Positions 1-64,000 of a stretch of DNA of 64,000 nt are shown here, piece after piece. The notes beneath the pieces were generated by a model, which made no database searches, was not told where the DNA came from, and saw only the letters and a program-made list of their open reading frames with translations. Source of the DNA: a virus (lineage: Duplodnaviria > Caudoviricetes); the IMG/VR virus record IMGVR_UViG_2767802019_000001, positions 7,528-71,527 of that record; one strand, written 5' to 3'. The position numbers and the translations under genes were made by a program. The number at the start of each line of letters is the position of its first letter. Position 1 is the first letter of the stretch.

Positions 1-5
1 GGCCG

Positions 6-410
6 ATGCCGCCGAAGAAGAGACACTGCAAGGACTGCCCGGAGGGCAGCAAACGGCCGGCTCCGTACCCGGGCCCCCGCTGCGCGACGTGCAGCCGGGC
101 GGTGAAGAAGCGGCGTAAGGAGACGGCGCACGAGCTGGCCGTGCAGAACACCTACGGCCTGGCGCCCGGCGACTACGACAAGCTGTACCGCCTCCAGGGC
201 GGGCGCTGCGCGATCTGCCGCCGCGCTACCGGGGCGACGCGCCGCCTCAGCGTCGACCACGACCACGCCAGCGGCGCGGTGCGCGGGCTGCTCTGCCGCC
301 CCTGCAACTCGATGCTGGGCCACGCCCGCGATGACATCGAGTTCTTTCAGCGGGCCATCGCCTACCTGATCCTTCCGCCCGCATGCCGCCTGAAAGGCAG
401 TGAGACGTGA
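6..410 (+). CDS. Recombination endonuclease VII (Holliday junction resolvase family)
   Basis: Q-GGRCAICRR...LSVDHDHASGAVRGLLCRPCNSMLG is the Endo VII His-Me finger signature. Confidence 0.9.
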   Translation: MPPKKRHCKDCPEGSKRPAPYPGPRCATCSRAVKKRRKETAHELAVQNTYGLAPGDYDKLYRLQGGRCAICRRATGATRRLSVDHDHASGAVRGLLCRPCNSMLGHARDDIEFFQRAIAYLILPPACRLKGSET

Positions 411-497
411 TTCCCCAGTTCGAGATAGGAGCGACCGGGGCGGGCTGCTTCTGGCTGTGCGTCCTGGTGTGGGCCTGGCTCCAGAAGGAGGGCCGCC

Positions 498-2381
498 GTG
501 GCCGATAAATATCACTGCATCTCCTGCCACAAGAACGTGACTGCGACGACGGACAGGCACTACCGCAAGCATGACCGCGAGAAGGGGGCAGAGTGCTCGC
601 GCTCGAAGCGCGATATCCCGGCGTGGCTGATCCGGCGGGGCCCCGAGACAGGACCGGAGGACGACCGGCCGGTGATCGGGCGTGACTACGCGCCGTGCCC
701 CGCGTGCCCCGGCTCGCCCGTACTGGACGGCGCGACGGGCCGCTTCACCGACCACATGCGCGAGGGCGAGACGCCGACGTCGGCGCGCGTCCCTTGCCCC
801 ATGTCCGGCAAGCCGTACGAGAGCGGGGAAGAGGAATGCCCGACGGTGAAGGAGTCCCTCACATCGGACCAGAACCGGACTGCGCCTACTGCCCGCCTGG
901 GCGGTGCGACGAATGCCCAGCCGACTGCCGACAGTGCGGCCCCCAACGAGTCCGAGGAGATGATCAGCAAGTGGGCAGAGGCAGCCGCAAGGGCGATCGA
1001 GAACCGGGAACTCCCTCCGCCCCCGCCCTCCCCGGAGTCGACGACTACGCCGAAGGGCTCGCCGCCGCGGCCGGACGCACCCGAGGTGCCGCCTTCGAGC
1101 CCCTCGGCTCCTGCGACGAGCCCAACTGGTGCGGACTCGCCGGATGGTGCTGGTGCCGCGGGGGCGAGCCAGCAGGGGAGACCGTGCCATATCGCGAAGG
1201 ATCACGGGCCGCACCTGTGGATGCACGAGAGGCGGCGGGCGCAGTGCCCGGGGAAGACGACGACGAGCCCTGCTGCCTCAGTTCCCATGACGGGGTCTAC
1301 GGAGAATGCGACCGCCTCGAAGCCGACCGGCGACGAGCCGTCGCCGCTGGGCGTCGCGGCGGTGACGAGGCTTTCCCGGAAGAGTGCCCCCATCCCGGAC
1401 AGCACGCCTGCGGACAGTGCAGCCCCGGCACCTGCGGGTGTCCCGGTCGCGTCGTCGTCCGGTGCCCCCACGCCGACACCGGATGCGGCACCTTCGACGG
1501 ATGCGACCCCGAAGACCCCAGCCGCTGCGCCGCCTTCGAGTAGCCCGTTCGTCCAGCCGGGCAGCCCGTTCAGCCAGCCGGGGAAGGCGCCCGCGGCAGA
1601 GCCTGCGGTGCCGATGACGGTGATGGCTGAACGGCTTGTGGCCAGGATGCGGGAGGTCTTCTACAGCTACGGCAACCGGAAGACCGACGACAACCGATCG
1701 GCACAGACGACGCTGGGTCCCAGCGAGATCGGCAGCCCCTGCGACAGGCGCCTTGCCATGTCGCTGCTGCGGATACCGCCGGTCAATCCCGGCATGGACG
1801 GCTGGGCCGCCTTCAAGGGCACGGCCATCCACAGAGAGCTGGCCGAGGTGTTCACGTGGGCGAGCGGCAATACAGGCCGCTTCGCTGTCGAGGTGCCGCT
1901 CACGTTCCCGAGCGACCTCGTGCCGCGCGGCACGACGGACCTGCTCGACCGCGTCCTGTTCATGGTTGATGACCACAAGATCCAGGGGAAGTGGTCACAG
2001 ACCAAGCTGCGCACGGAAGGCATGACGCCCACGCAGCGAACGCAGCTGCACGTGTACGGATTCGGCGCGAGGCTGCAAGGCGAGCGCGTCGACTTCGTGG
2101 CGCTGCTCTCGTGGCCGATGGAGTCATCAACGCTGGACGACATGTACGCGGTCGTCGAGCCGTACGACCCGCAGATAGCGCGCGATGCGCTGGCGCGGGT
2201 GGACCGGATCGCGGACCGCATACAGGAGATCCAGGCGCCTGCCGCTGTCGCCGGAATTCAGGGGCCGTCCTTCCTTCAGCAGGTCAGACAATTCCCCATC
2301 GATCCCGAGTCGTGTCGCTTCTGTCCGTTCTACGCACCCGGCGACGCCCTAATGGAAAGGGGATGCAATGGCCGACAGTGA
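498..2381 (+). CDS. Cas4-like PD-(D/E)xK exonuclease with N-terminal Cys/His motifs and long Pro/Ala linker
   Basis: PSEIGSPCDRR, GTAIH, GTTDLLD..VDDHKI, QLHVYG, CRFCPFY..C in the C-terminal ~250 aa. Confidence 0.8.
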   Translation: MADKYHCISCHKNVTATTDRHYRKHDREKGAECSRSKRDIPAWLIRRGPETGPEDDRPVIGRDYAPCPACPGSPVLDGATGRFTDHMREGETPTSARVPCPMSGKPYESGEEECPTVKESLTSDQNRTAPTARLGGATNAQPTADSAAPNESEEMISKWAEAAARAIENRELPPPPPSPESTTTPKGSPPRPDAPEVPPSSPSAPATSPTGADSPDGAGAAGASQQGRPCHIAKDHGPHLWMHERRRAQCPGKTTTSPAASVPMTGSTENATASKPTGDEPSPLGVAAVTRLSRKSAPIPDSTPADSAAPAPAGVPVASSSGAPTPTPDAAPSTDATPKTPAAAPPSSSPFVQPGSPFSQPGKAPAAEPAVPMTVMAERLVARMREVFYSYGNRKTDDNRSAQTTLGPSEIGSPCDRRLAMSLLRIPPVNPGMDGWAAFKGTAIHRELAEVFTWASGNTGRFAVEVPLTFPSDLVPRGTTDLLDRVLFMVDDHKIQGKWSQTKLRTEGMTPTQRTQLHVYGFGARLQGERVDFVALLSWPMESSTLDDMYAVVEPYDPQIARDALARVDRIADRIQEIQAPAAVAGIQGPSFLQQVRQFPIDPESCRFCPFYAPGDALMERGCNGRQ

Positions 2382-2562
2382 CCCCGCCGTGCAGTGGTGG
2401 GAGAACGACCCGAGAAGTCCGGGGAATCTGGAACGCACCGATATCCAGCACTGGAGACTGGACGCCGTCTATCCGGAACTCACACACGCTATAGCGGTCG
2501 GATATTTTAGCCCCGACTGCGGCGATTACGCCCGCCCGATGTTCGAGGTGCTGCCCCAATAG
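2368..2562 (+). CDS. Small hypothetical phage protein
   Basis: Fills the gap in the operon, overlaps upstream stop. Confidence 0.45.
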   Translation: MADSDPAVQWWENDPRSPGNLERTDIQHWRLDAVYPELTHAIAVGYFSPDCGDYARPMFEVLPQ

Positions 2563-2574
2563 GAGGTGACAGAT

Positions 2575-2769
2575 ATGGAACTCGACTACGAGAAGCTGCT
2601 CACCCCTTCCGAGGTGGCTGAGATCTTCCGCGTGGACACGAAGACGGTAGCCCGCTGGGCAGATGCGGGAAAGCTGACGTCGGTCCGCACGCTTGGCGGG
2701 CACCGCCGCTACCGCGACTCGGAGGTGCGGGCCGCGTACGAATCCGCACCGGGAAAGCAGGCCGCATGA
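2575..2769 (+). CDS. bldC: BldC-like MerR-type HTH protein
   Basis: LLTPSEVAEIFRVDTKTVARWADAGKLTSVRTLGGHRRYRDSEVRA closely matches the BldC core as recalled; AGGAGG RBS at 2561-2566. Confidence 0.88.
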   Translation: MELDYEKLLTPSEVAEIFRVDTKTVARWADAGKLTSVRTLGGHRRYRDSEVRAAYESAPGKQAA

Positions 2770-2907
2770 GGCTGCTCCGCGCACTGGTGCACCGCCTCTT
2801 CCCGCGCCTGCACTGGTGGGCAGAGGCGGCGCGCGGTCCGCTGCGCTGGATATGCGCCGGCTGCGGCGCACGGACTTACGAACTCCCGTGAGGGCGGTGG
2901 TGATCCC

Positions 2908-3111
2908 ATGACCCAGCTCAGCATCAACATCAACGACGACACTGAAGCAAAGCTTCCCTGGTACGCGGGACGTAAGGGGACCTCGGTCACCGAGACCGTT
3001 CGTCGCGCCGTTGCCCTGCTCGAACTTGTCGAGCGGGAAACCGCTGAAGGGGGAGAGGTTCTTCTGAAATCGAAGGACGGAAAGTCCGTACGCGAACTCT
3101 GGCTGGCCTGA
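2908..3111 (+). CDS. Ribbon-helix-helix (CopG-like) DNA-binding protein
   Basis: MTQLSINI beta strand then helices ..GTSVTETVRRAVALL. Confidence 0.7.
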   Translation: MTQLSININDDTEAKLPWYAGRKGTSVTETVRRAVALLELVERETAEGGEVLLKSKDGKSVRELWLA

Positions 3112-3158
3112 CTCGGCAGCCGTCCACATCTCACTCACCCGAAACGAAAGAAGGCCAA

Positions 3159-3974
3159 GTGACAACCCCTAACCCCTTCGCGCAGCCTGACAAGGGCGAC
3201 CGGTTCACGCCGCGCGACCACCCCGAATGGCTGGGCAAGCTGTTCATCATCTACCCGGACAGCGTCAACCAGCATCAGGGCACTGACGACAAGGGCCAGC
3301 CGCAGATGTACGAGGCGGTCGAGGCCGATGTCGCGATTGTCGACCTGCCCAATCCCGAAACGGGGCAGCCGACGACGCTGACCAATGCACGCATCGCGGG
3401 CAAGGGCCTGGTCCCGCAGATCAGGAAGCACTGCGGTGGCGGCATGGTCTTGGGGCGCCTGTCCCAGTCGCCGCCGAACGGCCGGAACTCTGGCGCCTAC
3501 TTCCTCGCGGAGTACACCGACGCCGACGTCCAATTGGCGACGCAGTACATCAACGCCCACCCGCGCAACGCCTTCACTCAGCCGACCGCGCAGCAGGCGC
3601 CTGCGCCCGCCCCGGCGCAGCAGCAGGCGTGGGGGCAGCAGCCGCAGAACGTGCCGGGCTACGGCGGTCCGCAGGCGCAGCCGCAGTACGCCTCGCAGCA
3701 GCTGCCGTACGACCCGTGGCAGGGCACGCCGGGGGCGGCAGCGCCGCAGCCTCAGGCGGCCCCGGCGGGCCCTCCGCCGGGGCAGTGGCAGCCCCCTGCC
3801 GCTTCGCCGCAGGCAGCCCCTGCCCAGACCGCCCCTGCCTCAGCATCTGCCGCCCTTGACCCGGCGCTGGTCGCGTTCCTCCAGTCGAAGGGCGTCAACC
3901 CCGAGGGGATGACACCCGAGCAGGCAACGATGATCGCGAACACTCTCCAGACGCAGGAGCGGCCGCCCTTCTAG
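3159..3974 (+). CDS. Putative single-stranded DNA-binding protein
   Basis: Globular N-terminal ~140 aa, Gln/Pro/Ala linker, C-terminal PPF tail as in SSBs; located in recombination module. Confidence 0.6.
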   Translation: MTTPNPFAQPDKGDRFTPRDHPEWLGKLFIIYPDSVNQHQGTDDKGQPQMYEAVEADVAIVDLPNPETGQPTTLTNARIAGKGLVPQIRKHCGGGMVLGRLSQSPPNGRNSGAYFLAEYTDADVQLATQYINAHPRNAFTQPTAQQAPAPAPAQQQAWGQQPQNVPGYGGPQAQPQYASQQLPYDPWQGTPGAAAPQPQAAPAGPPPGQWQPPAASPQAAPAQTAPASASAALDPALVAFLQSKGVNPEGMTPEQATMIANTLQTQERPPF

Positions 3975-3994
3975 TACCACCGCACCACCACGAC

Positions 3995-4024
3995 GGACGC
4001 ACCCGATGGGTCGCGTCCTTTTTT
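3995..4024 (+). terminator. Intrinsic terminator
   Basis: GGACGCACCC-GAT-GGGTCGCGTCC stem followed by TTTTTT. Confidence 0.75.
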
Positions 4025-4150
4025 CATGTCCGGCACCGGGGGCCCGTCCAGATGCGGGCCCCTTCGTCATGCGGGCAGGGACGGGCATCCGACGCCTTCG
4101 CGTCCCGCCCCTGTCCGCTTGATGAAGCACCCACCCGCGAGAGGAATCAC

Positions 4151-4729
4151 ATGCTCAGCATGACCAAGAACGCAGGACCCGAGGCTCTGACCGGTATTGC
4201 GGTGCTGCAAGCCGGGGTCGCCTGGAAGACGTCGGGCGGCGGGCAGAAGGGGTGGCGCGGCAAGCTGAAGCGCGCTCAGGGCACCGACCTGGATCTCGCC
4301 TGTGTCGCTCTGTCCGAGGGCCGCGCGGTGCGTATGTGCTGGTTCGACAATGAGGACGCCTTCGACAACGGCTCTCTGGTCACCACCGGCGACAACACAT
4401 CCGGCAAGGGCGACGGCGACGACGAAACGGTCATCGCCCGCCTGGACCAGGTGCCGCCCGGCATCGACGCCCTCGTGTTCATCGTGTCCGCCTACAAGGA
4501 GGGCGTGTCCTTCTCGAACGTCGAGGGGATCACGCTCAACGTCTACGACGGCGGCCCCGGCGGCAAGCTGCTCGGCCAGTACTGGCCGGACATCGACAGC
4601 CGCAACAACGCGTGCGTCATGGCGAAGGCGAGGCGGGGAGCGGACGGCTGGACGATCGAGGTCGTGAATGAGATGGGCAACGCCCGCTCCCGCGACGCCC
4701 TGCTTCAGCTCGCGAAGCAGTACGCGTGA
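4151..4729 (+). CDS. TerD-family (TerD/TerZ-like) protein
   Basis: DLDLAC and GDNTSGKGDGDDETV acidic Ca-binding-type motif; GAGGA RBS at 4141. Confidence 0.88.
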   Translation: MLSMTKNAGPEALTGIAVLQAGVAWKTSGGGQKGWRGKLKRAQGTDLDLACVALSEGRAVRMCWFDNEDAFDNGSLVTTGDNTSGKGDGDDETVIARLDQVPPGIDALVFIVSAYKEGVSFSNVEGITLNVYDGGPGGKLLGQYWPDIDSRNNACVMAKARRGADGWTIEVVNEMGNARSRDALLQLAKQYA

Positions 4730-4968
4730 TGCGCCGCCTGCTCGTGGCGGCCTCGGCCGTCTGTGCGCTCGCCCTGACCGGCTGCGGTCCCAAGCCCGGC
4801 CCCGCCGGAACGGTCATCGACAAGGACCGCACCTACCAGTCGAAGCGGTGGAAGTACGAGCTGACAACCCGCGACAAGGCGGGCAAGGAACACGAGTTCC
4901 GGGTGTCCCGCAGCGACTACAAGGACTGCGTGCGCGGCGCCCGCTACCCGAAGTGCGCCAAGGACTGA
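4726..4968 (+). CDS. Small lipoprotein
   Basis: MRRLLVAASAVCALALTG-C lipobox. Confidence 0.7.
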   Translation: MMRRLLVAASAVCALALTGCGPKPGPAGTVIDKDRTYQSKRWKYELTTRDKAGKEHEFRVSRSDYKDCVRGARYPKCAKD

Positions 4969-5021
4969 CCCATCCGAGGGGCTCCGGAAGCGGGGCCCCT
5001 CCTCGCGTGAACGGAGATGCG

Positions 5022-5138
5022 ATGGATTCCGAAAAGGCGTACGCCGTTGTCGTCGTCGTGTTCGCCGTCGTCGGCAGCCTGGTCATGCTGGCGGTCGGGT
5101 TCGGCCTGGCCGTCTGGCTCTGGCAGCACGCCCTGTAG
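5022..5138 (+). CDS. Small membrane protein (38 aa)
   Basis: Single hydrophobic helix, GGAG RBS, abuts prim-pol start. Confidence 0.55.
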   Translation: MDSEKAYAVVVVVFAVVGSLVMLAVGFGLAVWLWQHAL

Positions 5139-6053
5139 ATGACAGAGAACCTGATCGCCCACGCAATTGCTGCGGTGCAGCGGGGCTGGCACGTATTCCC
5201 CTGCAATTCCGCCGGGACCCGCTGCCCCCAGTCCGGTGACGTCATCGACAAGCAGCCGCACCTGATCGTGCCGGACAAGCCGTACAAGATCCGGTGGGGG
5301 GAGTGGGCCACCACCGACCTGGACCGCGTGATCGAGGCCTGGACGTACGCGCCGTCCGCCAACGTCGCGATCGCCTGCGCACCTTCGGGGCTGCTGGTTG
5401 TCGACTGCGACATCTGCAAGGGACCCGGCCAGCTGGAGGGCACACCGTACGCGGCGCTGCACGAGAAGCTCGGTCCGCTGGTCGACGGCACCGACGTGCT
5501 GCGCCACCTGTGCGAGCTGTACGGCGGCGACTGGGACGACCTGATGGACACCTACCGGGTGCAGACCGGACGGCTGGGACTGCACCTGTACTTCCGGTGG
5601 CCGCCGGGCCTCACCGCGTCGCAGGCCTCGCCCGTCAAGGGCCTGGTCGACGTGCGCGGCAACGGCGGGGAGCGCGGCGGCTACGTGCTCGCGGCCGGCT
5701 CGCGCACCACGTCCGGCCCCTACATCGCGGAGAACGACGCGCCCGTGCGCGACGCCCCGCCCTGGCTGGTCGAGTTGTGCCGCGAGAAGCCCCGCCCCGC
5801 GCGAGCGCTGTTCGCGCAGCCGCGCAGGACGGGCAACCGGTCCGGGCTGATCGACATGGTGCGCAACGCGCCGCCCGGCAACCGGTCCAACGCCCTGTTC
5901 TACGCGGCCCGCTGCTACTGCTCCGACGGCGTCGCCATCGAGACGGCCATCGGCGAACTCGCGGAGGCGTACACCGGCCGCGGCGGACACCGCCAGGCGG
6001 CAGCGTCCGTCAGATCTGCCTATCGAAATCAATCACGCAAAGAAGGGCTCTGA
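5139..6053 (+). CDS. Bifunctional DNA primase/polymerase (prim-pol) with C-terminal PriCT-like domain
   Basis: RGWHVFPC, ANVAIAC..GLLVVDCD, QTGRLGLHLYF, VDVRG..GGYVLAAGS, GNRSNALFYAA. Confidence 0.88.
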   Translation: MTENLIAHAIAAVQRGWHVFPCNSAGTRCPQSGDVIDKQPHLIVPDKPYKIRWGEWATTDLDRVIEAWTYAPSANVAIACAPSGLLVVDCDICKGPGQLEGTPYAALHEKLGPLVDGTDVLRHLCELYGGDWDDLMDTYRVQTGRLGLHLYFRWPPGLTASQASPVKGLVDVRGNGGERGGYVLAAGSRTTSGPYIAENDAPVRDAPPWLVELCREKPRPARALFAQPRRTGNRSGLIDMVRNAPPGNRSNALFYAARCYCSDGVAIETAIGELAEAYTGRGGHRQAAASVRSAYRNQSRKEGL

Positions 6054-6055
6054 CC

Positions 6056-6205
6056 ATGTGGGAATTCGTTCTGCTGCTGTTCGCCGTCATTTGTCTCGGA
6101 CTGGCGGCGCTCAACGTCCCTGCCTCGCGCGTATCGCTCGGCTGGCTGGGGCTGTTCTTCTTCGTGCTCGTTCCGTTCATCCACGAACTGGAGAAGCTGC
6201 GATGA
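6056..6205 (+). CDS. Small two-TM membrane protein
   Basis: MWEFVLLLFAVICLGLAALNVPASRVSLGWLGLFFFVL. Confidence 0.6.
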   Translation: MWEFVLLLFAVICLGLAALNVPASRVSLGWLGLFFFVLVPFIHELEKLR

Positions 6206-6657
6206 GCACGTCCACGAACGGCATCCTCGTCTACGGATACGACCTCGCCGGAGGCGACGCGGAATGGAAGGTACGCGAGGTCGGCGAGTACGGAGAGCTG
6301 AAGCTCGACTGGCTGGACGATGAGAACGATGACTTCTGGACGGCGGCAGAGAAGCGCCTGCTGGCCGCTGCCGGATTCACGGAGACCGACTACACGGCTG
6401 ACGGCTACTTCAAACGCGAGCGTGAAGCGAAGGGCTGCACCGGAGTTGAGATCGAGTCGTACTGTTCCGGCGACTACCCGATGTATCTGCTCGCCGCGAA
6501 GGGCTCGGTCACGACGGCGTACCGGGGCGACTGCGAGCAGGTCGACTTCACCGTCAATCCCGAATGGGACGCCAAGCTGCGCGCCGCCCTGGAAGTCCTC
6601 GGCATGACGCCGACGCAGGAGCGGGCGCAGTGGCTGCTCTGCTCGTGCTGGGGGTAG
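6202..6657 (+). CDS. Hypothetical phage protein
   Basis: ATGA coupling, normal codon bias. Confidence 0.65.
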   Translation: MSTSTNGILVYGYDLAGGDAEWKVREVGEYGELKLDWLDDENDDFWTAAEKRLLAAAGFTETDYTADGYFKREREAKGCTGVEIESYCSGDYPMYLLAAKGSVTTAYRGDCEQVDFTVNPEWDAKLRAALEVLGMTPTQERAQWLLCSCWG

Positions 6658-6660
6658 CCG

Positions 6661-7083
6661 ATGCCCCGCCCCGTCATCACGTGCGCCCACTGCGGCAAGG
6701 AGGCCGTGCACAAGGCGCGCGGCTGGTGCAAGAGCTGCTACCGCCGCTGGCTCTACTGCGGTAAGCCTCCGGACGGCCTGCCGCCCCGGCGCGTGATCCC
6801 GTGTGGCACGACGCGCGGATGGGAGAAGCACAAGCGCGACCGCACACCGCCCTGTCACGCCTGCCGTACGGCGCACAACAAGCAGGTGCGCGGGCACAGG
6901 AAGAAGACGGGCAAGGAGCGGTACTACAGCGAATGGACCGATGAGGCCGACTGGACCGGAGGGCAGCAGCGCGCCGCAGAGCGTGCCGAGAATGCATCAA
7001 CAGGCCCGGACGATTACCGCCTCCTGCTCGAAGCGCTCGGACTCGCACAGTTCTCGGCACAGCAGGAGCGGGACAGCGCCTGA
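6661..7083 (+). CDS. Cys/His-rich Zn-binding phage protein
   Basis: CAHC, CKSC, CGT..HKR..PCHAC motifs. Confidence 0.6.
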   Translation: MPRPVITCAHCGKEAVHKARGWCKSCYRRWLYCGKPPDGLPPRRVIPCGTTRGWEKHKRDRTPPCHACRTAHNKQVRGHRKKTGKERYYSEWTDEADWTGGQQRAAERAENASTGPDDYRLLLEALGLAQFSAQQERDSA

Positions 7084-7250
7084 CCCCACCTGCAAGCCGC
7101 ACCACACCAGGGGTGTCGCAGCCTGGCGGATACCCGACACCGCTTGCGCCCGCTGAAGCGGCGGGCGTAGAGCGGAGCACATCAACCCGCGCACCCCGGC
7201 CAGCGATTGGCGTCGCCGACCGGGGCACTTGACCAGGAGAGCTGACCTCC

Positions 7251-8060
7251 ATGGCCCGCAAGAAAGGTAGCGCCGCACCCCCTGCGGCGATCAAGAGTTC
7301 TGACAGGTTTCCCGTTTCCTCTTCTGACGCCTCGCGCGTCCTGACCCTGCTCGCCGTCATCGCGGCCGTAGCCACCATCGCCCTCACCGGCGGCGCCTTC
7401 TGGCTTTCGTACGAACACCTGCATGACGTCGCCGCGGCCCAGGGGCTTCAGCACTCGCCCGCCAGGGCGTGGGCATGGCCCGGCACCGTCGACATGTTCA
7501 TCGTCGTCGGCGAGGTACTGATCCTGCGCGCCTCGCTGATGCGGCGCATCGACTGGTGGGCCATCGCGCTCGCCGTCGCCGGATCGCTCGGCTCCATCGC
7601 ACTGAACGTCGCGGGCGTCGGCACCGGAGCCGAACCGATGGACTACGTGGTGGCCGCAGTGCCGCCCGTCGCCGCGCTGCTCGCCTTCGGCGCGCTCATG
7701 CGCCAAGTCCACGAAGCCATTGCGCGGCGCGTCGCAACGCCCGGCGTTGCAGTGCCACGCACCCCCGTTGCAGCCATCTGCGCGGCACCCCTGCGCCCCG
7801 TCTTCCGGTGGGCCGACGCGGTTCCTGCGGGGGTGCGGCTGCTGCCGCTCGTGGCGGCGGGCGCAACGCCCGTGGCGGTGCCGTCGCAGGGGCGTGGCGA
7901 GATGCTGACGACCAGTGAGGTCGCGGAGCGGCTGAACGTCAGCCCAAACACGGTCCGGTCCTACAAGCACCGCGGCACCCTGACCCCCGTTGCAGCCGAC
8001 CCCGGGGGCGGGCACCTCTTCGACGCCCGGGATGTGGAGAAGCTGCGGGGTGCGCCGTGA
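7251..8060 (+). CDS. DUF2637/SpdA-like membrane protein with C-terminal MerR-like HTH
   Basis: GAFWLSYEHLHDVA..AWAWPGTVD..SIALNV..AAVPPVA pattern, four TM segments; LTTSEVAERLNVSPNTVRSY HTH. Confidence 0.8.
   Translation: MARKKGSAAPPAAIKSSDRFPVSSSDASRVLTLLAVIAAVATIALTGGAFWLSYEHLHDVAAAQGLQHSPARAWAWPGTVDMFIVVGEVLILRASLMRRIDWWAIALAVAGSLGSIALNVAGVGTGAEPMDYVVAAVPPVAALLAFGALMRQVHEAIARRVATPGVAVPRTPVAAICAAPLRPVFRWADAVPAGVRLLPLVAAGATPVAVPSQGRGEMLTTSEVAERLNVSPNTVRSYKHRGTLTPVAADPGGGHLFDARDVEKLRGAP
7733..7994. repeat. Cluster 1 of SCGTTGCR 8-mers (candidate TraB recognition sequences)
   Basis: Copies at 7733(rev), 7744, 7765, 7862(rev), 7987. Confidence 0.7.
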
Positions 8061-10252
8061 GCATCCCCGACGGCGCCACGGGGACGGTCATCAACGGGAC
8101 AGAGCAGAAGGTCACGTTCAAGAAGGTCGGAGCGGACGACAAACGGGAGACGTACGCGCTCGATCCTGATGCGCCGCCGATGCCCGTCGACACCCCGCAA
8201 GTCGCAGCCGACACGGGTACGTGGGCGGAGCAGCGCCGCGCTGACCTCACGGACGCGCCCGCGGTGCTGCCGACCTGGCTGCGCAGCGTGCGCGAGTTCG
8301 CCGTCAATATGCGCTGGACGCTGGCCTACTGCGTCCACTTCGGGGCGTTCCACCTGCTGCGCCTGCCGGTCTACCTGATCCGGCTGCTGCTGTGTGCCCC
8401 GCGCGGCACCGGGCGGCTCATCGTCCGGTGGGGCAAGTGGGTCGCGGACACCGAGGCGCGGCCGGTGACGGCCAGGGCCGCGGCGACAGCCGACATCGAG
8501 GCGTGGCTGGCCCTGTCGCGGGAGCACTCGCGCAGGGTGAGGCCGCGGCGCATCGCATCCCTGGCCCTCGCGGGCGCAGTGTTGCTGATCCTGTTTGTGG
8601 CCGCGCTGGCCGTGCCGCTGTGGTGCGGGGGCGCGGTGACCGCGGCCCTGGCTCTGGCCGGTGTGCATGGCCGACGCGGGGACAAGCCGATCGTCACCCG
8701 CTACCTGTCCATCCACCTCCAGCGTCCGCTGGACTCCGAGGAGCTGGCTCAGGCGATCGAGGCGATCGGCGTCAAGGGCACGCCGCGGTTCGTCGCGCCG
8801 ATCGCGGTCGACGGCCCCGGATGGCTGGCGCAGGTGGACCTGCCCGGCGCGACGCTCGCGGAACTGCTGCTGGACAAGCGCAAGGAGCTGGCCGCCGCGA
8901 TGCGGCGCCCGTTGCAGTGCGTCTGGCCGTCGGTGGGCTCCGAGCATCCGGGGCGCGCGAACATCTGGGTCGCGAAGAAGGACCCGCGCACGATTCTGCG
9001 GCCGTGGCCGCTGCTCGCCGGGGGCGCAGCGGACATGTACGGGGAGATCCCCTTCGGCGTCACGCCCAAGGGCGACCGTGAGCCGCTCGCCGTCATCGCG
9101 ACCAACATGCTCATCGGCGGCGTCATGGGCTCCGGGAAGACGTCGGCGGTGTGCACGATCGCATGCGCCGGGGCGCTGGATCCCACCTGCGAGGAGTGGC
9201 TGTTCGAGCTGAAGGGCTCGGGTGACCTTGAGGGCCTCAGGCCCATCTGTCACCGCTACGTGCAGGGTGACGACGACGAGCACTGCGAGGCCGCGCTGGA
9301 CGGGGGCTACGCCCTGGAGAGGGAGATGAAGCGGCGCAAGAAGACCGTCGCCGGTCTCCCCGTCGCGGATGTGCCGACCGGGCGCAAGGTGACCCGCAAG
9401 CTCTCGGACAAGTACCCGCACCTGCACCTGCACCCCATCCTCGCGATCTTCGACGAGGTGCACACGCTGTTCGAGCACCCCGTGTACGGCAAGGAGGCAG
9501 AGGCGGTCTTCGCCCGGCTGATCCGCAAGGCGCGGGCGTACGGCATCATCCTGGTGCTGACCACGCAGCGGCCCGACGCGAAGTCGATCCCCAAAAAGAT
9601 CAGCGACAACGCGATCGTGCGCTTCTGCCTCGCGATCACCGGACACACCGCGAATGACCTGGTGCTGGGCACCGGCATGTACAAGCGGGGGATCCGCGCG
9701 AACATCTTCGAGCCCGCCGAAGGAGACGATCCGAAGGACTCCGGGACCGGGTGGCTCGCCCGCTCCGCGACCAACGCGAAGATCGTGCGGGCGTATTTCA
9801 TCCCGCAGGCGGACGTGCGTGATGTCGGCCGGCGCGGCCTCGCCCTGCGGACCGCAGCCGGAACGCTGTCGGGCGAGGCCGCTGGCCAGCAGATCGAGAA
9901 GCCCGACCGCACGACCATCGCCGACCACGTCCACGCCATCTGGCCGGACGGCGCTGACGCGGTGCACAGCCACCGGCTGGTCGAGTCGCTCGCGCTGTAT
10001 CTGCCGGAGCTGTACGGCTCGTGGATGGAGACAGAGAAGCCTGTCGCAGAGATGAGCCCGGACGAAGTACGCGACGTCCAGGCCGTCCGTTCCACGGCGC
10101 TGTCGGCCGCCCTCAAGGTGCACAAGATCCCGACTCGGCAGATCACCATCCGGGACTGCTGCGGGGGAGCGAAGGGCGTGCGCTACGCCGACCTCCCCGA
10201 GCCCAGGGGCGCCGACGAGGACGACGAAGACCCGGCTTCGGCAGGGGTCTGA
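8057..10252 (+). CDS. traB: TraB-like FtsK/SpoIIIE conjugal DNA translocase
   Basis: N-terminal TM segments, NMLIGGVMGSGKT Walker A, ILAIFDEVH Walker B, RKARAYGIILVLTTQRP, C-terminal putative winged helix; architecture of Streptomyces plasmid Tra proteins. Confidence 0.88.
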   Translation: MSIPDGATGTVINGTEQKVTFKKVGADDKRETYALDPDAPPMPVDTPQVAADTGTWAEQRRADLTDAPAVLPTWLRSVREFAVNMRWTLAYCVHFGAFHLLRLPVYLIRLLLCAPRGTGRLIVRWGKWVADTEARPVTARAAATADIEAWLALSREHSRRVRPRRIASLALAGAVLLILFVAALAVPLWCGGAVTAALALAGVHGRRGDKPIVTRYLSIHLQRPLDSEELAQAIEAIGVKGTPRFVAPIAVDGPGWLAQVDLPGATLAELLLDKRKELAAAMRRPLQCVWPSVGSEHPGRANIWVAKKDPRTILRPWPLLAGGAADMYGEIPFGVTPKGDREPLAVIATNMLIGGVMGSGKTSAVCTIACAGALDPTCEEWLFELKGSGDLEGLRPICHRYVQGDDDEHCEAALDGGYALEREMKRRKKTVAGLPVADVPTGRKVTRKLSDKYPHLHLHPILAIFDEVHTLFEHPVYGKEAEAVFARLIRKARAYGIILVLTTQRPDAKSIPKKISDNAIVRFCLAITGHTANDLVLGTGMYKRGIRANIFEPAEGDDPKDSGTGWLARSATNAKIVRAYFIPQADVRDVGRRGLALRTAAGTLSGEAAGQQIEKPDRTTIADHVHAIWPDGADAVHSHRLVESLALYLPELYGSWMETEKPVAEMSPDEVRDVQAVRSTALSAALKVHKIPTRQITIRDCCGGAKGVRYADLPEPRGADEDDEDPASAGV

Positions 10253-10334
10253 GGTTTCACCGCGGCCCGAAACCGGTTTCGGGCCCGATATCGACGCGAT
10301 CACTGGCGCGACCTGCGGAAGTTTCGGGTTTCGG
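10253..10334. repeat. 22-bp palindrome plus GGTTTCGG-type repeats just downstream of traB
   Basis: GGCCCGAAACCGGTTTCGGGCC at 10264-10285; further copies at 10320 and 10327. Confidence 0.7.
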
Positions 10335-10401
10335 CCCTGTGCCGCGCCACCTCATATGCCCTGCGTATCCACCGCGACGACACCCGATGAAAGGACCCCG
10401 C

Positions 10402-10752
10402 ATGACCCGCGTGTACAGCAAAAGCCAGATGGCCCGCCGCGTCTGGCTCACCGGACGCATAGCCAAGCAGGCCATGGCCGACGACGAGTACGGCACCGAG
10501 GCCGACAGTTGCGTCGACCCGAAGCTGTTGCGCGAGATCGACCGCATCGACCGCCGCGCCGAAGAAGAGGCGGGCTACCAGCAGTACGCGGCCAAGCGGC
10601 AGCTCGAAGAAGCACGCGGCGCCGCCGCGGCGGCGAAGGTCCGCCTGAACGCCGCTGCCCCAAAAGACAAGCGCCAGGCCCGCATGGCCAAGAACGACGC
10701 GGAGGCGGCGCTGAAGCGGGCGCAGCGCGCCGCCCGCAAGGCGGGGCTCTGA
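10402..10752 (+). CDS. Helical basic hypothetical protein (transfer module)
   Basis: AAAGGA RBS, Ala/Arg/Lys-rich coiled coil. Confidence 0.65.
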   Translation: MTRVYSKSQMARRVWLTGRIAKQAMADDEYGTEADSCVDPKLLREIDRIDRRAEEEAGYQQYAAKRQLEEARGAAAAAKVRLNAAAPKDKRQARMAKNDAEAALKRAQRAARKAGL

Positions 10753-10793
10753 GCGCCGACGGATTGTACCGCAAGTAGCCCTGGAGGGACGCC

Positions 10794-10907
10794 ATGAATC
10801 TGATCAACCCTGACACCGGCAGCGAAGTCGAGACCGAAGAAGACGGCGACTTCACCGTCACCTTTCCGATGAGGCTCCCCGAGCCCGCTGACGAAACCGG
10901 CGACTGA
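10794..10907 (+). CDS. Small acidic protein (37 aa)
   Basis: GGAGGG RBS, TGATG coupling to next gene. Confidence 0.5.
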   Translation: MNLINPDTGSEVETEEDGDFTVTFPMRLPEPADETGD

Positions 10908-11251
10908 TGCACCCCCCGTTGCAGCCGTGGCACCAGTGTCACGCACCCCCGCCGCAGTACCTGGGCACCGACGCGAACGGCCAGCCTGTATACGGCAGCC
11001 CCCCGGCGCACCCTGCAACGCACCCCGTTGCGCCGTTGCAGCCGATCGTTGCGCGGCCGTGGGGCGCCTACCTCGGGGGCGGCTGCCTGGCCGTGATCGC
11101 GCTCGCGATCCTCGGCACCGTTGCGGTGTTCCTGATGCTCGGCCTCGCCGCCGTTGCAGTGTGCATCGGCCTCGCCGCAGTCGCGCTGACGATCTGCGTA
11201 CTCGTGCTGCGCTCGATGTGGCGCGACTACCAACGAGAGAAGGGGCACTGA
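10907..11251 (+). CDS. Pro-rich membrane protein, SpdD-like spread protein candidate
   Basis: Pro/His-rich N-terminus then two hydrophobic helices; downstream of traB as in Streptomyces plasmids. Confidence 0.55.
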   Translation: MHPPLQPWHQCHAPPPQYLGTDANGQPVYGSPPAHPATHPVAPLQPIVARPWGAYLGGGCLAVIALAILGTVAVFLMLGLAAVAVCIGLAAVALTICVLVLRSMWRDYQREKGH

Positions 11252-11278
11252 CCCCGCCCGCACCCGCGCCCCGTTGCC
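10916..11278. repeat. Cluster 2 of SCGTTGCR 8-mers
   Basis: Copies at 10916, 11014(rev), 11025, 11033, 11046, 11118, 11151, 11271 (11046 and 11271 each deviate at one flanking base). Confidence 0.7.
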
Positions 11279-11294
11279 ACCGGCAGCGGGGCGC
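11266..11294 (+). terminator. GC-rich hairpin closing the transfer module
   Basis: GCGCCCCGTTGCC-ACC-GGCAGCGGGGCGC. Confidence 0.55.
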
Positions 11295-11314
11295 TTCGCA
11301 TTCAGGGACCCGCC

Positions 11315-11668
11315 ATGACCGTTCTCATCGTCACCACCTATCTGGCCGCCATGCTGGTCGCGGCCCGCATCCTGTACGGCCGTGCCCGGCGGCGCGGCAT
11401 CGACGGGCTCGTGGCGCAGCGCACCTCTCACGACAACGGGCCCAGGCACAAGGATCCGGTCGCCGCCTGGACGCGGCAATGCCAGGTAGACGCCGTCCTT
11501 GAGGCGGCGCTCTTCGCCTTCGTCTGGCCGCTGGCCCTGACCGGATCCGCGGTGTGGAGCTTCGTCACTGCGAGCCCGCCGCCCTCCATGTACGAGATCA
11601 GGCAGGAGAAGGCGGCCGCGCTGGCCCGCATCGCAGAGCTGGAAGAACTGCTGGAGATCAAGCCGTGA
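11315..11668 (+). CDS. Membrane protein
   Basis: Two hydrophobic segments, AGGGA RBS. Confidence 0.65.
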   Translation: MTVLIVTTYLAAMLVAARILYGRARRRGIDGLVAQRTSHDNGPRHKDPVAAWTRQCQVDAVLEAALFAFVWPLALTGSAVWSFVTASPPPSMYEIRQEKAAALARIAELEELLEIKP

Positions 11669-11877
11669 ACGACTATCCACACCGTGTCCGCCTCGTGCGC
11701 GGACACCTCACCCACCTTGCCCGCGCTTGGCGCAGCAGCTGCTCCGTCATGCAGCTCATCACCGCCTGCGGTCACACCTACGCCCTGCGCTCGATCGCCG
11801 ACATGAGCGCCGAAGGACAGCTGTGCCACGGCTGCGAGAGCGCCGTCCGGCCCGGCCCCGAAGGAGCCAACCCGTGA
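11665..11877 (+). CDS. Small Zn-ribbon hypothetical protein
   Basis: GTGA coupling; TACGH..LCHGC. Confidence 0.5.
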   Translation: MNDYPHRVRLVRGHLTHLARAWRSSCSVMQLITACGHTYALRSIADMSAEGQLCHGCESAVRPGPEGANP

Positions 11878-11986
11878 AGAGACTGATCCACACCGTGCTG
11901 CACTTCTGGATCGAATGCCCGCTGTGCAGCGAACAGGTCAGCAGCGAGGCCGACCTCAGCGGCCCACCCGACAGGGCGGTGACGTC

Positions 11987-12184
11987 ATGCCCTTCATGGC
12001 GCTGACGATCGCCGAACTGCGGCTGCGTGCGTCGCAGCTGCGCCTCAAAGCGGCAGCCCTCGACTACAAGATCCCCGGCGAGGGCGTAACCGCGCAGTCC
12101 CGCAGGTTCAGGCAGGCGGGGCGCTACGTCCAGCAGGCCGCCGACTTCGACGCGCTCGCGCAGATGGCTGAGGTGGATGAGTAG
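11987..12184 (+). CDS. Hypothetical protein
   Basis: Operon continuity, codon bias. Confidence 0.55.
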   Translation: MPFMALTIAELRLRASQLRLKAAALDYKIPGEGVTAQSRRFRQAGRYVQQAADFDALAQMAEVDE

Positions 12185-12471
12185 TGGACGACACGATGAC
12201 CTGCCCCGGCTGCCAGTCGCACAGCTCCGACATCCTCAACGACTTCACGGACGGCGTGCCGTGCCGATACTGCGGGCTCTCCGCTGCGGCGGCCTTCGAG
12301 ATCCAGGGGGTTCGCCAGTCCCGCGCCGACGACGCGCTGAAGGGACGCGTGGAAGAGCTGGTCAAGGAGGCGGACCAGTGGAGGCGGCGCGCAGAGCGGG
12401 CCGAGAACTTCGTCGTCGGTATCAGTGATGCCGTCGGCGACTTCGAGATCGGGCAACGTGGCGAAGGGTAA
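12184..12471 (+). CDS. Zn-ribbon plus coiled-coil protein
   Basis: CPGC..CRYC then heptads. Confidence 0.6.
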   Translation: MDDTMTCPGCQSHSSDILNDFTDGVPCRYCGLSAAAAFEIQGVRQSRADDALKGRVEELVKEADQWRRRAERAENFVVGISDAVGDFEIGQRGEG

Positions 12472-12648
12472 GCGCGAGACCGCCAACGAGATCAGCGGCG
12501 AGAAGGTCGCCAAGATCCGGACGGACATAGCGAGATGGTCAGCGGGCCTATGGGCGAGGGAAGTCGCGCCGGGGCCCGCTTGCGTATGCGGACTCGCCCG
12601 CGAAGGCGCACCCCAGAAGCAATGCCACCGGCACAGAGAGGAAACGGC

Positions 12649-12987
12649 ATGACGATCAACACTGACCTGCTGCTCGCGATCCGCGAGCAGATCACCAGCC
12701 ACCCCGAGGCGCACGACCAGCGGGAGTGGGGCGTACGCACCGAGTGCGGCACAACGCACTGCATCGCCGGATGGGCGGCAGTGCTCACCGGCGCCACCAT
12801 CGACTGGCGCGGCAGCGAGGGGGGCCACCGGGTGTATCTCGTCGACGACGAGGATCCCGAGGTGTACGCGGCCGGCATGCTGGGTCTCGACCACGACGAA
12901 GCCCACTCCCTCTTCTACGAGAGGGACAACGCCGCCGCCCTGCGCCGCCTCGACATCCTGATCGAGAAGGGCAAGAACGCCGCATGA
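12649..12987 (+). CDS. Hypothetical actinophage-type protein
   Basis: PEAHDQREW..CGTTHCIAGWA motif; GAGGA RBS. Confidence 0.7.
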   Translation: MTINTDLLLAIREQITSHPEAHDQREWGVRTECGTTHCIAGWAAVLTGATIDWRGSEGGHRVYLVDDEDPEVYAAGMLGLDHDEAHSLFYERDNAAALRRLDILIEKGKNAA

Positions 12988-13259
12988 GCGCCATGCCACA
13001 GCAGCGCAAGCGCAAGCGGCGCCTGCCAGTCGCCCCGCCCGAACCAGCGCGCGCCGACTGGCGCCGCGTCTACTGCCCCGGGTGCGGGGAAGTCCAGCGC
13101 AACTACGGGCCGTGGTGCGCACTGCGCGACGGCGTCGTCATCCCGCACATGCACGCGGTCGTCCCCGACACGGCGGACCGCCGCCGCTGGGCAGAGAAGA
13201 CGACAGAGGTCCGGTGCGATGGCGGGACCGTTGACCCGGTGAAGGACCGCGCCCCGTGA
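12984..13259 (+). CDS. Zn-ribbon hypothetical protein
   Basis: ATGA coupling, YCPGC. Confidence 0.55.
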   Translation: MSAMPQQRKRKRRLPVAPPEPARADWRRVYCPGCGEVQRNYGPWCALRDGVVIPHMHAVVPDTADRRRWAEKTTEVRCDGGTVDPVKDRAP

Positions 13260-13428
13260 ACGACACGTTCGAGCCCGTGACCCTGCCCCGCTACACGGCG
13301 ACGCTCAGCGTCCAGCGGGGCGATGCGGAAGGCGAAGTGATCGTGCACGGCGTCGTCACCGGCCCCGCAGCCGCAGTCGCGCAGACATTCCACGCGCTGG
13401 CCGACGCGTTCGAGGAAGAGGTGCAGCG

Positions 13429-13767
13429 GTGAGCGGCACCGAACGGCGCGAGCGGTACGAGGCGGCGGTCAAGAGCGTGCTGCCCATGACATCCGGCATG
13501 GCGTGCAGCGTCATCGCCGACGCGGTGATGGAGATTGCGGATGCTGAGCTAGCGAGCGCGAACGGGCAGATCGAGGCACGGCGCATCGAACTGCTTTGGG
13601 TGAACGAGAGGCACGCTGCCGACCGAACCGCGACCCGCGCGGCAGCACTCCGCGAAGCCGTTGCCGAGCTGAAGCGAGATGCACTCGGAGTCATCCCCCG
13701 ATTGCTTCGCATGGCCGACGAAGCACAGCACCCCACAACCCCCGACGAACAGGACCCTCATGCCTGA
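13429..13767 (+). CDS. Hypothetical helical protein
   Basis: GTGA coupling. Confidence 0.55.
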   Translation: MSGTERRERYEAAVKSVLPMTSGMACSVIADAVMEIADAELASANGQIEARRIELLWVNERHAADRTATRAAALREAVAELKRDALGVIPRLLRMADEAQHPTTPDEQDPHA

Positions 13768-14677
13768 GCACAAGCAACGCAGGCGCCGCAAGGCGCTGAT
13801 CGTCACCACTTCCGGGGCCGCCTTGATGGCGGCCCTTCTTCTTGCCCCCGGCGCGGAAGGCGCACCGTCGCCCAATGCCATGCCGAAGGGCGACCTGCCC
13901 GGGTGGCGGCAGGTGTGGGCCGAGAACTTCAACTCGGCTGTCACCACCCCGGTGAAGACCGGCTCGTTCAGCGGCTGCAACAACCACGCGGACACCCCGC
14001 GGGCGTACTGCTCGGGGCTGTCCGGCAAGTGGCGCGACACCCTGTGGGCCTACCCGTCCGGGTGGGAGGACACCGCGAAGTCCGGCGCCGACGGCAACAC
14101 GGGTGCCCCGTTCGGCGGGACGTACGAGCCGCAGAAGACCGTCTCGATCGGCAAGGGATACGACGGCACCGGCACGCTGAAGGTCTCCATGTACCGGCCG
14201 GCGAGCGGCGGCGACAACGTGGTCGGCACCGTCGTGCCGCGCCGCTGCATGGACCTGCGCGACGGAAGGTACAGCGCACGCATCAAGGTCGCCCGCGCCG
14301 ACCCCGGGTTCAAATCGGCGTGGCTCCGCTACGAGGGCAGCAGCGCAGAGCTGGACTACCCCGAGGTCGACGACTACCGGGGCACCAACGTGGCTGCGTT
14401 CAGCCACGGCAGCGGCAGCGAGTGGAACGTCCAGACCCGCGCGTACATGACCACGGCGCACACCTATACGTGGGAGCGGCGCGGCAGCACCGTCACCGTC
14501 TACCTGGACGGCAAGAAGCTGCGCACCGGCGGCACGTCGCTGACCACGTCGTCGTGGATCTGGCAGAACGAGTCGCGGATCGAACGGGACCGCAGCCGCA
14601 CCGGCGGCGGCTACGCGGCGCCCGGCGCGAAGGCGACGCTCGAAGTCAGCTGGGCTACCTGCTACGTGAGGAAGTGA
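13760..14677 (+). CDS. Secreted GH16-like glycoside hydrolase (ConA-like fold)
   Basis: Arg-rich signal peptide ending AEG/A; W.QVWAENFN, GRYSARIK, FKSAW, catalytic E-x-D-x-x-E (ELDYPE), HTYTWER..VTVYLDG. Confidence 0.75.
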   Translation: MPEHKQRRRRKALIVTTSGAALMAALLLAPGAEGAPSPNAMPKGDLPGWRQVWAENFNSAVTTPVKTGSFSGCNNHADTPRAYCSGLSGKWRDTLWAYPSGWEDTAKSGADGNTGAPFGGTYEPQKTVSIGKGYDGTGTLKVSMYRPASGGDNVVGTVVPRRCMDLRDGRYSARIKVARADPGFKSAWLRYEGSSAELDYPEVDDYRGTNVAAFSHGSGSEWNVQTRAYMTTAHTYTWERRGSTVTVYLDGKKLRTGGTSLTTSSWIWQNESRIERDRSRTGGGYAAPGAKATLEVSWATCYVRK

Positions 14678-14679
14678 CC

Positions 14680-14898
14680 ATGAGGTTCTCCATCACCGTG
14701 CGCCCCGCCATCCACGACCTGTTCAGCTGGGATTGGCAGGTGCGCCCCCTCGAAGACGGCCAGCCGTCTATTCACGGCGTCGCCTCGGACCGGGATGAAG
14801 CCAAGCGAGCCGCAGAAAAGCAGGCCGACCGCATCGTCCAGCGGGACCGGGAAGTCGAGACCTACACGTACACCGCAGGCGAGGGCGGCACCTCATGA
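14680..14898 (+). CDS. Hypothetical protein
   Basis: Operon continuity. Confidence 0.55.
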   Translation: MRFSITVRPAIHDLFSWDWQVRPLEDGQPSIHGVASDRDEAKRAAEKQADRIVQRDREVETYTYTAGEGGTS

Positions 14899-15043
14899 CC
14901 GACCGAGAGGACCGCCTCGCCCGCTATCTCGCCGCCAGGCACCGCGACCAGACCACCGGTTCACCGGCTGCCCGCATGGAGCTGGCCGCCGCGGCGCGCG
15001 AGCTGGAAGAGCACGGCGAGGACATCCCGGAGGCGATGCCGTC

Positions 15044-15358
15044 GTGACTTTCCCCGAGCACAACGCCACCGCCGACACCCGCGCCCTGGTCTTGGAGATG
15101 TTCAAGGGCAACGTGCCGTGCATCGTCTCCATGGGTGACCCGCCGTGTCACCGGACGGCTGTGTGCGTCGCCTACTTCCGGCACCTGCCCACCGGGGACT
15201 GCGACGGACAGCCGCCCGCGCCACTGTGCCCCGAGCACCGGCGGAATCTGGAACTGAGCCTGCAACCCTTCTGGCGGGCCTGGCTCAACGCTGACCCGAT
15301 CCTGTGCGACGCATGCGGCGAAGAGATCACAGTCGACCGAATCGAGGCGATCACGTGA
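15044..15358 (+). CDS. Cys-rich hypothetical protein
   Basis: GTGA coupling, multiple CxxC/H. Confidence 0.55.
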   Translation: MTFPEHNATADTRALVLEMFKGNVPCIVSMGDPPCHRTAVCVAYFRHLPTGDCDGQPPAPLCPEHRRNLELSLQPFWRAWLNADPILCDACGEEITVDRIEAIT

Positions 15359-15687
15359 CCAGTCCTTGGGCGCACGTCGATGACGTCGTTGCATGGCTGG
15401 ACGAAGCCGCAAAGGGGCAGGGCGACCAGAGCGCGCTGCGGCTGCTGAAAATCGGCGAGGAGTACGGGGAGGCGACGCAGGCGTACATCGGCGTCGTCGG
15501 CCAGAACCCGCGCAAGGGCTTCACGCACGTCCCCCAGGACGTGGCGGAAGAACTGTGCGACGTGATCCTCGCCGCGATGGTGGCGCTGCACGGCTTCACC
15601 ATCACCGACCCGCAGGACTTCTTCGAGGCGTACGTGCGCGGCCGCGCCCAGCGGCTCGCCGCACTGACGGAAAGGACGGAGTCATGA
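15355..15687 (+). CDS. MazG-like nucleotide pyrophosphohydrolase
   Basis: LKIGEEYGEATQA..VAEELCDVI EExxE..ExxD motif. Confidence 0.85.
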   Translation: MTSPWAHVDDVVAWLDEAAKGQGDQSALRLLKIGEEYGEATQAYIGVVGQNPRKGFTHVPQDVAEELCDVILAAMVALHGFTITDPQDFFEAYVRGRAQRLAALTERTES

Positions 15688-15908
15688 AGTCCCGCACCCA
15701 CGCAACGGCCTGTGACTACGGTCTGGCCGGGCCAGGCGGCCCCGCGCCCTGCATCTGCGGCGTGAGCGCCGCGCAGCTGAGCGCGGATCAGCTGATCAGG
15801 ACGGTGGCGCTGGAGGCGGCGGTCGGCCTCGACATGGAGATCTCGCCGTCCGAAGTCCTCAACATCGCCCGCCGCTTCGAGACCTACATCAGGGATGAGG
15901 CCAAATGA
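15684..15908 (+). CDS. Hypothetical protein
   Basis: ATGA coupling, GGAG RBS. Confidence 0.55.
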   Translation: MKSRTHATACDYGLAGPGGPAPCICGVSAAQLSADQLIRTVALEAAVGLDMEISPSEVLNIARRFETYIRDEAK

Positions 15909-16014
15909 CCGGAGCCTGGATCCTCACCGGATACCTGGTCCTGCTGTTCCTGGCGCTCGTCGTGAGGGACGTGCGGGCCGCCTGGAGCCGCAGGCCTTCC
16001 GGGAGGCGGGACAC

Positions 16015-16212
16015 ATGAGCAGTCCCTTCACCCGCCCGGACGCCCCCGCGCAGCCGCCTGGGGGCGCCCGCCGTTTTACGGCCGAACTCGCCACCCGATG
16101 TGCGTGCGGCAACCACATCGAGCCCGGTGACAAGGCGGGCTTGATCGATGACGAACCCGTCGCCTCGTGCGGCGACTGCTGTGACGAAGCGGAGGACAAC
16201 GACCATGCCTGA
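16015..16212 (+). CDS. Small Zn-finger protein
   Basis: RCACGNHIEPGD..SCGDCC. Confidence 0.55.
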   Translation: MSSPFTRPDAPAQPPGGARRFTAELATRCACGNHIEPGDKAGLIDDEPVASCGDCCDEAEDNDHA

Positions 16213-16402
16213 ACGCCTGGCCGACCGGACTGTGTTCGGGCCCGACTACATCCCGCGCCTGGCAGCGCTATGGGATACCGGCCACACGTGCCTGGGCTGC
16301 GGACACCACATACGCCAGGGCGAGCTGTACGGATCGATCAGCGGCTTCGCCCACTGCGGGCCCTGCTGCGACGCAGCGGAGAAGAGGGGGTACCGGTCAT
16401 GA
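16205..16402 (+). CDS. Small Zn-finger protein, paralogous pattern to previous gene
   Basis: CLGCGHHIRQGE..HCGPCC. Confidence 0.55.
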   Translation: MPERLADRTVFGPDYIPRLAALWDTGHTCLGCGHHIRQGELYGSISGFAHCGPCCDAAEKRGYRS

Positions 16403-16575
16403 GCGACCGGATCATGCCGTGCCCGGTGAAGGCGTGCGGCTACGAAGAGTGGGTCTCGCCCGACGACGAAGACGGCAGCTTCTCCGAGCTGTGGCGTCAC
16501 GTCATGCGCAGGCACCGGATCACCGGTGACGCCGGATCTGTGCTCATGGCGACGGTGGAGGTGGAGGAGCGGTGA
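16399..16575 (+). CDS. Small Zn-finger (C2H2-like) protein
   Basis: CPVKAC..WRHVMRRH. Confidence 0.5.
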   Translation: MSDRIMPCPVKACGYEEWVSPDDEDGSFSELWRHVMRRHRITGDAGSVLMATVEVEER

Positions 16576-16887
16576 TCCGACTCTTTGCGCGGCTCCTTGC
16601 CGGACCGGTGCCCGTCTGCCCGTTCTGCGGCCGCGTCCAATGCATCTGCCCGTGACCGAGTGGCTGGCTCTCGCGGCGTCGCCCGTTATCGGCGGCGCCG
16701 CCGGCTACACCGTCTCCGCGCTGCGCGCCACGGGCAGGCGCCGCGGACAGCACCGCCGCCTGTTCCAGAAGGCGCCGCGGCCCGGCCCGCACAAAGTAGT
16801 GCCGGTCAAAGATCCGAACACCGACGACGCCCCCACCGAAAAGATTCCCGTCCCCGGTGGGGGCGCCCGCATCCCCGAGGGAGAGCA

Positions 16888-17295
16888 GTGATAACCGTAC
16901 CCATCAACCTCGAACACATCCTGGACGACCACCGCGTGCACGAGTTGGACGCCTCGTACCTGCACTACGACTGCGACGACCCGTACGCGGTGATGCTCGA
17001 CATCGGCGAAACGGGCACAGACCAGCGCATCGAATGGACCCTCGCCCGCGACACGCTCGCCGACGGCATCACCACCCCCGCGGGCGCGGGCCGCGGCGAC
17101 GTCACTGTCTGGCCGTGCGAGGGCGGCATCCACATCCAGTTGTGCAGCCCCGAAGGGGAAGCGCATCTGCACGCGGACGCCGGGCAGATCGAGGCGTTCC
17201 TCACCCAGTCCTACGCGATGGTGCCGCTCGGCTGCGAGCTGGACGGCATCGACGTCGGTGCCGAACTCAACAAGATCTTCGGAAAGGCAGCCTGA
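16888..17295 (+). CDS. ssgA: SsgA-like protein (SALP, sporulation/cell-division regulator family)
   Basis: LHYDCDDPYAV, IEWTLARDTLADG..AGRGDVTVWP, LCSPEGEA, FLTQSYAMVPLGCE hallmark SALP motifs; GGGAG RBS. Confidence 0.88.
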   Translation: MITVPINLEHILDDHRVHELDASYLHYDCDDPYAVMLDIGETGTDQRIEWTLARDTLADGITTPAGAGRGDVTVWPCEGGIHIQLCSPEGEAHLHADAGQIEAFLTQSYAMVPLGCELDGIDVGAELNKIFGKAA

Positions 17296-17564
17296 TGAGA
17301 TTCGAAGAGCCGCCCCGGCACACAAGCGCAGGCCGGACCGGCCATGCCGTGGCTGCCGCAGCCCTGAAGCAGCGCCCCGGCCAGTGGGGCATCGTCGGAA
17401 CGTACAAGAGCATCGGGTCGGCCAGCGGCGCAGGGCTGCGCATCAAGCAGGGCATAGCAGCCGCGTACCGGCCCGCCGGGGCCTTCGAAGCGGTCGCCCG
17501 CACCGTGCACGGCGAAGCGCGGCTGTACGCAAGGTTCGTGGGGGAGGGGAGGTGCGATGCCTGA
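17295..17564 (+). CDS. Hypothetical actinophage-type protein
   Basis: LKQRPGQW..AYRPAGAFEA..LYARFVG. Confidence 0.65.
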   Translation: MRFEEPPRHTSAGRTGHAVAAAALKQRPGQWGIVGTYKSIGSASGAGLRIKQGIAAAYRPAGAFEAVARTVHGEARLYARFVGEGRCDA

Positions 17565-17817
17565 GCAGCAGACGCCGAAGCAGTTCGCCCTCGCAGTGAT
17601 CAATGACGCAAAGAACAACATCAGCCAGCTGGGCACGGTACGCGGCGAAGCGAGCCTGATCACCAGCGTCACCGCACAGGCCCACCTCGCCATCGCCGCC
17701 GCCCTGCTGGACATGGGAGAGGCGATACGGGGTGACGGCACCGGAGCTTCGGTGGAGCGGGCCATGGGACGACTGACCGAGGCGCTGCGCGAGGGCACAG
17801 GAAGGCGGGAGACATGA
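17557..17817 (+). CDS. Hypothetical protein
   Basis: GGAGG RBS, overlap coupling. Confidence 0.6.
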   Translation: MPEQQTPKQFALAVINDAKNNISQLGTVRGEASLITSVTAQAHLAIAAALLDMGEAIRGDGTGASVERAMGRLTEALREGTGRRET

Positions 17818-17965
17818 GCGCACGGGACGAGCTACGTGACCATCTCGTATCGGGTGTCAACTGGGGAGCCGACGAGCTGATCGACGCTTACGGCGACGAA
17901 GTGCGCCGCGAAGTACTGGACGAACAGGCCCCGACGAGCAGGAGACCCTCGAAGAAGCCGCGCTC

Positions 17966-18220
17966 ATGTACCGCAGCCTGCGCGACAGCATCGTGACAAC
18001 CATGGCCGACCCGAACGACTGGGACGGCGACGGAGACGAGGGATCGATCCTCGGGAATTACGTCGCATGGCTGGCCGCCCGGCACACCGAGATCCAGAAG
18101 GCCGACGCCGCCACCGTCCGCGACGCCAAGGTGCGCGAGCCGATCGACGAAGCGGAGCGGTACCTGAACGCGGTGCTCGAAGACGTCGCGGTGAAGATCG
18201 AAGGAGGGTCCGATGCTTGA
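17966..18220 (+). CDS. Hypothetical acidic protein
   Basis: Operon continuity. Confidence 0.5.
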   Translation: MYRSLRDSIVTTMADPNDWDGDGDEGSILGNYVAWLAARHTEIQKADAATVRDAKVREPIDEAERYLNAVLEDVAVKIEGGSDA

Positions 18221-18458
18221 GCGCCTGGACATTCCGATCTTCATTGACGGTTGCTCCGGACACCGCAAGGGACAGCACAAGTTCCGCAACCTCGGCAACT
18301 ACACCGTTGAGTGCGTGCGCTGCGACACCGCAGGCGCCGTAGTCCCGGCAGACCAGGCGGCAGAGATGCTAGACGACACGGCGAGGCGGTACCTGAACAT
18401 CACCCCCGAAGACGTGGCGACGGAGATCGAGGGGGGCGGGGATGAGCATCCTCGATGA
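18213..18458 (+). CDS. Zn-ribbon hypothetical protein
   Basis: GGAGG RBS; GCSGH..ECVRC. Confidence 0.55.
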   Translation: MLERLDIPIFIDGCSGHRKGQHKFRNLGNYTVECVRCDTAGAVVPADQAAEMLDDTARRYLNITPEDVATEIEGGGDEHPR

Positions 18459-18774
18459 GATCAAGGCCGAGCGCGCCCGGCAGGACGCCCAGTTCGGCGA
18501 GCAGAACCATCCCGACATGGCGGGCGACACGACCACGCAGTGCGAGGCCCGCGAGATGTTCGACGAGTGGGCCGTCAACTACCGCACCATCAACAGCGGC
18601 ACGCTCGACGCGCGAGACGCGGACCGGCGGCTCGACTGGACGGGGATCCTTCTCGAAGAGGTCTACGAGGCCCTCGCTGAATCCGACCCCGCCAGGATCC
18701 GCGCGGAGCTGGTCCAGGTCGCGGCCGTGGCTGCCGCGTGGATCGAGTGCATCGACCGTCGGGAGCGCCCATGA
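18442..18774 (+). CDS. Second MazG-like all-alpha NTP pyrophosphohydrolase family protein
   Basis: AERARQDAQFGEQ..ILLEEVYEA..RAELVQVAAVA. Confidence 0.7.
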   Translation: MSILDEIKAERARQDAQFGEQNHPDMAGDTTTQCEAREMFDEWAVNYRTINSGTLDARDADRRLDWTGILLEEVYEALAESDPARIRAELVQVAAVAAAWIECIDRRERP

Positions 18775-19289
18775 AAGCGGTCACCGCGTTCTGGCGCGAC
18801 GTCTGGTGGTGCTTGCGCCACCCCGCCGCACCGGCGGACGCCTCGCCCTACCAGCTCGAACGGCGGGTCGTCACGGCGGACGAGGCGGCGGGGCTGGGAC
18901 TGACGCGCGACGTGGCGCCCCCGCACTGTCCCGAGGGCGGCGAGCCGTACCGCAAGGTGCCCGGCGGGCACTCGTGCACCCACAAGAGCGACTGCGTGTA
19001 CGTGCACCAGGGGCGGCGCCCCTGCCGGTACTGCGACAACGCGCTGTGCCCCGAGGACTGCCCCGAATGCGGCACGCCTATCCACGACCTGGACGCCGTG
19101 CCGCCCGGCGCCACCGTCCCGGTCCCCAGGGACGCGCTGTGGGACCTCGTGGAGGTGGCCAAATGGGTGGCTGCGGAGCGCTGGTCATACGTCAAGCAGG
19201 CGCCATACGTGGCGTCCACGGCGAGGGTCGCGCTCGCGGCGCTGGACGATGCGGGGCTTCTGGACCAGATCGGAGAAGGAGATCAATGA
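18771..19289 (+). CDS. Cys-rich hypothetical protein
   Basis: ATGA coupling, several CxxC. Confidence 0.6.
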   Translation: MKAVTAFWRDVWWCLRHPAAPADASPYQLERRVVTADEAAGLGLTRDVAPPHCPEGGEPYRKVPGGHSCTHKSDCVYVHQGRRPCRYCDNALCPEDCPECGTPIHDLDAVPPGATVPVPRDALWDLVEVAKWVAAERWSYVKQAPYVASTARVALAALDDAGLLDQIGEGDQ

Positions 19290-19624
19290 GCTACGACATC
19301 GCGCTGTACATCGACGTCGATACGGGCGGCCCGGAGCCGAAGCGCTTCTGGCCCGGCGGGCCCGGTAACTACACCTCCAACGTCACGCCCATGTGGGAGA
19401 AGGCGCTCGGCTACCCGCTGCGTGACCTCGCGGACAAGCGCGCGGGGGACTGCGTCGCGGACCTGAAGCGGGCTGCGGCCGACATGACCGCGAACCCCCA
19501 GACGTACGAGGCCATGAACCCGCCCAACGGGTGGGGCGACTACTCGGGAGCGCTGATGTACCTGCGCGATCTCCGTGACGCGTGCATCGCCTTCCCGGAC
19601 GCCACCGTCGACATCTGCTGCTGA
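19286..19624 (+). CDS. Hypothetical phage protein
   Basis: NYTSNV..MW..YEAMNPPNGWGDY motif. Confidence 0.7.
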   Translation: MSYDIALYIDVDTGGPEPKRFWPGGPGNYTSNVTPMWEKALGYPLRDLADKRAGDCVADLKRAAADMTANPQTYEAMNPPNGWGDYSGALMYLRDLRDACIAFPDATVDICC

Positions 19625-19633
19625 GGAGGAGAC

Positions 19634-19789
19634 ATGATCACGTTCGTGGCAGGACTGGCCCTCGGAGGACTCTCCGGGGGCCTCACCTTTGCGGCCACCG
19701 CCGACGGCCAGCTGGCCGCGATCGTCGGGGCCGTCGTCATGGTGCTGTGCTGGGTCGGAGTAGCGGCCGTGGTGGTGCTCGATGACTGA
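19634..19789 (+). CDS. Small two-TM membrane protein
   Basis: GAGGAGG RBS, hydrophobic. Confidence 0.6.
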   Translation: MITFVAGLALGGLSGGLTFAATADGQLAAIVGAVVMVLCWVGVAAVVVLDD

Positions 19790-19954
19790 CGCACGCCCGG
19801 ACGACGAAGAGGCCGAAGCCCGCGAGATCTGGCGGCAGCTCGCACAGAAACTCACCGCGCGCGGCTGGTACCTGAGTGTCGGATGCAGCACCGTCCAGAT
19901 CTGCATCCCGGGCAACGGCGGGGCCGACACGGACCGGTACGTGGAGGTGCTGGG

Positions 19955-20164
19955 GTGAGCGCCCGTCAGGACATCGCGGCCATGTTCGAGTCACGCCTCA
20001 GCGAGGCAGGGCGCCGCCGCCTCCAGGAACTGCTCGACACCTACGCCCACGAGCTGGCCGAGAAGATCCGCAACTCCAGGCGGCTGCGCGACTACACCGA
20101 CGACCACATGGGCGACTGCCTCGCCGCGGCCGACCTGATCGACCCGGAGGTGAGCGATGACTGA
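19955..20164 (+). CDS. Hypothetical protein
   Basis: LLDTYAHELAEKIR..AADLIDPEV. Confidence 0.6.
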   Translation: MSARQDIAAMFESRLSEAGRRRLQELLDTYAHELAEKIRNSRRLRDYTDDHMGDCLAAADLIDPEVSDD

Positions 20165-20459
20165 CCGCTACCGCGTCGACTGCCTCAACCCCGCATGCCG
20201 CTGGGTCGGCTACCGGCGCAACGCCTATGAGTGCGAGTGCTACGACTACCCGTGCCACCCGACCAGTCCGGGCATGGGCTGCCCCAACGGCGCCAGCCTG
20301 CGGGCCTCCTGCCCGCGCTGCAAGGGCGACTGGGAGCCGCGCGGGTTGAAGACCTTCGGAGGTCCGGAGTACTTCGTCGCCCGTGCGACCTGGTCCCGGC
20401 GAGAGGTCAGCCAGATTTTCGCGGGGCGGGCGAAGCTGCGAAGCGAGGGGAAGCGATGA
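20157..20459 (+). CDS. Cys-rich hypothetical protein
   Basis: GGAGG RBS. Confidence 0.55.
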   Translation: MTDRYRVDCLNPACRWVGYRRNAYECECYDYPCHPTSPGMGCPNGASLRASCPRCKGDWEPRGLKTFGGPEYFVARATWSRREVSQIFAGRAKLRSEGKR

Positions 20460-20680
20460 GCGCCTGGGCAGAGATCGTCTGTGCGGACAGCTCGCCTGAA
20501 TGGCTGGCCACGTGCAACAAGGGGTTGGCCGAAATCCAGACGGAGCAGCGACGCAAGGACGCCGCGAAGATCCGGAAGCTCAAGGCGGTCGTGGGCCCGG
20601 CGGAACTGAAGCCCAGTGCAGTCAAGGAGATCCTGGAATGGGCCGCCCTGGACGTTGACCCGGAGGTGAACGACCGGTGA
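20456..20680 (+). CDS. Hypothetical protein
   Basis: ATGA coupling. Confidence 0.55.
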   Translation: MSAWAEIVCADSSPEWLATCNKGLAEIQTEQRRKDAAKIRKLKAVVGPAELKPSAVKEILEWAALDVDPEVNDR

Positions 20681-20961
20681 GGAGCCTCCGCGACTACCGG
20701 GACGCACCGTGGAAGCTGTGGCAGGTCCGCTGGTACTGGGTCTGCTCTCACGGCTTCACCCATCACTCGTGGCCCGACTGCCCGGAAACCAGCGCACGGG
20801 TGTGGCGCTGCCGCTGGTACGCGCCCGTACTCGTCTGGTCGGACCGCTGGATCGAGCAGCCCCTTCGGCGGCTCTCGTGCAGTCTCGGACGCTGCACGCG
20901 GGCGTGCCGGGGACGCGGCGACCACACATGGACCAAGGAAGCCGGGACTCACAGGAGGTGA
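20677..20961 (+). CDS. Trp/Arg-rich hypothetical protein
   Basis: GTGA coupling. Confidence 0.45.
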   Translation: MRSLRDYRDAPWKLWQVRWYWVCSHGFTHHSWPDCPETSARVWRCRWYAPVLVWSDRWIEQPLRRLSCSLGRCTRACRGRGDHTWTKEAGTHRR

Positions 20962-20964
20962 GCG

Positions 20965-21411
20965 ATGACACCGAAGCGAAGTAAAGATCCAGCCGAAGGC
21001 GCATGCCCGCGCTGCCGCAAGGAGATCCCCCTGGTGCACGACGGCCAGGGGGATCTCGTTTTGCAGGAGCACCACTTCGTGACGGACGACCAGGGGTACG
21101 GCGTAGTGATATGCCGGGAGAGCGGGAAGCAGCCCGTCGCACTCAAGGACGGCAGCGACTGGGCATGGATCACGCCGGACAAAAAGGCGGTCCGCAGCCA
21201 CGGCCTCAGCGACCAGCAGTTCGACGAAGCGGTACGCGGCGCCTTCGCGCAGGCCGTGCCCCTACAGGCGCTCAGCGGCACCCCATGCCCCGCCAGGGGC
21301 GGCGGGGTGTGCCTGTGCAGCCGCTGGAACTGCGACGGCGCGCATCTGTGTTACTGCGGGCTCTCCTGGACGGACACCCGGCTCCGCACGCAGCCCGGGA
21401 GGGAAGAATGA
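20965..21411 (+). CDS. Zn-ribbon hypothetical protein
   Basis: AGGAGG RBS; CPRC..CRES, C-terminal Cys cluster. Confidence 0.55.
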   Translation: MTPKRSKDPAEGACPRCRKEIPLVHDGQGDLVLQEHHFVTDDQGYGVVICRESGKQPVALKDGSDWAWITPDKKAVRSHGLSDQQFDEAVRGAFAQAVPLQALSGTPCPARGGGVCLCSRWNCDGAHLCYCGLSWTDTRLRTQPGREE

Positions 21412-21594
21412 CCCGCTGCCCGCGCTGCGGCGCACAGCCCGACGTCATCGTCTCCCGGCGGGGGCCGTGCCTTGCCGGACACGACATGAGCATCTTCTCC
21501 CAGAGCGGCGCACGCAGCCGCTGCCCCGGCTCGTTCACGGCAGCCCCCGGCGAAACCGCACCCTGGAGCGCCATACCGCGTCAGGCTCAGGGCC

Positions 21595-22206
21595 GTGCCC
21601 CCGGCTAGGCGCGAGGTGTGCGGGGCAGGCCTGCACGACCTCACCGACCCCGTCAACGTCGGCCTCTACAGGCGCAAGTGCGGCCACACGACGCGCTACT
21701 GCCTGCCGTGCAGCCGCCGCAGGAGCCAGGAGCACAGGCGGCGTGAGCGGAAAGCGGCGCCTGAACTTGCGCCGGCCCGGCGGCGGCCACCGCGCAGCGG
21801 CGGTCTGGGCATCCTCCAGGCCGTCGCCGACGGTGAGACGGTCAGCGAAGCAGCTGAGCAGCTGGCCCTCACGTGCGACGCCGTCCAGGGCTGCCTGGTG
21901 CGGCTGCGCCGCCGCTACGGCGTTGCCAGCACCGCGGCGGCCGTCGCGGCGGCCCTGGCCGCGGGAGACATCAGCCCGGTGAGGGGGCAGCCGCTGCCGC
22001 CGCGCAACAACACGACGCGCAATCACACGCGTTCTCTGCTGCGCCTGCTGAGGGGCGAGCGCGGGCCCCGGAGCCACGGCGCCGCGTATGAGCGCATGCT
22101 GGACGACCTGTACGCGTTCAGCGAGCCGCACGCCGTGAGCGTCCTGTGGAAGGCCCGGATCATCACCGCTGACGACGTACGTCCTCTACTGGAAGAAGCG
22201 GCATGA
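21595..22206 (+). CDS. Zn-ribbon plus LuxR/GerE-type HTH regulator
   Basis: ILQAVADGETVSEAAEQLALTCDAVQGCLVRLRRRYGV..AVAAAL. Confidence 0.65.
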   Translation: MPPARREVCGAGLHDLTDPVNVGLYRRKCGHTTRYCLPCSRRRSQEHRRRERKAAPELAPARRRPPRSGGLGILQAVADGETVSEAAEQLALTCDAVQGCLVRLRRRYGVASTAAAVAAALAAGDISPVRGQPLPPRNNTTRNHTRSLLRLLRGERGPRSHGAAYERMLDDLYAFSEPHAVSVLWKARIITADDVRPLLEEAA

Positions 22207-22259
22207 GATCACCCGTCATTGAATGCAGCACCCGGTGACAGCAACAACAGGAAAGGCGC

Positions 22260-23642
22260 GTGGCCGTGACGGAGACAGCGGATCAGAACGGCCACGCGCC
22301 CGCCTTCCCTTTGATCCTCTACACGCTTGCCGACTACGCGGCCACGCTCGCCCTTGACGACCAGGTCCGCCTTGTCGAACCGCATATACCCCCGCCGCTC
22401 CTGCCGGATTTCCTCGGAGTCGTCCAGCGGCGGCGTGAGGAAATCCGGCAGGACGAAGAGCAACGCAAAAGGAAAGGAGCCGCCGAATGGGCTGACGTAC
22501 TCCAGCAGAGACGCGAAGGCGCGGAAATCGATGCGGCGCGGCAGCGCGAAGCGATGCCCCGCGCCTGGGCACCCATTGATATCGCAGCGGCATGGGACGC
22601 CGCTGAAGACGAAACCCGTACGGAAGTCGGCTACCTCTCCGGGGACATGCCCGTCGGGCTGTTCTACCGGGGCAAGCTGAACGGAGTCCACGCCGAGTCG
22701 GAGGCGGGCAAGAGCTGGCTGTCCTGCCTTGTCGCCGTCCAGGAGATCACCTCTCGCCACCACGTCGCCTACATCGACTTCGAGGACGACGCGACCTCGA
22801 TCGTGCGGCGCCTGAAGCTGCTCGGTGCCAGGCGCGAGGACGTAATGGCCTTCTTCCACTACCGCAACCCCACCGGCCCGCTCACGGCCGCGGATGAACA
22901 GGGCCTGCAAGAGCTGATCGGCGTCCGGGGCAGCCTTGCCGTCTTCGACGGCATGACCGAGGCCATGTCGCACGAGGGGCTGGACGGCCGGCTGGAGAAC
23001 GACGTTGCGGCCTGGCACGCGAAGGTGACGAAACCATTCGCCGCGGCGGACTGGTCCGTGGTGGTCCTCGATCATGTACCGCACGGTGAGAAGCGGGCGA
23101 TCGGCTCCCAGCACAAGCGGTCTGCGCTGACCGGGGTCAGCTACCTGCTGGAGCTGATTAAGCCCATCGGCAAGAACATGAAGGGCAAGAGCCGTCTGCG
23201 GGTCGAGAAGGACCGCGGGGCATGGGTACGCGCCCACGCGGTCCCCGGAGCCCGCCCCCAGTGGTTCGCGGACATGGTCATCGACTTCGAGGGCAAGGCG
23301 GTGCCGACCGCGAACGTGTGGCCCGCCTGGCCGCACGACGACGCGGAGGCGCGGGGCTTCGAGGACGCACCCCCGCAGAAGCTGTGCGAGGCCGTCACGG
23401 GCTTCGTGGCGGGCAACCCGGGGTGCAGCGCGCGGGCGATCCGGCAGGGCGTCACGGGCGCTACGGACCGGATTCTGTGGACGATCGAGTGGCTGACATC
23501 GCAGGGACACCTGACGGTGTCGAAGGCGGGCGCGCGGACCGCGCATGATCCGGGACCGGTCCCGTACGAGGCGACCAAGATCGAGGACCACTGTACAGAG
23601 GACCGGTCCGTGTTCGTCCAGGACCACCTTACCGGCCAATGA
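22260..23642 (+). CDS. RepA-like (AAA_25/SF4) replicative helicase with C-terminal HTH
   Basis: HAESEAGKSW Walker A variant, VAYIDFED, LAVFDG Walker B, VVVLDHVPH, AIGSQHKRS. Confidence 0.8.
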   Translation: MAVTETADQNGHAPAFPLILYTLADYAATLALDDQVRLVEPHIPPPLLPDFLGVVQRRREEIRQDEEQRKRKGAAEWADVLQQRREGAEIDAARQREAMPRAWAPIDIAAAWDAAEDETRTEVGYLSGDMPVGLFYRGKLNGVHAESEAGKSWLSCLVAVQEITSRHHVAYIDFEDDATSIVRRLKLLGARREDVMAFFHYRNPTGPLTAADEQGLQELIGVRGSLAVFDGMTEAMSHEGLDGRLENDVAAWHAKVTKPFAAADWSVVVLDHVPHGEKRAIGSQHKRSALTGVSYLLELIKPIGKNMKGKSRLRVEKDRGAWVRAHAVPGARPQWFADMVIDFEGKAVPTANVWPAWPHDDAEARGFEDAPPQKLCEAVTGFVAGNPGCSARAIRQGVTGATDRILWTIEWLTSQGHLTVSKAGARTAHDPGPVPYEATKIEDHCTEDRSVFVQDHLTGQ

Positions 23643-23845
23643 GAGTCGGAATTTTAAATACGACCAGGTCAGAGCCCTTATCTGCACATTTTTCGAGTGG
23701 TCCTCGGACCGGTCCCGGACCACTCAGGACCGCTCTTTTAGTGGTCCCGGACCACTCAGGACGTTTGCCCAGGTCAGGACTGGTCTTTAGTGGTCCTCCC
23801 CCGTCCGTCCTTTAAGGACGGGGACCACGGACCGGTTCCGGACAC
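23552..23845. repeat. Candidate replication origin: GGACCACT/AGTGGTCC iterons, 20-bp direct repeat, AT-rich patch
   Basis: GGACCACT at 23585, 23717, 23749; AGTGGTCC at 23696, 23740, 23789; GGTCCCGGACCACTCAGGAC at 23711 and 23743; AATTTTAAATA at 23650. Confidence 0.7.
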
Positions 23846-23895
23846 GTTGCGAAGATCAAAAGAGGAAGGATCTTGCTACGGCTACGCAGAGTCTT

Positions 23896-24405
23896 ATGGA
23901 CACAGAAATCAAGATCGCGACTTGCAACCGATGCGGAAGCGTCGTGCTGGCCGCTCAGGTCTCAGGACTGGCCACGGCGGCAGACCCCATCCCGCTGGAC
24001 GCAGAGAGCTACCGGGCCGCGCTGATCGCCGCCCGCTGGACGTACGACGTCATCACCCAGGCCGGGCGGCCCTGGAGGCTGCGACTGCGGACCGCCGCCG
24101 TGTCGGCGACGCCGTGCGACATCGTGGCGTCACATGCGTGCGGCGCCCACGGCCAGGACGCCACGGCCGTCACGGAGGTGGGCGTGGCCCCTCCCCGAGC
24201 CCGCGGGAGCGCTGTCGGGCACCCGGATGCGCCCTGTGTCTCCGCGACGCCTGCGGCCCGGCCCCGTTCCAGGAGCTGGCCGCACCGCTGCCGGACCTGC
24301 CGCCGCCTGATCGAGGACGGCGAGCCGTACATGGCCATCGATCACGACAGCTTCCACTGGGCCGTTCACGACGTGTGCCCCGTGCGCGCTTCTGACGCCT
24401 CGTAG
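23896..24405 (+). CDS. Zn-ribbon hypothetical protein
   Basis: TCNRCG..CRTC..H. Confidence 0.55.
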   Translation: MDTEIKIATCNRCGSVVLAAQVSGLATAADPIPLDAESYRAALIAARWTYDVITQAGRPWRLRLRTAAVSATPCDIVASHACGAHGQDATAVTEVGVAPPRARGSAVGHPDAPCVSATPAARPRSRSWPHRCRTCRRLIEDGEPYMAIDHDSFHWAVHDVCPVRASDAS

Positions 24406-24785
24406 GCCGCACGCCGGCCCCCGGGCGGTCCTGAACCCTTCAGCGGCCTCCCGGGGCCGCTCCGTCATGATCAGGAAGAGGAACAATGCTGGACGTCTGG
24501 AAACTGATCGAACTCCTGCACTCCTCACGGCATCCGTCACAGGTGAGGGTGACGGTCACTCAGTGCCCGTTCCACGACCCCAGGGCGTTCGAGGCAGAGG
24601 CCCGCCGCATCACCCGGCTGGCGCGGCTCGGTATTGGCAGGCGCTCATGATCTGCAAGCACTGCGCATGGGCGGCCGACTACCCCGTCGCCGCACGGGAG
24701 TTCCCCGAGCAGGGCCATGCGGCCTGCCCAGGCTGCGACTGCCAGCACGGCGCCAGCAGGCCGCACGACTACGCGGGCGGTACTG

Positions 24786-25514
24786 ATGGCGAGTGATCCC
24801 GAGTTCATCGCCGATCTCGTTCGCCAGCTCGTCAGCGGCTGGGAGGAGCGGATCGAGTACCGGGTGCCGATCACACAGCATGTGACGCTGTGCCAGGTAT
24901 GGAGATCGGCTATGCCGCCCGGCAGGCGCAGACACCATGAATGCAAATGCCCTGCTGATGTCGAGGCGCGAGCCCGGACCCTGCAATTGCCCAGCCTGAT
25001 CGTCCAGTTGCAGGAAGCCGTCACCGAGCCGGTATCGAAAGCGGGCGGTGACGGCATAGGGGCCATTGACAAGCCGCACTCCAATCCGCCTGGGAATGGT
25101 GAGGCGCTGGCGCTGCTGCTGACCATTAGGACCGATGCCCATAATCATTACGACACCCTTCGCGCGGTGCTCTATCCCGACCATGGCGAGCGGAAAGGCG
25201 TCACCGTGCTCAGTGCGCTGCGGGCGTTGCCTGACTGGTGCGCGATGGCGGGCGAAGCCGGGCACGACGATCTCGTCTACGGGATCAAGGAGGACTTGCG
25301 CAAGCGCGTCCGCACGGCGCGGATCATCCTCGGCTACGACTCGCCGATGGCGATGCTGGCCGATGTCCTGTGCGGCAACTGCAACGGCGCCCTGATCGTT
25401 GCCGGTGATGCGTCAACAGACGTGCGCTGCATCGGGACACCGGAAACGGCGCCGTGCGGTACGAAGTACATGCGATGGGACTGGATCAAGCTGCTGGAAG
25501 GTGAGGGTGCGTGA
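24786..25514 (+). CDS. Prophage protein with C-terminal Zn ribbon (possible late regulator)
   Basis: LPSLIVQL..SNPPGN..ARIILGYD..CGNCNG..C..CG..W; located at early/late junction. Confidence 0.6.
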   Translation: MASDPEFIADLVRQLVSGWEERIEYRVPITQHVTLCQVWRSAMPPGRRRHHECKCPADVEARARTLQLPSLIVQLQEAVTEPVSKAGGDGIGAIDKPHSNPPGNGEALALLLTIRTDAHNHYDTLRAVLYPDHGERKGVTVLSALRALPDWCAMAGEAGHDDLVYGIKEDLRKRVRTARIILGYDSPMAMLADVLCGNCNGALIVAGDASTDVRCIGTPETAPCGTKYMRWDWIKLLEGEGA

Positions 25515-25548
25515 TGGAGCCGATACATATGGCAGAGGGCGATACGCC

Positions 25549-25761
25549 ATGCGTGATGAGTACAAGTACAACGCGGGCGGCACGGGTGTTCACGAGGGTC
25601 TCGTGCAGGCGGTCCTTGAAGCGTGGTCACGGGTCAGCCCCACTGGCGAACCGTCGACGCTGCGCTCGGTGGGGGATGGCTATATGAACTCTGTCGACAA
25701 CATCGCCCGGATCGCCGCTGTGGCGGTCGCGGAGGCCATCGACTACCTGGAGGACCGATGA
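25549..25761 (+). CDS. Hypothetical protein
   Basis: Operon continuity. Confidence 0.5.
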   Translation: MRDEYKYNAGGTGVHEGLVQAVLEAWSRVSPTGEPSTLRSVGDGYMNSVDNIARIAAVAVAEAIDYLEDR

Positions 25762-25955
25762 CACAGACGATCAAGCACGCGGCGGCAGGCAAGGTCATGA
25801 CCCTGGACGAGATCGAGGCCTTCTGCCGCCAGGCCCGCGCGGCCGGGGCCTCGGGTGCGGATTCGCCGAAGGTGCGGATCACCTTCGGCGGGCAGCTCCG
25901 GAGCATGGAGATCACCGTGGACGGTGGGCGGGCAGTGAAGGACGGGGCGCAGTGA
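25758..25955 (+). CDS. Hypothetical protein
   Basis: GGAGGA RBS, ATGA coupling. Confidence 0.55.
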   Translation: MTQTIKHAAAGKVMTLDEIEAFCRQARAAGASGADSPKVRITFGGQLRSMEITVDGGRAVKDGAQ

Positions 25956-26314
25956 CCGCCGACCTGCCTGTGTTCCTGCGGGCGCGGTTGATGGAGGACC
26001 AGGAGATTGCGGCAGATGCTGCGGTTGCAGGCTGGGACCGCGACGCCGTGGACGAAGGGAATCCCGTGGCGCGGCACGTTGTGCGGCACGGCCCTGCGCG
26101 CGTGCTGGCCGATGCTGCGGCCAGGCGGCGGCTCGTTGACATGATCTTGGCATACGAGGCGAAGATCGACGGCGAGTGGGGCTGCCTTCACGGCGCCAAG
26201 GAGATCGAAGAGGGCCGGTGCCCGGAGACGAACCCCGACGAGATCGAGGCGCTGCGCCTGCTTGCCGTGGCGTACGACGGCCATCCCGACTACCGCGAGG
26301 AGTGGCGCCCGTGA
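25952..26314 (+). CDS. DUF6221-family protein
   Basis: FLRARL.ED..RHGPARVLAD..LRLLA..Y.GHPDYREEWRP. Confidence 0.8.
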   Translation: MTADLPVFLRARLMEDQEIAADAAVAGWDRDAVDEGNPVARHVVRHGPARVLADAAARRRLVDMILAYEAKIDGEWGCLHGAKEIEEGRCPETNPDEIEALRLLAVAYDGHPDYREEWRP

Positions 26315-26700
26315 CCGCCGACCTGATTGCATTCCTGCGGGCGCGGCTCGATGAGGACGTGGCGGTGATCGTGGCACCGGAGACTTGGACCGCCTTCGAG
26401 GAGAACGAGCGGACCGGCACCCGCCGGGTGGACGTCGATCACTCGATCGAGCGCGTCGTCGCGTGTACGCGTTCTTGGCGCGGAGATCACATCGCCCGCC
26501 ATGATCCGGCCCGCGTCCTCAAGGAGATCGAGGCGAAGCGCCAGATCATCGCGCGGTACGAGGATCAGGCCGCGCTGCTTGCGAATCACATGGGCGGGAT
26601 CCTCACGAAGTACCTCGTGCAGGAGCTTCTCGAAGTAGTCCGAGCGCTCGCCCTGTCGGATGACGACCACCCGGATTACAAGGAGTCGTGGCGCCCGTGA
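26311..26700 (+). CDS. DUF6221-family protein (tandem paralogue)
   Basis: FLRARLDED..HIARHDPARVL.EIEAKR..HPDYKESWRP. Confidence 0.8.
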   Translation: MTADLIAFLRARLDEDVAVIVAPETWTAFEENERTGTRRVDVDHSIERVVACTRSWRGDHIARHDPARVLKEIEAKRQIIARYEDQAALLANHMGGILTKYLVQELLEVVRALALSDDDHPDYKESWRP

Positions 26701-27107
26701 GCGATGACGGGTGGACTGTCGAGGTGCTGCGGGCCCATGTCGGGGCGATCTTCGAGGAGCGGGACAAGCGCTACGACCAGCGCTTCAACGATCTCGACAT
26801 GGCGACGAAGGCGGCGCTGGCCGCGTCCGAGAAGGCCGTCAACAAGGCAGAGAACGCCATGGAGCGGCGCTTCGAAGGCGTCAACGAATTCCGCAGCACG
26901 CTCTCCGACCAGGCGTCGCAGTTCATGACACGCCTGGAGGCCGTGGCTGCGATCGAGCGCAACTCGGAGCGCATTCAGGAGCTGACGGACCGTCTCAACC
27001 GCTCCGAGGGCAAGGGCGCAGGCCTCAACGCCGGTTGGGCCTACCTGATTGCAGGGGTCACGGTGATCGCTGCCGTGGTCGGGATCATCCTGGGCGTGAC
27101 CAGATGA
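26697..27107 (+). CDS. Coiled-coil protein with C-terminal membrane anchor
   Basis: Heptad-rich body, GWAYLIAGVTVIAAVVGIILG. Confidence 0.7.
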   Translation: MSDDGWTVEVLRAHVGAIFEERDKRYDQRFNDLDMATKAALAASEKAVNKAENAMERRFEGVNEFRSTLSDQASQFMTRLEAVAAIERNSERIQELTDRLNRSEGKGAGLNAGWAYLIAGVTVIAAVVGIILGVTR

Positions 27108-27120
27108 GAGGAGTGGGGTT

Positions 27121-27351
27121 GTGGGTGACCCGGATTACATCGTCATCCGTCCTGCGGAAGACCTGCCTGGCGCTGTGCCGCCGCGCTTGAACGGCTGGTG
27201 GTATGACCGGGCGTCCTTCCCTGAGGCGGCGCCCGGGGCGGGATATGACGCTGTTGCGCGCTATGGCGGCTACGTGGCCGTAGCGACTGGTCGCTTCGAG
27301 GTCCGCGACTACGACGGCGCGGTAGCTGAGATCTTCGAGATCCGCCCGTGA
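27121..27351 (+). CDS. Hypothetical protein
   Basis: GAGGAG RBS. Confidence 0.55.
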   Translation: MGDPDYIVIRPAEDLPGAVPPRLNGWWYDRASFPEAAPGAGYDAVARYGGYVAVATGRFEVRDYDGAVAEIFEIRP

Positions 27352-27536
27352 TCCTCGCCGACACCGAGGCTGCCTGCCTGCACTGGGGCATCTCGCGCCG
27401 CCTGCTGTTCCGGTGGGCCGCAGAGGGCCGTCTGGTCCGCTACGGCACCGCCGGGCGCCGCCTGTGGGACCTGGAGGCAATGCCTCCGCGCAAGCCCGGA
27501 GAGCCCTTGACGGAGCCGCCGCCGAAACGCCCGTGA
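27348..27536 (+). CDS. Small MerR/excisionase-like HTH protein, last gene before late leader
   Basis: DTEAACLHWGISRRLLFRWAAEGRL.RYG..LWDL. Confidence 0.65.
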   Translation: MILADTEAACLHWGISRRLLFRWAAEGRLVRYGTAGRRLWDLEAMPPRKPGEPLTEPPPKRP

Positions 27537-27546
27537 AAGGGGGTGA

Positions 27547-27575
27547 TTGCCATGTAGCGTTTCCACGTGCACTAT
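27547..27575 (+). promoter_or_regulatory. Candidate late promoter
   Basis: TTGCCA-N17-CACTAT in an AT-richer intergenic patch. Confidence 0.4.
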
Positions 27576-27618
27576 TGACCCGTACCAGGTATGCCGCGAG
27601 GCAGCCTGGCCAGACGTT

Positions 27619-27644
27619 AAGGCCCGCCGCGAGCGGGCCTTTTT
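27619..27644 (+). terminator. Intrinsic terminator in late leader
   Basis: AAGGCCCGC-CGCGA-GCGGGCCTTTTT. Confidence 0.75.
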
Positions 27645-27681
27645 GCTGCGCAAGCCGCTGAACGGCAGCGCCAGTCACGAC

Positions 27682-27765
27682 CCGCGCCATGCGCGGTTAC
27701 AGCGGCCCCGTCGCGGGCCGCTTCCTCATGCCCGCACCTGGCGGGTGGCCTGAGCGGGGCAGGCC
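27682..27765 (+). other. Four tandem hairpins in 5' leader of rpf gene
   Basis: Stems 27682-27696, 27701-27722, 27731-27745, 27747-27765. Confidence 0.55.
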
Positions 27766-27790
27766 CAACTCCCATCGGAGATCAGCTCAT

Positions 27791-28936
27791 ATGGGGCACG
27801 ACCACAACAAGCACCGCAAGATCAAGGGCGGCGCCCAGACCCAGCGCGCCCTGGCCACGACGGGCATCACTGCTCTCGTGGGAACCGGCATGGCGATGAC
27901 CGGGGCAGGCACGGCAGATGCCGCCCCGGTCGGCGTATGGGACAAGGTCGCTGCGTGCGAGTCCGGCAACCGCTGGAACATCAACACCGGCAACGGGTAC
28001 TACGGCGGGCTTCAGTTCAGCGCGTCGACCTGGCGCGGCTACGGCGGGGCGAAGTACGCATCCCGTGCCGATCTCGCGACCAAGGCACAGCAGATCCAGA
28101 TAGCCGAGAAGGTGCTCAAGGGGCAGGGCCCCGGAGCGTGGCCCGTGTGCGGTAAGCGGGCCGGCCTCACCCGGGGCGGCCCTGCTCCTGCGGCGCCGAA
28201 GGCAGCCGCGCCCAAGGCGGCGCCCGCCGCGCCGAAGGCGGCCGTCAGCGGCACCGCGGCGAAGGCTGTCGCGTACGCCCTGGCGCAGCGCGGCAAGCCG
28301 TACATCTGGGGCGCCACCGGGCCCAACGCGTATGACTGTTCCGGCCTGGTGCAGGCGGCTTGGCGAATTGCGGGCGTCTCGATCCCGCGTACGTCTCAGG
28401 CGCAGCTGGCCGGACTGAAACGGGTCTCACCGTCACAGGTACGGCCCGGCGATCTGGTGATCTACCGGGGCGGCGCTCACGTCGCTATGTACATTGGCGG
28501 CGGCAAGATCGTCGAGGCGTCGAAGCCCGGCACCTCCATCCGCACTGCGTCCTGGCGCAGCGGCTGGTACGCCAGCGCCTTCACCGCCGTCGTACGGCCC
28601 GCTGGCTCGACAGCAGGGGGGCCTGCGGACACGGCCGCCCCTGCCATGCCGAAGGCCAAGGGGCCCGCCATGAACAAGGGCGAGCCCGCCAATCCGAGGG
28701 CAGCGGCCAAGGCCAAGGGTGCCGAGCAGCACAGGGCTGCACCCCGCACGGGCAGGTTCCCTGCCACGTGGGACGGCAAGGCGTACAAGGTCAGGAGCGG
28801 TGACTACCTGTCACGCATAGCCGCGCAGCACAACATCAGCGGCGGATGGCACGCACTGTACGCAGGCAACCGCAAGACCGTCGGCAGCAACCCGCACCTG
28901 ATCCATCCCGGCCAGACCCTGCGTTTGTCCAGCTAG
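27791..28936 (+). CDS. rpf: Secreted Rpf transglycosylase + NlpC/P60 + LysM peptidoglycan hydrolase
   Basis: Signal peptide ..ADA; WDKVAACESGNRWNINTGNGYYGGLQF (Rpf); PYIWGATGPNAYDCSG..HVAMY (NlpC/P60); YKVRSGDYLSRIA..LIHPGQTL (LysM). Confidence 0.93.
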   Translation: MGHDHNKHRKIKGGAQTQRALATTGITALVGTGMAMTGAGTADAAPVGVWDKVAACESGNRWNINTGNGYYGGLQFSASTWRGYGGAKYASRADLATKAQQIQIAEKVLKGQGPGAWPVCGKRAGLTRGGPAPAAPKAAAPKAAPAAPKAAVSGTAAKAVAYALAQRGKPYIWGATGPNAYDCSGLVQAAWRIAGVSIPRTSQAQLAGLKRVSPSQVRPGDLVIYRGGAHVAMYIGGGKIVEASKPGTSIRTASWRSGWYASAFTAVVRPAGSTAGGPADTAAPAMPKAKGPAMNKGEPANPRAAAKAKGAEQHRAAPRTGRFPATWDGKAYKVRSGDYLSRIAAQHNISGGWHALYAGNRKTVGSNPHLIHPGQTLRLSS

Positions 28937-29005
28937 ATTCATCTCGCTTGTGCTGCCTGCTGTGCTGTCACCGGCACGGTGTGCCCCCGAACTTGGAGGA
29001 GCGCC

Positions 29006-29302
29006 GTGCCGGTGACCAGATGTGCTGGCCGTAGTGGCAGCCGATGGCGTGATGCAGTCGCACTGCTGCGTCGTGAGTCAGTGCCGATCTGTCACCTGTG
29101 TGGTCAGTCGATCGACATGACACTGCACTACCTTGATCCGATGGCATGGCAAGCGGATCACGATCCCTCGATCGCCGTACTGCTCGCGCGCGGTGATGAC
29201 CCCGATGATGTGCAGTGGCTCAGGCCCTCGCACCGTCTCTGTAACCAGCGCAAAGGATCAGGCGCGGCCAAGCGTCCGTTGATCGCTTCCAAGCGGTGGT
29301 GA
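29006..29302 (+). CDS. HNH endonuclease (packaging-associated)
   Basis: CHLCG..ADHDP..SHRLCNQRKG; GGAGGAG RBS. Confidence 0.85.
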   Translation: MPVTRCAGRSGSRWRDAVALLRRESVPICHLCGQSIDMTLHYLDPMAWQADHDPSIAVLLARGDDPDDVQWLRPSHRLCNQRKGSGAAKRPLIASKRW

Positions 29303-29700
29303 TGATCTCCCGCTGTGGTCTGAATGGAACCCTGCATAGATCATTATTCAGGATCCATTCACTGCCCTGATCATTACGACTGATCGTTACGGCGGATCAA
29401 GCGACAGGGATCAGTGCAGGTCAGAGGCTTGCCGTCGGGCCCGATATTCCGAGGCCATAGGGGGGTGGGGTGCATCCGTGAGGGATTCTCCCGGTGACCC
29501 CAAATGCCCTTATGTCCGCAATAACCCTCTGACGGATCTTGCGCTAGTGATCATTTCGCAGGGTTGAATAACCCCAGGCCAGAGGCGTGATCATCCATTC
29601 AGGATCCATTCAGGCCCTTCGCACTCAGTCCTAATCCACCGAACCCCTGCTGCGTGATTCAGCGCGTGGGTCGGGTCACGTAGATCTACTGGGAGGTGAT
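29303..29700. other. Candidate cos/packaging region
   Basis: Non-coding, after HNH; GGGGGGTGGGG run near 29460; 16-bp direct repeat ATTCAGGATCCATTCA at 29346 and 29597; GATC-dense. Confidence 0.5.
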
Positions 29701-29701
29701 C

Positions 29702-29977
29702 ATGGCCACCTCTGCCTGGGAGAAGGACCCGGAGGCCACGCTCGACTGGGTATGGGACTGGTCGGACTGGCTCGAACCCGGAGAGACGATCACGACGTCG
29801 GCCATGACCGTATCGGCCGGCCTGACGCTCGACAGCGACGCGCACAGCGTGACCAGTGCCACGGCCTGGCTTTCCGGTGGCACACCCGGCACCCCCTATC
29901 AGGTGACCAACCGGATCATCACAAGCGCCGGCCGCATCGACGACCGCAGCATCACGATCCGGGTCAAGAACCGGTAG
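29702..29977 (+). CDS. Putative fibre adaptor protein
   Basis: KDPEATLDWVWDWSDWL..ETITTS..AWLSGG..YQVTNRI.T..GR..DRSI. Confidence 0.65.
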   Translation: MATSAWEKDPEATLDWVWDWSDWLEPGETITTSAMTVSAGLTLDSDAHSVTSATAWLSGGTPGTPYQVTNRIITSAGRIDDRSITIRVKNR

Positions 29978-30482
29978 TGCCGTAGTGCTGCCACCCGTCG
30001 GGCACCCAGTCGCCTGCCTGGCGCGTCCGCCCGGCAGGGTTCAGACGGCCGGCCCACCGCATCAGCTCCTGCCACGCCGCGTCAGCCTCGCGGGACCAGG
30101 CGGCGCCTGCTTGCTCCACTACGTCCAGTGCCGCCGCCGTGCGCTGCTGGATGGCGCTGAGCTGGTCGTGCGTGCCCGTGGGCAACAAGTCCGCATGGCC
30201 GCCCATCTTTGTGTGCAGGTGCTCGAAGCAGCGCGTCAGGTGCTCTCGCATCGCCGTGATGTTGTCCGGTGAGGGGTGCGGCGGGACGCATGAGGCAAGC
30301 AACTGGCCGGATGCCAGCGCCTGCCACCAGTGCGCTTCACGGAACAACAAGCTGCGCTGGTGGTCGGGCAGCCTGCTGTACGGAGGGGGCGGATACTCCC
30401 CTCTGGCCTTCGCATCGGCGCGGGCCTGGGTCACCCAGCGCTTCACCAGCTGCTTGACGTCGTCTGTGATCACGGGCCGCAC
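29964..30482 (-). CDS. Antisense moron, hypothetical helical protein
   Basis: AGGAGG RBS before GTG at 30482; opposite strand inside late operon. Confidence 0.6.
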   Translation of the reverse strand: MRPVITDDVKQLVKRWVTQARADAKARGEYPPPPYSRLPDHQRSLLFREAHWWQALASGQLLASCVPPHPSPDNITAMREHLTRCFEHLHTKMGGHADLLPTGTHDQLSAIQQRTAAALDVVEQAGAAWSREADAAWQELMRWAGRLNPAGRTRQAGDWVPDGWQHYGTTGS

Positions 30483-30602
30483 GGAGCCTCCTGCCGTTGA
30501 CCGGGCACTTGTCACAGGCTGCCCTGCCGGGCGCTTCTGTTCTGCTCCGTGCGCCCACAAAGCGCGTGGCCTGCGTCACAAGTTGCTGCGACGGAGGCGC
30601 TG

Positions 30603-31082
30603 ATGGCCCTCTTCGTCGTGATCGGCCCGCCCGCCGCGGGCAAGAGCACGTGGGTCAACGACCGAGCGAAGAGCGGTGACATCGTCATCGACTACGACCG
30701 CATCGCCAACGCGCTGACCGCGGTCGGCGCCGCCCCGCACGGCCACAGGCGCCCCCTGGCGACGGTTGCTTTCCGTGCCCGCGAGGGTGCCATCACCGAG
30801 GCGCTGCGGCACGTCGAGACGCACGACGTCTACATCATCCACTCGGTGCCCAAGCAGGCCGCGATGGACCGCTACCGCAAATGCGGCGCGGAGGTCGTCA
30901 CGGTCGATCCGGGGCGCGACGTCGTTGAAGCGCGCTGCGCCGCCGAGCGCCCCGAGGACTACATGAAGGGCGTGCAGCGCTGGTACGGCTCTGGCCTGCG
31001 TAAACGCCCTGCACTCATTCAGACGATCAGTGCGCCCGAGGGCGCGACACCGCGGCCGGCCACGGGGTCCCGCGCATGGTGA
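30603..31082 (+). CDS. AAA_33-like P-loop NTPase/kinase
   Basis: VVIGPPAAGKSTW, IVIDYD. Confidence 0.8.
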   Translation: MALFVVIGPPAAGKSTWVNDRAKSGDIVIDYDRIANALTAVGAAPHGHRRPLATVAFRAREGAITEALRHVETHDVYIIHSVPKQAAMDRYRKCGAEVVTVDPGRDVVEARCAAERPEDYMKGVQRWYGSGLRKRPALIQTISAPEGATPRPATGSRAW

Positions 31083-31092
31083 AGGGAACCTG

Positions 31093-31509
31093 ATGGCCGT
31101 TCAGCTTGCTACTGCAACTCAGAACGCGATGGCGGACGCCGCTGTCGACCTGGTCGACGGGGGAGCGGGCGCCGGAACCATCAAGCTCTACACGGCGTCG
31201 CAGCCCGCGAACGCGAACACGGCGGTGTCCGGTCAAACGCTGCTCGCCACGTTCACGCTGGACGATCCCGCCTTCGGCGCGGCGTCTTCTGGTGTCTGCA
31301 CGCTGGCTGCGGTGCCTCTGTCGACGACCGGCGTTGCGGCCGGGACGGCCGCGTGGTTCCGCTGCGCGAGCAGCACGCCGGGCACGGTCTTCGACGGCAG
31401 CGTCACGGCGACGGGCGGCGGCGGGCAGCTCCAGCTCAATACAACGACGATCTCGGTCGGCGTCAGTGTGGAGATCACCAGCGGTACGTTCACGATGCCC
31501 GCGGCCTGA
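31093..31509 (+). CDS. Virion appendage structural protein
   Basis: Beta-rich; GTIKLYTASQPANANTA..LLATFTL..GTAAWFR..DGSV..LNTTTI. Confidence 0.6.
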   Translation: MAVQLATATQNAMADAAVDLVDGGAGAGTIKLYTASQPANANTAVSGQTLLATFTLDDPAFGAASSGVCTLAAVPLSTTGVAAGTAAWFRCASSTPGTVFDGSVTATGGGGQLQLNTTTISVGVSVEITSGTFTMPAA

Positions 31510-31511
31510 CC

Positions 31512-32243
31512 ATGCCGATCGGCTTTCAGAGTGCCACGACGGTGACGCTCAACGCGGGCGGGAACAACGCTGCCACGGTGTCCGTCAACGTGCCTGCGGG
31601 GACGGCCAACGGCGACATGCTGATCTTCGGTATCGAGGTGTCGGAGTCCGCCGGGGTCGTCCCGGCGATTCCGGGCTTCACTCAGAAGGCAACGGTCAAC
31701 GACCTGCCCAGCGGGGATCAGGACAACACCGTGAGCCTGTTCTGGCGCCGGGCGTCCTCGGAGCCAGCCAGCTACACCGTGACGCCGGACGGCACGTACG
31801 GCAACTACGCCGCGATGGCCATGCTCCGGTACACCGGAGTGATCGCGACAGGTGACCCGTTCCGCACGTCAGCAACGCTGGCGGGGAACGGCACCGGCAT
31901 CTCGAAGACGAGTACAGCCCTGACGGGGGTTCAGTCCACGGACCTGGCCATTCACTGTGTGGGGACGTCGCTGGCCACCTGGAACGGAACGGCGTATGAC
32001 GTGGCGGGCCCTGGCGGTTCCTGGACGGAACGCGGCGAGATCGGCATGACGGCCGGGGCCACGCCCAATCCGCGCATCCTGTTCGCCGAACAACTGGGGA
32101 CCGGTACCGCCCCGGTCTTCACGTCGACCTTCGCCGGTGTCGCCTGGTGCTTCTGCGCCGGGGCGCTGATCGCGGAGCCCCCGCAGACGGGCCCGAACAA
32201 CAGGATCTTCAGCACGGCGGTGCGTCGTGCCTCTATGTGGTGA
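31512..32243 (+). CDS. Beta-sandwich appendage protein; shares domain with baseplate protein 48991-52953
   Basis: VNVPAGTANGDMLIF..GFTQ..LFWRRASSEPASYT. Confidence 0.6.
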   Translation: MPIGFQSATTVTLNAGGNNAATVSVNVPAGTANGDMLIFGIEVSESAGVVPAIPGFTQKATVNDLPSGDQDNTVSLFWRRASSEPASYTVTPDGTYGNYAAMAMLRYTGVIATGDPFRTSATLAGNGTGISKTSTALTGVQSTDLAIHCVGTSLATWNGTAYDVAGPGGSWTERGEIGMTAGATPNPRILFAEQLGTGTAPVFTSTFAGVAWCFCAGALIAEPPQTGPNNRIFSTAVRRASMW

Positions 32244-32252
32244 GAGGACGTC

Positions 32253-32522
32253 ATGGCCGCTCTTGATCCCAACAGGTATCCGCTGATGTGGATGAACGGG
32301 GAGTCGGACCGTGTCGCGCTGTACGCGCTGCGCGACATCACCGCCGCCGACACCCTGGACGTGATCCAGCAGTTCACGGTCATCAAGCGCGCTGTGATCA
32401 TGGGGACGACCGTCGCGGCAGCGGTGGGCGCCTCCATCTCCGGGACGACCGTCACGATCCCCGCAGGCGCCAACAGGGACGGTGCATACCTGCTGGTCTA
32501 CGGCGTGGCCGGTGTTGCGTGA
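32253..32522 (+). CDS. Small structural protein
   Basis: GAGGA RBS, beta-rich. Confidence 0.55.
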   Translation: MAALDPNRYPLMWMNGESDRVALYALRDITAADTLDVIQQFTVIKRAVIMGTTVAAAVGASISGTTVTIPAGANRDGAYLLVYGVAGVA

Positions 32523-33019
32523 GCCTCTACATCGCCTACAACTGCGCTGTCGACGCGACCACTGGCGTCATGACGGGAACCAGCTACGCCGCCGGTGCCA
32601 AGTGCGCGATCCAACTGGCCGCCACCTCGACCGTCGGCATCCGCGTAGTCGAATGGGGTGTTTCCTTCAACGGCAGCGCCGCCGGAACTCCTGCGGTGTG
32701 CACACTCGCACAGGCCAGTGCTGCTACGACGTCGCTCACTGCGCACAGCACCAGCACGGTCGTGCCTGTGGGCGACAACGCGAAGGCGAGCAGCCTCACC
32801 ATGGGCACCGGTTCCACTGGCTACGGCGCGGCGGCCATCGTCACGAACACCACGGAGCGGCAATTCGCGGGCGCCTTCGTGGGCCCTACGACGCAGTACG
32901 AGAAGCAGTTCCCCCTTGGCCGCGACTACGTGGTGAGCCCCTCGAAGTACTGCCAGCTGCGCATCAACACCGCGGCCACGCTCACGGCGATCGCGTACAT
33001 CGTCTTCGAGGAGTGCTGA
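32519..33019 (+). CDS. Beta-rich structural protein
   Basis: GTGA coupling; Thr/Ala/Ser-rich. Confidence 0.55.
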   Translation: MSLYIAYNCAVDATTGVMTGTSYAAGAKCAIQLAATSTVGIRVVEWGVSFNGSAAGTPAVCTLAQASAATTSLTAHSTSTVVPVGDNAKASSLTMGTGSTGYGAAAIVTNTTERQFAGAFVGPTTQYEKQFPLGRDYVVSPSKYCQLRINTAATLTAIAYIVFEEC

Positions 33020-33036
33020 CCCGAGGGCGGTGACCC

Positions 33037-34290
33037 ATGGCCCGTCTCGGCCGCAGACAGCCGGCAGGCGCGTACACGACGCGGTACACGCAGCCCGCCA
33101 CAGCGCTGGATGTTGACGGCGACCTCGCGGTCGCGGCTCCGTCCGCGACGGTGGCCGCTGCGGGGCAGCTGGAGGTCGCCGGCGCCCTGTTGGTTACGGC
33201 GCCCTCGGTTGCGGTGGCCGTCGTCGGTGCGGTCGAGGCAGCAGGCAACCTGCCCGTCACCGCGCCTCTGCCCGTCCTCGGCATCGCCGCTGACATGGTC
33301 GCAACGGGCACGCTGGCTGTGACCGCGCCTTCGGCCGTAGCGGCCCTTGCCGGGGTCGTCACGGCAGTTGGTGACCTGTCCGTCACCGCGCCTTCGGTCA
33401 CGGTCGCCGCCGCCGCCGACGTCACCGCATCGGGGGCCCTCCCCGTCGTCGCACCGGTCCCGGTCATCGACATGACGGCGCAGGTGCCATACGCGCTGCG
33501 CGTCGTCGCTCCTGCCGCTCATGTCTTCATGGTGGGCGGCGCAACGGATCTGCTGGATGTCGTCGCTCCTGCCGCGGCCGTTGCGTTCGCCGCGGACGTC
33601 AAGGTCACCGGCGACATCGAAGCGGGCGCTCCTTCCCCCACCGTCCAGGCCGGCGGCGGGGCCACCGTGTACGCCACGCTGGCCGTGGCGGCACCTGCCG
33701 CAGCGAGCGATGCTGACGCCGAGCTGACGGTGACGGGCGAGGCGTCGGTTACCGCACCGGCACCCGCGATCGGCTTGGACGGGGAGGTTGGCGCCGTAGC
33801 GGCAGTGGCCGTGACGGCGCCCGCGCCTCACGTAACGATGCCCGCTGAAGCGATGGTCCTCAGTACGGCTGCTGTCGCTGCCCCGGCGCCTGTAATGGTG
33901 CTGCCGGGCGAGGTGACGACGCGCGGGTCCATTGCTGCCGTGGCGCCCTCCGTGGGGTTCTCCGCTGCGGGCACGGTGGCTGCGCCCGGCTCGCTGTCGG
34001 TGCTCGCTCCGGGCGCTCAGGTGGCTTTGCAGGGCGCCGCGTCCACCGGCGTAGGCATGCTCACGGTGACGGCGCCGGCGCCTGCCGTCCTGGCGTTCCT
34101 GGAGACCCGTGTCAGCGGCCCCCGTGTTGTTGTCGTGTTCGCAGAGCCCCGCGTCCTGACGGTGCCCGCCGAGCCGCGCACGGTCCGTGTCATCGAAGAG
34201 ACGCGAATTCTTACTGTCGCCCCCGAGGCCCGCACGATGCTGATCGAGCCGGCGCCGCGAGTCCTGGAACTGGCGGGTGACTTCGGATGA
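33037..34290 (+). CDS. Fibre-like protein built from ~21-aa Ala/Val repeats
   Basis: TAP recurs about every 21 aa, roughly 16 times; C-terminal (A/E)E.R.L.V repeats. Confidence 0.7.
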   Translation: MARLGRRQPAGAYTTRYTQPATALDVDGDLAVAAPSATVAAAGQLEVAGALLVTAPSVAVAVVGAVEAAGNLPVTAPLPVLGIAADMVATGTLAVTAPSAVAALAGVVTAVGDLSVTAPSVTVAAAADVTASGALPVVAPVPVIDMTAQVPYALRVVAPAAHVFMVGGATDLLDVVAPAAAVAFAADVKVTGDIEAGAPSPTVQAGGGATVYATLAVAAPAAASDADAELTVTGEASVTAPAPAIGLDGEVGAVAAVAVTAPAPHVTMPAEAMVLSTAAVAAPAPVMVLPGEVTTRGSIAAVAPSVGFSAAGTVAAPGSLSVLAPGAQVALQGAASTGVGMLTVTAPAPAVLAFLETRVSGPRVVVVFAEPRVLTVPAEPRTVRVIEETRILTVAPEARTMLIEPAPRVLELAGDFG

Positions 34291-34592
34291 GCGAGTTCGG
34301 TGAGGCCATTTCTGAGGGCGACAAGCGTACGCAGCTCGAAGCAATTCGCGACCGGCTTGCCGCGGAGATCAGCGGCGAGTCCGACTGCTGCGAGTGCGGC
34401 AAGCCGCGGCGTTCGTCGGGCGCTGAAACCGCCGCTCTGACGCTGCGCCTGGTCAAGGTGCTCGAAGCGCTTGAAGGGATCCCCGATGGCGCGACGGTGT
34501 CCCGGGTCGATGAGCTGATGGCCCGCCGCACGGGCGGCAGCACGAACGCCGCACGCCGTCAGGGCGGCAGGCGCAGGGGCACCGGGGCATGA
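34287..34592 (+). CDS. Terminase small subunit (putative)
   Basis: LEAIRDRLAAEI..AALTLRL..VDELMARR, directly upstream of TerL. Confidence 0.75.
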   Translation: MSEFGEAISEGDKRTQLEAIRDRLAAEISGESDCCECGKPRRSSGAETAALTLRLVKVLEALEGIPDGATVSRVDELMARRTGGSTNAARRQGGRRRGTGA

Positions 34593-36163
34593 GCGGTGTC
34601 GTCATACCGGGGCGCGGCGATCAGGCCCCCCGGATACTCAGCGCGCCGCCGCGCGTTTCCAGCGCGGGTGCTGATGTCGCGGAGCTTGCGGAGATCGCCG
34701 GGCTCACCCTCGATCCGTGGCAGCGCCTCGTGCTCGATGAGGCCCTCGGGCAGCGGGCGGACGGGACATGGTCCGCCTTCGAGGTCGGTCTGATCGTCGG
34801 CCGCCAGAACGGCAAGGGCGTCGTCCTCGAAGCCCGTGAGCTGGCCAGCCTTTTCCTCCTGGACGAAGAGCTGTGCATCCACAGCGCCCACCTCTTCGAC
34901 ACGTCACTCGAAGCCTTCAAGCGCATCCTCGGCCTTATCGAGAGCACGCCGGACCTGGACCGCATGGTCAAGCGCGTCAGCCGCTCCCACGGCGAAGAGG
35001 GCATTGAGGTCTTCCGTGACGGGGCGCTGCGGCGCCTTCGTTTCCGCTCGCGCACTGCGGGCGGCGGCCGTGGCTTCTCCTGCGACTGTCTCGTGCTGGA
35101 CGAAGCGATGATCCTCACGGACCGTGCGGTCGGCGCGATCCTCCCGACACTGTCCGCGGTGCCTGACCCTCAGGTCTGGTACACGGGGTCGTCCGGCACC
35201 AAGGAGTCGACCGCGCTCGGCCGGGTCCGCACCCGCGGCATCGCCGGCTCCGATCCCCGCTTGTGCTACCTGGAATGGTCGATCGACGAGTGCACGCAGT
35301 TCTGCCCTCCGACGTGCGAAGACCACGACGTGCAGGACTTCAGGGCCGACCCCCGCTGGACGCGAGAGGAGTACGACCGGCAGCTTTCTCGTCTGTACGC
35401 CTCGTATCCGAAGGCGAATCCTGGCTTTGGCATCCGCATCGGCGGTGCGCATTCTCCGGAGCGCAGCGTGGAGCACATCGAGGCTGAGCGACGCAGCATG
35501 TCCGCCGAGGAGTTCAGTCGCGAACGCCTGGGTGTGGGGGACTGGCCGGTCGAGGGCGAGTCGTGGCGTGTCATCGGTGAGGCGTACTGGAAGGCCTGCA
35601 TCGATCCGGCGTCCGAGCCCGTCGGTGACCTGTCCTTCGGCGTCGATCTGACGCCGGACCGCAAGAGCGGCTGCATCGTCGTCGCCGGGCTGAACCCAGA
35701 CGGCCTGACCCACGTAGAGATCACATCGTCTGATGCTCTGGACCATCGCCCTGGTGACCGGTGGATCGTGCCGCGCCTGGCCGACCTGGTGGCGCGCTGG
35801 AAGCCGAAGGCTGTGGTCATCAACCGTGCCGGTCAGGCGGGCGCGCTGATACCGGCGCTCGAAGCCAAGGGCGTCGAGGTCATCAATCCGACTGCCCGCG
35901 AATTCGCTCAGGCCTGCGGCTCGTTCGGCAGCGCCGTCGTGCCGATGCGCGGCAATCATCCCACCCTCGTGCACCTGGACCAGGTGCCGCTGTCATCCGC
36001 TGTCGCGGGCGCCGACAAGCGCGTTGTTGCCGACCTGTGGGCCTGGGACCAGCGGGGAGCAGCCATCGACATCTCACCTCTCCAGGCCGCGACGCTCGCG
36101 GTCTGGGGTCTTCAGCAGAGCGCCAAGAAGCCGCCCGTCGAAGCAGGTTGCGCATGGGGGTGA
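34589..36163 (+). CDS. Terminase large subunit
   Basis: LDPWQ, VGRQNGKG Walker A, LVLDEA Walker B, FGVDLTPDR nuclease domain. Confidence 0.92.
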   Translation: MSGVVIPGRGDQAPRILSAPPRVSSAGADVAELAEIAGLTLDPWQRLVLDEALGQRADGTWSAFEVGLIVGRQNGKGVVLEARELASLFLLDEELCIHSAHLFDTSLEAFKRILGLIESTPDLDRMVKRVSRSHGEEGIEVFRDGALRRLRFRSRTAGGGRGFSCDCLVLDEAMILTDRAVGAILPTLSAVPDPQVWYTGSSGTKESTALGRVRTRGIAGSDPRLCYLEWSIDECTQFCPPTCEDHDVQDFRADPRWTREEYDRQLSRLYASYPKANPGFGIRIGGAHSPERSVEHIEAERRSMSAEEFSRERLGVGDWPVEGESWRVIGEAYWKACIDPASEPVGDLSFGVDLTPDRKSGCIVVAGLNPDGLTHVEITSSDALDHRPGDRWIVPRLADLVARWKPKAVVINRAGQAGALIPALEAKGVEVINPTAREFAQACGSFGSAVVPMRGNHPTLVHLDQVPLSSAVAGADKRVVADLWAWDQRGAAIDISPLQAATLAVWGLQQSAKKPPVEAGCAWG

Positions 36164-36166
36164 CGG

Positions 36167-37597
36167 ATGGCCTGGTGGAAGAAGCTCATCCCCTGGGGCC
36201 GTAACCGGAAGGCCTTCACACAGCCCGACTTCTGGAACATCGACGCTGCCCCGTTCTTCATGGGCAGCACCGCCGACAAGGAGCGGATCGAGACCGACTT
36301 CGAGGGCTACGTCGAAGGAGCCTTCAAGCGCAACGGCCCGATCTTCTCATGCGTCATGGCACGTCAGATGGTGTTCAGCGAAGCCCGGTTCCAGTGGCGG
36401 AAGTTCAAGAACGGCCGCCCAGGCGATCTCTTCGGCAGTCAGGAGCTGACACTCCTGGAAAGGCCGTGGGCTTCCGGCACGACGGGCGAGCTGCTCGCGC
36501 GCATGGAGCAGGACGCCTCACTGGCCGGAAACTCGTACTGGACGAAGACCGACGACCAGGGCCGCTTCGGCGACAGTGCGAGCGGCCCCGGTCTGCGGCT
36601 CGCGCGGCTGCGGCCTGACTGGGTGTCGATGGTCATCGGCTCTCACTCCGGTGACTTGTACGCCGTGGACGCGAGGATCATCGGCTTCCTCTACGAGCCG
36701 CGGCAGTTCGGCGTCATGTCGTCGGGCGGACCGATGGCGAGTGGCGGCGCTGTCCTGCTCATGCCGGACGAAGTCGCCCACTACAGCCCGATACCCGACC
36801 CGGGAGCCCGCTTCAGGGGAATGAGTTGGATCACGCCCGTACTGCGGGAGATCGAGGCGGACACCGCGGCGACGGTCCACAAGAAGACGTTCTTCGAGCA
36901 TGCGGCTGTACCGAACATGGTGGTCCGCTTCGACAAGGACGTGCAGAAGGAGCAGTTCGAGTCCTTCGTCAAGGCGTTCAAGGCCGGGCATCAGGGTGCG
37001 TTCAACGCGTACAAGACGCTCTTTCTCCAGGGCGGCGCCGACGTCACGCCGCTCACCCACGATTTCCGGCAGCTCGACTTCACGTCGACCGTCGGCAAGG
37101 GTGAAGCGCGCATAGCGAGCGCCGCCGGGGTCCCACCCTCGTGGGTCGGCTTCTCCGAGGGCCTTCAGGGGTCCGCGCTCAATGCCTCCAACTTCACCGC
37201 GAGCCGGCGCCGCTTCGCGGACGGCACGATGCGCCCGCTGTGGCGCATGGCCGCGTCGTGCCTGGAAAACCTGGTGACGGTGCCGAACGGCGCGAGCCTT
37301 TGGTACGACGACCGCGACATCGCCTTTCTGCGCGAGGACTCCAAGGACCGCGCGGAGATCCTGCGCGTGCAGGCGAACACGATTGACGCCCTCATCAAGG
37401 CGGGCTTCGAGCCTGATGCCGCAGTGCAGGCGATTCTCGCCGAAGACGTCTCTCAGCTCGTCGGTCAGCACACCGGCCTCGTGTCGGTTCAGATGCAGCC
37501 GCCCGCAAGTCTCGAACCCGCGGAGCCCGAAGTCAATCCCGCGCCCCTTGAATTGGAACAATCCGGCACGCCGGAAGGACAAGATGATGGAGCGTAA
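36167..37597 (+). CDS. Portal protein (HK97-like)
   Basis: Position; GNSYW, V.HY..RGMSWI, DFTS..RIASAAGVPP. Confidence 0.9.
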   Translation: MAWWKKLIPWGRNRKAFTQPDFWNIDAAPFFMGSTADKERIETDFEGYVEGAFKRNGPIFSCVMARQMVFSEARFQWRKFKNGRPGDLFGSQELTLLERPWASGTTGELLARMEQDASLAGNSYWTKTDDQGRFGDSASGPGLRLARLRPDWVSMVIGSHSGDLYAVDARIIGFLYEPRQFGVMSSGGPMASGGAVLLMPDEVAHYSPIPDPGARFRGMSWITPVLREIEADTAATVHKKTFFEHAAVPNMVVRFDKDVQKEQFESFVKAFKAGHQGAFNAYKTLFLQGGADVTPLTHDFRQLDFTSTVGKGEARIASAAGVPPSWVGFSEGLQGSALNASNFTASRRRFADGTMRPLWRMAASCLENLVTVPNGASLWYDDRDIAFLREDSKDRAEILRVQANTIDALIKAGFEPDAAVQAILAEDVSQLVGQHTGLVSVQMQPPASLEPAEPEVNPAPLELEQSGTPEGQDDGA

Positions 37598-38735
37598 AAG
37601 CCTGTCCGGCGGCCTGGAAATCAAGGACGCGGAAAAGGGCATTGTCTCGGCAGTCTTCTCAACTATGAACGTCCGCGACCACGACGGGGATTACACCCGC
37701 GAGGATGCCTTTACCGACGGGGCGCCGGTTGTTATCAGCGCCTACGGACACAAGTCCTGGGACGGTGCGCCCCCGGTAGGAAAGGGCGTCATCCGCGTGA
37801 AGGGCAAGCGGGCCGTCCTTGAGGGGCAGTTCTTCATGAACACCACGGCGGGCCGAGATACTTTCGAGACCGTAAAAGAACTCGCGAAGGACGGCCTTGG
37901 TGAGTGGTCGTACGGCTTTGACATCAACAAGTACTCCTTCGGTGAAGAGAAGGACCAGCCGGTCCGCTATCTCGAAGCCGTGACTGTGCACGAGGTGTCA
38001 CCCGTTCTGCTGGGTGCTGGAATCAATACGCGCACTCTGTCGACGAAGGGCCGTGCCGTGGACGATGACCAGTTCCGCACCGTGAAGGGCCCAACTGCCG
38101 TTCGCGGGCCCATTCCGGCACAGGAGACAGCGACGCTCACGCGCGCCTGGGACGGCGCGAAGACAATCGGTGATCTGCCTGAGGACTCGCGGCCCTCCCA
38201 GCTCCGCAGCGTGTATGCGTGGGTCGACCCCGACGGGGACCCGGAGCTGAAGGGCTCTTACCTGCTGGCTCACCACCACGGAGTCGACGGGCCGGCCAAT
38301 CTGCGCGCGTGCCTTCAGGGCATCGCGCAGCTGAACGGCGTAAGCGGTGACTCCGGGGTTCCGGAGTCTGACCGTGAGGCGGTCTACAAGCACTTGGCAT
38401 CGCATCTTCGCGACGCCGATCGAGAGCCGCCCAAGCTGCGGGACCGCAGTGACGGGCATGCGAAGGGCCTCACTTTGAGTGAGGAACTGATTGACGCTCT
38501 TGCCTGTACGGCAGGGGCAATTGACAGCGCGTCACGGGTGGTCGCTCTGCGCGCCGAAAAGGGAAAGTCGCTCTCAAAGGTCAATTCCGAGATCCTGGAC
38601 TGGATCAGGGATGAACTCAAGCGGCTTGATTCCATCTTGTCGGTACCGGTCGTCAATGACGAGCCGGACGGACCGAGTGATGAACAGAAGCTGTCGCTCT
38701 ACGTCCAGTCCCTGGCTCTTATCAACGACTTCTAG
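37587..38735 (+). CDS. Prohead maturation protease with extra C-terminal domain
   Basis: AVFST.N.RDHDGD, H, EWSYGF, L..EVSPV..GA. Confidence 0.88.
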   Translation: MERKSLSGGLEIKDAEKGIVSAVFSTMNVRDHDGDYTREDAFTDGAPVVISAYGHKSWDGAPPVGKGVIRVKGKRAVLEGQFFMNTTAGRDTFETVKELAKDGLGEWSYGFDINKYSFGEEKDQPVRYLEAVTVHEVSPVLLGAGINTRTLSTKGRAVDDDQFRTVKGPTAVRGPIPAQETATLTRAWDGAKTIGDLPEDSRPSQLRSVYAWVDPDGDPELKGSYLLAHHHGVDGPANLRACLQGIAQLNGVSGDSGVPESDREAVYKHLASHLRDADREPPKLRDRSDGHAKGLTLSEELIDALACTAGAIDSASRVVALRAEKGKSLSKVNSEILDWIRDELKRLDSILSVPVVNDEPDGPSDEQKLSLYVQSLALINDF

Positions 38736-38750
38736 CAGTCGCGTCCCTTG

Positions 38751-38776
38751 AGGCCCCCTGTTCGGGGGCTTTTTTC
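38751..38776 (+). terminator. Intrinsic terminator between protease and capsid genes
   Basis: AGGCCCCC-TGTTC-GGGGGCTTTTTT. Confidence 0.75.
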
Positions 38777-38796
38777 ATGCCCGAAAACGGAGCGTC

Positions 38797-40083
38797 ATGT
38801 ACAACGACTCTGATCGCATCATTGAGTTCCCTGCCCTGAAGCAGGCCCAGGAAGCGCTTGACGAGAGGCGCAAGGCGCTGGCCACCGTCTTCTCAGAGGC
38901 TGGCCCTGATTACGACATGTCGAAGGTGAAGAGCCTTCAGGGCGACTCGACCGCGAAGGTCGAAGAGATCCGCAAGATGAACGACGAGATCATCGAGCGC
39001 AAGAAGAAGCTCGACGAGCTTCAGATCGTCGGCCGTGCCGCGGCTGCGTCCAAGCAGGACGAAGAGGCGGCCGAGCGCGGCGACGGCGCCAGGGGCGGCG
39101 GGCGGGAGGCCGAGCGCAAAGGCGGGCGGCGCCTCAGTCTGGGGGAGAGCTTCGCTGAGTCGCAGGCTTTCAAGGGCTACAAGCCGGGCTCTGGCGTCGG
39201 CCCGTCGGCGCACCTCGACATCAGCCTGAAGACGCTTATGGAGACCCCGGTCGGCTGGGACTCAGAGGACGTCCGCACGGGGCGCCTTGAGCTGATGCCG
39301 ATGCGGCCCTCGGTGCATGTGGCTTCGTACTTCCCGAGCACCACGACCGGCATGAGCGCCGTCGTCTACATGGAAGAGACCACTTACACGAACGCGGCGG
39401 CCGAGACCTTCGAGGCCAACCAGGCGGACAGCCAGGGCGCATACCCCGAGTCGGCTCTCGCGCTCACCGAGCGGCAGGAGCCGGTGCGGAAGATCGCGAC
39501 CTTCCTGCCCGTCACGGACGAGCAGTTCGAGGACGAGCCACGCGCGAAGGGCTATGTCGAGAACCGTCTTCCGTTCATGATTCAGCAGCGGCTGGACAGC
39601 CAGCTCCTGGTGGGTAACGGCACCGCGCCGAACCTGCGCGGCACCGAGAACGTGGTGGGCATCAACACGCAGGCTCTCGGCGGCGACTCGATTCCGGACG
39701 CCATCTACAAGGCAGCCCGGAAGATCCGCGACACCGGGTTTGCGGAGCCGTCGGTCTGCTTCATTGCCCCCTCGAAGTGGGAGGGCGTGCGGCTGCTGAA
39801 GACCGCTGACGGCCAGTACATCTGGGGGCACCCCAGCATGGTCGGCCCGTTCACGATCTGGGGAATCCCGGTCGTGGAGACTACGGCGGTCACCGCCACC
39901 AAGGCAGTGCTGGGCGATTACACGAACTTCGCGGAACTCGCGATGCGCCGTGGAATCGACGTGCAGGTCAGCAACAGTCACAGCGACTACTTCGTGAAGG
40001 GCAAGCTCGCCATCCGCGCGGACATGCGCTGCGCTGCGCTTCACTACCGCCCGCTGGCGTTCGCGGCCGTCACCGGCCTCTGA
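38797..40083 (+). CDS. Major capsid protein (HK97 fold, N-terminal delta domain)
   Basis: Coiled-coil N-terminus; VRKIATFLPVTDE, LLVGNG, IWGIPVV, LGDY, AIRADMR. Confidence 0.92.
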   Translation: MYNDSDRIIEFPALKQAQEALDERRKALATVFSEAGPDYDMSKVKSLQGDSTAKVEEIRKMNDEIIERKKKLDELQIVGRAAAASKQDEEAAERGDGARGGGREAERKGGRRLSLGESFAESQAFKGYKPGSGVGPSAHLDISLKTLMETPVGWDSEDVRTGRLELMPMRPSVHVASYFPSTTTGMSAVVYMEETTYTNAAAETFEANQADSQGAYPESALALTERQEPVRKIATFLPVTDEQFEDEPRAKGYVENRLPFMIQQRLDSQLLVGNGTAPNLRGTENVVGINTQALGGDSIPDAIYKAARKIRDTGFAEPSVCFIAPSKWEGVRLLKTADGQYIWGHPSMVGPFTIWGIPVVETTAVTATKAVLGDYTNFAELAMRRGIDVQVSNSHSDYFVKGKLAIRADMRCAALHYRPLAFAAVTGL

Positions 40084-40099
40084 TCGAGAACCGACCTGA

Positions 40100-40134
40100 C
40101 CGAAGGGGCCGCTGTCTGGCGCCCCTTCGGTTTT
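40100..40134 (+). terminator. Terminator after capsid gene
   Basis: CCGAAGGGGC/GCCCCTTCGG stem then TTTT. Confidence 0.7.
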
Positions 40135-40152
40135 CCTCATGAAGGGAATCCC

Positions 40153-40587
40153 ATGGGCAACATCATGCCCGGCACCGGGAAGATCGGTTCCGGGAACCAC
40201 GTCGGCCGCGTGAAGTACGCGCGCGCCGTCTACGACTTCGCGGTGGACGGCGGTGCGATCGGCACCATCACGCTGCGAGGCGACGCACTGCCTACCGGCG
40301 CCATTCTGCTGGACGCCTTCGTCGATGTCACGACGGCCTTCCTTCCCGTGACGACCACGACTGTGGCGCTCACCGTCCAGTCGGCCGGCGATCTGCGGGC
40401 GGCGGCACTCACCAATGCCTCGCCGTCCGTCATCTCCACCACGGGCGCCAAGCGCCTGCTGGTGGACGCCGGTGACGCTGACCTGGTCAAGACGACGGCA
40501 GTCCGCTCGATCACCCTGGCCGTCGCCGCGGGAGCCGTGACGGCGGGCAAGTGCTCGGTCGTCGTGGCCTACCTGGAGCTGGCCTGA
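40153..40587 (+). CDS. Capsid decoration/cement-like protein
   Basis: Beta-rich; LPTGAILLDAFVDVTTAF..TAGK..VVVAY. Confidence 0.6.
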   Translation: MGNIMPGTGKIGSGNHVGRVKYARAVYDFAVDGGAIGTITLRGDALPTGAILLDAFVDVTTAFLPVTTTTVALTVQSAGDLRAAALTNASPSVISTTGAKRLLVDAGDADLVKTTAVRSITLAVAAGAVTAGKCSVVVAYLELA

Positions 40588-40832
40588 TGACGGGCCGCGA
40601 CTGGGTCACGGTCACGGAGCACTGGTGCCTCACTGAGGACCGCAGCCGCGTCGTGCGCGAGACCGACCCCGAAGCCCGCTTCCTCCACTGGTCGCCGGGC
40701 ACCGTGGTCTCTCGCGAGGAAGCTGAGCGCCTCGGGGCGGTGAAGCGCGAGCCGGCCCCGGAACCTGAACAGAAGAAGGCGGCGCCAGCCGTGAACAAGG
40801 CGCGACTTCCTGGCCACAACAAAGGGCGCTGA
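40587..40832 (+). CDS. Small head-associated hypothetical protein
   Basis: TGATG coupling; K..PA.NKAR.P..NK tail. Confidence 0.6.
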   Translation: MTGRDWVTVTEHWCLTEDRSRVVRETDPEARFLHWSPGTVVSREEAERLGAVKREPAPEPEQKKAAPAVNKARLPGHNKGR

Positions 40833-40853
40833 CGCGGACGGGGGGTCTCCCTC

Positions 40854-41465
40854 ATGGCCCTTGGTGCTGCATACGCCACGCTCGCGGAGCTGAAGGCGAG
40901 GCTTTCGAACCTGGAAGACGTTGCCATCTATGACGATGTCCTTGAGGACGCACTCGACTCGGTGAGCCGCGAGATCGAGAGCCATTGCGGGCGGCAGTTC
41001 AACAACACGGACACGGCAACGACCCGCAAGTACGGACCTGATGAGGTCTTTGCGTTGCGCGAGGGGGCGGCTGTTTCGCGGTGGGTGCGGGTCGATGACT
41101 TCTACGACACGGCAGAGCTGGTCATCGAGTCCGGCGGCACGACCTGGTCGGGCGGGGACTACCTGCTGCACCCCCGCAATGGGGTGATCGACGGGCAGCC
41201 AGGCTGGCCGTACTGCGAGGTTCACGCCGACGGATTGCTGAGATTCGATTCCGGCTTGAGCGTTACCGCAAAGTGGGGCTGGGCGGCCGTGCCCGCGCCG
41301 GTAAAACAAGCCTGCTTGATCATGGCTGCCGAAACGTTTCAAATCAAGGACGCGCCTTTCGGTGTGGCTGGAATGGACCAGTTCGGCGCCATCCGCGTAC
41401 GCGATAACCGCATGGCGGCAGCGAAGCTCTCCCGTTATTGCCGTGACCCTATCCGAGTGAGGTGA
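40854..41465 (+). CDS. Head-tail connector/adaptor
   Basis: YATLAELKARL..SREIESHCGRQF..KWGWAAVPAPVKQACL. Confidence 0.8.
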   Translation: MALGAAYATLAELKARLSNLEDVAIYDDVLEDALDSVSREIESHCGRQFNNTDTATTRKYGPDEVFALREGAAVSRWVRVDDFYDTAELVIESGGTTWSGGDYLLHPRNGVIDGQPGWPYCEVHADGLLRFDSGLSVTAKWGWAAVPAPVKQACLIMAAETFQIKDAPFGVAGMDQFGAIRVRDNRMAAAKLSRYCRDPIRVR

Positions 41466-41466
41466 C

Positions 41467-41910
41467 ATGGCGTCCCTCACTGAGATAAGGGCTGCGCTGA
41501 AAACCACGTTCAAGGAAAATATACCGAATCTGAACGTATATGCGGAAGTCGCGGACGTGACGCAAGTTCCGGCCATTGTAGTAATGCCTGCACGCGTCAA
41601 TTCAAGCGGGCTTGTGTGCGAATTCAACGGGGCGTTCGGCCGCGGCCTCGACACGTGGCATCTGGAACTATACGTACTGGTGGCCCGCACAGAGGCGGTC
41701 CTTGCTCAGCAGGCATTGGACCAGTACGTCACCGGTACCGGACCGAAAAGTGTCCGTCGAATCCTTTACGAGAACCCAGATCTAGGGCTCGCCGACGGCA
41801 CAGATGCGCACACGGAGGGCGTGAGTGCCTATGACGGGGCTTTCGAATCTGCGGGCATCCCGCATGTGGGCGCAGTAGTCCGGGTGACCGTGCGAACTTC
41901 CAGTACTTAA
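41467..41910 (+). CDS. Tail terminator-like protein
   Basis: Position and size; IRAAL..VPAIVV. Confidence 0.6.
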   Translation: MASLTEIRAALKTTFKENIPNLNVYAEVADVTQVPAIVVMPARVNSSGLVCEFNGAFGRGLDTWHLELYVLVARTEAVLAQQALDQYVTGTGPKSVRRILYENPDLGLADGTDAHTEGVSAYDGAFESAGIPHVGAVVRVTVRTSST

Positions 41911-41921
41911 GCGAGGAAGCA

Positions 41922-42260
41922 ATGTCCCTCAGGACAACCCAAGTCATTGTGCCTGCGGGCACTGCCCCTACGTTCACCGCAACTACGGCGTCCGACACGA
42001 TGGAAGTCGGGGACCGCCTCTTTGCTGTTTACCGCAGCACGCACTCTACGACCGTCACTGTGACTGTGCTCGGTGAGCAGGTGCTGGAGAACGGCGATGT
42101 CGCGCCGAACAAGGTCTACACACTGGCCATCGGCAGCACCACGATGCAAGAGAAGTGGATTCCGCTTTTCAAGTCCTATCACGATGCGACGACGGGACTG
42201 GCCACTATCACGTGTTCACCATTGGACGCCACGATCACTATGGCTGTTGTGAGGCGATGA
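41922..42260 (+). CDS. Small beta-rich structural protein
   Basis: GAGGA RBS; Thr/Val-rich. Confidence 0.6.
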   Translation: MSLRTTQVIVPAGTAPTFTATTASDTMEVGDRLFAVYRSTHSTTVTVTVLGEQVLENGDVAPNKVYTLAIGSTTMQEKWIPLFKSYHDATTGLATITCSPLDATITMAVVRR

Positions 42261-42264
42261 CCTG

Positions 42265-42558
42265 ATGGCTAGGGCGAGCGATCGCCCGATACCTCAGCCC
42301 CTCCCAGTACAGGACCGCCCGGCAGCTCAGCCGAGGCGGTCTTTGCGTATTCCGAGGGAAGATCCCGTGCCGCGGGAGTACGAGGTTATCGGGCCGAAAG
42401 TCGTAGGCGGAAAGATCAAGGGCGAGCGCGTGACGCTCGCCCTTACTCGTGCCCAGGAGCGGGCGCTTATCGAAGCCGGGCATGTGAAGCCCGCCATTGA
42501 ACGGCCGTCGTTGGCCGACAGGGAAGAGGCTGGCGATGGCCAAGATAGTCCTGCGTAG
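42265..42558 (+). CDS. Small hypothetical structural-region protein
   Basis: REYEVIGPKVVGG..ALIEAGHV; true start may be internal. Confidence 0.5.
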   Translation: MARASDRPIPQPLPVQDRPAAQPRRSLRIPREDPVPREYEVIGPKVVGGKIKGERVTLALTRAQERALIEAGHVKPAIERPSLADREEAGDGQDSPA

Positions 42559-42952
42559 CTGTGACATTGTCGTAAACGGAGTCAACTTCTCCGATCACAT
42601 TTCCTCGGTCGAGATCAATCTGGTCAAGGACGAGATCGAGACCACGAATTTCAGCGGCCAGGGACGCGAGCGCGTCGCCGGCCTTAAGGACGACAGTTTT
42701 GTCCTGAACTTCCAGCAGGACTTCGCGTCTGGCGAGGTGAACTCGACCCTCTTCCCGCTGTGGGACCTGGAGACGGAATTCACGGTAGTGGTCAAGCCGA
42801 CGGCGGCAGCGGTCTCGGTTAACAACCCCTCCTTCACCGGCACGTGCATCCTCCTTGAGTACCAGCCCCTTTCCGGTGACGTCGGCGACCTCAGTGAGAC
42901 CGAGGTCACCTTCCCGACGCAGCGGACAGGTATCACCATGGCGACTGTCTGA
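42536..42952 (+). CDS. Major tail (tube) protein
   Basis: VNGVNFSDHISSVEI..ETTNF..VAGLKD..FQQDF..NPSFTG..GDVGDL. Confidence 0.85.
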   Translation: MAKIVLRSCDIVVNGVNFSDHISSVEINLVKDEIETTNFSGQGRERVAGLKDDSFVLNFQQDFASGEVNSTLFPLWDLETEFTVVVKPTAAAVSVNNPSFTGTCILLEYQPLSGDVGDLSETEVTFPTQRTGITMATV

Positions 42953-43443
42953 TGCCGCAGCGCGTCGGTATCAACGTTCGCCTGGGCGAGGAATTCCGCC
43001 GCACGGCGAACGCCCTGCGCGAGGTCGACCGCTCCCTTCCCGGGAAGCTCCGCAAGGACATGGAGCGTGCTCTGCGCCCAGCAGTCGCGGACGCCAAGGC
43101 GCGTGTCCGGAGCCTGCCGGTGCAGGGCACCAGCGGGCATACAGGCTTGCGGCGCCGGGTGGCCCGCGGCGTCAGGATTCAGGCGCGTACGGGCAAGTCA
43201 CCGATCCTTCGGGTGACGACATCGATGGCGGAGCGCGACGAGCAGAACCTCCCCGGATATCTCGACCGCCCTCAGGGCTGGCGGCACCCGGTGTTCGGCA
43301 ACCGTCATGAGTGGGTGACCCAGCACACGGGCGGCAGCTGGTTCCGCGAACCTCTGGCAGACCATCGTCAGGAGATCGCCCAAAGCCTGCGTCAGGTTCT
43401 GGACGACGCAGCCGAAACGATCGCCGCGGCTACCCGCGGTTGA
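42952..43443 (+). CDS. HK97 gp10-like tail completion protein
   Basis: Basic; GWRHPVFGNR..WV.Q..WF. Confidence 0.7.
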   Translation: MPQRVGINVRLGEEFRRTANALREVDRSLPGKLRKDMERALRPAVADAKARVRSLPVQGTSGHTGLRRRVARGVRIQARTGKSPILRVTTSMAERDEQNLPGYLDRPQGWRHPVFGNRHEWVTQHTGGSWFREPLADHRQEIAQSLRQVLDDAAETIAAATRG

Positions 43444-43450
43444 TCGGTGC

Positions 43451-43528
43451 GGCCCGGCCGGGGTCCGCGGGTACCCCGGCCGGGCCCGTGCACAGCAAAG
43501 CCCCCGGCATCGGACCGGGGGCTTTGCT
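43451..43528. terminator. Two tandem perfect 14-bp hairpins (bidirectional terminators)
   Basis: GGCCCGGCCGGGGT/ACCCCGGCCGGGCC (43451-43486) and AGCAAAGCCCCCGG/CCGGGGGCTTTGCT (43494-43528). Confidence 0.8.
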
Positions 43529-43536
43529 CTGGCTGG

Positions 43537-43872
43537 TCAGTGTGCCTTGTCGTATGCCTCGCGGACTGACGCGGGGACACGCCCGCGGTCATTGACCTCG
43601 AACCCGTTCTCTTTCGCCCAGGCGCGGACTGCGGCGGTGTCCTGGCTGCTGCCCGCCTTGCGCGGCTTGCTCTTGCCTGCGGTACCCCGCACGCGACGGG
43701 CGCCGTCGGCAGTCAGATAGGGCGAGAGCCTTTCGAGAAGGTCGTCGTAATTGTCGGGCGTCAGGTCGATTTCCACGCCTGCGCCATTGACGAGAATCGT
43801 GTGCGTGCTGATCTCTTCCGACTCTTCGCCGGTCAGGTCATCGATATAGGTAACCACAGTCTTTTGAGCCAT
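43537..43872 (-). CDS. lsr2: Lsr2-family nucleoid-associated/xenogeneic silencer
   Basis: MAQKTVVTYIDDLTG..EIDL dimerisation domain; VRAWAKENGFEVNDRGRVP DNA-binding domain with RGR hook. Confidence 0.95.
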   Translation of the reverse strand: MAQKTVVTYIDDLTGEESEEISTHTILVNGAGVEIDLTPDNYDDLLERLSPYLTADGARRVRGTAGKSKPRKAGSSQDTAAVRAWAKENGFEVNDRGRVPASVREAYDKAH

Positions 43873-43878
43873 GACCGG

Positions 43879-43906
43879 ATGTTACCCCACATTTCCGCGA
43901 CGCCAA
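43879..43906 (-). promoter_or_regulatory. Leaderless promoter of lsr2
   Basis: Minus strand TTGGCG-N16-TAACAT-N6-ATG, no RBS. Confidence 0.55.
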
Positions 43907-43945
43907 CCCTGAGTTTCAAATCCCGTGATCGAAAGGTAACCCGCG

Positions 43946-44368
43946 ATGCTGCTTTCCCGTGAACAGATCCTCGAAGCCAAGGATCTTAAGACTGAGGATG
44001 TGCCGGTCCCTGAGTGGGCGCCGGATGGGGCGGAGAACCCCAATGACTACGAGGTTCGGCTGCGCACGCTCATCGGTGAGGAGCGTGACCGCTTCGAGCG
44101 CTTCATGGCCGAAGGCCAGGCGGGCGGCAAGAAGAAGCAGAATCTGGAGAATTTCCGCGCCCGAATGATCACAATGTGTGCTGTCGACGGCCAGGGCAAG
44201 CCGCTCTTCACCACGGGCGACATCAAGGCGCTGGGGATGAAGTCGAGCGTCGCTCTGTCCCGGGTCTTCGACAAGTGCCAGGAGATGAACGGTTTCACCG
44301 AGGCCGACGTCGAGGAGCTGACCGAGGATTTCGGCGAAGGCCAGGACGAGCCCTCTACTTCCGGCTAG
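43946..44368 (+). CDS. Tail assembly chaperone
   Basis: LLSREQILEAKD..V.VPEW..LR.L.GEERDRFE..NFRAR. Confidence 0.85.
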   Translation: MLLSREQILEAKDLKTEDVPVPEWAPDGAENPNDYEVRLRTLIGEERDRFERFMAEGQAGGKKKQNLENFRARMITMCAVDGQGKPLFTTGDIKALGMKSSVALSRVFDKCQEMNGFTEADVEELTEDFGEGQDEPSTSG

Positions 44369-44382
44369 CTCTTGCTCTGGGC

Positions 44383-44658
44383 ATGACGGTCCGCGAGCTG
44401 CTCGCCCGGATCGACTCCCGCGAGCTGGCCGAGTGGGCGGCGTACGAGCGCTATGCGGGTCCGGTCGATGACAGCTATCTGGCCGGCGTCCTGGCCGCGC
44501 TGCATGAGCAGGTGCAGACGCTGAACCGCATGCAGGGTGCCGCGCACTTCACGGACCGCAAGCACCGCAAGAACCCGGCTCCGGAGCCTAAGCGCTACCC
44601 AAGGCCGCACGAGCTGTACCGGCATGACGACTCCTCTGACGAGGAGGACGGCAACTAA
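44383..44658 (+). CDS. Tail assembly chaperone C-terminal (-1 frame) extension
   Basis: -1 frame open upstream (RALYFRLALALG-MTVRELLARIDSRELAEW). Confidence 0.75.
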   Translation: MTVRELLARIDSRELAEWAAYERYAGPVDDSYLAGVLAALHEQVQTLNRMQGAAHFTDRKHRKNPAPEPKRYPRPHELYRHDDSSDEEDGN

Positions 44659-44680
44659 ATAGCGAGGGTGGTGCACGGTC

Positions 44681-47600
44681 TTGGCCACCATCACTTCGCT
44701 GGCGTTCACGGTCACGTCGACCTACAGCGGCGCCGGTCTTCGCCGCGCCCGCCGGGATATCAGCGATTTCGACAACGGCCTGCGCGCCATGGACAAGGCC
44801 GCGTCGAATATCGGCAAGCAGCTGACGTCCGTCACGAACGCCGCGCTGGCCTTCGCCCCCGCCCTCGTTCCCATCGCGGTTGCGGCTACGGGGGTGGCGG
44901 GCGGGCTCGCCGCGGCCGGCGCAGCAGCGGGCCTTGCTGCGGGCGTTTTCGGAGGTGCTCTCTTCGGCGCCATCAAGGCGACGAACGGCGCTACCAAGAG
45001 TGCGAGAGATGCCCTCGAAAAGCAGAAGGAGACTCTTGCCGGTCTGACACCGGGCACGAAGGCGTACGAGGAGCAGCTCAAGAAGGTCAACGAGGCGAAG
45101 AAGAACCTCAAGACCATCATCGACGGGCTGACGCCGGTACAGCAGAAGTACGTAAAAGCCACCTCGGACATGAAGGGCGCCTGGGGCGAGTTCATCAAGG
45201 CGACCGAGAAGGACACGCTCACTCCCGTCTCGATTGTCATGGGCGCCCTCGCGCGCAACTTCGAGAAGTTCACGCCGCTGGTCAAGGCTGTCAGCCCTGT
45301 CATCACGAGGCTCGCCAAGGACTTCGCGGCATGGATGGACGGCCCGGGGCTCGACCAGTTCATCGACATCATGGTGGCGCAGGGTGTTCCGGCCCTGGAG
45401 AACTTCATCAAGTCTGCCCAGCGAATGCTGGGCGTTCTCGGCCAGGGCTTCCGCGATTTTCTCCCGTACGGGAACCGGCTTTTCGAGTCGATAGCCGCAG
45501 GTGCAAAAAGCGCCAATTCGTGGGGTGAGGGTGGGGGCTTCACGCGTTTCCTCGACAAGGTGCATTCTGTCGCGCCGGACGTCAGGGAATTCTTTTCGGC
45601 GCTGGTGACGGCTCTTGGGAATATCGCGAAGGCGGCTGCCGATCTCAGCGGCGATTCCTTCAGTGTCCTCACGGTGCTGCTCAAAGTGCTGGGTTCGCTG
45701 CCGCCTGAGCTGTTGGCCAATCTTGTGCGGGCTTGGCTCGCATGGAATGCGGCCCTACTCGTCTACAACGTGGTGGCTGGTATTGCTGCGACAGTTACCG
45801 CGGTCCTGGCCATCGCAGCGAGCGGCATGGGCATCATCTTTCTCGGCATGGCTTTGACGATCGGTCTGGTCGTCGTTGCTCTCGCGGCCCTGGCTGTTGG
45901 AATCTACTTTCTGGTCAAGAACTGGGACACGGTACTCGCGGCGCTCAAGACGGCGTGGAACGCGACATGGAATGCCGTTAAGACTACCGCTCTGGCGGTC
46001 TGGAATTTCATCTCCCAGGGGTGGGGCCAGCTGCTGCTCGGGCTCATGGGGCCGATCGGTGTTCTTATATTTATCGCGACGCACTGGTCCGAGATCTGGG
46101 GTGGAATCAAGACGGCGGCTTTCGCTGTCTGGGGTGCGCTCCGGACGGGTTGGTCGAATTTCCTGGGCTGGCTTTCTGCTGGGTGGGGCGCTGTCTGGGG
46201 GGCTCTGACTGTAGCGTGGCAGGGTTTCATCGGTCCGTTCGTGGAAATGTGGAACACCGTCTGGCCAGAGGTGCAGCTGGCGGCGCAGAACATTTGGAAC
46301 GCGCTGAGCGCAGCCTGGGCAGTCCTTTGGGCCGGTGCCACATTTGTGTGGAGTGGATTCTGGGCTTCTTTTGGTCCGGTCTTCACGACTGCCTGGGCCA
46401 GTCTCATTGCGTCGGGAATTGCGGTATGGAACGTGTTTACCGCTGCGTGGCGGCTGGTGTGGGCTGTAATCACTTCGGTGTATCAGGTCGGCTGGGCAAT
46501 TCTGTCCGGTTCCTGGCAGGTTGGCTGGGCCTGGCTGGCCGGTGCGGCACAGACAGCCTGGTCAATCCTCATCGGATTCTGGCGGGTCGTCTGGGCCACG
46601 GTCACCGGAATATGGAACGTCTTCTACGCGACGTTCAGTGCCACATTTTCCGGAGCCTGGAATGTCATCGCCGCGATAGCCACCGGTATCTGGAACGTAA
46701 TCAAGGCAGCGTGGCAGGCACTATGGGCGGTAGTCACTGCGGTCTTCCTGGCCTTCGCCGCTGTGTTCACGGGCCGGTGGGGTGCAGCCTGGAACGCCAT
46801 CAAGGACGCCGCCTCTGCCGTATGGAATGTCCTGAGGACGGCGTGGCAGGCCCTGCTGAACGTCCTCCTCGCGGCCTTCGCTGCGTTCGCGGGTGTCTTC
46901 ACTGCCGCGTTCCGTGCGACGTGGACAGCGATTCAGAACATAGCGACTGCCGCTTGGAATGCGCTGCGTTCGTCGTTCCAGGTATTCCTTACGGCGCTTC
47001 AGAACTTGTGGAACACGGCGTGGACGGCCATCCGCAACATTTTCCAGACGATCCTCAATAATATCGTTTCCATTGCCCAAGCTGCATGGAACCTTATGCG
47101 GGCCGCAGTCCAGGCGTTCATTACGGCTGTGGCCGGAATCTGGAACACCGGCTGGACGGCCATACGGACGTTCTTCCAGACGGCGGCCAACGGTATCTCC
47201 GCCGCCGCCGGGGCGTTGTGGGACAAGCTGCGTGAGATCTTCAGTACGGGCTCCACGTGGCTCCGGAATACGTTCTGGAATCCGGTCCGTGACTTCTTCA
47301 CCAAGACGATCCCGAATGCTTTTGACTCTGCGGTGAAAGCAATCGGTAAGGCCTGGGATGCCCTGAAGAAGGTCGTCATGGCCCCCGTGCAGGCGATCGT
47401 CAACGTGGTGTACAACTCCGGAATCCGGAAGTTGTGGAATGTTGTAGCGACAAAGTTCGGGGCTTCAGAGCTGCCCGAATTTAAACTGCCCGGTTTCGCA
47501 AAGGGCGGAGAAGTGAACGGCCCGGGGTCGGGCACGTCGGACTCGATCGTCGCGCGGCTGTCCGCGGGTGAGCACGTGTGGACGGCCAAGGAGGTTGCAG

Positions 47601-48994
47601 GGGCCGGCGGCCATGAAGCCGTCGCTGCGCTGCGCAGCCAGGCAATGGGCGGCGCGAATGTGCGCACGTACTCCGACGGTGACCACCGGTTCGGTGACGG
47701 CGGCGGCATCTTCGGGACGGGGTGGGGCGGGGACTTCGGTCCCGATCTGGTTCCTGACGGCATCATCAAGAACGCCCTTGGCAAGTTGAAGGACTTGGCC
47801 CTGGGTGCGATCTCTGGCCCCTTCGGGGCGGCAGTCGACGGTGTGGCCAAGCTGGGCAAGGGGGCGGTCCGCAAGGTTGTCCCGGGCGACGGCACCGCCC
47901 TGGAGAACATGGGCGTCGGCATGATCGACGAGATGGCCAAGACCGCCAAGTCCTGGGTGTCGGACAACGACGTTGCCCCGGACACCGGGGGCGGGGGCGG
48001 ATTCATTCCGTGGGCGAAGTGGAAGTCTGGAGACGGCAACAAGCAGACGTACGGCGGGGTTGTTGTCAACCGGCGTACCGCGGCGATGCTCGGTCACGCA
48101 GCCAAGCTGGCCAAGACGAGCTTCTCAATGATGCAGGGCAGTTTCAACAACGGCGTCAAGGCGTCTGGCGGTACGCACTCCGGTGGCGGGGCGGTCGACC
48201 TCGGCCCTGCTAGGGACTCGATTGTCGGCGCTATGCGTTCGTCCGGGTTCGCGGCCTGGCGCCGCACGCCGGCTGAAGGATTTGTGCCGCACATCCATGG
48301 CATCGCCGTGGGCGACCCGACGGTGAGCAGCGCCGCCGCGCAGCAGGTCCGGGACTTCCATGCGGGAAAGAACGGACTGGCCGACGGAGGACCCGACACC
48401 TATAAGGGCGGGATCACTTCCGGCAAGTCGGTGTCTGCGGCCAAGGCAACCGGCAAGAGCCTGAATGCAGGTCGCGGCTGGTCGTCTCACTGGTCTGCTC
48501 TGGAAGCCCTGTGGAATCGCGAATCAGGCTGGCGCTGGAATGCAGATAACCCCAGCTCAGACGCGTACGGCATTCCCCAAAGTTTGCCGGGATCGAAAAT
48601 GAAGAGCGCGGGTGCGGACTGGAAGACAAATCCCGCAACGCAGATCAAGTGGGGTTTGGGATATATTAAGTCGCGTTATGGAAACCCCTCCAAGGCCAAT
48701 TCATTTCAGAAGTCGAACAACTGGTACGGCCTTGGAACTCCGGGCGCCCGCAGCGGGCCCGCGATCGTGGGCGAGCACGGTCCCGAACTGGTCGGTTTCC
48801 GGGGCGGCGAGCGCGTCGAGTCCAATGCCGCATTGCGGGATCTGGTCGGCAACGGCGGCACGACGACCGTCGAGGTGAACGTGCCCGTCACCGTCCAGGG
48901 CAATGCGACGCCGGGCACGGTCGACAAGCTGCAACGCGAGCTGGTCCCGAAGCTGACCATGGCCATCAAGCAAGGGGTGGGGAGGCGACCGTGA
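44681..48994 (+). CDS. Tape measure protein with C-terminal peptidase-like and lytic transglycosylase domains
   Basis: 1437 aa, Trp-periodic helical repeats; SGGTHSGGGAVD..PHIH; RESGW..NPSSDAYGIPQ..QIKWGLGYIKSRYG. Confidence 0.93.
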   Translation: MATITSLAFTVTSTYSGAGLRRARRDISDFDNGLRAMDKAASNIGKQLTSVTNAALAFAPALVPIAVAATGVAGGLAAAGAAAGLAAGVFGGALFGAIKATNGATKSARDALEKQKETLAGLTPGTKAYEEQLKKVNEAKKNLKTIIDGLTPVQQKYVKATSDMKGAWGEFIKATEKDTLTPVSIVMGALARNFEKFTPLVKAVSPVITRLAKDFAAWMDGPGLDQFIDIMVAQGVPALENFIKSAQRMLGVLGQGFRDFLPYGNRLFESIAAGAKSANSWGEGGGFTRFLDKVHSVAPDVREFFSALVTALGNIAKAAADLSGDSFSVLTVLLKVLGSLPPELLANLVRAWLAWNAALLVYNVVAGIAATVTAVLAIAASGMGIIFLGMALTIGLVVVALAALAVGIYFLVKNWDTVLAALKTAWNATWNAVKTTALAVWNFISQGWGQLLLGLMGPIGVLIFIATHWSEIWGGIKTAAFAVWGALRTGWSNFLGWLSAGWGAVWGALTVAWQGFIGPFVEMWNTVWPEVQLAAQNIWNALSAAWAVLWAGATFVWSGFWASFGPVFTTAWASLIASGIAVWNVFTAAWRLVWAVITSVYQVGWAILSGSWQVGWAWLAGAAQTAWSILIGFWRVVWATVTGIWNVFYATFSATFSGAWNVIAAIATGIWNVIKAAWQALWAVVTAVFLAFAAVFTGRWGAAWNAIKDAASAVWNVLRTAWQALLNVLLAAFAAFAGVFTAAFRATWTAIQNIATAAWNALRSSFQVFLTALQNLWNTAWTAIRNIFQTILNNIVSIAQAAWNLMRAAVQAFITAVAGIWNTGWTAIRTFFQTAANGISAAAGALWDKLREIFSTGSTWLRNTFWNPVRDFFTKTIPNAFDSAVKAIGKAWDALKKVVMAPVQAIVNVVYNSGIRKLWNVVATKFGASELPEFKLPGFAKGGEVNGPGSGTSDSIVARLSAGEHVWTAKEVAGAGGHEAVAALRSQAMGGANVRTYSDGDHRFGDGGGIFGTGWGGDFGPDLVPDGIIKNALGKLKDLALGAISGPFGAAVDGVAKLGKGAVRKVVPGDGTALENMGVGMIDEMAKTAKSWVSDNDVAPDTGGGGGFIPWAKWKSGDGNKQTYGGVVVNRRTAAMLGHAAKLAKTSFSMMQGSFNNGVKASGGTHSGGGAVDLGPARDSIVGAMRSSGFAAWRRTPAEGFVPHIHGIAVGDPTVSSAAAQQVRDFHAGKNGLADGGPDTYKGGITSGKSVSAAKATGKSLNAGRGWSSHWSALEALWNRESGWRWNADNPSSDAYGIPQSLPGSKMKSAGADWKTNPATQIKWGLGYIKSRYGNPSKANSFQKSNNWYGLGTPGARSGPAIVGEHGPELVGFRGGERVESNAALRDLVGNGGTTTVEVNVPVTVQGNATPGTVDKLQRELVPKLTMAIKQGVGRRP

Positions 48995-51900
48995 CGGGCC
49001 TGTCTCACCTGTGCAACGACGATTTCCGCAACGAGGGCTGGGGCTTGGTCGGCTCGCTGGTGAGCAGGCTTTTCCACTGCTGGAACAACGATGACGACAG
49101 CAAGTACTGCTGGAACCCGCCCCACAAAGGGCGGGCCTGCGTCAGGTTCCCGGTGGACATCGGCACTGTGCCGGAAGGTGCGGTCATCACGTCCGTGACG
49201 GTCAAGGTGCGGGCACGGAAGATGGACAGCCAGAATCGCACTCTCACCATCAACGTGTCCTGCCTGGACGACACGAGCCGTTTCACCTCGCGCACCATCC
49301 CGCTGACGCAGACGATCACAGACTATGAGGTGGCGACCTACCAGCGGGACCCGCTCGGTTATCCGTGGGACATTCACCGACTGAACAAGCTGCTCTGCCA
49401 GGTCTTCAGCTACGCGGCGTCGCTGCACTGCATCCGCGTCTACAAGGTATGGGTGCAGATCAACTACCGGGTGCGGCCGACCGTCAGCGTCGAGGCGCCG
49501 ACGGGTACCGTGCTCACGCCGTCGCCGGCCATCAGCTGGACGTACGCGCAGGCCGACGGGGATCCGCAGGCGAAAGCCGAGTACCGGATCTTCACGGCAA
49601 TCCAGGCCGCTGAATCCACCTTCGCACCGAACACCACGCCACCGGTCTATGCGACCACGGTGTCCGGCGACATCACGTCACAGACGCTCCCGACATCGAT
49701 CAATCCTGACCAGTACTCCGTGTACGTGCGGGTGTACTCGTCCTACGGCGCCAAGAGCGTCTGGGTGGGCCGCGCCTTCGCGGTACAGGGTCCGAGCCCT
49801 GGCGTGCCTGGTGATGATCACACGGTGTCCGGCACGCCGGGCATCGGCGTCGTCAGCGTCGTCCCGGACAGCTACGCCTCCGCGGTAGCCCTGACGCTGC
49901 GGGACAGTTCGAACCTGCTCTCTGTCCAGTCCGCGGACTTCGAGACCCTGACGGACGCTCCCGAGTACACAATGGCGAACTGCACCGCGGCACAGGACAC
50001 CTCTGTGTACTTCGCGGGCGTCGCCTCGCTGAAGCTGACCTCGTCCAGTGCTGCGGCGATGTCCGTGCTCAGTCCCTTCGTGGAGCTGGCGCCGGGCTCG
50101 CCGGTCACCGTGCGGGCGCAGCTGCGTGCCGCGGTGACGGCCAGGGTGTGCAGTGTCCGCATCCGCTTTTACGACAACACCTTCACCGATCTCGCGGGCA
50201 CAGTTACCGGCACGGGCACCGACTCCGGTTCCACGTGGACTGAGGTCGTCGCAACCGGCACCTCTCCTGCGGCGACGGTGTACGCCAAGGTCGAAGTCGA
50301 AGTGGCGTCACCGGCGCTCGCTGAGGTTCACCACGTGGATCACGTCGGACTGATGTACGGGGCGGGCGCCCCGTGGTCTGACGGCGGGCATACGAGCCGA
50401 AACATTCTGCCCGCTTTCTCTGCGACGGGCGATGACCCGGTCGGGGACAACTGGGTCGCCGGCGCAGGCAGCACCATCTCCCGCGTGGCGGTAACGGGTG
50501 CGGGCTCCCACGGCACGCTGACGAAACGCCTGACGTACACGGGCATCACCCCGAGCCTCGGATTCCGTGCGACCGGCGCCGCCTTCACGTCGCCGACGTC
50601 CGGCACGGACTTCACGCTGAGCAAGCCGGCCGGCGTCGTGGTCGGCGACCTCATGGTCGCCTTCGTCAGCTCGAATCAATTCGGGACCATCACTCCGCCA
50701 GCAGGCTGGACGGCGGTCAACACGGCGAGCATCGACGACGGGTCCACGGACACGGCGCTCTTCATCCTGAAGCGCACCGCAGGCGGCTCCGAGCCGTCGA
50801 CCTGGACGGACGGCAGCCTGAGCGTGTCGAGCACCCGGCGCTACGCCGTGGTCGTCGCGTACTCGGGAGCAGCTGATGCTGCGGATCAGTTCATCGCTGA
50901 AGGCGTGCTGACCAGGGGGACGGGAACACCGCTCTACCTGACGTCAGCCCTGCTCAATAACACCGACGCCAACGCGTGGCGGATCAGCGCGTTCGCGGTG
51001 AGCGACAACGTGACCGGCGGCTCGGTGGTCGCCAACATCGCGCCGCCCACTTCGAGCGCCGACATCTCCTATGTCGGCAAGGGCACCGCCTGGACGACGG
51101 CCAGCAACGCGACCAGCTACGTCATCAACCGCCCGTCCGGAGTGGTGTCCGGTGACCTGATGGTCGCCACGGTCGCCATCTCGGACACAGTGATTGCGAC
51201 GCTTACGGCGCCGTCGGGATGGACGGTGGTCCGGCAGCTCACGGAGGCGGATGGCACGGCGTCGCTGCGTTTCGCAGTGCTGAAGCGGACGGCGGGCAGC
51301 AGCGAACCGAGCAGCTGGACGGGGACACTCAGCGCCACGGTCAAACCCATCGTCACGCAGGTGTCGGCCTACCGGAACGCGGACTCAGCGGCGAATCAGT
51401 TCATTGCGGAGGACGCGAGCCAGTCCGGCAGCGGCAACACCGTGGCCACGGCGACGGTCTCGAACACTGACTCGCGCGCCTGGCGGATCAGCGCCTTCGG
51501 GTCGAGCGGCGACTATTACACGGAGTGGGGCAGCACGACGGAGGTTGCGGAGCGCTCGGACAACGCGGCCGAGTACCAGATCTCCTACTGGCAGTACCGC
51601 ACGGCGACGCTGATGATGGCCGACTCCAACGGGCCGGTCGGTACTGGCTCGCACTCGCGTACCGGCTCACTGAACCGCAACTTCTACGCGGGCGCCTCAT
51701 GGGTCGGCATCATCAAGCCGCTCCCCGGTGCTCCCGCCCCGGGGGCAAACGAGACAGAGCGCAGTGACGTCACGGTGGGCAGTAGTGATCCGTGGCTGAC
51801 CACCGGGGTGTACGACTCCAACGGCGTGGTGCCGATCGGCGCGACGTCGGTGACTGCGGCGTTCACGCCGGGATCGGGCAGCGAGTTCAATTCTGCTGCG

Positions 51901-52953
51901 TCCTGGGTCGGCCTGATCAAACCGGCCGTCCCGCTGGTCGCCGGCCGCACGGTGGCGACGATGCCGGACGCGGTCGACGTCTCCGGGATCGATCCGCAGA
52001 TCATGCAGCTGGCCGACAGCAAGGTCACGTTCACCTCGGGGTTCCTCGGTTCGGCAAGCGGCACCCCGTATCTGACGCTGCACTTCTACCGGGCGAACCA
52101 GCTGATCAGCAGCCAGACGATCCAGGGCGCGAGCTTCGGTACGGCGACGTGGGCCAAGTCCTCGGGGACGTATGACATCCCGGAGGGCACGACCCGCATC
52201 AAGGGCGAGGTGTCCGTCACCGACCGCGCTGTAAGCGATCTCGTCTACTTCGACCGGGTCGGCATCATGCTCGGTCCGTCGGGGGTCTGGCGCAACGGCA
52301 CAGGCCGCAGCACGCACGCTGTCTGGCATGCCCCGGTGATCGAGTACGCAGACGATGACGGTGCGGGGTACGGGGACTGGCAGGTCCTGCCCGGTCTGGA
52401 CACGAGCCCTCCCGCCTATGACCCGCTGTCCGGCATCGCGACCTACACGGACCACACGGTGATCCCGCTTGTAAACCGCAAGTACCGGGCGCAGACCGTC
52501 AGCTTCGGCCTGGCGGGGGACCGGTTCGTGTCCGGCTTCGGGCCACCGTCGGATGAGGTGTCGCTGACGGCGCTGAACTGGTGGCTGAAGGACATCACCG
52601 ACCCCGATGCCAAGGTCGCTCTGAGGGTGAAAGCGGAGCCTCTCCAGGTGGGGACGACCGGCACGAGTGTCATGTACCAACCGCTCGGAGAGGACCGTCC
52701 GGTGGTCCTGTCGGAAGGCTTCAAGGGAGATGCGATCGAGCTGACGCTGATCCTCAAGCGGGAGGAGTACGCCCCGCTGCGGGCGCTGCTCCGTTCGGGC
52801 CGCACGCTCTTCCTCCAGACGAATGTCGATCATGCGTGGTGGGTGCGCCCGGTCGGCGACATCCAGGCGGAAGTCCAGGTGAGCGGGCAGCGCTTCGTCG
52901 ATCCGCTGCGCTTCGTCAAGTTGACCTTCGTGGAAGTCGCGCCACCCGAGTAG
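48991..52953 (+). CDS. Baseplate/distal tail protein with inserted Ig-like, carbohydrate-binding-like and repeated beta domains
   Basis: Follows TMP; two PxGVVxGDLMVA domains; CBM-like segments. Confidence 0.75.
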   Translation: MTGLSHLCNDDFRNEGWGLVGSLVSRLFHCWNNDDDSKYCWNPPHKGRACVRFPVDIGTVPEGAVITSVTVKVRARKMDSQNRTLTINVSCLDDTSRFTSRTIPLTQTITDYEVATYQRDPLGYPWDIHRLNKLLCQVFSYAASLHCIRVYKVWVQINYRVRPTVSVEAPTGTVLTPSPAISWTYAQADGDPQAKAEYRIFTAIQAAESTFAPNTTPPVYATTVSGDITSQTLPTSINPDQYSVYVRVYSSYGAKSVWVGRAFAVQGPSPGVPGDDHTVSGTPGIGVVSVVPDSYASAVALTLRDSSNLLSVQSADFETLTDAPEYTMANCTAAQDTSVYFAGVASLKLTSSSAAAMSVLSPFVELAPGSPVTVRAQLRAAVTARVCSVRIRFYDNTFTDLAGTVTGTGTDSGSTWTEVVATGTSPAATVYAKVEVEVASPALAEVHHVDHVGLMYGAGAPWSDGGHTSRNILPAFSATGDDPVGDNWVAGAGSTISRVAVTGAGSHGTLTKRLTYTGITPSLGFRATGAAFTSPTSGTDFTLSKPAGVVVGDLMVAFVSSNQFGTITPPAGWTAVNTASIDDGSTDTALFILKRTAGGSEPSTWTDGSLSVSSTRRYAVVVAYSGAADAADQFIAEGVLTRGTGTPLYLTSALLNNTDANAWRISAFAVSDNVTGGSVVANIAPPTSSADISYVGKGTAWTTASNATSYVINRPSGVVSGDLMVATVAISDTVIATLTAPSGWTVVRQLTEADGTASLRFAVLKRTAGSSEPSSWTGTLSATVKPIVTQVSAYRNADSAANQFIAEDASQSGSGNTVATATVSNTDSRAWRISAFGSSGDYYTEWGSTTEVAERSDNAAEYQISYWQYRTATLMMADSNGPVGTGSHSRTGSLNRNFYAGASWVGIIKPLPGAPAPGANETERSDVTVGSSDPWLTTGVYDSNGVVPIGATSVTAAFTPGSGSEFNSAASWVGLIKPAVPLVAGRTVATMPDAVDVSGIDPQIMQLADSKVTFTSGFLGSASGTPYLTLHFYRANQLISSQTIQGASFGTATWAKSSGTYDIPEGTTRIKGEVSVTDRAVSDLVYFDRVGIMLGPSGVWRNGTGRSTHAVWHAPVIEYADDDGAGYGDWQVLPGLDTSPPAYDPLSGIATYTDHTVIPLVNRKYRAQTVSFGLAGDRFVSGFGPPSDEVSLTALNWWLKDITDPDAKVALRVKAEPLQVGTTGTSVMYQPLGEDRPVVLSEGFKGDAIELTLILKREEYAPLRALLRSGRTLFLQTNVDHAWWVRPVGDIQAEVQVSGQRFVDPLRFVKLTFVEVAPPE

Positions 52954-52970
52954 CGAAAGGGGGCGGGACG

Positions 52971-54116
52971 GTGGTTCAGCGTGCGTCGGCCCGCCTGCTC
53001 TCCGAGATCCGCCGGTCCCACCAGGTCTACAGCTACGTGGACGTGATCTCTCCGACGCAGGAGCGGACTCGCCTCCCCGCGACGGGCGGCGACGTCTCCT
53101 GCGACCGCACGGCCGCGATCCGGCGGACCTGCAAGGCCACCTGCGTAGATCCTCTGGGCACCCTGGTCCCCAGCGGCACAACCTCTCTGCTGACCCCGTA
53201 CGGCACCGAGCTGCGCCCGTACCGGGGTGTGCGGTACGCCCCCACTCCGGAGCATCCCAAAGGCGAGATCGAAGTGCTGCCCCTGGGCGTGTTCCGGCTG
53301 GCCAAGGTGTCGATCCAGGAACAGACGGGCGGGTCTCCCGACATCCAGCTGGAGGCCTATGACCTGAGCCGCACGGTGGCGAGGGACAAGTTCATCAGCC
53401 CGTACGTCATCGAGACGGGCACGAACATCATCGACGCGATCAAGAGCATCCTCGCGCGGACCTTCGACGACCTCAGCTATGACGCGATCAGCACGACCAG
53501 GGCGACAACGGCGCCGCGCCTGTACGACGTCGGCGATGACCCGTGGGACGCGGTCACCGTCCTCGCGCAGTCCCTCGGCTGCGACATCTATTTCGACGTC
53601 GAAGGCTGGGTGGTGATCGCGCCGCCGCCGGATATCGACGCTCTGCCCAGTCCCGACTTTCAGTACATCGAGGGCGAGCGGTGCACGATGCTCGACCTTT
53701 CCCGCGTACTGACGGACGAGCCGGGCTTCAACGGGATCGTCCTGACGGGGGAGTCGCCGGGGGATGAGCTGCCCGCGGTGAGGGCGGTCGCCTGGGACGA
53801 AGAGCCCACGTCGGCGACGTATCACCTGGGTCCGTACGGACAGGTCCCCCAGTTCATCACCGACCAGTTGATCAAGACTGCCGAGGAGGCGCAGGCCACC
53901 GCCGACCAGCTGCTCCGTAATTTGCTCGGCTTCTCCTCACAGCTCTCGATCAGCGGCATCGTCAATCCCGGCTTCGAGGCCGGCGCGGTGGTCGAGGTGG
54001 TGCGGGAGCGGGCGCACGTCAGCGGCCTGTACGCCGTCGACAGCTTCAACATCCCGCTGGACGCCAAGGGCACTCAGAATTTGACGCTCAGACAGAAGCG
54101 GCAGGGGGGCGGATGA
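52971..54116 (+). CDS. Minor tail/baseplate hub protein (DUF5047-like)
   Basis: GGDVSCDRTAAIRR..LTPYGTEL..LPLGVF..DPWDAV..LA. Confidence 0.75.
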   Translation: MVQRASARLLSEIRRSHQVYSYVDVISPTQERTRLPATGGDVSCDRTAAIRRTCKATCVDPLGTLVPSGTTSLLTPYGTELRPYRGVRYAPTPEHPKGEIEVLPLGVFRLAKVSIQEQTGGSPDIQLEAYDLSRTVARDKFISPYVIETGTNIIDAIKSILARTFDDLSYDAISTTRATTAPRLYDVGDDPWDAVTVLAQSLGCDIYFDVEGWVVIAPPPDIDALPSPDFQYIEGERCTMLDLSRVLTDEPGFNGIVLTGESPGDELPAVRAVAWDEEPTSATYHLGPYGQVPQFITDQLIKTAEEAQATADQLLRNLLGFSSQLSISGIVNPGFEAGAVVEVVRERAHVSGLYAVDSFNIPLDAKGTQNLTLRQKRQGGG

Positions 54117-55165
54117 CCACGCCTTCCGACCCGGGCGAGACTGTCCCGGCAGAGCCGCCGGTTTCGCCTGACGAAGCCGCGGTGCAGGGTGCCGCGGCCG
54201 AAGCCGAGGCGGCAGCCGCGGCGCAGCTGAACGCGATCCGCGAGCTGGCCGCGGAGATCGCGAAGCAGACGCTGCTCGCCTTCGATCCGGCGACGCTGCG
54301 CAAGGGCACGGTCTCCAGTATCGCCTCCGCGGCTGCGCCTCCGACGCTGGGCGTGCAGATCAGCGGGGACACCACCGAGATCCCGGGCGTCCGCTACATC
54401 GACAGCTACGCGCCAGAAGTCGGCGACACAGTCCTGATCATCAAGCAGGGGACCGACCTGGTCGCGCTCGGGGAGATTGCCGGGCAGTTCAGCGAGAGCG
54501 GGTGGACCACCGTCCCGCTGGCCGCGGGCTTCACGCACAACGGCAATAGCAACGGCAACGTAGAGGTGCGGCGCATCTGGGATCACGGCAGCTGGAAGGT
54601 TCAGTTCAAGGGCGCTGCGAACAGATCGTCCGGCACGGTGGTCTGCACCGACCTGGGGGAGAAGTACCGCCCCACCGCCCGGCGTTCGCTGCTGGTCACG
54701 CGCACGGCCAACGGCGGCAGCAACGTGGTGAAGGTCGACATCGAGACGTCGGGTTCGGTGACGATGGTCGGCGGGACGACGGCGCCGAACGGCGGCGACA
54801 CCTCGACGTCGTCCGAACACACGCACCAGATCGCCAACAGTGATCACTTCCACGGCGACACCAGCAGCGAGGGGTCGCACACGCACGGCATCGCCAACAA
54901 CGACCACAACCACGGCGGGGACACCGGGACGACGTCGTCCCACAAGCACAGCATCCCGACCACCACGCACAAGCACGGCAACCCGGCCGACGGTGAGCCC
55001 GGCGGCACGACGTCGGTGAATGACCACGCGCACTCGATCCCGACGTCGTCGCACACCCACGGCACGAACGGCGCCCTCGCCGACGGCTCGCACGATCACA
55101 CCTTCACGCCGGTCGTCGAAGACCCTGCGTGGATCAGCTTCAACCAGCTCGAATATTTCCTCTGA
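54113..55165 (+). CDS. Tail fibre/tip protein with His-box repeats
   Basis: HTH, HFH, HNH, HKH, HAH, HDH repeats in C-terminal third. Confidence 0.7.
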   Translation: MTTPSDPGETVPAEPPVSPDEAAVQGAAAEAEAAAAAQLNAIRELAAEIAKQTLLAFDPATLRKGTVSSIASAAAPPTLGVQISGDTTEIPGVRYIDSYAPEVGDTVLIIKQGTDLVALGEIAGQFSESGWTTVPLAAGFTHNGNSNGNVEVRRIWDHGSWKVQFKGAANRSSGTVVCTDLGEKYRPTARRSLLVTRTANGGSNVVKVDIETSGSVTMVGGTTAPNGGDTSTSSEHTHQIANSDHFHGDTSSEGSHTHGIANNDHNHGGDTGTTSSHKHSIPTTTHKHGNPADGEPGGTTSVNDHAHSIPTSSHTHGTNGALADGSHDHTFTPVVEDPAWISFNQLEYFL

Positions 55166-55173
55166 GGGGTGCG

Positions 55174-55443
55174 ATGGACCCGGTTACAGGGGTGCTCGTC
55201 CAGTACGGCGCGGTCGGCGCGGTCGCCGTCATGGCGATAGCGGCGGTGCGGGTTCTTTTCACGCGGCTTCAGGCGGCGGTCGACAGGGAGGCGGAGCGGG
55301 CGGACCGCCTGGAGGAGGAGCTGCGCAGGCTGAACGAGACGGTGAGGAATGACTACATCGGAACAATCGCTACCGCTGCGCAGGCCATTTCCGATGCGAA
55401 CCGCGCAGTCGCTGACGCCCTGGCAGCGGTACGCAGGGGTTGA
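55174..55443 (+). CDS. Membrane/coiled-coil lysis-region protein
   Basis: One N-terminal TM then coiled coil. Confidence 0.65.
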   Translation: MDPVTGVLVQYGAVGAVAVMAIAAVRVLFTRLQAAVDREAERADRLEEELRRLNETVRNDYIGTIATAAQAISDANRAVADALAAVRRG

Positions 55444-55447
55444 GTTT

Positions 55448-55630
55448 ATGACTAGGCAAAGCCCGGTTGACCGGCTGCTTGCTGAATCGGAAAGGCTGCG
55501 CGAAGAACTGCTCAGGACTGCCGCCCGGCTTGAGGGATTCTCCGAGGAACTCCTCGCCGAGGTGCGGCAGCTGCGTGCAGAGGCCAGCCCTCCGGATACA
55601 GGAGGGAGCGACAGTGACACAGGCACCTGA
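55448..55630 (+). CDS. Small coiled-coil protein
   Basis: Leu/Glu/Arg heptads. Confidence 0.5.
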   Translation: MTRQSPVDRLLAESERLREELLRTAARLEGFSEELLAEVRQLRAEASPPDTGGSDSDTGT

Positions 55631-56111
55631 CGGAACGCGGCCCCAAGACCCCGGGATCACCCCGCTGGACCGTCTGGCCAGTGCAGCATCGGCGCTGCTC
55701 GAAGAACTCGAAGCGCTGGGACAGGACGCCGGCCGCCAGTTCACCGCGCTGGCGAAGCGGTCGCAGCGCAACCGGCGCATGATCCGCATTGTGGTCGTCA
55801 GTCTTGTGCTGGATGTGCTGCTCACGGCTGCGGTGGGATTCGGTCTGTTCCAGGTGGACAGCAATGCGGACCGTATCGACGACCTGACACAACGTCTGGA
55901 CGTGGCACAGTCCGAGACGCGGCGAAAGGCATTCTGCCCTCTCTATGAAATCTTCCTTGGCTCCAAGTCTGAGCAGGGCCGTAAGGCGGCTGCCGATCCG
56001 AAGGCGTATGACCGAGCCTTCGATGTCATCGAGAGCGGCTATCGCGCCCTGGACTGCGCCGAATTCACGAACGGCGCAACACCGTTCGGTAATACCCCGA
56101 AGGGGGAGTAA
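55614..56111 (+). CDS. Single-TM lysis-region protein
   Basis: IRIVVVSLVLDVLLTAAVGFGLF TM, extracellular part with two Cys. Confidence 0.65.
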   Translation: MTQAPDGTRPQDPGITPLDRLASAASALLEELEALGQDAGRQFTALAKRSQRNRRMIRIVVVSLVLDVLLTAAVGFGLFQVDSNADRIDDLTQRLDVAQSETRRKAFCPLYEIFLGSKSEQGRKAAADPKAYDRAFDVIESGYRALDCAEFTNGATPFGNTPKGE

Positions 56112-56854
56112 TGGCGTCACCCCTGACCACTGTCAGATTCCTGGGCGTCCTGCGGGACGAAGGCCTCACTGTCGTTCAGGTCGGCGACTGGAGGGCGCAC
56201 AGCCGCAATCACGTCGGCGGGTGGGGCCCGGTCCACGGCGTGATGATCCATCACACGGCGACGTCGGGCAGTGCCCGCACGGTGGATATCTGCCGCCGCG
56301 GCTACGCCGGACTGCCGGGTCCGCTCTGTCACGGCGTGATCACCAAGGACGGCCGTGTCCACCTGGTCGGCTACGGCCGCGCGAACCATGCAGGGCTCGG
56401 AGATGACGATGTCCTGACCGCGGTGAAGAACGAAACCGCGCTCCCCGCGAGGAACGAGGCGAACACCGACGGGAACCGCCACTTTTACGGCTTCGAATGC
56501 GAGAACCGCGGCGACGGTGAGGACCCCTGGCCAGCTGCCCAGCTGCTCGCGATCGAGCGGGCGTCCGCCGCGCTGTGCCGCGCGCATCAATGGACGGAGC
56601 GCTCCGTCATCGGTCACCTGGAGTGGCAGCCGGGCAAGCCGGATCCCCGCGGCTTCACGATGGACTCGATGCGTGGCCGCGTCCGCCGCCGTCTCGCACC
56701 GAAGCCCGCTACCCACACGGTGCGCCCCGGCGAGACGCTGTCCAGCATCGGCGCCCTGACCGGCGTGCGGTGGCCGGACATCGCCAAGGTCAATGGGCTG
56801 AAGACCCCGTACCGGATCTATCCGGGTCTGGTCCTGAAGATCCCTAGGAAGTGA
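56111..56854 (+). CDS. Endolysin, N-acetylmuramoyl-L-alanine amidase + LysM
   Basis: GVMIHHTA, RANHAG, FYGFECEN, VIGHLEW..KPDP; HTVRPGETLSSI LysM. Confidence 0.92.
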   Translation: MASPLTTVRFLGVLRDEGLTVVQVGDWRAHSRNHVGGWGPVHGVMIHHTATSGSARTVDICRRGYAGLPGPLCHGVITKDGRVHLVGYGRANHAGLGDDDVLTAVKNETALPARNEANTDGNRHFYGFECENRGDGEDPWPAAQLLAIERASAALCRAHQWTERSVIGHLEWQPGKPDPRGFTMDSMRGRVRRRLAPKPATHTVRPGETLSSIGALTGVRWPDIAKVNGLKTPYRIYPGLVLKIPRK

Positions 56855-56861
56855 GGCAGTC

Positions 56862-57227
56862 ATGAAGGTGTTCGGCAGAGAGCCCGCGCTGATCGTGAAC
56901 TCCGTCGGCGCGATCCTCTCGCTGGTCGTCGCGTTCAATGTCGGCCTGTCCAGCACGCAGGCGGGCTACCTGGTCGCAGTCATCAGTGCGGTGTTCGCGG
57001 CCATCGCCGCAGCCCTCACCCGCCCCATCGCCCCGGCCGCGTTCACTGGTCTGGTGGCCGTCATCGCCACCGCCACAGCGGCGTTCGGCTTCGACGTGTC
57101 CCCGGAGGTGGTGGCGTCCGTCAACGGCATCATCATCGCGGGCCTGGTGTTCCTGACCCGAGGCCAGGTCACTCCCATCCCGAAGATCGACCCGCTGGTA
57201 CCTGCGCGCCCGGTGCAGTCGGTCTGA
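56862..57227 (+). CDS. Holin (actinophage type)
   Basis: FGREPALI start, 3-4 TM, TRGQVTP. Confidence 0.8.
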   Translation: MKVFGREPALIVNSVGAILSLVVAFNVGLSSTQAGYLVAVISAVFAAIAAALTRPIAPAAFTGLVAVIATATAAFGFDVSPEVVASVNGIIIAGLVFLTRGQVTPIPKIDPLVPARPVQSV

Positions 57228-57239
57228 TCCGCTTCAGCG

Positions 57240-57275
57240 AGAAGCCCCCTCCGCCTTCGGGCGGAGGGGGCTTCT
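57240..57275. terminator. Bidirectional terminator ending late operon
   Basis: AGAAGCCCCCTCCGCC-TTCG-GGCGGAGGGGGCTTCT perfect 16-bp stem. Confidence 0.88.
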
Positions 57276-57282
57276 TCTGCGT

Positions 57283-57897
57283 CTACTTCAGCCCCGCCTT
57301 CAGCTTCGCCAGTTCAGGGCCGGCGTCCTTGGCGGGCATCTTCCACCGGTACGTCTGGCCCTCGCCGTCGGTGTAGACCAGCGTGCCGCCGCGCTGCGCC
57401 TCGGTGATGTCGAAGACCTGGCTGCGCCACTGGAAGCTGTCCGGCTGGATCGGGCCCGCGTTGGTGAAGCCCTTGGCGTTGACGCTGGGTGCGCTGAAGC
57501 CGTTGTTCTCGGCTGTCTCGCCGTCGGGTGCGATCCACTGCCAGCCCTTTGCTTCGGCGGGTACGGTCTCCGAGGCGGCGACGCCTCTGGTGGACTTCGC
57601 CTTGTAGGCGACGACCGCGAACACTTCCTCTTCCGGTGTCTGGCCGGTGCCCTTTGTGACGTAGGCGATCGTGGACGGCGTGATGTCGAGCATGCCGCCA
57701 CCGCCTCCCCCCAGTGGATGGGCCGCGCCGGCGGTGTGCGCCGTTGTGCCCAGAGCGGGGGCTTCCGGCTTGGCGGTGGGCGATTCGGCCCGGGTGGGCT
57801 CCTTGGGGTTCTTGCCCGCGTCGCCGTCACCTCCGCACGAGGCGACGGACAGGGCCGCAGCGGCAGCCAGGACGAGGACTTTGGGTGTCGGGCGCAT
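57283..57897 (-). CDS. Lipoprotein moron (DUF4352-like Ig fold possible)
   Basis: MRPTPKVLVLAAAAALSVAS-C lipobox; convergent on lysis cassette. Confidence 0.75.
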   Translation of the reverse strand: MRPTPKVLVLAAAAALSVASCGGDGDAGKNPKEPTRAESPTAKPEAPALGTTAHTAGAAHPLGGGGGGMLDITPSTIAYVTKGTGQTPEEEVFAVVAYKAKSTRGVAASETVPAEAKGWQWIAPDGETAENNGFSAPSVNAKGFTNAGPIQPDSFQWRSQVFDITEAQRGGTLVYTDGEGQTYRWKMPAKDAGPELAKLKAGLK

Positions 57898-57994
57898 GGC
57901 ATCCCCCGGTTGTGTCGATAACGCACCGTACCGGTCCCGATACAGAGCGGGCGTATGTTGTGCAGAATCCGGCGCCCCGCTGCACGCTGGATCC

Positions 57995-58207
57995 ATGGCA
58001 TCCGTGATAGTCGTGCACCGCCCGTCCCCGAGCGGCGGGCGCCGCGTGACGGTGGGGTCCGCGATCCTAGGGCTCGCCCACGATGACCGCGACCTCATCG
58101 AGTTCCTGCGCCGGGCCGGGCTGGAGGATGCCGAGGCACTGGTGCTGGGGGATTCGCCGTTGATCCATTGGTGGGGCGGGCGGGCCCACGAGTACGCGGC
58201 GGCGTAG
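57995..58207 (+). CDS. Small hypothetical protein
   Basis: HRPSPSGGRRVT..LGLAHDDRDLIEFLRRAGL; CACGCT-N6-ATG leaderless arrangement. Confidence 0.7.
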   Translation: MASVIVVHRPSPSGGRRVTVGSAILGLAHDDRDLIEFLRRAGLEDAEALVLGDSPLIHWWGGRAHEYAAA

Positions 58208-58256
58208 GTATCCACAGGTACATCCGTTCCCCGGCGCTCTGTCCTACGGTGCCCGC

Positions 58257-58439
58257 ATGGATCAAGAGATGCGCCTGCCGCTGCTGACCCTGGACGAAGC
58301 CCACGACGTCATCGACGTCCTGGCGCGCGGCGCCGCGACCGGTGACGTGGAGGCGGAACGCCTGCTCTGCGAGCTGGCCGCGCGGGTGCCGTCGCGGGAT
58401 GTCACCCATACGGGTGACGGTGCCTGCACTGCATGGTGA
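58257..58439 (+). CDS. Small protein (DUF6417-like)
   Basis: LTLDEAHDV..L..ELAARVPS; TACGGT-N6-ATG. Confidence 0.6.
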   Translation: MDQEMRLPLLTLDEAHDVIDVLARGAATGDVEAERLLCELAARVPSRDVTHTGDGACTAW

Positions 58440-58537
58440 CCATGACCCGTCAGTGCGTACGGTCGGGGCGTGCCCGGCGGAACGGGTGCCGCATTGTGCA
58501 ACGCGGGCGTACCCCGCTGCACCGAGTCCGGCGGGTA

Positions 58538-59404
58538 TCACCTTGCGGTGAGTGCCCGCCGCGCCGCGTTGATCAGGTTGTGCGCGTCGGCGCCGTAGAC
58601 CGCGGACTCGCGCAGCGTGTCCCAGACGCGGAGATAGGTGGCCACGCTGACCGCATCGTCGATCCACAGCTCCGCATGCCAGTCCTCGACGATCACGAGC
58701 CGTTCGTCGTAGACCCAGAAGCTGTTGCCCGGGAAGATCTTCAGCGATGCCGTGAAGGGGACGATCCCCAGTTCCACCGTGTCCAGCCCGATGGCGCTGG
58801 CGAGGTGGTGGAGCTGGGCGGCAAGGACCGACGGCGGGCAGATGAGGGAGCGCAGTGCCCCTTCCCACATCATGACCCGGTGCTGGCGGCCTGCCTGGTA
58901 CAGCCTCTCCTGCCGCTGGATCCGGGCGCGTACGGCGTCCTCGGTGTCCCGCCGCGGCGGCGGCAGCTGCATCAGGTCGGCGTGCCGGGTGAGTACGTGA
59001 CGGGCGTAGTCCGGGATCTGGAGCAGACCGGGGACGAGGCAGCTCTCCCAGATGGTGAGCACCCGTGTCCGTTTGTGCTCTGCCGCGGCGGCGTCCTGTA
59101 CGGATTTGTGTCCCGCGGAGAGCTGACGGCGCCATGAGCGGATGTGGGACTCGAAGCCCCGTAGCCGGGCGAGCAGTTCACTGTAGGCATCGGGGTGACC
59201 GGTCCCGTCTGCCCACGCACGCAGGTCGTCTGCTGTCGCCGTCTGCCTGCCGTTCTCCAGCATGCTGACTTTGACTTTGCTCCATCCCGGCCCGAGCCGT
59301 TCAGCGAGCTGGGTACCGGTGAGCCGTCCCTCAGGGGCCGTTAACCGCAGCTCCCGGAGGCGGACTCCGAGATCCTCGCGTGCCTGCTGATAGTCCGTGC
59401 TCAC
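58538..59404 (-). CDS. XRE-family HTH + DUF5753 regulator (WhiJ/Scr1-like), TTA at codon 21
   Basis: LGVRLRELR..QLAERLG.W...KVS.LENGRQ; VPGLLQ..DYAR; TTA at 59342-59344. Confidence 0.88.
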   Translation of the reverse strand: MSTDYQQAREDLGVRLRELRLTAPEGRLTGTQLAERLGPGWSKVKVSMLENGRQTATADDLRAWADGTGHPDAYSELLARLRGFESHIRSWRRQLSAGHKSVQDAAAAEHKRTRVLTIWESCLVPGLLQIPDYARHVLTRHADLMQLPPPRRDTEDAVRARIQRQERLYQAGRQHRVMMWEGALRSLICPPSVLAAQLHHLASAIGLDTVELGIVPFTASLKIFPGNSFWVYDERLVIVEDWHAELWIDDAVSVATYLRVWDTLRESAVYGADAHNLINAARRALTAR

Positions 59405-59416
59405 CGGTACACCTGC

Positions 59417-60166
59417 CTACTCTTCCTTCATGGCCGCCACGAACTCCCGGTAGGGGGTGGCGTAGTGCAGTGCGGCATCACGCAGCCGGCTGTACTGGTT
59501 GACGCGCGCGGGCTCCGAGATCAGCTCAGCGCCGGTCAGATTGGCGTCGCTGTCCCAGATGCAGAGGGCGACGATGTGCGAGTCGAAGATCCAGAAATCT
59601 TCATCGGGCAGATTGTGGCGCTCGGCATCCTTGCGCCACATGATGCGGACGTCCTCGCCCAGCTGGTCGTTGTGCTCAGCGTGCGCGAGCAGGTACCGCT
59701 GCCCTTCGGTGGGCGGGTCGTCGACGATGCGCACGCGGCCGACGTACGCGCCGTCCCGCGTCTTGGCGCCGATGGTCCGGGCCCACGGTGAATCCATGTC
59801 CCACGCCGGCTTCTCGCCGCGGACGAACTGGGCGTAGGTTTCCGTGGCTTCGTCGACCGCGTACCGTCCGCGCATCTCCAGGTGCCAGGCGCTGTGCCGG
59901 AAGTTTTCGAACATTCCGGCGAAGGTCTCCGGGTCGAGGATGCGCGGCTCTTCGTCGCGGTCCTTCGGGCCGAAGTCGATCAGCGTGTTGCGCGGTACGA
60001 CGATGGGGATCTCGTGCTCGTCGATGTGCTGGAGCTGGGCGAGGGTTTCGGGGTCGGTGAGCCGGGGGCCGTGCACGATGACCTCGCCCGTGTCGAGATC
60101 CTCGTGTACTGCGGGGCAGGATCCGCCGCCGCTTCCGGTGCCGTTGAAGCGCAGTCGTCGCGCCAT
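59417..60166 (-). CDS. Small N-terminal domain fused to DUF6879-family domain
   Basis: GSGGGSCPAVHED..VHG; SAWHLEMR..Y..RVRIVD.P..GEDVR..DFWIFD. Confidence 0.78.
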   Translation of the reverse strand: MARRLRFNGTGSGGGSCPAVHEDLDTGEVIVHGPRLTDPETLAQLQHIDEHEIPIVVPRNTLIDFGPKDRDEEPRILDPETFAGMFENFRHSAWHLEMRGRYAVDEATETYAQFVRGEKPAWDMDSPWARTIGAKTRDGAYVGRVRIVDDPPTEGQRYLLAHAEHNDQLGEDVRIMWRKDAERHNLPDEDFWIFDSHIVALCIWDSDANLTGAELISEPARVNQYSRLRDAALHYATPYREFVAAMKEE

Positions 60167-60238
60167 GATCGTTCCCTCCGTCGGGAGACTGATCCACCAA
60201 GCATCGCTGAGCCCAACGGTCCCTGTGTGGGGTGAGGT

Positions 60239-60300
60239 TGAGCTTCCTGGTTAACTTCCCTGAATTTCGGCTGCACGTCAATGAACTTCGCTGAACTTGC
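60239..60300. promoter_or_regulatory. Helically phased TGAACTTC-like direct repeats in divergent promoter (candidate XRE operator)
   Basis: TGAGCTTCC 60239, TTAACTTCC 60251, TGAATTTCG 60261, TGAACTTCG 60282, TGAACTTGC 60292. Confidence 0.6.
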
Positions 60301-60338
60301 ATGGCGCCGCCCCGCCCGGCCTCCCTAACGTCCAGTTC

Positions 60339-60623
60339 ATGGCCACTACGCAGGAGCCGCAGGAAGCCGATCCGTTCACGGCTACGGAGGCGGTGCGGGA
60401 CGCTCTCGCCGAGTCGGGGATCGTCTTCCCCTCCCTCGGAGTCGATTACGGGTCGCCGCACCTCGGTCTCGTGAACCTCGGACGCGTCCGCCCGGACGTG
60501 GCCGGGCGGCTGGCCGGCGAACTGGTGCAGAGCCGACGGCTGGCCGCAGAGGTCACCGCCCTGAAGGCAGAAATCACCGCCCTGAAGAAAGAACTCGAAG
60601 CGCTCCGAGGGGGCCAGACATGA
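60339..60623 (+). CDS. Hypothetical protein with C-terminal leucine zipper
   Basis: LAESGIVFPSLGVD..LVNLGRVRPDVA; duplicated heptad VTALKAE/ITALKKE. Confidence 0.7.
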   Translation: MATTQEPQEADPFTATEAVRDALAESGIVFPSLGVDYGSPHLGLVNLGRVRPDVAGRLAGELVQSRRLAAEVTALKAEITALKKELEALRGGQT

Positions 60624-60832
60624 CCACCGAATGGGAAACCGGCGCCATGGTCATCGACACCGCACGGCAGCGCCTGGGCCGCGTGATGGATCACCTGGGC
60701 ACCCGCCTTCAGCTCCGCCCTCCGAACGGCGGACGCGAGTGGGATGCCGATCCGGCATATGTCCGGCCTGCCATGGAGCACGAAATCCTGAAGGCGTCCG
60801 CACGCGACGCGAAGCACAGGCGGACGCCATGA
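60620..60832 (+). CDS. Small SH3-like hypothetical protein
   Basis: VIDT..RLGRVMD..QLRP.NGGREW. Confidence 0.7.
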   Translation: MTTEWETGAMVIDTARQRLGRVMDHLGTRLQLRPPNGGREWDADPAYVRPAMEHEILKASARDAKHRRTP

Positions 60833-61014
60833 CCGCGGTCCTGCCGGACCCCCGGACGCTGAGCAATCTCCAGCTCACGGAACAGGCCTGCGCGCTGTGC
60901 GGCGGGCGTCTGTTCCGTGACCGCCTGCTGGGCACGGTCACCTACCGGGACCGTGTGGGCCGTAAGCAGAGAGCCGAGCTGTGGGCGTGCGATCCACCGT
61001 GCAAGCCGTCGTGA
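60829..61014 (+). CDS. Small Zn-binding protein
   Basis: ACALCG..WACDPPC. Confidence 0.6.
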   Translation: MTAVLPDPRTLSNLQLTEQACALCGGRLFRDRLLGTVTYRDRVGRKQRAELWACDPPCKPS

Positions 61015-61102
61015 CCCGCCTGTGAGCCCCCGTCCCGGCCGCCTTGCCTGGAAGCGGACAGCCGGGACGGGTCACACCCTCCCCGAAGGAAGGAAGTTCA
61101 TT

Positions 61103-61618
61103 ATGTCCACTCCCCCCTACCCGCTGCCGCCCGACCCGCCCGGCGGGCCGGACCCGGTGATCCCCCGCATGCTGATCACTGATGCGCAGTTCATGAGCTG
61201 CCGCAGCACGGTGGCGGATGCCAACCCGGACATGTCCGAGGAGATGGCAGGCCGCATCGTGGAGGAGGCGCTGAAGTTCGTGATGGCCTGTGCGGCATAC
61301 CCTGCGGAGGGGCTCGCCCCCTCGCGCATCGTGGACGAGGGCTGGCACGCGCTGATTCTGCACACGGCGATGTACGCGGAGCTGTGCGAGCGACTCGGCA
61401 ATTTCGTGCACCACTACCCGGGGTGGGACCCGACGCACTACGACCCCGAGATCCTGAACCGCACCCGTCGCCTGATCGCCCGGTGCGGCTATGCGGCGGA
61501 CGACGAGCTGTGGAGTGCCCCGGATGACCGGACCCTGGTGTCCGTGGCGGCGAAATGCCAGCACGCACCGGAGTGCACGATCCGGCCCATGCCGACGCCG
61601 CAGCCGCCGGTGAACTGA
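61103..61618 (+). CDS. Glycine-rich-domain-protein-like (GRDP/DUF1399-type) protein
   Basis: EALKF..APSRIVDEGWHALILHT..Y..LC..FVHHYP. Confidence 0.7.
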   Translation: MSTPPYPLPPDPPGGPDPVIPRMLITDAQFMSCRSTVADANPDMSEEMAGRIVEEALKFVMACAAYPAEGLAPSRIVDEGWHALILHTAMYAELCERLGNFVHHYPGWDPTHYDPEILNRTRRLIARCGYAADDELWSAPDDRTLVSVAAKCQHAPECTIRPMPTPQPPVN

Positions 61619-61644
61619 TGGAGCCGGGGCCGTACGCTGGCCGC

Positions 61645-61875
61645 ATGAACGAGGATCAAGCGCGTCATCTCCAGCGCCTGCTCAGTCTGTGCGGTATGCC
61701 CGGCGTCGCGGCCCCCGCGGCCGATCCGGCCGGCGAGTGGCGGATCTATGACGACACCGACCCGGCGGCGCGGCAGGACATCACCGACGTCTCGCGGCAG
61801 CGTTTGGCCGAGTCGGCGGATCGGCCGCCGACCGGCACCGCGGTCCGGGGCTTCGTCGTCCCGGACCGCGCCTGA
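61645..61875 (+). CDS. Small hypothetical protein
   Basis: TACGCT-N6-ATG leaderless arrangement. Confidence 0.55.
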   Translation: MNEDQARHLQRLLSLCGMPGVAAPAADPAGEWRIYDDTDPAARQDITDVSRQRLAESADRPPTGTAVRGFVVPDRA

Positions 61876-61882
61876 ACGCCAG

Positions 61883-61931
61883 CAGCCCTGTCCTCGTTCC
61901 CCTTCACAGGGGAGCGGGGGCAGGGCTGTTT
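61883..61931 (+). terminator. Long hairpin terminator
   Basis: 21-bp stem (with G-U pairs) CAGCCCTG..TCAC..CAGGGCTG followed by TTT. Confidence 0.75.
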
Positions 61932-62515
61932 GGCGTAGATACGCCTCATACCGCGGGCCGGTTCACACGGGGTGCGAGCCGGATGCGCACATATATCTAC
62001 GGCACCCCCTGACTCTGCACCGTGCACAGTGAAACGGTGGCGAATGTGCACGTGGCTGGCTCACTCCCCCGCAGCTGGCGGCGTGCGCCAGCGTGGCTGA
62101 TGTGGTGTCAGAACGGGCGAACGTTACAGACGTTGCGACTTATGGGTGGCCAGGGTGGTCGAGAGAATCATGAACCGGACATCGCGGGACTTGTTGACAC
62201 GCGGAGCATGTGGAGGAATATGGAGCACCACACCGGCAGCGGTTAATTCCTCCACTGGCGGTGAGCGATCAACCCGACTGTTCCTGTGTGCGGTGTGGAG
62301 CCGACGTGATGGGGCTGAGGGCAACCCGGACTTCCTGCACGCTGGAGGCGAGGGCACATGTAAGCACCCGACGCAGACGCCGGGAGGGCACGCCGGGCCT
62401 TCCTGATCCCGGGCCCTGCGCCCCCTGTAATGACCACAGGTAGGGGGGTCGGCGAAAGCGTGACGACCACGCGAGAATAAAGATCAGGCAGCACAAGCAA
62501 AAAACGATGGACGCA

Positions 62516-62574
62516 GCATCGTGATCACCCCCCGGGCCGCCCGTCCCTTAAAACGGTGCTGGTGATCACGATGC
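62516..62574. repeat. 14-bp perfect inverted repeat
   Basis: GCATCGTGATCACC / GGTGATCACGATGC, 31-bp spacer. Confidence 0.7.
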
Positions 62575-62716
62575 GCGTTCGACGTCGCCCCGGACACGGC
62601 TTGGCCGTGCATCTTCGATGGTGGTCCGGGGCACTCATGGCGCACCCCCACTGCGCATGAGGAGCGGCCCGGCCCCCGCCGTCTTCAGCTCTGATCCAGC
62701 GACTGAGGAGTGCACT

Positions 62717-62878
62717 GTGCCGACCGGGGCCGAAAACAGCAAAGATGAATGGGCGCGGGGAATGGTGCAGGGGCTGGCGCCGATGGACCGCGAGGATGTC
62801 GAAGACCTTGAGTGCATCCAGGAGCTGATCACAGGGAAGTCGCCGCTCACTGAGGAACTGCGGTCAGAATCCGCTTAG
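62717..62878 (+). CDS. Small acidic hypothetical protein
   Basis: GAGGAG RBS before GTG. Confidence 0.4.
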   Translation: MPTGAENSKDEWARGMVQGLAPMDREDVEDLECIQELITGKSPLTEELRSESA

Positions 62879-63560
62879 GGCGCAAGATCCGGTGCCGCAC
62901 CTGGTCTTCGGCGTCGGTGGAGGGGCCGGGTGTCACGAGGATCTGGAAACCGCACCAGACCTTTCTGAGGTCGTGGTACCTCTGCACCGGGGTGGCCGAA
63001 GCCCAGCCTGTAGCGATCTCGCTAGCCGTCCGGTCATCGAAGTCCGGGACCGGCATGGTGGCCAGATGCGCGAGGGCCTCGCGGGCGGAGGCGATGGCGG
63101 CGTCCAGTTCGGCCACCGCTTCGGCGTGCTGGCCGATGGTGATCAGGCCGCCGTTGAGCCGCCGGTCCCAGTAGGACCGGACCTCTTCCCGCCGGGCGAT
63201 TTCCTCCTCGTACGGCTCCCGCTGGGCGTGGTGCTCCGCCTGGATCTTCCTGACCATGGCGAGCTGCTGAGGGTCGGTCAGCCGCTGAAGCGTCATGTCG
63301 CCGATGGCTTTGTCCAGCACCCGCTGGTCTGCGACCGTCATGCCGCAGCCCGGAGGTTTCAGGGACCGGTAGTGACGGCGAGGTTCGCCGTCCCCGTATG
63401 TCGCGCCCCGCTGATGGACGGTGGCGGACAGGTGTCCGCCGCAGCGGGCGCACCGGACGGGTGAGTCCTTGCCGCTGCACAAGTGCGGATCCTGGGACGG
63501 TCGCCCTCTTCGGCGTGGGGGTGGCACAGATCCTCCCATGCGTGACGGGTCAAGGATCAA
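62847..63560 (-). pseudogene. C-terminal Zn-ribbon/coiled-coil portion of a large serine recombinase, no catalytic domain
   Basis: HLCSG..VRCARCGG..Y....C..coiled coil..W..ATPVQR..I.VTP; in-frame TGA at 63576-63578 upstream, no resolvase domain in adjacent frames. Confidence 0.65.
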
Positions 63561-63850
63561 GACCTGGTCAGCGGTTCAGGCGCCTGGCGGCGGCGCGCAG
63601 TTGACCATAGCCCCACCAGCTCTTCACTGCACCACCATCCGGTACATGTACGTCGGATCTTGGACAGTAGTTGAGCGGTGACACACCGTGAAGCAATGGC
63701 TAGGCGTAAGGGTAGCCACAACTCCCGTACCGCGCTGCGACTTGGCGGAGAATTCTCCATAACTTTGAAGCGCTTTCTGCCCTCTGGTCGCGTCGCCGGC
63801 CCAGAGCCCCGTCCGTCTTGCCGTAGCGATCACAAAGGCCAGGAGGACCG

Positions 63851-64000
63851 ATGTCCAAGCCGACCCCCGAGGAAGCAGGCGAGTGGCTGCGGCGGCATTT
63901 CGCCGATGAGCACGAGCCAGAGATCACCCTGACCTGGGTCCCCGGTGAATCCAACCCGGCCGTCTACCTGGAGGTGATGGAAATACTGTTCGGCCCCTGA
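63851..64000 (+). CDS. Small protein MSKPTPEEAGEWLRRHF...VYLEVMEILFGP (49 aa)
   Basis: AGGAGG RBS at 63841, stop at 63998-64000; below ORF-track cutoff. Confidence 0.6.
   Translation: MSKPTPEEAGEWLRRHFADEHEPEITLTWVPGESNPAVYLEVMEILFGP

What the first reader, a model, noticed from the sequence alone, without database searches (positions are those of the whole stretch)
2575..59404. A coordinated 'host life-cycle' toolkit: BldC, TerD, SsgA, Rpf, Lsr2 and a bldA-dependent XRE
Seen: one phage carries homologues touching sporulation timing (BldC), differentiation and Ca2+ (TerD), septation (SsgA), spore germination (Rpf), silencing (Lsr2) and a TTA-gated regulator. Inference: the phage may couple its cycle to, and steer, the Streptomyces developmental programme. 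Together with TraB this suggests a mycelium-adapted lifestyle rather than simple lysis.
Basis: inference. Interest (0 to 1): 0.7.

Follow-up and report, generated by a model that had tools for sequence, protein, structure and literature searches.

The report
Streptomyces prophage with host-development gene set
A temperate Streptomyces phage really does carry its own versions of six host growth-and-sporulation genes, and five of them are kept in the same places in six related prophages, but they sit in separate transcription units and nothing yet shows that they act as one programme.

Summary
The 71.5-kb IMG/VR provirus encodes a BldC-family protein, TerD, an SsgA-like protein, a secreted Rpf-NlpC/P60-LysM hydrolase, Lsr2, and an XRE-DUF5753 (WhiJ-type) regulator with one in-frame TTA, plus a plasmid-type TraB. 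I found six syntenic relatives: three IMG/VR proviruses and three prophages in named Streptomyces genomes. All seven keep BldC-like, SsgA-like, Rpf fusion, antisense Lsr2 and the antisense DUF6879/XRE pair at the same positions. dN/dS is near the genome median, so these are maintained phage genes, not host flank. The "coordinated toolkit" reading is only partly supported:
- The genes lie in at least four transcription units (early operon, head of the late operon, two antisense units).
- TerD is present in one of seven members.
- The TTA is absent from all six XRE orthologues.
- Four of seven BldC copies have lost His46.
- Three independent SsgA-carrying phages hold none of the other genes tested.
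- Cultured Streptomyces phages that I checked hold at most two of the six.

Phage-borne SsgA, Lsr2 and WhiB, and the idea that phages manipulate development, are already published. This is an unusually rich, conserved example, with a BldC paralogue not seen in cultured Streptomyces phages. No expression or phenotype data exist.

The parts
2566..2769 (+). BldC-family small winged-HTH protein (67 aa; alternative ATG start at 2575), in the early operon
   Evidence: NF033787 95.4 bits against cutoff 77. PDB 6AMA E 1.3e-22. K26, R30, H46, R47, R48, W31 and the head-to-tail interface residues are kept; T29A, K33D and I40V are changed. Conserved in all 7 clade members and in 4 more distant capsid relatives.
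4052..4729 (+). TerD-domain protein (225 aa), a sporadic accessory gene
   Evidence: PF02342 61 bits. Ca-binding motif aligned with 2KXT. Absent from the six clade relatives; present only in distant relative G005. Found in 28 Streptomyces phage records.
7251..8060 (+). DUF2637 membrane protein with C-terminal MerR/HTH_17 domain, upstream partner of TraB
   Evidence: PF10935 52 bits and HTH_17 31 bits. Conserved next to TraB in relatives.
8057..10252 (+). TraB-like FtsK/SpoIIIE DNA translocase (731 aa)
   Evidence: PF01580 27.2 bits against cutoff 24. 32-35% identity to FtsK/SpoIIIE proteins of small Streptomyces plasmids, including NC_007431. Present in 6 of 7 clade members.
16888..17295 (+). 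SsgA-like protein (SALP, 135 aa); its start overlaps the upstream stop, in the early operon
   Evidence: PF04686 90 bits. PDB 6SLC/3CM1. Below the SsgD equivalog cutoff, 73 against 185. The seven phage copies form one clade (99/98 support) apart from all host paralogues and from Dagobah.
27791..28936 (+). Secreted Rpf + NlpC/P60 (RipA-like) + LysM peptidoglycan hydrolase, first gene of the late block
   Evidence: PF06737 117, PF00877 78 and PF01476 28 bits. About 60% identity to the RpfB catalytic domain, with CESG Glu and the Cys pair. The N-terminal signal-peptide-like segment is read from the sequence. Conserved in all 7 members.
43537..43872 (-). Lsr2 (111 aa), an antisense moron between tail genes
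   Evidence: PF11774 59.9 bits. C-terminal DNA-binding domain matches 6QKQ/2KNG. The RGRVP motif is invariant in 7 copies. Antisense at the same place in all members.
43451..43531 (.). Two hairpins (14-nt perfect and 17-nt stems) between the convergent ends of the tail-gene block and Lsr2
   Evidence: the repeat finder and the sequence itself.
43879..43884 (-). TAACAT -10-like hexamer, 6 nt upstream of the Lsr2 ATG (leaderless-type layout)
   Evidence: Read directly from the sequence. The consensus sigma-70 scan found nothing here, so this is an inference.
58538..59404 (-). XRE HTH_31 + DUF5753 (WhiJ-type architecture) regulator, 288 aa, with a single TTA at codon 21 (59342-59344)
   Evidence: Pfam. 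Conserved GTG start, and TTA absent from the orthologues. Conserved in 7 of 7 members. Homologue in phage Kromp gp29.
59417..60166 (-). DUF6879 protein (249 aa), upstream partner of the XRE gene
   Evidence: PF21806 166 bits. Conserved in 7 of 7 members. Kromp gp30 is a homologue, E 2e-18, in the same order.
62847..63560 (-). Truncated paralogue of the C-terminal half of the clade's large serine integrase; marks the integrase end of the prophage
   Evidence: 43% identity to residues 304-511 of the 516-aa integrase of G014. That integrase has PF00239 plus a Zn ribbon. No integrase family is found inside the record.

Best explanation
The window is most of a temperate, serine-integrase siphophage of Streptomyces. 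Its lineage has accumulated, and inherits vertically, a set of separate accessory genes derived from host families. They are not one co-regulated toolkit; they fall into different expression classes.

1. Early operon: a BldC-family DNA-filament protein, an optional TerD, DUF2637 + TraB, and a phage-specific SsgA-like protein.
2. Head of the late block: a secreted Rpf-RipA-like-LysM wall hydrolase.
3. Two antisense, probably lysogen-expressed units: Lsr2, and a DUF6879 -> XRE-DUF5753 cassette near the integrase end.

Each most likely acts on its own at its own stage.
- The SsgA-like protein and the wall hydrolase act on host septation and wall (inferred from the families).
- Lsr2 silences or counter-silences AT-rich DNA. 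The phage's own AT-rich late region is a likely target (inferred).
- The BldC-like protein and the XRE/DUF6879 pair are as likely to regulate the phage (early gene control, immunity or defence) as the host.

Shown here: presence, integrity, synteny, purifying selection and lineage restriction. Inferred: every functional statement.
For: - Seven syntenic prophages share the set. This record, G001, G002 and G004 are IMG/VR proviruses. G013-G015 lie in Streptomyces sp. NPDC088747, NPDC046925 and NPDC059009. Identities: BldC-like 57-83%, SsgA-like 43-90%, Rpf fusion 55-82%, Lsr2 46-88%, XRE 58-67%, DUF6879 47-76%.
- dN/dS of these genes is 0.14-0.33, against a genome median of 0.27.
- Phage SsgA-like proteins are monophyletic (99/98) and distinct from host paralogues.
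- Separate units: SsgA overlaps the upstream stop in the plus-strand early block. Lsr2 is antisense, with its own -10-like box and two hairpins. XRE and DUF6879 are antisense next to the integrase end, and the same two-gene order recurs in unrelated temperate phage Kromp.
- A large serine integrase flanks the right end in G013-G015.
- Gene content varies: TerD in 1 of 7, TraB in 6 of 7.
- TTA is not conserved.
- The host BldC core is invariant while phage copies diverge to 57-85%, and H46 is replaced in 4 of 7. D29 Gp36 shows that a small phage MerR-like protein can regulate phage genes (PMC12266134).
- All AT-rich islands (GC < 0.56) lie in the late region.
- Independent SsgA carriers lack the other genes.
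Against: - No transcript, protein or phenotype data exist, so the expression classes rest on strand, overlap and hairpins only. The promoter scan was uninformative in this high-GC DNA.
- Joint retention of five genes through divergence to 43-60% protein identity would also be expected if they worked together.
- A more distant capsid relative (G007) again combines Lsr2, Rpf and DUF5753, which hints at more than chance.
- This phage's BldC copy keeps every base-reading residue of host BldC. BldC-type repeats are not enriched in the phage's own DNA, 11 found against 7.1 +/- 2.8 expected. That leans towards host targets for this member.
Confidence: 0.55

Rival explanations
1. One reading: the genes form a coordinated toolkit. 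Through it the phage couples its cycle to the Streptomyces developmental programme and steers it. BldC holds hyphae vegetative, SsgA redirects septation, Rpf wakes spores, Lsr2 rewires silencing, a bldA-gated regulator times it, and TraB spreads DNA through the mycelium.
For: - All the families are host life-cycle families, and five are co-retained in seven prophages.
- Each lysogen checked gains a second gene above the BldC-family cutoff.
- This phage's BldC copy keeps K26, R30, H46 and the oligomer interface.
- The literature already proposes that actinophages manipulate development through SsgA, WhiB and Lsr2 (PMC7650747). It also proposes that UUA can act as a life-cycle sensor in phage Hau3 (PMC10732093).
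Against: - There are at least four transcription units on two strands.
- The TTA is absent from all six orthologues, and TTAs elsewhere in the clade are scattered in unrelated genes.
- TerD is in 1 of 7 members.
- H46 is lost in 4 of 7 BldC copies.
- Independent SsgA carriers have none of the other genes.
- The SsgA, Rpf and XRE proteins fall below the equivalog cutoffs of the named host proteins.
Confidence: 0.2
2. Phage housekeeping only: all conserved members serve the phage itself and development is not affected. On this reading:
- BldC-like is an early phage regulator or recombination directionality factor.
- XRE-DUF5753 is the immunity repressor.
- Lsr2 is a self-silencer of the prophage, as CgpS is.
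- The Rpf fusion is an auxiliary lysin.
- The SsgA-like protein assists lysis or release.
For: - BldC-like is the most widely kept of the set, at the same early-region position even in distant capsid relatives. It also passes the excisionase-domain model TIGR01764.
- D29 Gp36 is a precedent.
- No other XRE-type repressor candidate was found at either end.
- Rpf domains in phages are mostly parts of tape measures and lysins.
- AT-rich islands are confined to the late genes.
Against: - No phage-internal role is known for SsgA-like proteins, whose only known activities concern host septation and spore wall.
- The phage already has an amidase-LysM endolysin with a holin-like neighbour.
- BldC-type repeats are not enriched in phage DNA.
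- The BldC-like gene lies about 60 kb from the integrase in the prophage.
Confidence: 0.2
3. The genes are neutral hitch-hikers or host flank wrongly included in the provirus call.
For: - The record is a computationally trimmed provirus without its integrase.
- Genes at 57283-58439, 61618-61875 and 63851-64000 have no counterpart in most or all relatives.
Against: - All toolkit genes except TerD lie at syntenic positions in six other prophages, some integrated at different chromosomal sites.
- They show dN/dS far below 1.
Confidence: 0.03

Closest known systems
Streptomyces phages Dagobah (SsgA), Alderaan/Coruscant (WhiB), Coruscant/Endor1/Endor2 (Lsr2); Hardy et al. 2020, PMC7650747
   Same: These are phage-encoded homologues of host developmental regulators, and the authors propose that phages manipulate development. 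In Dagobah the SsgA gene sits in the early region near a prim-pol gene, as it does here.
   Different: Each of those phages carries one or two such genes, whereas this lineage carries five to six. Dagobah's SsgA is an independent, distant capture (32% identity, separate branch). No WhiB is present here.
Host BldC of Streptomyces (PDB 6AMA/6AMK; PMC5859096, PMC6428758)
   Same: It is a 67-aa lone winged HTH that passes the curated BldC-family model. The core is 79% identical, and the base-reading and head-to-tail interface residues are kept in this phage.
   Different: It is phage-borne and fast-evolving, while the host core is invariant. There are phosphate-contact changes T29A and K33D, and H46 is replaced in 4 of 7 clade copies. 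DNA targets have not been tested.
Mycobacteriophage D29 Gp36 and Xis-type small MerR-like proteins (PMC12266134)
   Same: These are small phage-encoded MerR-like wHTH proteins that bind direct repeats cooperatively and regulate phage genes.
   Different: Gp36 resembles BldC in structure only. The protein here is a sequence-level BldC-family member. The best cultured-phage hits are Microbacterium phage MerR-like proteins at no more than 57% identity, and none come from Streptomyces phages.
CgpS of Corynebacterium glutamicum prophage CGP3 and actinophage Lsr2 proteins (Pfeifer 2016/2019; Sharma 2021, PMC8612146)
   Same: It is a phage-encoded Lsr2 in a temperate phage whose GC content is lower than its host's. 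About 35% of Streptomyces phages carry one.
   Different: Here Lsr2 coexists with an XRE/Cro-CI-type regulator, a combination that paper found negatively correlated. It is placed antisense inside the tail module.
Rpf motifs in mycobacteriophage tape measures; M. tuberculosis RpfB-RipA pair
   Same: The Rpf transglycosylase fold has its catalytic Glu, and the NlpC/P60 domain resembles RipA.
   Different: It is a free-standing, signal-peptide-bearing fusion of both enzymes with LysM. It is not part of the tape measure.
WhiJ-type XRE/DUF5753 regulators paired with DUF397 (BldB-like) proteins in Streptomyces (PMC10364602, PMC10294661)
   Same: It has the same HTH-XRE + DUF5753 architecture and the same length.
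   Different: Its partner is a DUF6879 protein, not DUF397. It falls below the Sco1979 equivalog cutoff. It is phage-borne and shared with phage Kromp.

Membership tests
BldC family (NF033787) | Score above the curated family cutoff | tested here: met
   95.4 bits against 77. Prophage copies in G013-G015 score 78-89 bits, against 107.5 for the chromosomal bldC.
BldC family (NF033787) | Lone ~68-aa winged HTH without coiled-coil or effector domain | tested here: met
   67 aa. Only HTH_17/MerR N-terminal domain hits.
BldC family (NF033787) | Base- and groove-reading residues K26, R30, H46 and the head-to-tail interface (L11, E16, F21, R22, V23, T42, L43, G44), as given in PMC5859096 | tested here: met
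   All are kept in this phage. Across the clade H46 becomes M, V or T in 4 of 7 copies, so the feature is not met clade-wide.
BldC family (NF033787) | Binds AATTNNNNC direct repeats and delays development | not testable with these tools
   Only a site count in the phage DNA was possible, and it showed no enrichment.
SsgA-like proteins (PF04686) | Single SsgA domain above the gathering score, about 130-145 aa | tested here: met
   90.3 bits against 25; 135 aa.
SsgA-like proteins (PF04686) | Orthology to a named host paralogue (SsgA, SsgB, SsgD and so on) | tested here: not met
   The best equivalog, SsgD, scores 73 bits against 185. In the tree the phage copies form a separate clade with 99/98 support.
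Rpf (PF06737 / NF046106) | Rpf transglycosylase domain with catalytic Glu and conserved Cys pair | tested here: met
   117 bits. The alignment to RpfB shows CESG and both Cys.
Rpf (PF06737 / NF046106) | Equivalog of the host resuscitation-promoting factor | tested here: not met
   123.8 bits against 180. The architecture is a fusion with NlpC/P60 and LysM.
TerD (PF02342) | TerD domain above cutoff, with the GDN..GDGDDE Ca-binding motif | tested here: met
   61 bits against 25.3. The motif aligns with 2KXT.
Lsr2 (PF11774) | N-terminal oligomerisation domain plus C-terminal RGR DNA-binding domain | tested here: met
   59.9 bits against 29.6. C-terminal match to 6QKQ/2KNG. RGRVP is invariant in 7 copies.
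WhiJ-type XRE regulators | HTH-XRE + DUF5753 architecture | tested here: met
   HTH_31 at residues 11-73, DUF5753 at 104-279.
WhiJ-type XRE regulators | Adjacent DUF397 (BldB-like) partner | tested here: not met
   The neighbours are DUF6879 and small ORFs without a DUF397 hit.
bldA-dependent (TTA-containing) genes | In-frame TTA codon | tested here: met
   Codon 21, downstream of the conserved GTG start.
bldA-dependent (TTA-containing) genes | TTA conserved in orthologues, as expected for a selected regulatory codon | tested here: not met
   None of the six orthologues has a TTA. Where read, the aligned codon is GTT, ATC or CTC.
Streptomyces plasmid TraB | FtsK/SpoIIIE ATPase domain, with homologues on Streptomyces conjugative plasmids | tested here: met
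   PF01580 27.2 bits against 24. 33 Streptomyces plasmid records, including the 12.6-kb NC_007431.
Streptomyces plasmid TraB | Cognate clt-type 8-bp repeats recognised by a C-terminal wHTH | not tested
   This is the subject of a separate finding on this window. I did not examine it.

The most novel reading that the evidence does not exclude
A lineage of temperate Streptomyces phages has maintained, over long divergence, a package that reprograms the host life cycle from inside the lysogen and during lytic growth:
- A BldC paralogue co-assembles with, or competes against, host BldC to prolong vegetative growth.
- A phage-specific SsgA-like protein redirects septation.
- A secreted Rpf-RipA fusion remodels walls or wakes neighbouring spores into the phage-sensitive state.
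- Lsr2 rewires silencing.
- TraB moves phage DNA between hyphal compartments.
Probability: 0.17. Interest if true: 0.8.

Novelty: new member of a known kind. Interest (0 to 1): 0.48.

Why it matters
Whether temperate phages alter Streptomyces development and antibiotic production is an open and little-tested question. This lineage offers the richest single set of candidate genes that I could find. It is present in at least three named, presumably culturable Streptomyces strains, so lysogen-against-cured and single-gene tests are straightforward. The BldC paralogue is of particular interest. It would be the first phage copy of a regulator whose host version is invariant. It gives every lysogen checked a second BldC-family gene.

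Tried and rejected
- An exact 41-mer from the record's right end was not found in genome contigs.
- The look-up of sequencing runs listed no run, and no RNA holder was listed.
Alignments A2 and A3 were prepared.
- Megablast of 42 kb of the window against 50,697 phage records gave only one 350-bp hit, so there is no cultured relative.
- Integrase families PF00589, PF07508 and PF00239 are absent from the record. This is explained by trimming just before the serine integrase.
- PADLOC gave no defence-system match for XRE, DUF6879, TerD or neighbours. The only hits were a generic small-HTH hit (mad1) for BldC-like and a weak methyltransferase-tail hit for Lsr2.
- The sigma-70 and terminator scans were uninformative.
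- BldC-site enrichment in phage DNA was not found.
- The alignment-based search for phage-type SsgA in genome contigs failed, because no stretch was conserved enough.
- The idea that XRE/DUF6879 or the left-end genes are host flank was rejected on synteny.
- The idea that g118 is the integrase was rejected: it is a truncated paralogue.

Full report
**What the window is.** The window is bases 7528-71527 of a single 71,527-bp IMG/VR record classed as a provirus with 100% estimated completeness. GC is 63-71% and no tRNA gene is present. Nearly all genes read on the plus strand. PHROGs recognises large terminase, portal, head protease, major capsid, a 1437-aa tape measure, a tail protein and an amidase endolysin at 34.6-56.9 kb. 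Prim-pol, a RepA/DnaB-like helicase, endonuclease VII and a C5 methyltransferase make up the early part. No cultured phage among 50,697 records is similar at the DNA level.

**Check of the observation.** Every named gene is there and passes a curated threshold.

| Gene | Window coordinates | Main evidence |
|---|---|---|
| BldC-like | 2566-2769 + | NCBIfam BldC-family model 95.4 bits, cutoff 77; solved BldC 6AMA at E 1.3e-22 |
| TerD | 4052-4729 + | Pfam 61 bits; Ca-binding motif |
| SsgA-like | 16888-17295 + | Pfam 90 bits; solved SsgA/SsgB structures |
| Rpf + NlpC/P60 + LysM | 27791-28936 + | Rpf 117, NlpC/P60 78, LysM 28 bits; catalytic Glu and Cys pair aligned to RpfB |
| Lsr2 | 43537-43872 - | N-terminal domain 59.9 bits; RGR DNA-binding domain |
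| XRE | 58538-59404 - | HTH_31 plus DUF5753, the architecture of WhiJ and its paralogues (PMC10364602) |
| TraB-like | 8057-10252 + | FtsK/SpoIIIE protein whose relatives sit on small Streptomyces plasmids |

The GTG start of the XRE gene is conserved in orthologues, so the TTA at codon 21 is inside the gene. It is the only TTA in about 20,400 called codons.

**Relatives and borders.** The capsid protein finds three full-length IMG/VR proviruses (G001, G002, G004; capsid 99, 84 and 69% identical). It also finds three prophages in large contigs of Streptomyces sp. NPDC088747, NPDC046925 and NPDC059009 (G013-G015). I fetched all six whole and compared them gene by gene. They are collinear with the window, although the chromosomal ones share only about 77% nucleotide identity with the others.
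- In G013-G015 a 500-516-aa large serine recombinase (Resolvase domain and Zn ribbon) lies at the right border next to host genes.
- The window's record contains no integrase family. It holds only a truncated paralogue of the integrase C-terminal half at 62847-63560.
- The record was evidently trimmed just before the integrase.
- The XRE/DUF6879 genes and the left-end genes are conserved in relatives, so they belong to the phage and are not host flank.

**Distribution of the six genes.**
- All seven clade members have the BldC-like gene, the SsgA-like gene, the Rpf fusion, the antisense Lsr2 between tail genes, and the antisense DUF6879 -> XRE-DUF5753 pair after the lysis genes.
- TraB is in six of seven members, and TerD only in this one.
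- At HMM level, more distant capsid relatives hold subsets: G007 has Lsr2, Rpf and DUF5753; G005 has Rpf and TerD; G011 and G012 have BldC-like and DUF5753.
- Counts in the cultured-phage collection:

| Gene | Phage records | Streptomyces phage records |
|---|---|---|
| BldC-like | 166 | 0 (best identity 57%) |
| SsgA | 2 | 1 (Dagobah) |
| TerD | 55 | 28 |
| Rpf domain | 172 | 6 |
| Lsr2 | 381 | 48 |
| XRE-DUF5753 | 3 | 3 |

- The phages I checked individually hold at most two of the six.
- Three independent SsgA carriers, all complete genomes (Dagobah, G017, G018), hold none of Lsr2, BldC-family or Rpf (for Dagobah and Rpf).
- The combination therefore belongs to one lineage. It is not an association that has arisen repeatedly.

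**Selection and history.**
- Nei-Gojobori dN/dS for the toolkit genes is 0.14-0.33 in the pairs G000-G001 and G002-G004, the same as the genome median of 0.27.
- There are two relaxed cases: SsgA at 0.78 in G002-G004, and DUF6879 at 0.81 in G000-G001.
- A maximum-likelihood tree of the seven phage SsgA-like proteins, eleven chromosomal paralogues from two host genomes, and Dagobah places the phage copies in one clade (99/98). That clade lies outside every host paralogue group, and Dagobah sits elsewhere. This indicates an old single capture followed by vertical descent.
- For BldC the picture differs. The 47-aa core of chromosomal BldC is identical in the three hosts and in S. coelicolor, while phage copies are 57-85% identical to it and 53-89% identical to each other.
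- This phage keeps K26, R30, H46, R47, R48, W31 and the head-to-tail interface described in PMC5859096.
- In G002, G004, G013 and G015, however, H46 is replaced. The H46E mutation abolishes DNA binding in host BldC.
- Each lysogen checked has exactly two genes above the BldC-family cutoff, the chromosomal one and the prophage one.

**Is it coordinated?** The layout argues against a single unit.
- BldC-like, TerD, TraB and SsgA-like lie in the plus-strand early block, and SsgA overlaps the preceding stop.
- The Rpf fusion opens the late block.
- Lsr2 is antisense, with a TAACAT box 6 nt before its ATG and two strong hairpins after its stop.
- DUF6879 and XRE are antisense near the integrase end. 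The same two-gene order, after the lysis genes and on the integrase strand, occurs in the unrelated temperate phage Kromp, whose gp30 is a DUF6879 homologue at E 2e-18. This pair is therefore a mobile cassette rather than a lone developmental regulator.
- No other repressor-like gene was found at either end. The XRE protein is thus also the best candidate for the phage's own repressor.
- The TTA is absent from all six orthologues. TTAs in the relatives (0-4 per genome) fall in unrelated genes. bldA dependence is literally true for this gene but shows no sign of being a selected feature.
- BldC-type direct repeats are not enriched in the phage DNA.
- All AT-rich islands lie in the late region, including the Lsr2 promoter region. 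That fits Lsr2-type silencing of late genes, as shown for CgpS, but it remains an inference.

**Comparison with what is known.**
- Hardy et al. 2020 reported SsgA in Dagobah, WhiB in Alderaan and Coruscant, and Lsr2 in Coruscant and Endor1/2. They proposed that phages manipulate host development.
- Sharma et al. 2021 found Lsr2 in about 35% of Streptomyces phages, enriched in temperate phages with lower GC. They also found Lsr2 negatively correlated with Cro/CI-type domains, whereas here both occur together.
- D29 Gp36 is a small phage MerR-like protein that regulates phage genes.
- UUA as a life-cycle sensor has been proposed for the phage Hau3 terminase.
- I found no paper reporting a phage or prophage BldC-family gene in Streptomyces. 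That search is limited to the held library.

**Verdict.** What is new is the richness and conservation of the set in one prophage lineage, a BldC paralogue, and a phage-specific SsgA-like clade. The kind of thing, phage copies of host developmental genes, is known. Coordination, bldA gating and developmental steering remain untested inferences.

Noticed in passing
window 58538-60166 (minus strand); L109 4433-5840: The DUF6879 -> XRE-DUF5753 two-gene cassette is conserved in all seven clade prophages and in the unrelated temperate phage Kromp (gp30/gp29). In each case it lies antisense, just after the lysis genes, on the integrase strand. It has no PADLOC match. It is a candidate immunity or defence module of unknown mechanism.
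   Followed up: partly
window 62847-63560 (minus strand); L099 11746-14443: A truncated paralogue of the C-terminal half of the large serine integrase sits beside the full-length integrase in G014 and G015. It is the only integrase-like remnant inside this record, which was evidently trimmed just before the integrase.
   Followed up: partly
G013:C1 and G015:C10 prophage flanks (L094-L098, L104-L108): Two different prophages of the clade, in two different Streptomyces species, have the same flanking genes: a TetR-like gene on the left, and a small membrane protein plus an ABC transporter on the right. That suggests a shared attB locus. G014 is integrated elsewhere.
   Followed up: no
window 44681-48994, residues about 1250-1350 of the tape measure: The tape measure matches PHROG transglycosylase and endolysin families near its C-terminus but has no Pfam Rpf hit. 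The phage therefore carries a second wall-degrading activity besides the free Rpf fusion and the amidase endolysin.
   Followed up: no
window 29201-29700 and 38551-48750: All 200-nt windows with GC below 0.56 lie in the late/structural region, including the 5' region of the Lsr2 gene. None lie in the early region.
   Followed up: partly
window 60249-60271: There is an AT-rich near-palindrome with two overlapping BldC-half-site-like matches. It lies in the divergent intergenic region between DUF6879 (minus strand) and the plus-strand gene at 60297, and could be an operator.
   Followed up: no
G000 6014-7366 (left of the window; L140): A C5-cytosine DNA methyltransferase of 450 aa is 99% identical in G001 and 81% in G002 and G004, which makes it among the most conserved genes of the clade.
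   Followed up: no
G007:C1:20202-20381: In a more distant metagenomic relative the Lsr2 N-terminal domain lies in a 261-aa open frame, much longer than the usual 110 aa. It may be a fusion or an extended form.
   Followed up: no
window 16888-17295 and 59417-60166: dN/dS is raised locally: 0.78 for the SsgA-like gene between G002 and G004, and 0.81 for DUF6879 between G000 and G001, against a genome median of 0.27. This suggests relaxed or diversifying selection in some branches.
   Followed up: no

What the first reader, a model, noticed from the sequence alone, without database searches (positions are those of the whole stretch)
7084..11294. A tailed prophage carrying a Streptomyces plasmid-type TraB conjugation module (candidate conjugative phage)
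Seen: inside the co-oriented early operon lies a hairpin-rich leader (7110-7225), then DUF2637/SpdA-like TM+HTH, an intact 731-aa TraB-type FtsK ATPase, a coiled-coil ORF, a Pro-rich Spd-like TM protein and a closing hairpin. The same element has complete virion and lysis genes. Known: in Streptomyces, TraB alone suffices to move circular dsDNA plasmids and AICEs between hyphae, and Spd proteins spread them within mycelium. No AICE integrase or Rep lies inside the module, so it does not look like a separately inserted AICE. Inference: the excised phage circle may move by conjugation or through hyphal cross-walls as well as by virions, bypassing receptor-based defence.
Basis: partly seen in the sequence, partly recalled or inferred. 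Interest (0 to 1): 0.9.

Follow-up and report, generated by a model that had tools for sequence, protein, structure and literature searches.

The report
Streptomyces prophage with TraB transfer module
An integrated tailed phage of Streptomyces carries an intact plasmid-type DNA pump (TraB) with its likely recognition site; many related phages keep the same pair, so they may pass their DNA directly between hyphae as well as by particles, though this is untested and a few conjugating Streptomyces "plasmid-phages" are already known.

Summary
The window is most of a ~74-kb integrated siphophage with a full virion and lysis module. A serine integrase lies just past the window's right end. Its early operon holds a DUF2637+HTH membrane protein, an intact 731-aa TraB (33% identical to pSVH1 TraB; Walker A/B intact), a small charged helical protein and a Pro-rich 2-TM protein.

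New here:
1. A ~90-bp non-coding element of GGTTTCG repeats sits directly after the traB stop. It is conserved in all 55 related loci and in AICE relatives, at the position typical for clt.
2. A second 8-mer, CGTTGCAG, is kept inside the flanking genes against codon usage.
3. traB is under purifying selection (dN/dS 0.11-0.29).
4. At least 40 of 55 TraB loci are clearly phage. The usual order is DUF6907, DUF2637, TM, TraB, HNH, TerL, portal, capsid.
5. No att repeats, GntR, Nudix or ParAB were found, so this is not a nested AICE.

Actual transfer is untested. Prior art lowers the novelty: plasmid-phages pZL12 and pFP4 conjugate, and SpdB2 homologues are reported in phiC31 and VWB. I class it as a new variant of a known kind. 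The scan has not noted this TraB on other DNA.

The parts
5139..6053 (+). Prim-Pol replication protein, immediate upstream context and not part of the transfer module
   Evidence: PF09250, E 1.1e-29. Conserved at 64-83% in the close relatives L009, L033, L035, L052 and L058. No tblastn match to the Prim-Pol of AICE plasmid NZ_CP107792.
6661..7083 (+). WhiB-like small regulator, the last gene before the module
   Evidence: phrog_12112, WhiB-like, E 2.9e-7.
7084..7250 (+). Intergenic leader with three hairpins and an RBS (GGAGAG, 7237-7242)
   Evidence: Sequence; inverted repeat 7109-7118/7135-7144. MFE -72.4 kcal/mol but z only -1.54, so structure is present but not statistically unusual.
7251..8060 (+). 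DUF2637 membrane protein with a C-terminal MerR/excisionase-type HTH; its stop overlaps the traB start by 4 nt
   Evidence: PF10935 E 7.5e-14, HTH_17 E 3e-7; phrog_733 E 6.6e-30. 58-69% identical over the DUF2637 part to phiSASD1 gp15, Dubu gp38 and OnionKnight gp57. A homologue lies upstream of traB in 22 loci.
7733..7995 (.). First cluster of the CGTTGCAG repeat (extended form ACCCCCGTTGCAGCC), inside the DUF2637-HTH gene
   Evidence: 8 of the window's 10 CGTTGCAG copies lie in 7745-11152, binomial p 1.4e-8. Expected 0.18 copies given the proteins and the phage's codon usage, observed 8, reached in 0 of 5000 synonymous shuffles. The copies fall in different reading frames and use rare codons. 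The same clusters occur in L009, L033, L035, L052 and L058.
8057..10252 (+). traB: a 731-aa FtsK-like dsDNA translocase of the Streptomyces plasmid/AICE type
   Evidence: PF01580. 33% identical to pSVH1 TraB, E 1e-36; 36% to AICE plasmid NZ_CP107792 TraB. Walker A/B intact and hydrophobic segment about 168-205. AF2 pLDDT 77.5; Foldseek top hits are FtsK motors 6t8o/2ius (E 5e-14) and TcpA. dN/dS 0.11-0.29.
10253..10340 (.). Candidate clt: GGTTTC half-site, 22-bp palindrome GGCCCGAAACCGGTTTCGGGCC (10264-10285), CCCGATATCG, and tandem AGTTTCGGGTTTCGG (10320-10337)
   Evidence: The same architecture lies within about 100 bp after the traB stop in nearly all 55 loci and in AICEs L075 and L077 and in L076. 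Counts of GGTTTCG/CGAAACC: 187 in 8.25 kb of such zones against 93 in 1.09 Mb elsewhere.
10402..10752 (+). Small charged, Ala/Arg/Glu-rich, probably helical protein (116 aa; alternative start 10387)
   Evidence: Frame set by GC3 and by homologues that lie just upstream of traB in other loci (cluster 15, 81). No Pfam or PHROG family.
10907..11251 (+). Pro-rich N-terminus plus a two-TM membrane protein; also carries the second CGTTGCAG cluster (10912-11159)
   Evidence: Translation. Homologues in 33 loci, usually directly upstream of traB. Motif positions.
11266..11294 (+). Closing hairpin, 13-nt arms and 3-nt loop, no T-tail
   Evidence: I5. Not called as an intrinsic terminator.
30549..57227 (+). 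Late region. Terminase small-subunit-like 30549-31082, TerL 34589-36163, portal 36167-37597, prohead protease region 37383-38735, capsid 38797-40083, tape measure 44681-48994, large tail protein 48991-52953, endolysin 56111-56854, small ORF 56862-57227
   Evidence: PHROG hits: phrog_9 1.8e-65, phrog_12 1.4e-43, phrog_10 1.2e-38, phrog_880 4.6e-63, phrog_4581. Pfam Phage_portal, Peptidase_S78, Phage_capsid. The tape-measure and tail labels rest on size and position only.
62847..63575 (-). Remnant of a serine recombinase (zinc-ribbon and coiled-coil part only). The intact 669-aa serine recombinase of the prophage lies just beyond the window end, at about window-equivalent 64080-66089 on the + strand
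   Evidence: phrog_95 E 1.3e-8; translation. Host contig context with Resolvase + Zn_ribbon_recom and host genes on both sides.

Best explanation
The window is an integrated temperate siphophage of a Streptomyces-type actinomycete. Its early operon contains a working AICE/plasmid-type double-stranded-DNA transfer module.

Proposed mechanism: TraB forms a membrane-anchored FtsK-like hexameric pump. Its conserved C-terminal helical domain recognises the GGTTTCG repeat element placed directly after its own gene (a clt). Together with the DUF2637-HTH membrane protein, the small helical protein and the Pro-rich TM protein, it then pumps the circular phage genome across hyphal contacts or septal cross-walls. 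This would happen after excision by the serine integrase, or after injection.

Such transfer would let the phage colonise neighbouring compartments or recipient mycelium without virions or a receptor, while keeping the normal lytic route.

Shown here: the anatomy, homology, conservation, selection and cis-element. Inferred: binding of TraB to the element and any cell-to-cell transfer.
For: 1. TraB identity. 33% identical to the characterised pSVH1 TraB. FtsK-motor fold. Intact ATPase motifs and a hydrophobic N-terminal anchor.
2. Cis site. A GGTTTCG-repeat element lies immediately downstream of traB, about 266-fold enriched. Its architecture is conserved across TraBs only about 50% identical, including AICEs of Thermomonospora and Actinomadura that have int, xis and rep but no virion genes. 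Other TraB lineages carry different short repeats at the same place. This fits the published rule that clt regions hold 8-bp repeats read by the cognate TraB (PMC4447253, PMC3583192).
3. The C-terminal domain (STALSxALK...TRQxTIRxCCGGA) is almost invariant across clades, matching the shared motif.
4. Purifying selection on traB, dN/dS 0.11-0.29 in 16 pairs.
5. Fixed synteny of DUF6907, DUF2637-HTH (or the phrog_16651 protein), TM, small protein, TraB, HNH, TerL, portal, capsid in 32 loci. About 8 more loci have a tape-measure-sized ORF on the opposite strand. Some records have terminal repeats and serine integrases.
6. Part of this gene order (DUF6907, DUF2637, TraB) also occurs in the AICE L077. 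In the TraB tree the AICE pair is sister to the window's clade.
7. Not a nested AICE: no att repeats, integrase, GntR or Nudix.
8. Experimental precedent that a Streptomyces phage genome can conjugate: pZL12 and pFP4 (PMC4170104, PMC3583192).
Against: - No experiment of any kind bears on this element.
- The TraR/KorA-type GntR repressor that normally tames lethal traB is absent, so regulation must differ.
- No SpdB2 homologue was identified, and the small genes have no family.
- The C-terminal domain gives only weak winged-helix-like fold matches, Z at most 4.1.
- FtsK-like genes of unknown role are common even in lytic actinophages (bioRxiv 10.1101/2024.02.16.580700).
- In the small phages traB sits right before HNH and terminase, which would also fit a DNA-processing role.
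- None of the 50,697 isolated phage records carries this TraB. Whether such prophages make infectious particles is therefore unknown.
- A genome of about 74 kb is far larger than the 9-24-kb AICEs that TraB is known to move.
Confidence: 0.5

Rival explanations
1. The module works only inside the infected or lysogenic mycelium for the phage's own DNA handling. For example, it might move or clear phage DNA across closing septa into compartments or prespores (an FtsK/SpoIIIE-like segregation role), or assist replication or packaging. There would be no transfer to another individual.
For: - The motor is FtsK-like.
- The gene lies in the early/replication region, and in the small phages directly before HNH and terminase.
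- The phage also encodes SsgA-, WhiB- and BldC-like developmental regulators, which suggests manipulation of septation.
- The AICE regulators Kor and Pif are absent.
- Authors of lytic Streptomyces phage genomes suggest replication roles for their FtsK-like genes (PMC11536984).
Against: - The closest non-phage relatives (55-58% identity) sit in classical AICEs and share the same downstream repeat element.
- TerL and portal already provide packaging.
- An integrated prophage is segregated with the chromosome and needs no pump of its own.
Confidence: 0.22
2. The module is a weapon or shield in conflicts between mobile elements. It could act in superinfection exclusion, block or hijack incoming AICEs or plasmids of the same clt type, or serve as a defence ATPase. 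In this reading it is not a transfer system for the phage.
For: - FtsK/HerA-type ATPases occur in anti-phage systems; HerA complexes appear among the structural matches.
- The module lies among accessory early genes.
- An XRE-DUF5753/DUF6879 pair travels with TraB in many loci.
Against: - The cognate repeat element lies in cis on the phage itself, at the clt position.
- Top fold and sequence matches are FtsK, TraB and TcpA, with HerA far weaker.
- Core-like conservation at a fixed position is unlike the usual turnover of defence islands.
Confidence: 0.1
3. The module is a hitch-hiking remnant of an AICE captured by recombination. It is neutral or selfish with respect to the phage, and the phage gains nothing from it.
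For: - AICE and phage TraBs interleave in the tree.
- Gene order differs between the window clade (TM and small gene after traB) and the small phages (both before traB). This shows recombination within the module.
Against: - Purifying selection on traB.
- Intact full-length genes in 55 loci.
- Conserved non-coding element.
- No integrase, rep or att of its own.
- Translational coupling with a DUF2637 gene of phage lineage.
Confidence: 0.08

Closest known systems
TraB/clt system of Streptomyces conjugative plasmids (pSVH1, pIJ101, pSG5)
   Same: - FtsK-like translocase with an N-terminal membrane part and a C-terminal DNA-recognition domain.
- 33% identity to pSVH1 TraB.
- Short repeats clustered next to traB.
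- Neighbouring small membrane proteins in an operon with overlapping stop and start codons.
   Different: - The repeat is GGTTTCG-type, not the pSVH1 motif.
- No GntR TraR/KorA.
- No recognisable SpdB2, SpdB3 or SpdA.
- The carrier is a ~74-kb tailed prophage, not a 12-kb rolling-circle plasmid.
AICEs (pSAM2, SLP1, pMEA300 class). Nearest here are the elements in Thermomonospora cellulosilytica (L075) and Actinomadura nitritigenes (L077)
   Same: - TraB 55-58% identical, with the same GGTTTCG element after traB.
- DUF6907 and DUF2637 lie upstream of traB in L077.
- Prophage-like integration.
   Different: - AICEs are 9-24 kb with their own int, xis and rep next to tra and no virion genes (PMC2440964, PMC3218068).
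- Here the module has none of these. The only integrase is the phage's serine recombinase, more than 50 kb away.
Streptomyces plasmid-phages pZL12 (phage ZL12, GQ919031) and pFP4
   Same: One DNA molecule with virion genes and a tra gene. They are reported to conjugate and to form infectious particles (PMC4170104, PMC3583192).
   Different: - pZL12 is a 90-kb ParAB plasmid with a GntR regulator.
- Its Tra (pZL12.71c) shares only the P-loop with this TraB.
- The window phage is integrated and lacks ParA and ParB.
- pFP4 could not be examined.
SpdB2 homologues in temperate actinophages phiC31 and VWB
   Same: [quoted passage not shown]
   Different: Those phages are reported to carry a spread protein, and no TraB is mentioned for them. 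This phage has the motor and a clt-like site but no identified SpdB2.
'FtsK-like' proteins annotated in isolated actinophages (for example Mandalore, Naboo, Geonosis)
   Same: FtsK/SpoIIIE ATPase domain; function unknown.
   Different: Not detectably related at tblastn E 1e-5. Only 8 Bacillus, Staphylococcus and cyanophage records matched.
pPaSha2 of Pseudonocardia alni (CP052773), deposited as a plasmid
   Same: A 41.9-kb circular record with terminase, portal, protease, capsid and holin, plus adjacent DUF2637 and FtsK genes. TraB is 37% identical. It is an independent example of a phage carrying the pair.
   Different: A different TraB lineage with TGGTCGC-type repeats after traB. The module points away from the virion genes.

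Membership tests
Streptomyces TraB (FtsK-like conjugative dsDNA translocase) | FtsK/SpoIIIE motor domain with intact Walker A and B | tested here: met
   PF01580. GGVMGSGKT, FDE and TTQRPD motifs. Foldseek matches to FtsK motors, E 5e-14, target-normalised TM 0.65-0.69.
Streptomyces TraB (FtsK-like conjugative dsDNA translocase) | Sequence homology to an experimentally characterised TraB | tested here: met
   33% identity over 377 aa to pSVH1 TraB, E 1e-36.
Streptomyces TraB (FtsK-like conjugative dsDNA translocase) | N-terminal membrane association | tested here: met
   Hydrophobic stretch about 168-205 in the alignment, modelled as long helices 147-185 and 190-205. No dedicated TM predictor was run.
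Streptomyces TraB (FtsK-like conjugative dsDNA translocase) | C-terminal winged-helix domain that reads the repeats | tested here: inconclusive
   A conserved helical domain at residues 620-705. Best fold matches are weak (Z at most 4.1), though many are winged-helix DNA binders such as forkhead, Cul1 WH, Stn1 and H1.
Streptomyces TraB (FtsK-like conjugative dsDNA translocase) | Cis-acting clt with short repeats close to traB | tested here: met
   GGTTTCG repeats at 10253-10340, conserved in 55 loci and in AICE relatives, about 266-fold enriched. Binding itself cannot be tested here.
Streptomyces TraB (FtsK-like conjugative dsDNA translocase) | Kil-kor pairing with a GntR-type TraR/KorA | tested here: not met
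   No GntR match above cut-off in the 71.5-kb record. This feature holds for 'most plasmids' only (PMC4447253).
Streptomyces TraB (FtsK-like conjugative dsDNA translocase) | Mediates conjugal transfer and pock formation | not testable with these tools
   Needs mating experiments.
AICE (actinomycete integrative and conjugative element) | Own int, rep and tra clustered within 9-24 kb and flanked by att repeats | tested here: not met
   No Tyr or Ser integrase in the record. No att-like direct repeats around the module. Prim-Pol is adjacent but unlike the one AICE Prim-Pol compared. Virion genes lie on the same element.
Streptomyces plasmid-phage (pZL12 type) | Extrachromosomal maintenance with ParA and ParB | tested here: not met
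   No ParB_N or ParA (AAA_31) hits. The element is integrated between host genes with a serine recombinase at its end.
Streptomyces plasmid-phage (pZL12 type) | Virion genes and a tra gene on one replicon | tested here: met
   The tra genes are not homologous beyond the P-loop.
Tailed temperate phage (Caudoviricetes, HK97-fold capsid) | TerL, portal, HK97 capsid, tail, lysis and integrase genes | tested here: met
   TerL is 47% identical to Rhodococcus phage REQ1. IMG/VR labels the record a provirus, 100% complete by CheckV.

The most novel reading that the evidence does not exclude
A widespread lineage of integrating Streptomyces siphophages is truly bimodal. The same genome spreads by virions and, through its own TraB and GGTTTCG-clt, as naked circular dsDNA between hyphae or across cross-walls, independent of any receptor. 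This would resemble a viral movement protein. The module has been exchanged repeatedly between phages and AICEs.
Probability: 0.35. Interest if true: 0.85.

Novelty: new variant of a known kind. Interest (0 to 1): 0.62.

Why it matters
If TraB moves these prophages, part of phage spread in soil Streptomyces would escape receptor-based resistance and would not depend on particle stability. Plaque-based isolation would miss it; none of 50,697 isolated phage records carries this TraB.

It would blur the line between phage and integrative conjugative element in a group that makes most antibiotics. It would also show how AICEs and phages swap whole functional modules.

In practice, the conserved ~90-bp GGTTTCG element plus traB is a compact, testable candidate cassette for mobilising large DNA in Streptomyces. 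The idea can be tested directly with standard mating, pock and EMSA assays.

Tried and rejected
- **Nested AICE.** Rejected. No integrase in the record, no att-like repeats, no GntR or Nudix.
- **ParAB plasmid-prophage like pZL12.** Rejected. No ParA or ParB, and host genes flank both ends.
- **Samy prophage of S. ambofaciens as a relative.** The paper mentions no FtsK or TraB.
- **DUF2637 as SpdA or SpdB2.** Not supported. pSVH1 SpdB2 has no Pfam family, and SpdA is described as a soluble DNA binder.
- **10356-10778 as the gene after traB.** This is the wrong frame by GC3 and homology.
- **Leader hairpins as a significant RNA element.** z is only -1.54.
- **Promoter and terminator scan of the module.** Nothing useful on the + strand.
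- **CGTTGCAG as the universal TraB site.** Rejected in that form. It is confined to the 77-97% subclade, while the TraB C-terminal domain is near-invariant across clades. It remains a real, selected second motif with an unknown partner.
- **The Zhong 2010 pZL12 paper.** Could not be read. pFP4 was not examined.
- **Fold search of the C-terminal domain.** Only weak matches.

Full report
**What the window is.** The window is bases 7528-71527 of a 71.5-kb IMG/VR provirus record. Exact-protein look-ups place it in a 328-kb contig of NCBI assembly GCA_000717945.1, contig JODF01000003.1. Host genes lie on both sides. A 669-aa large serine recombinase (Resolvase + Zn_ribbon_recom) sits just beyond the window's right end. 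The record itself has no tyrosine or serine integrase, only a C-terminal recombinase remnant at 62847-63575. G+C is 63-71%. All named relatives at 67-83% identity are Streptomyces, apart from one Allonocardiopsis. The host is therefore taken to be a Streptomyces; no tool output gave the organism's name.

**The late region is a normal siphophage module.** It holds TerL, portal, prohead protease, HK97-type capsid, a 1437-aa tape-measure-sized ORF, a 1320-aa tail protein and an amidase endolysin. TerL is at best 47% identical to that of any isolated phage, Rhodococcus phage REQ1.

**The module.** The genes after a WhiB-like gene are co-oriented, in this order:
- A 167-nt leader with hairpins. Its folding energy is not unusual (z -1.54).
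- A DUF2637 membrane protein with a C-terminal MerR/excisionase-type HTH, 7251-8060.
- traB, 8057-10252, overlapping the previous stop by 4 nt.
- A 116-aa charged helical protein. The true frame is 10402-10752.
- A Pro-rich protein with two TM helices, 10907-11251.
- A hairpin at 11266-11294.

TraB has intact Walker A and B and the TTQRPD motif, plus a hydrophobic N-terminal segment. It is 33% identical over 377 aa to the biochemically characterised pSVH1 TraB (E 1e-36) and 36% identical to the TraB of an excised AICE, NZ_CP107792. Its AlphaFold model (pLDDT 77.5) best matches FtsK motor domains and the TcpA coupling protein. It shares only the P-loop with the Tra of plasmid-phage pZL12. It has no relative among 50,697 isolated phage records apart from distant Bacillus, Staphylococcus and cyanophage FtsK genes.

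**A clt-like element.** A non-coding stretch follows the traB stop directly (10253-10340). It contains a GGTTTC half-site, the perfect 22-bp palindrome GGCCCGAAACCGGTTTCGGGCC, CCCGATATCG, and a tandem AGTTTCGGGTTTCGG.

The same architecture lies within about 100 bp after traB in virtually all 55 non-redundant related loci. It is also present in three further relatives, two of which are classical AICEs (L075 Thermomonospora, L077 Actinomadura) with int, xis and rep and no virion genes. GGTTTCG/CGAAACC occurs 187 times in 8.25 kb of such zones against 93 times in 1.09 Mb elsewhere. In equal-sized control regions of 35 loci the related 8-mer occurs 3 times against 106.

More distant TraB lineages carry different short repeats at the same place: ATAGCGGCC-like in NZ_CP107792 and TGGTCGC-like in pPaSha2. 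The literature describes exactly this for clt: short repeats read by the cognate TraB C-terminal winged helix (PMC4447253, PMC3583192). The C-terminal domain of this TraB family is almost invariant across clades, which fits the shared motif. Its fold match to winged-helix proteins is weak.

**A second motif.** CGTTGCAG (extended form ACCCCCGTTGCAGCC) is concentrated in two clusters inside the DUF2637-HTH gene and the TM gene. Eight of the window's ten copies lie there (p 1.4e-8). Given the protein sequences and the phage's codon usage, 0.18 copies are expected, and none of 5000 synonymous shuffles reaches 8. The copies lie in different reading frames and use rare codons. The clusters recur in relatives with 77-97% identical TraB, but not in the distant clade. 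This motif is real and selected at the DNA level. Its partner is unknown; the HTH of the DUF2637 protein is a candidate, by analogy with SpdA2 and its sps site inside its own gene (PMC4170104).

**Distribution and context.** IMG/VR gave 24 loci and the species-representative genomes 36 loci with TraB 50-97% identical. After clustering all ORFs in 55 non-redundant loci and annotating representatives, 32 loci show the following order on one strand: c3, c2, DUF6907, DUF2637-HTH (or a phrog_16651 protein), TM protein, small protein, TraB, HNH, TerL, portal, capsid. About 8 more have a 900-1500-aa tape-measure-sized ORF on the opposite strand a few kb downstream.

Several records are 37-62-kb contigs with terminal repeats. 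Some carry serine or tyrosine integrases. An independent case is pPaSha2 of Pseudonocardia alni. It was deposited as a plasmid but encodes terminase, portal, protease, capsid and holin next to DUF2637 and FtsK genes.

In 301 Streptomyces species genomes, 6 carry a TraB at least 53% identical. A further 62 carry 36-42% relatives, presumably AICE-type; their context was not checked.

In the TraB tree the two AICE sequences are sister to the window's clade, and the 45-row small-phage clade is separate (SH-aLRT 97-99, quick search only). This implies exchange between phages and AICEs.

**Selection and independence.** dN/dS of traB is 0.11-0.29 in 16 pairs, and every copy examined is full length. 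No att-like direct repeats flank the module. The record has no GntR, Nudix, ParA or ParB. The adjacent Prim-Pol and the DUF2637 gene have no detectable similarity to those of the AICE compared, whereas the DUF2637 part is 58-69% identical to genes of isolated Streptomyces phages phiSASD1, Dubu and OnionKnight. The module is therefore an integral, long-kept part of the phage and not a nested AICE.

**Interpretation.** The most economical reading is a functional TraB/clt transfer module acting in cis on the phage genome, for conjugation-like transfer, intramycelial spread, or both (confidence 0.5). Rivals:
- An intracellular segregation or DNA-handling role (0.22).
- A conflict or exclusion role (0.10).
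- A selfish remnant (0.08).

Arguments against the main reading are the missing Kor-type repressor, the absence of an identifiable SpdB2, the large genome size, and the complete lack of experiments.

**Novelty.** The idea is not new in kind. Streptomyces plasmid-phages pZL12 and pFP4 are reported to conjugate and to make particles (PMC4170104, PMC3583192; GQ919031). SpdB2 homologues in phiC31 and VWB were proposed to spread phage DNA (PMC4447253). I found four things undescribed in the searched literature:
- A canonical pSVH1/AICE-type TraB in integrated tailed prophages.
- Its conservation as a near-core gene of a large phage group.
- The shared GGTTTCG clt-like element.
- The evident phage-AICE exchange.

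I therefore class it as a new variant of a known kind, with interest 0.62.

Noticed in passing
window 2566-2769 (+): 67-aa MerR/HTH_17 protein (E 1e-11). Identity to BldC itself was not checked.
   Followed up: partly
window 16585-17295 (+): Phage-encoded SsgA-family protein (PF04686, E 3e-25). It is conserved at 43% in relatives L035 and L052.
   Followed up: partly
window 27689-28936 (+): Free-standing 415-aa protein with Rpf-type transglycosylase, NlpC/P60 and LysM domains. It lies between the early genes and the terminase, separate from the endolysin.
   Followed up: partly
window 4052-4729 (+): TerD-domain protein (PF02342, E 1.2e-16; phrog_5698) in the early operon.
   Followed up: no
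window 13679-14677 (+): This 332-aa ORF gave no Pfam family at E 0.001 and no PHROG.
   Followed up: partly
window 58538-60166 (-): A gene pair, XRE-HTH+DUF5753 and DUF6879. Homologues (28-65% identity) lie within 10 kb of traB in about ten other TraB loci, so it may be the immunity region or an accessory system of this phage group.
   Followed up: partly
window 62847-63575 (-) and just beyond 64000: A serine recombinase remnant (zinc ribbon and coiled coil only) next to an intact 669-aa serine recombinase. The intact protein also carries a DUF4096 hit and lies outside the IMG/VR provirus boundary, so the database boundary cuts off the phage integrase.
   Followed up: partly
L006 (CP052773.1, pPaSha2, Pseudonocardia alni): A 41.9-kb circular 'plasmid' record that is a complete tailed-phage genome with a DUF2637/FtsK pair and only a short integrase fragment. 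It may be a phage-plasmid or an excised prophage.
   Followed up: partly
L007 (phiSASD1 gp15), L008 (OnionKnight gp57-60): Isolated Streptomyces phages carry the same DUF2637+HTH gene without any FtsK/TraB. In OnionKnight it is followed by three small membrane proteins. Its function in those phages is unknown.
   Followed up: no
L076 (Nocardiopsis sp. Huas11, 1-4371 and 5000-22000): An AICE-like end (Prim-Pol, HTH_17, integrase) lies directly beside a TraB-bearing region that has a 1737-aa tape-measure protein. This could be two tandem elements or one composite.
   Followed up: no
L003 6014-7366 and window 6-410: A C-5 cytosine methylase and an endonuclease VII gene at the left of the early region.
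   Followed up: no
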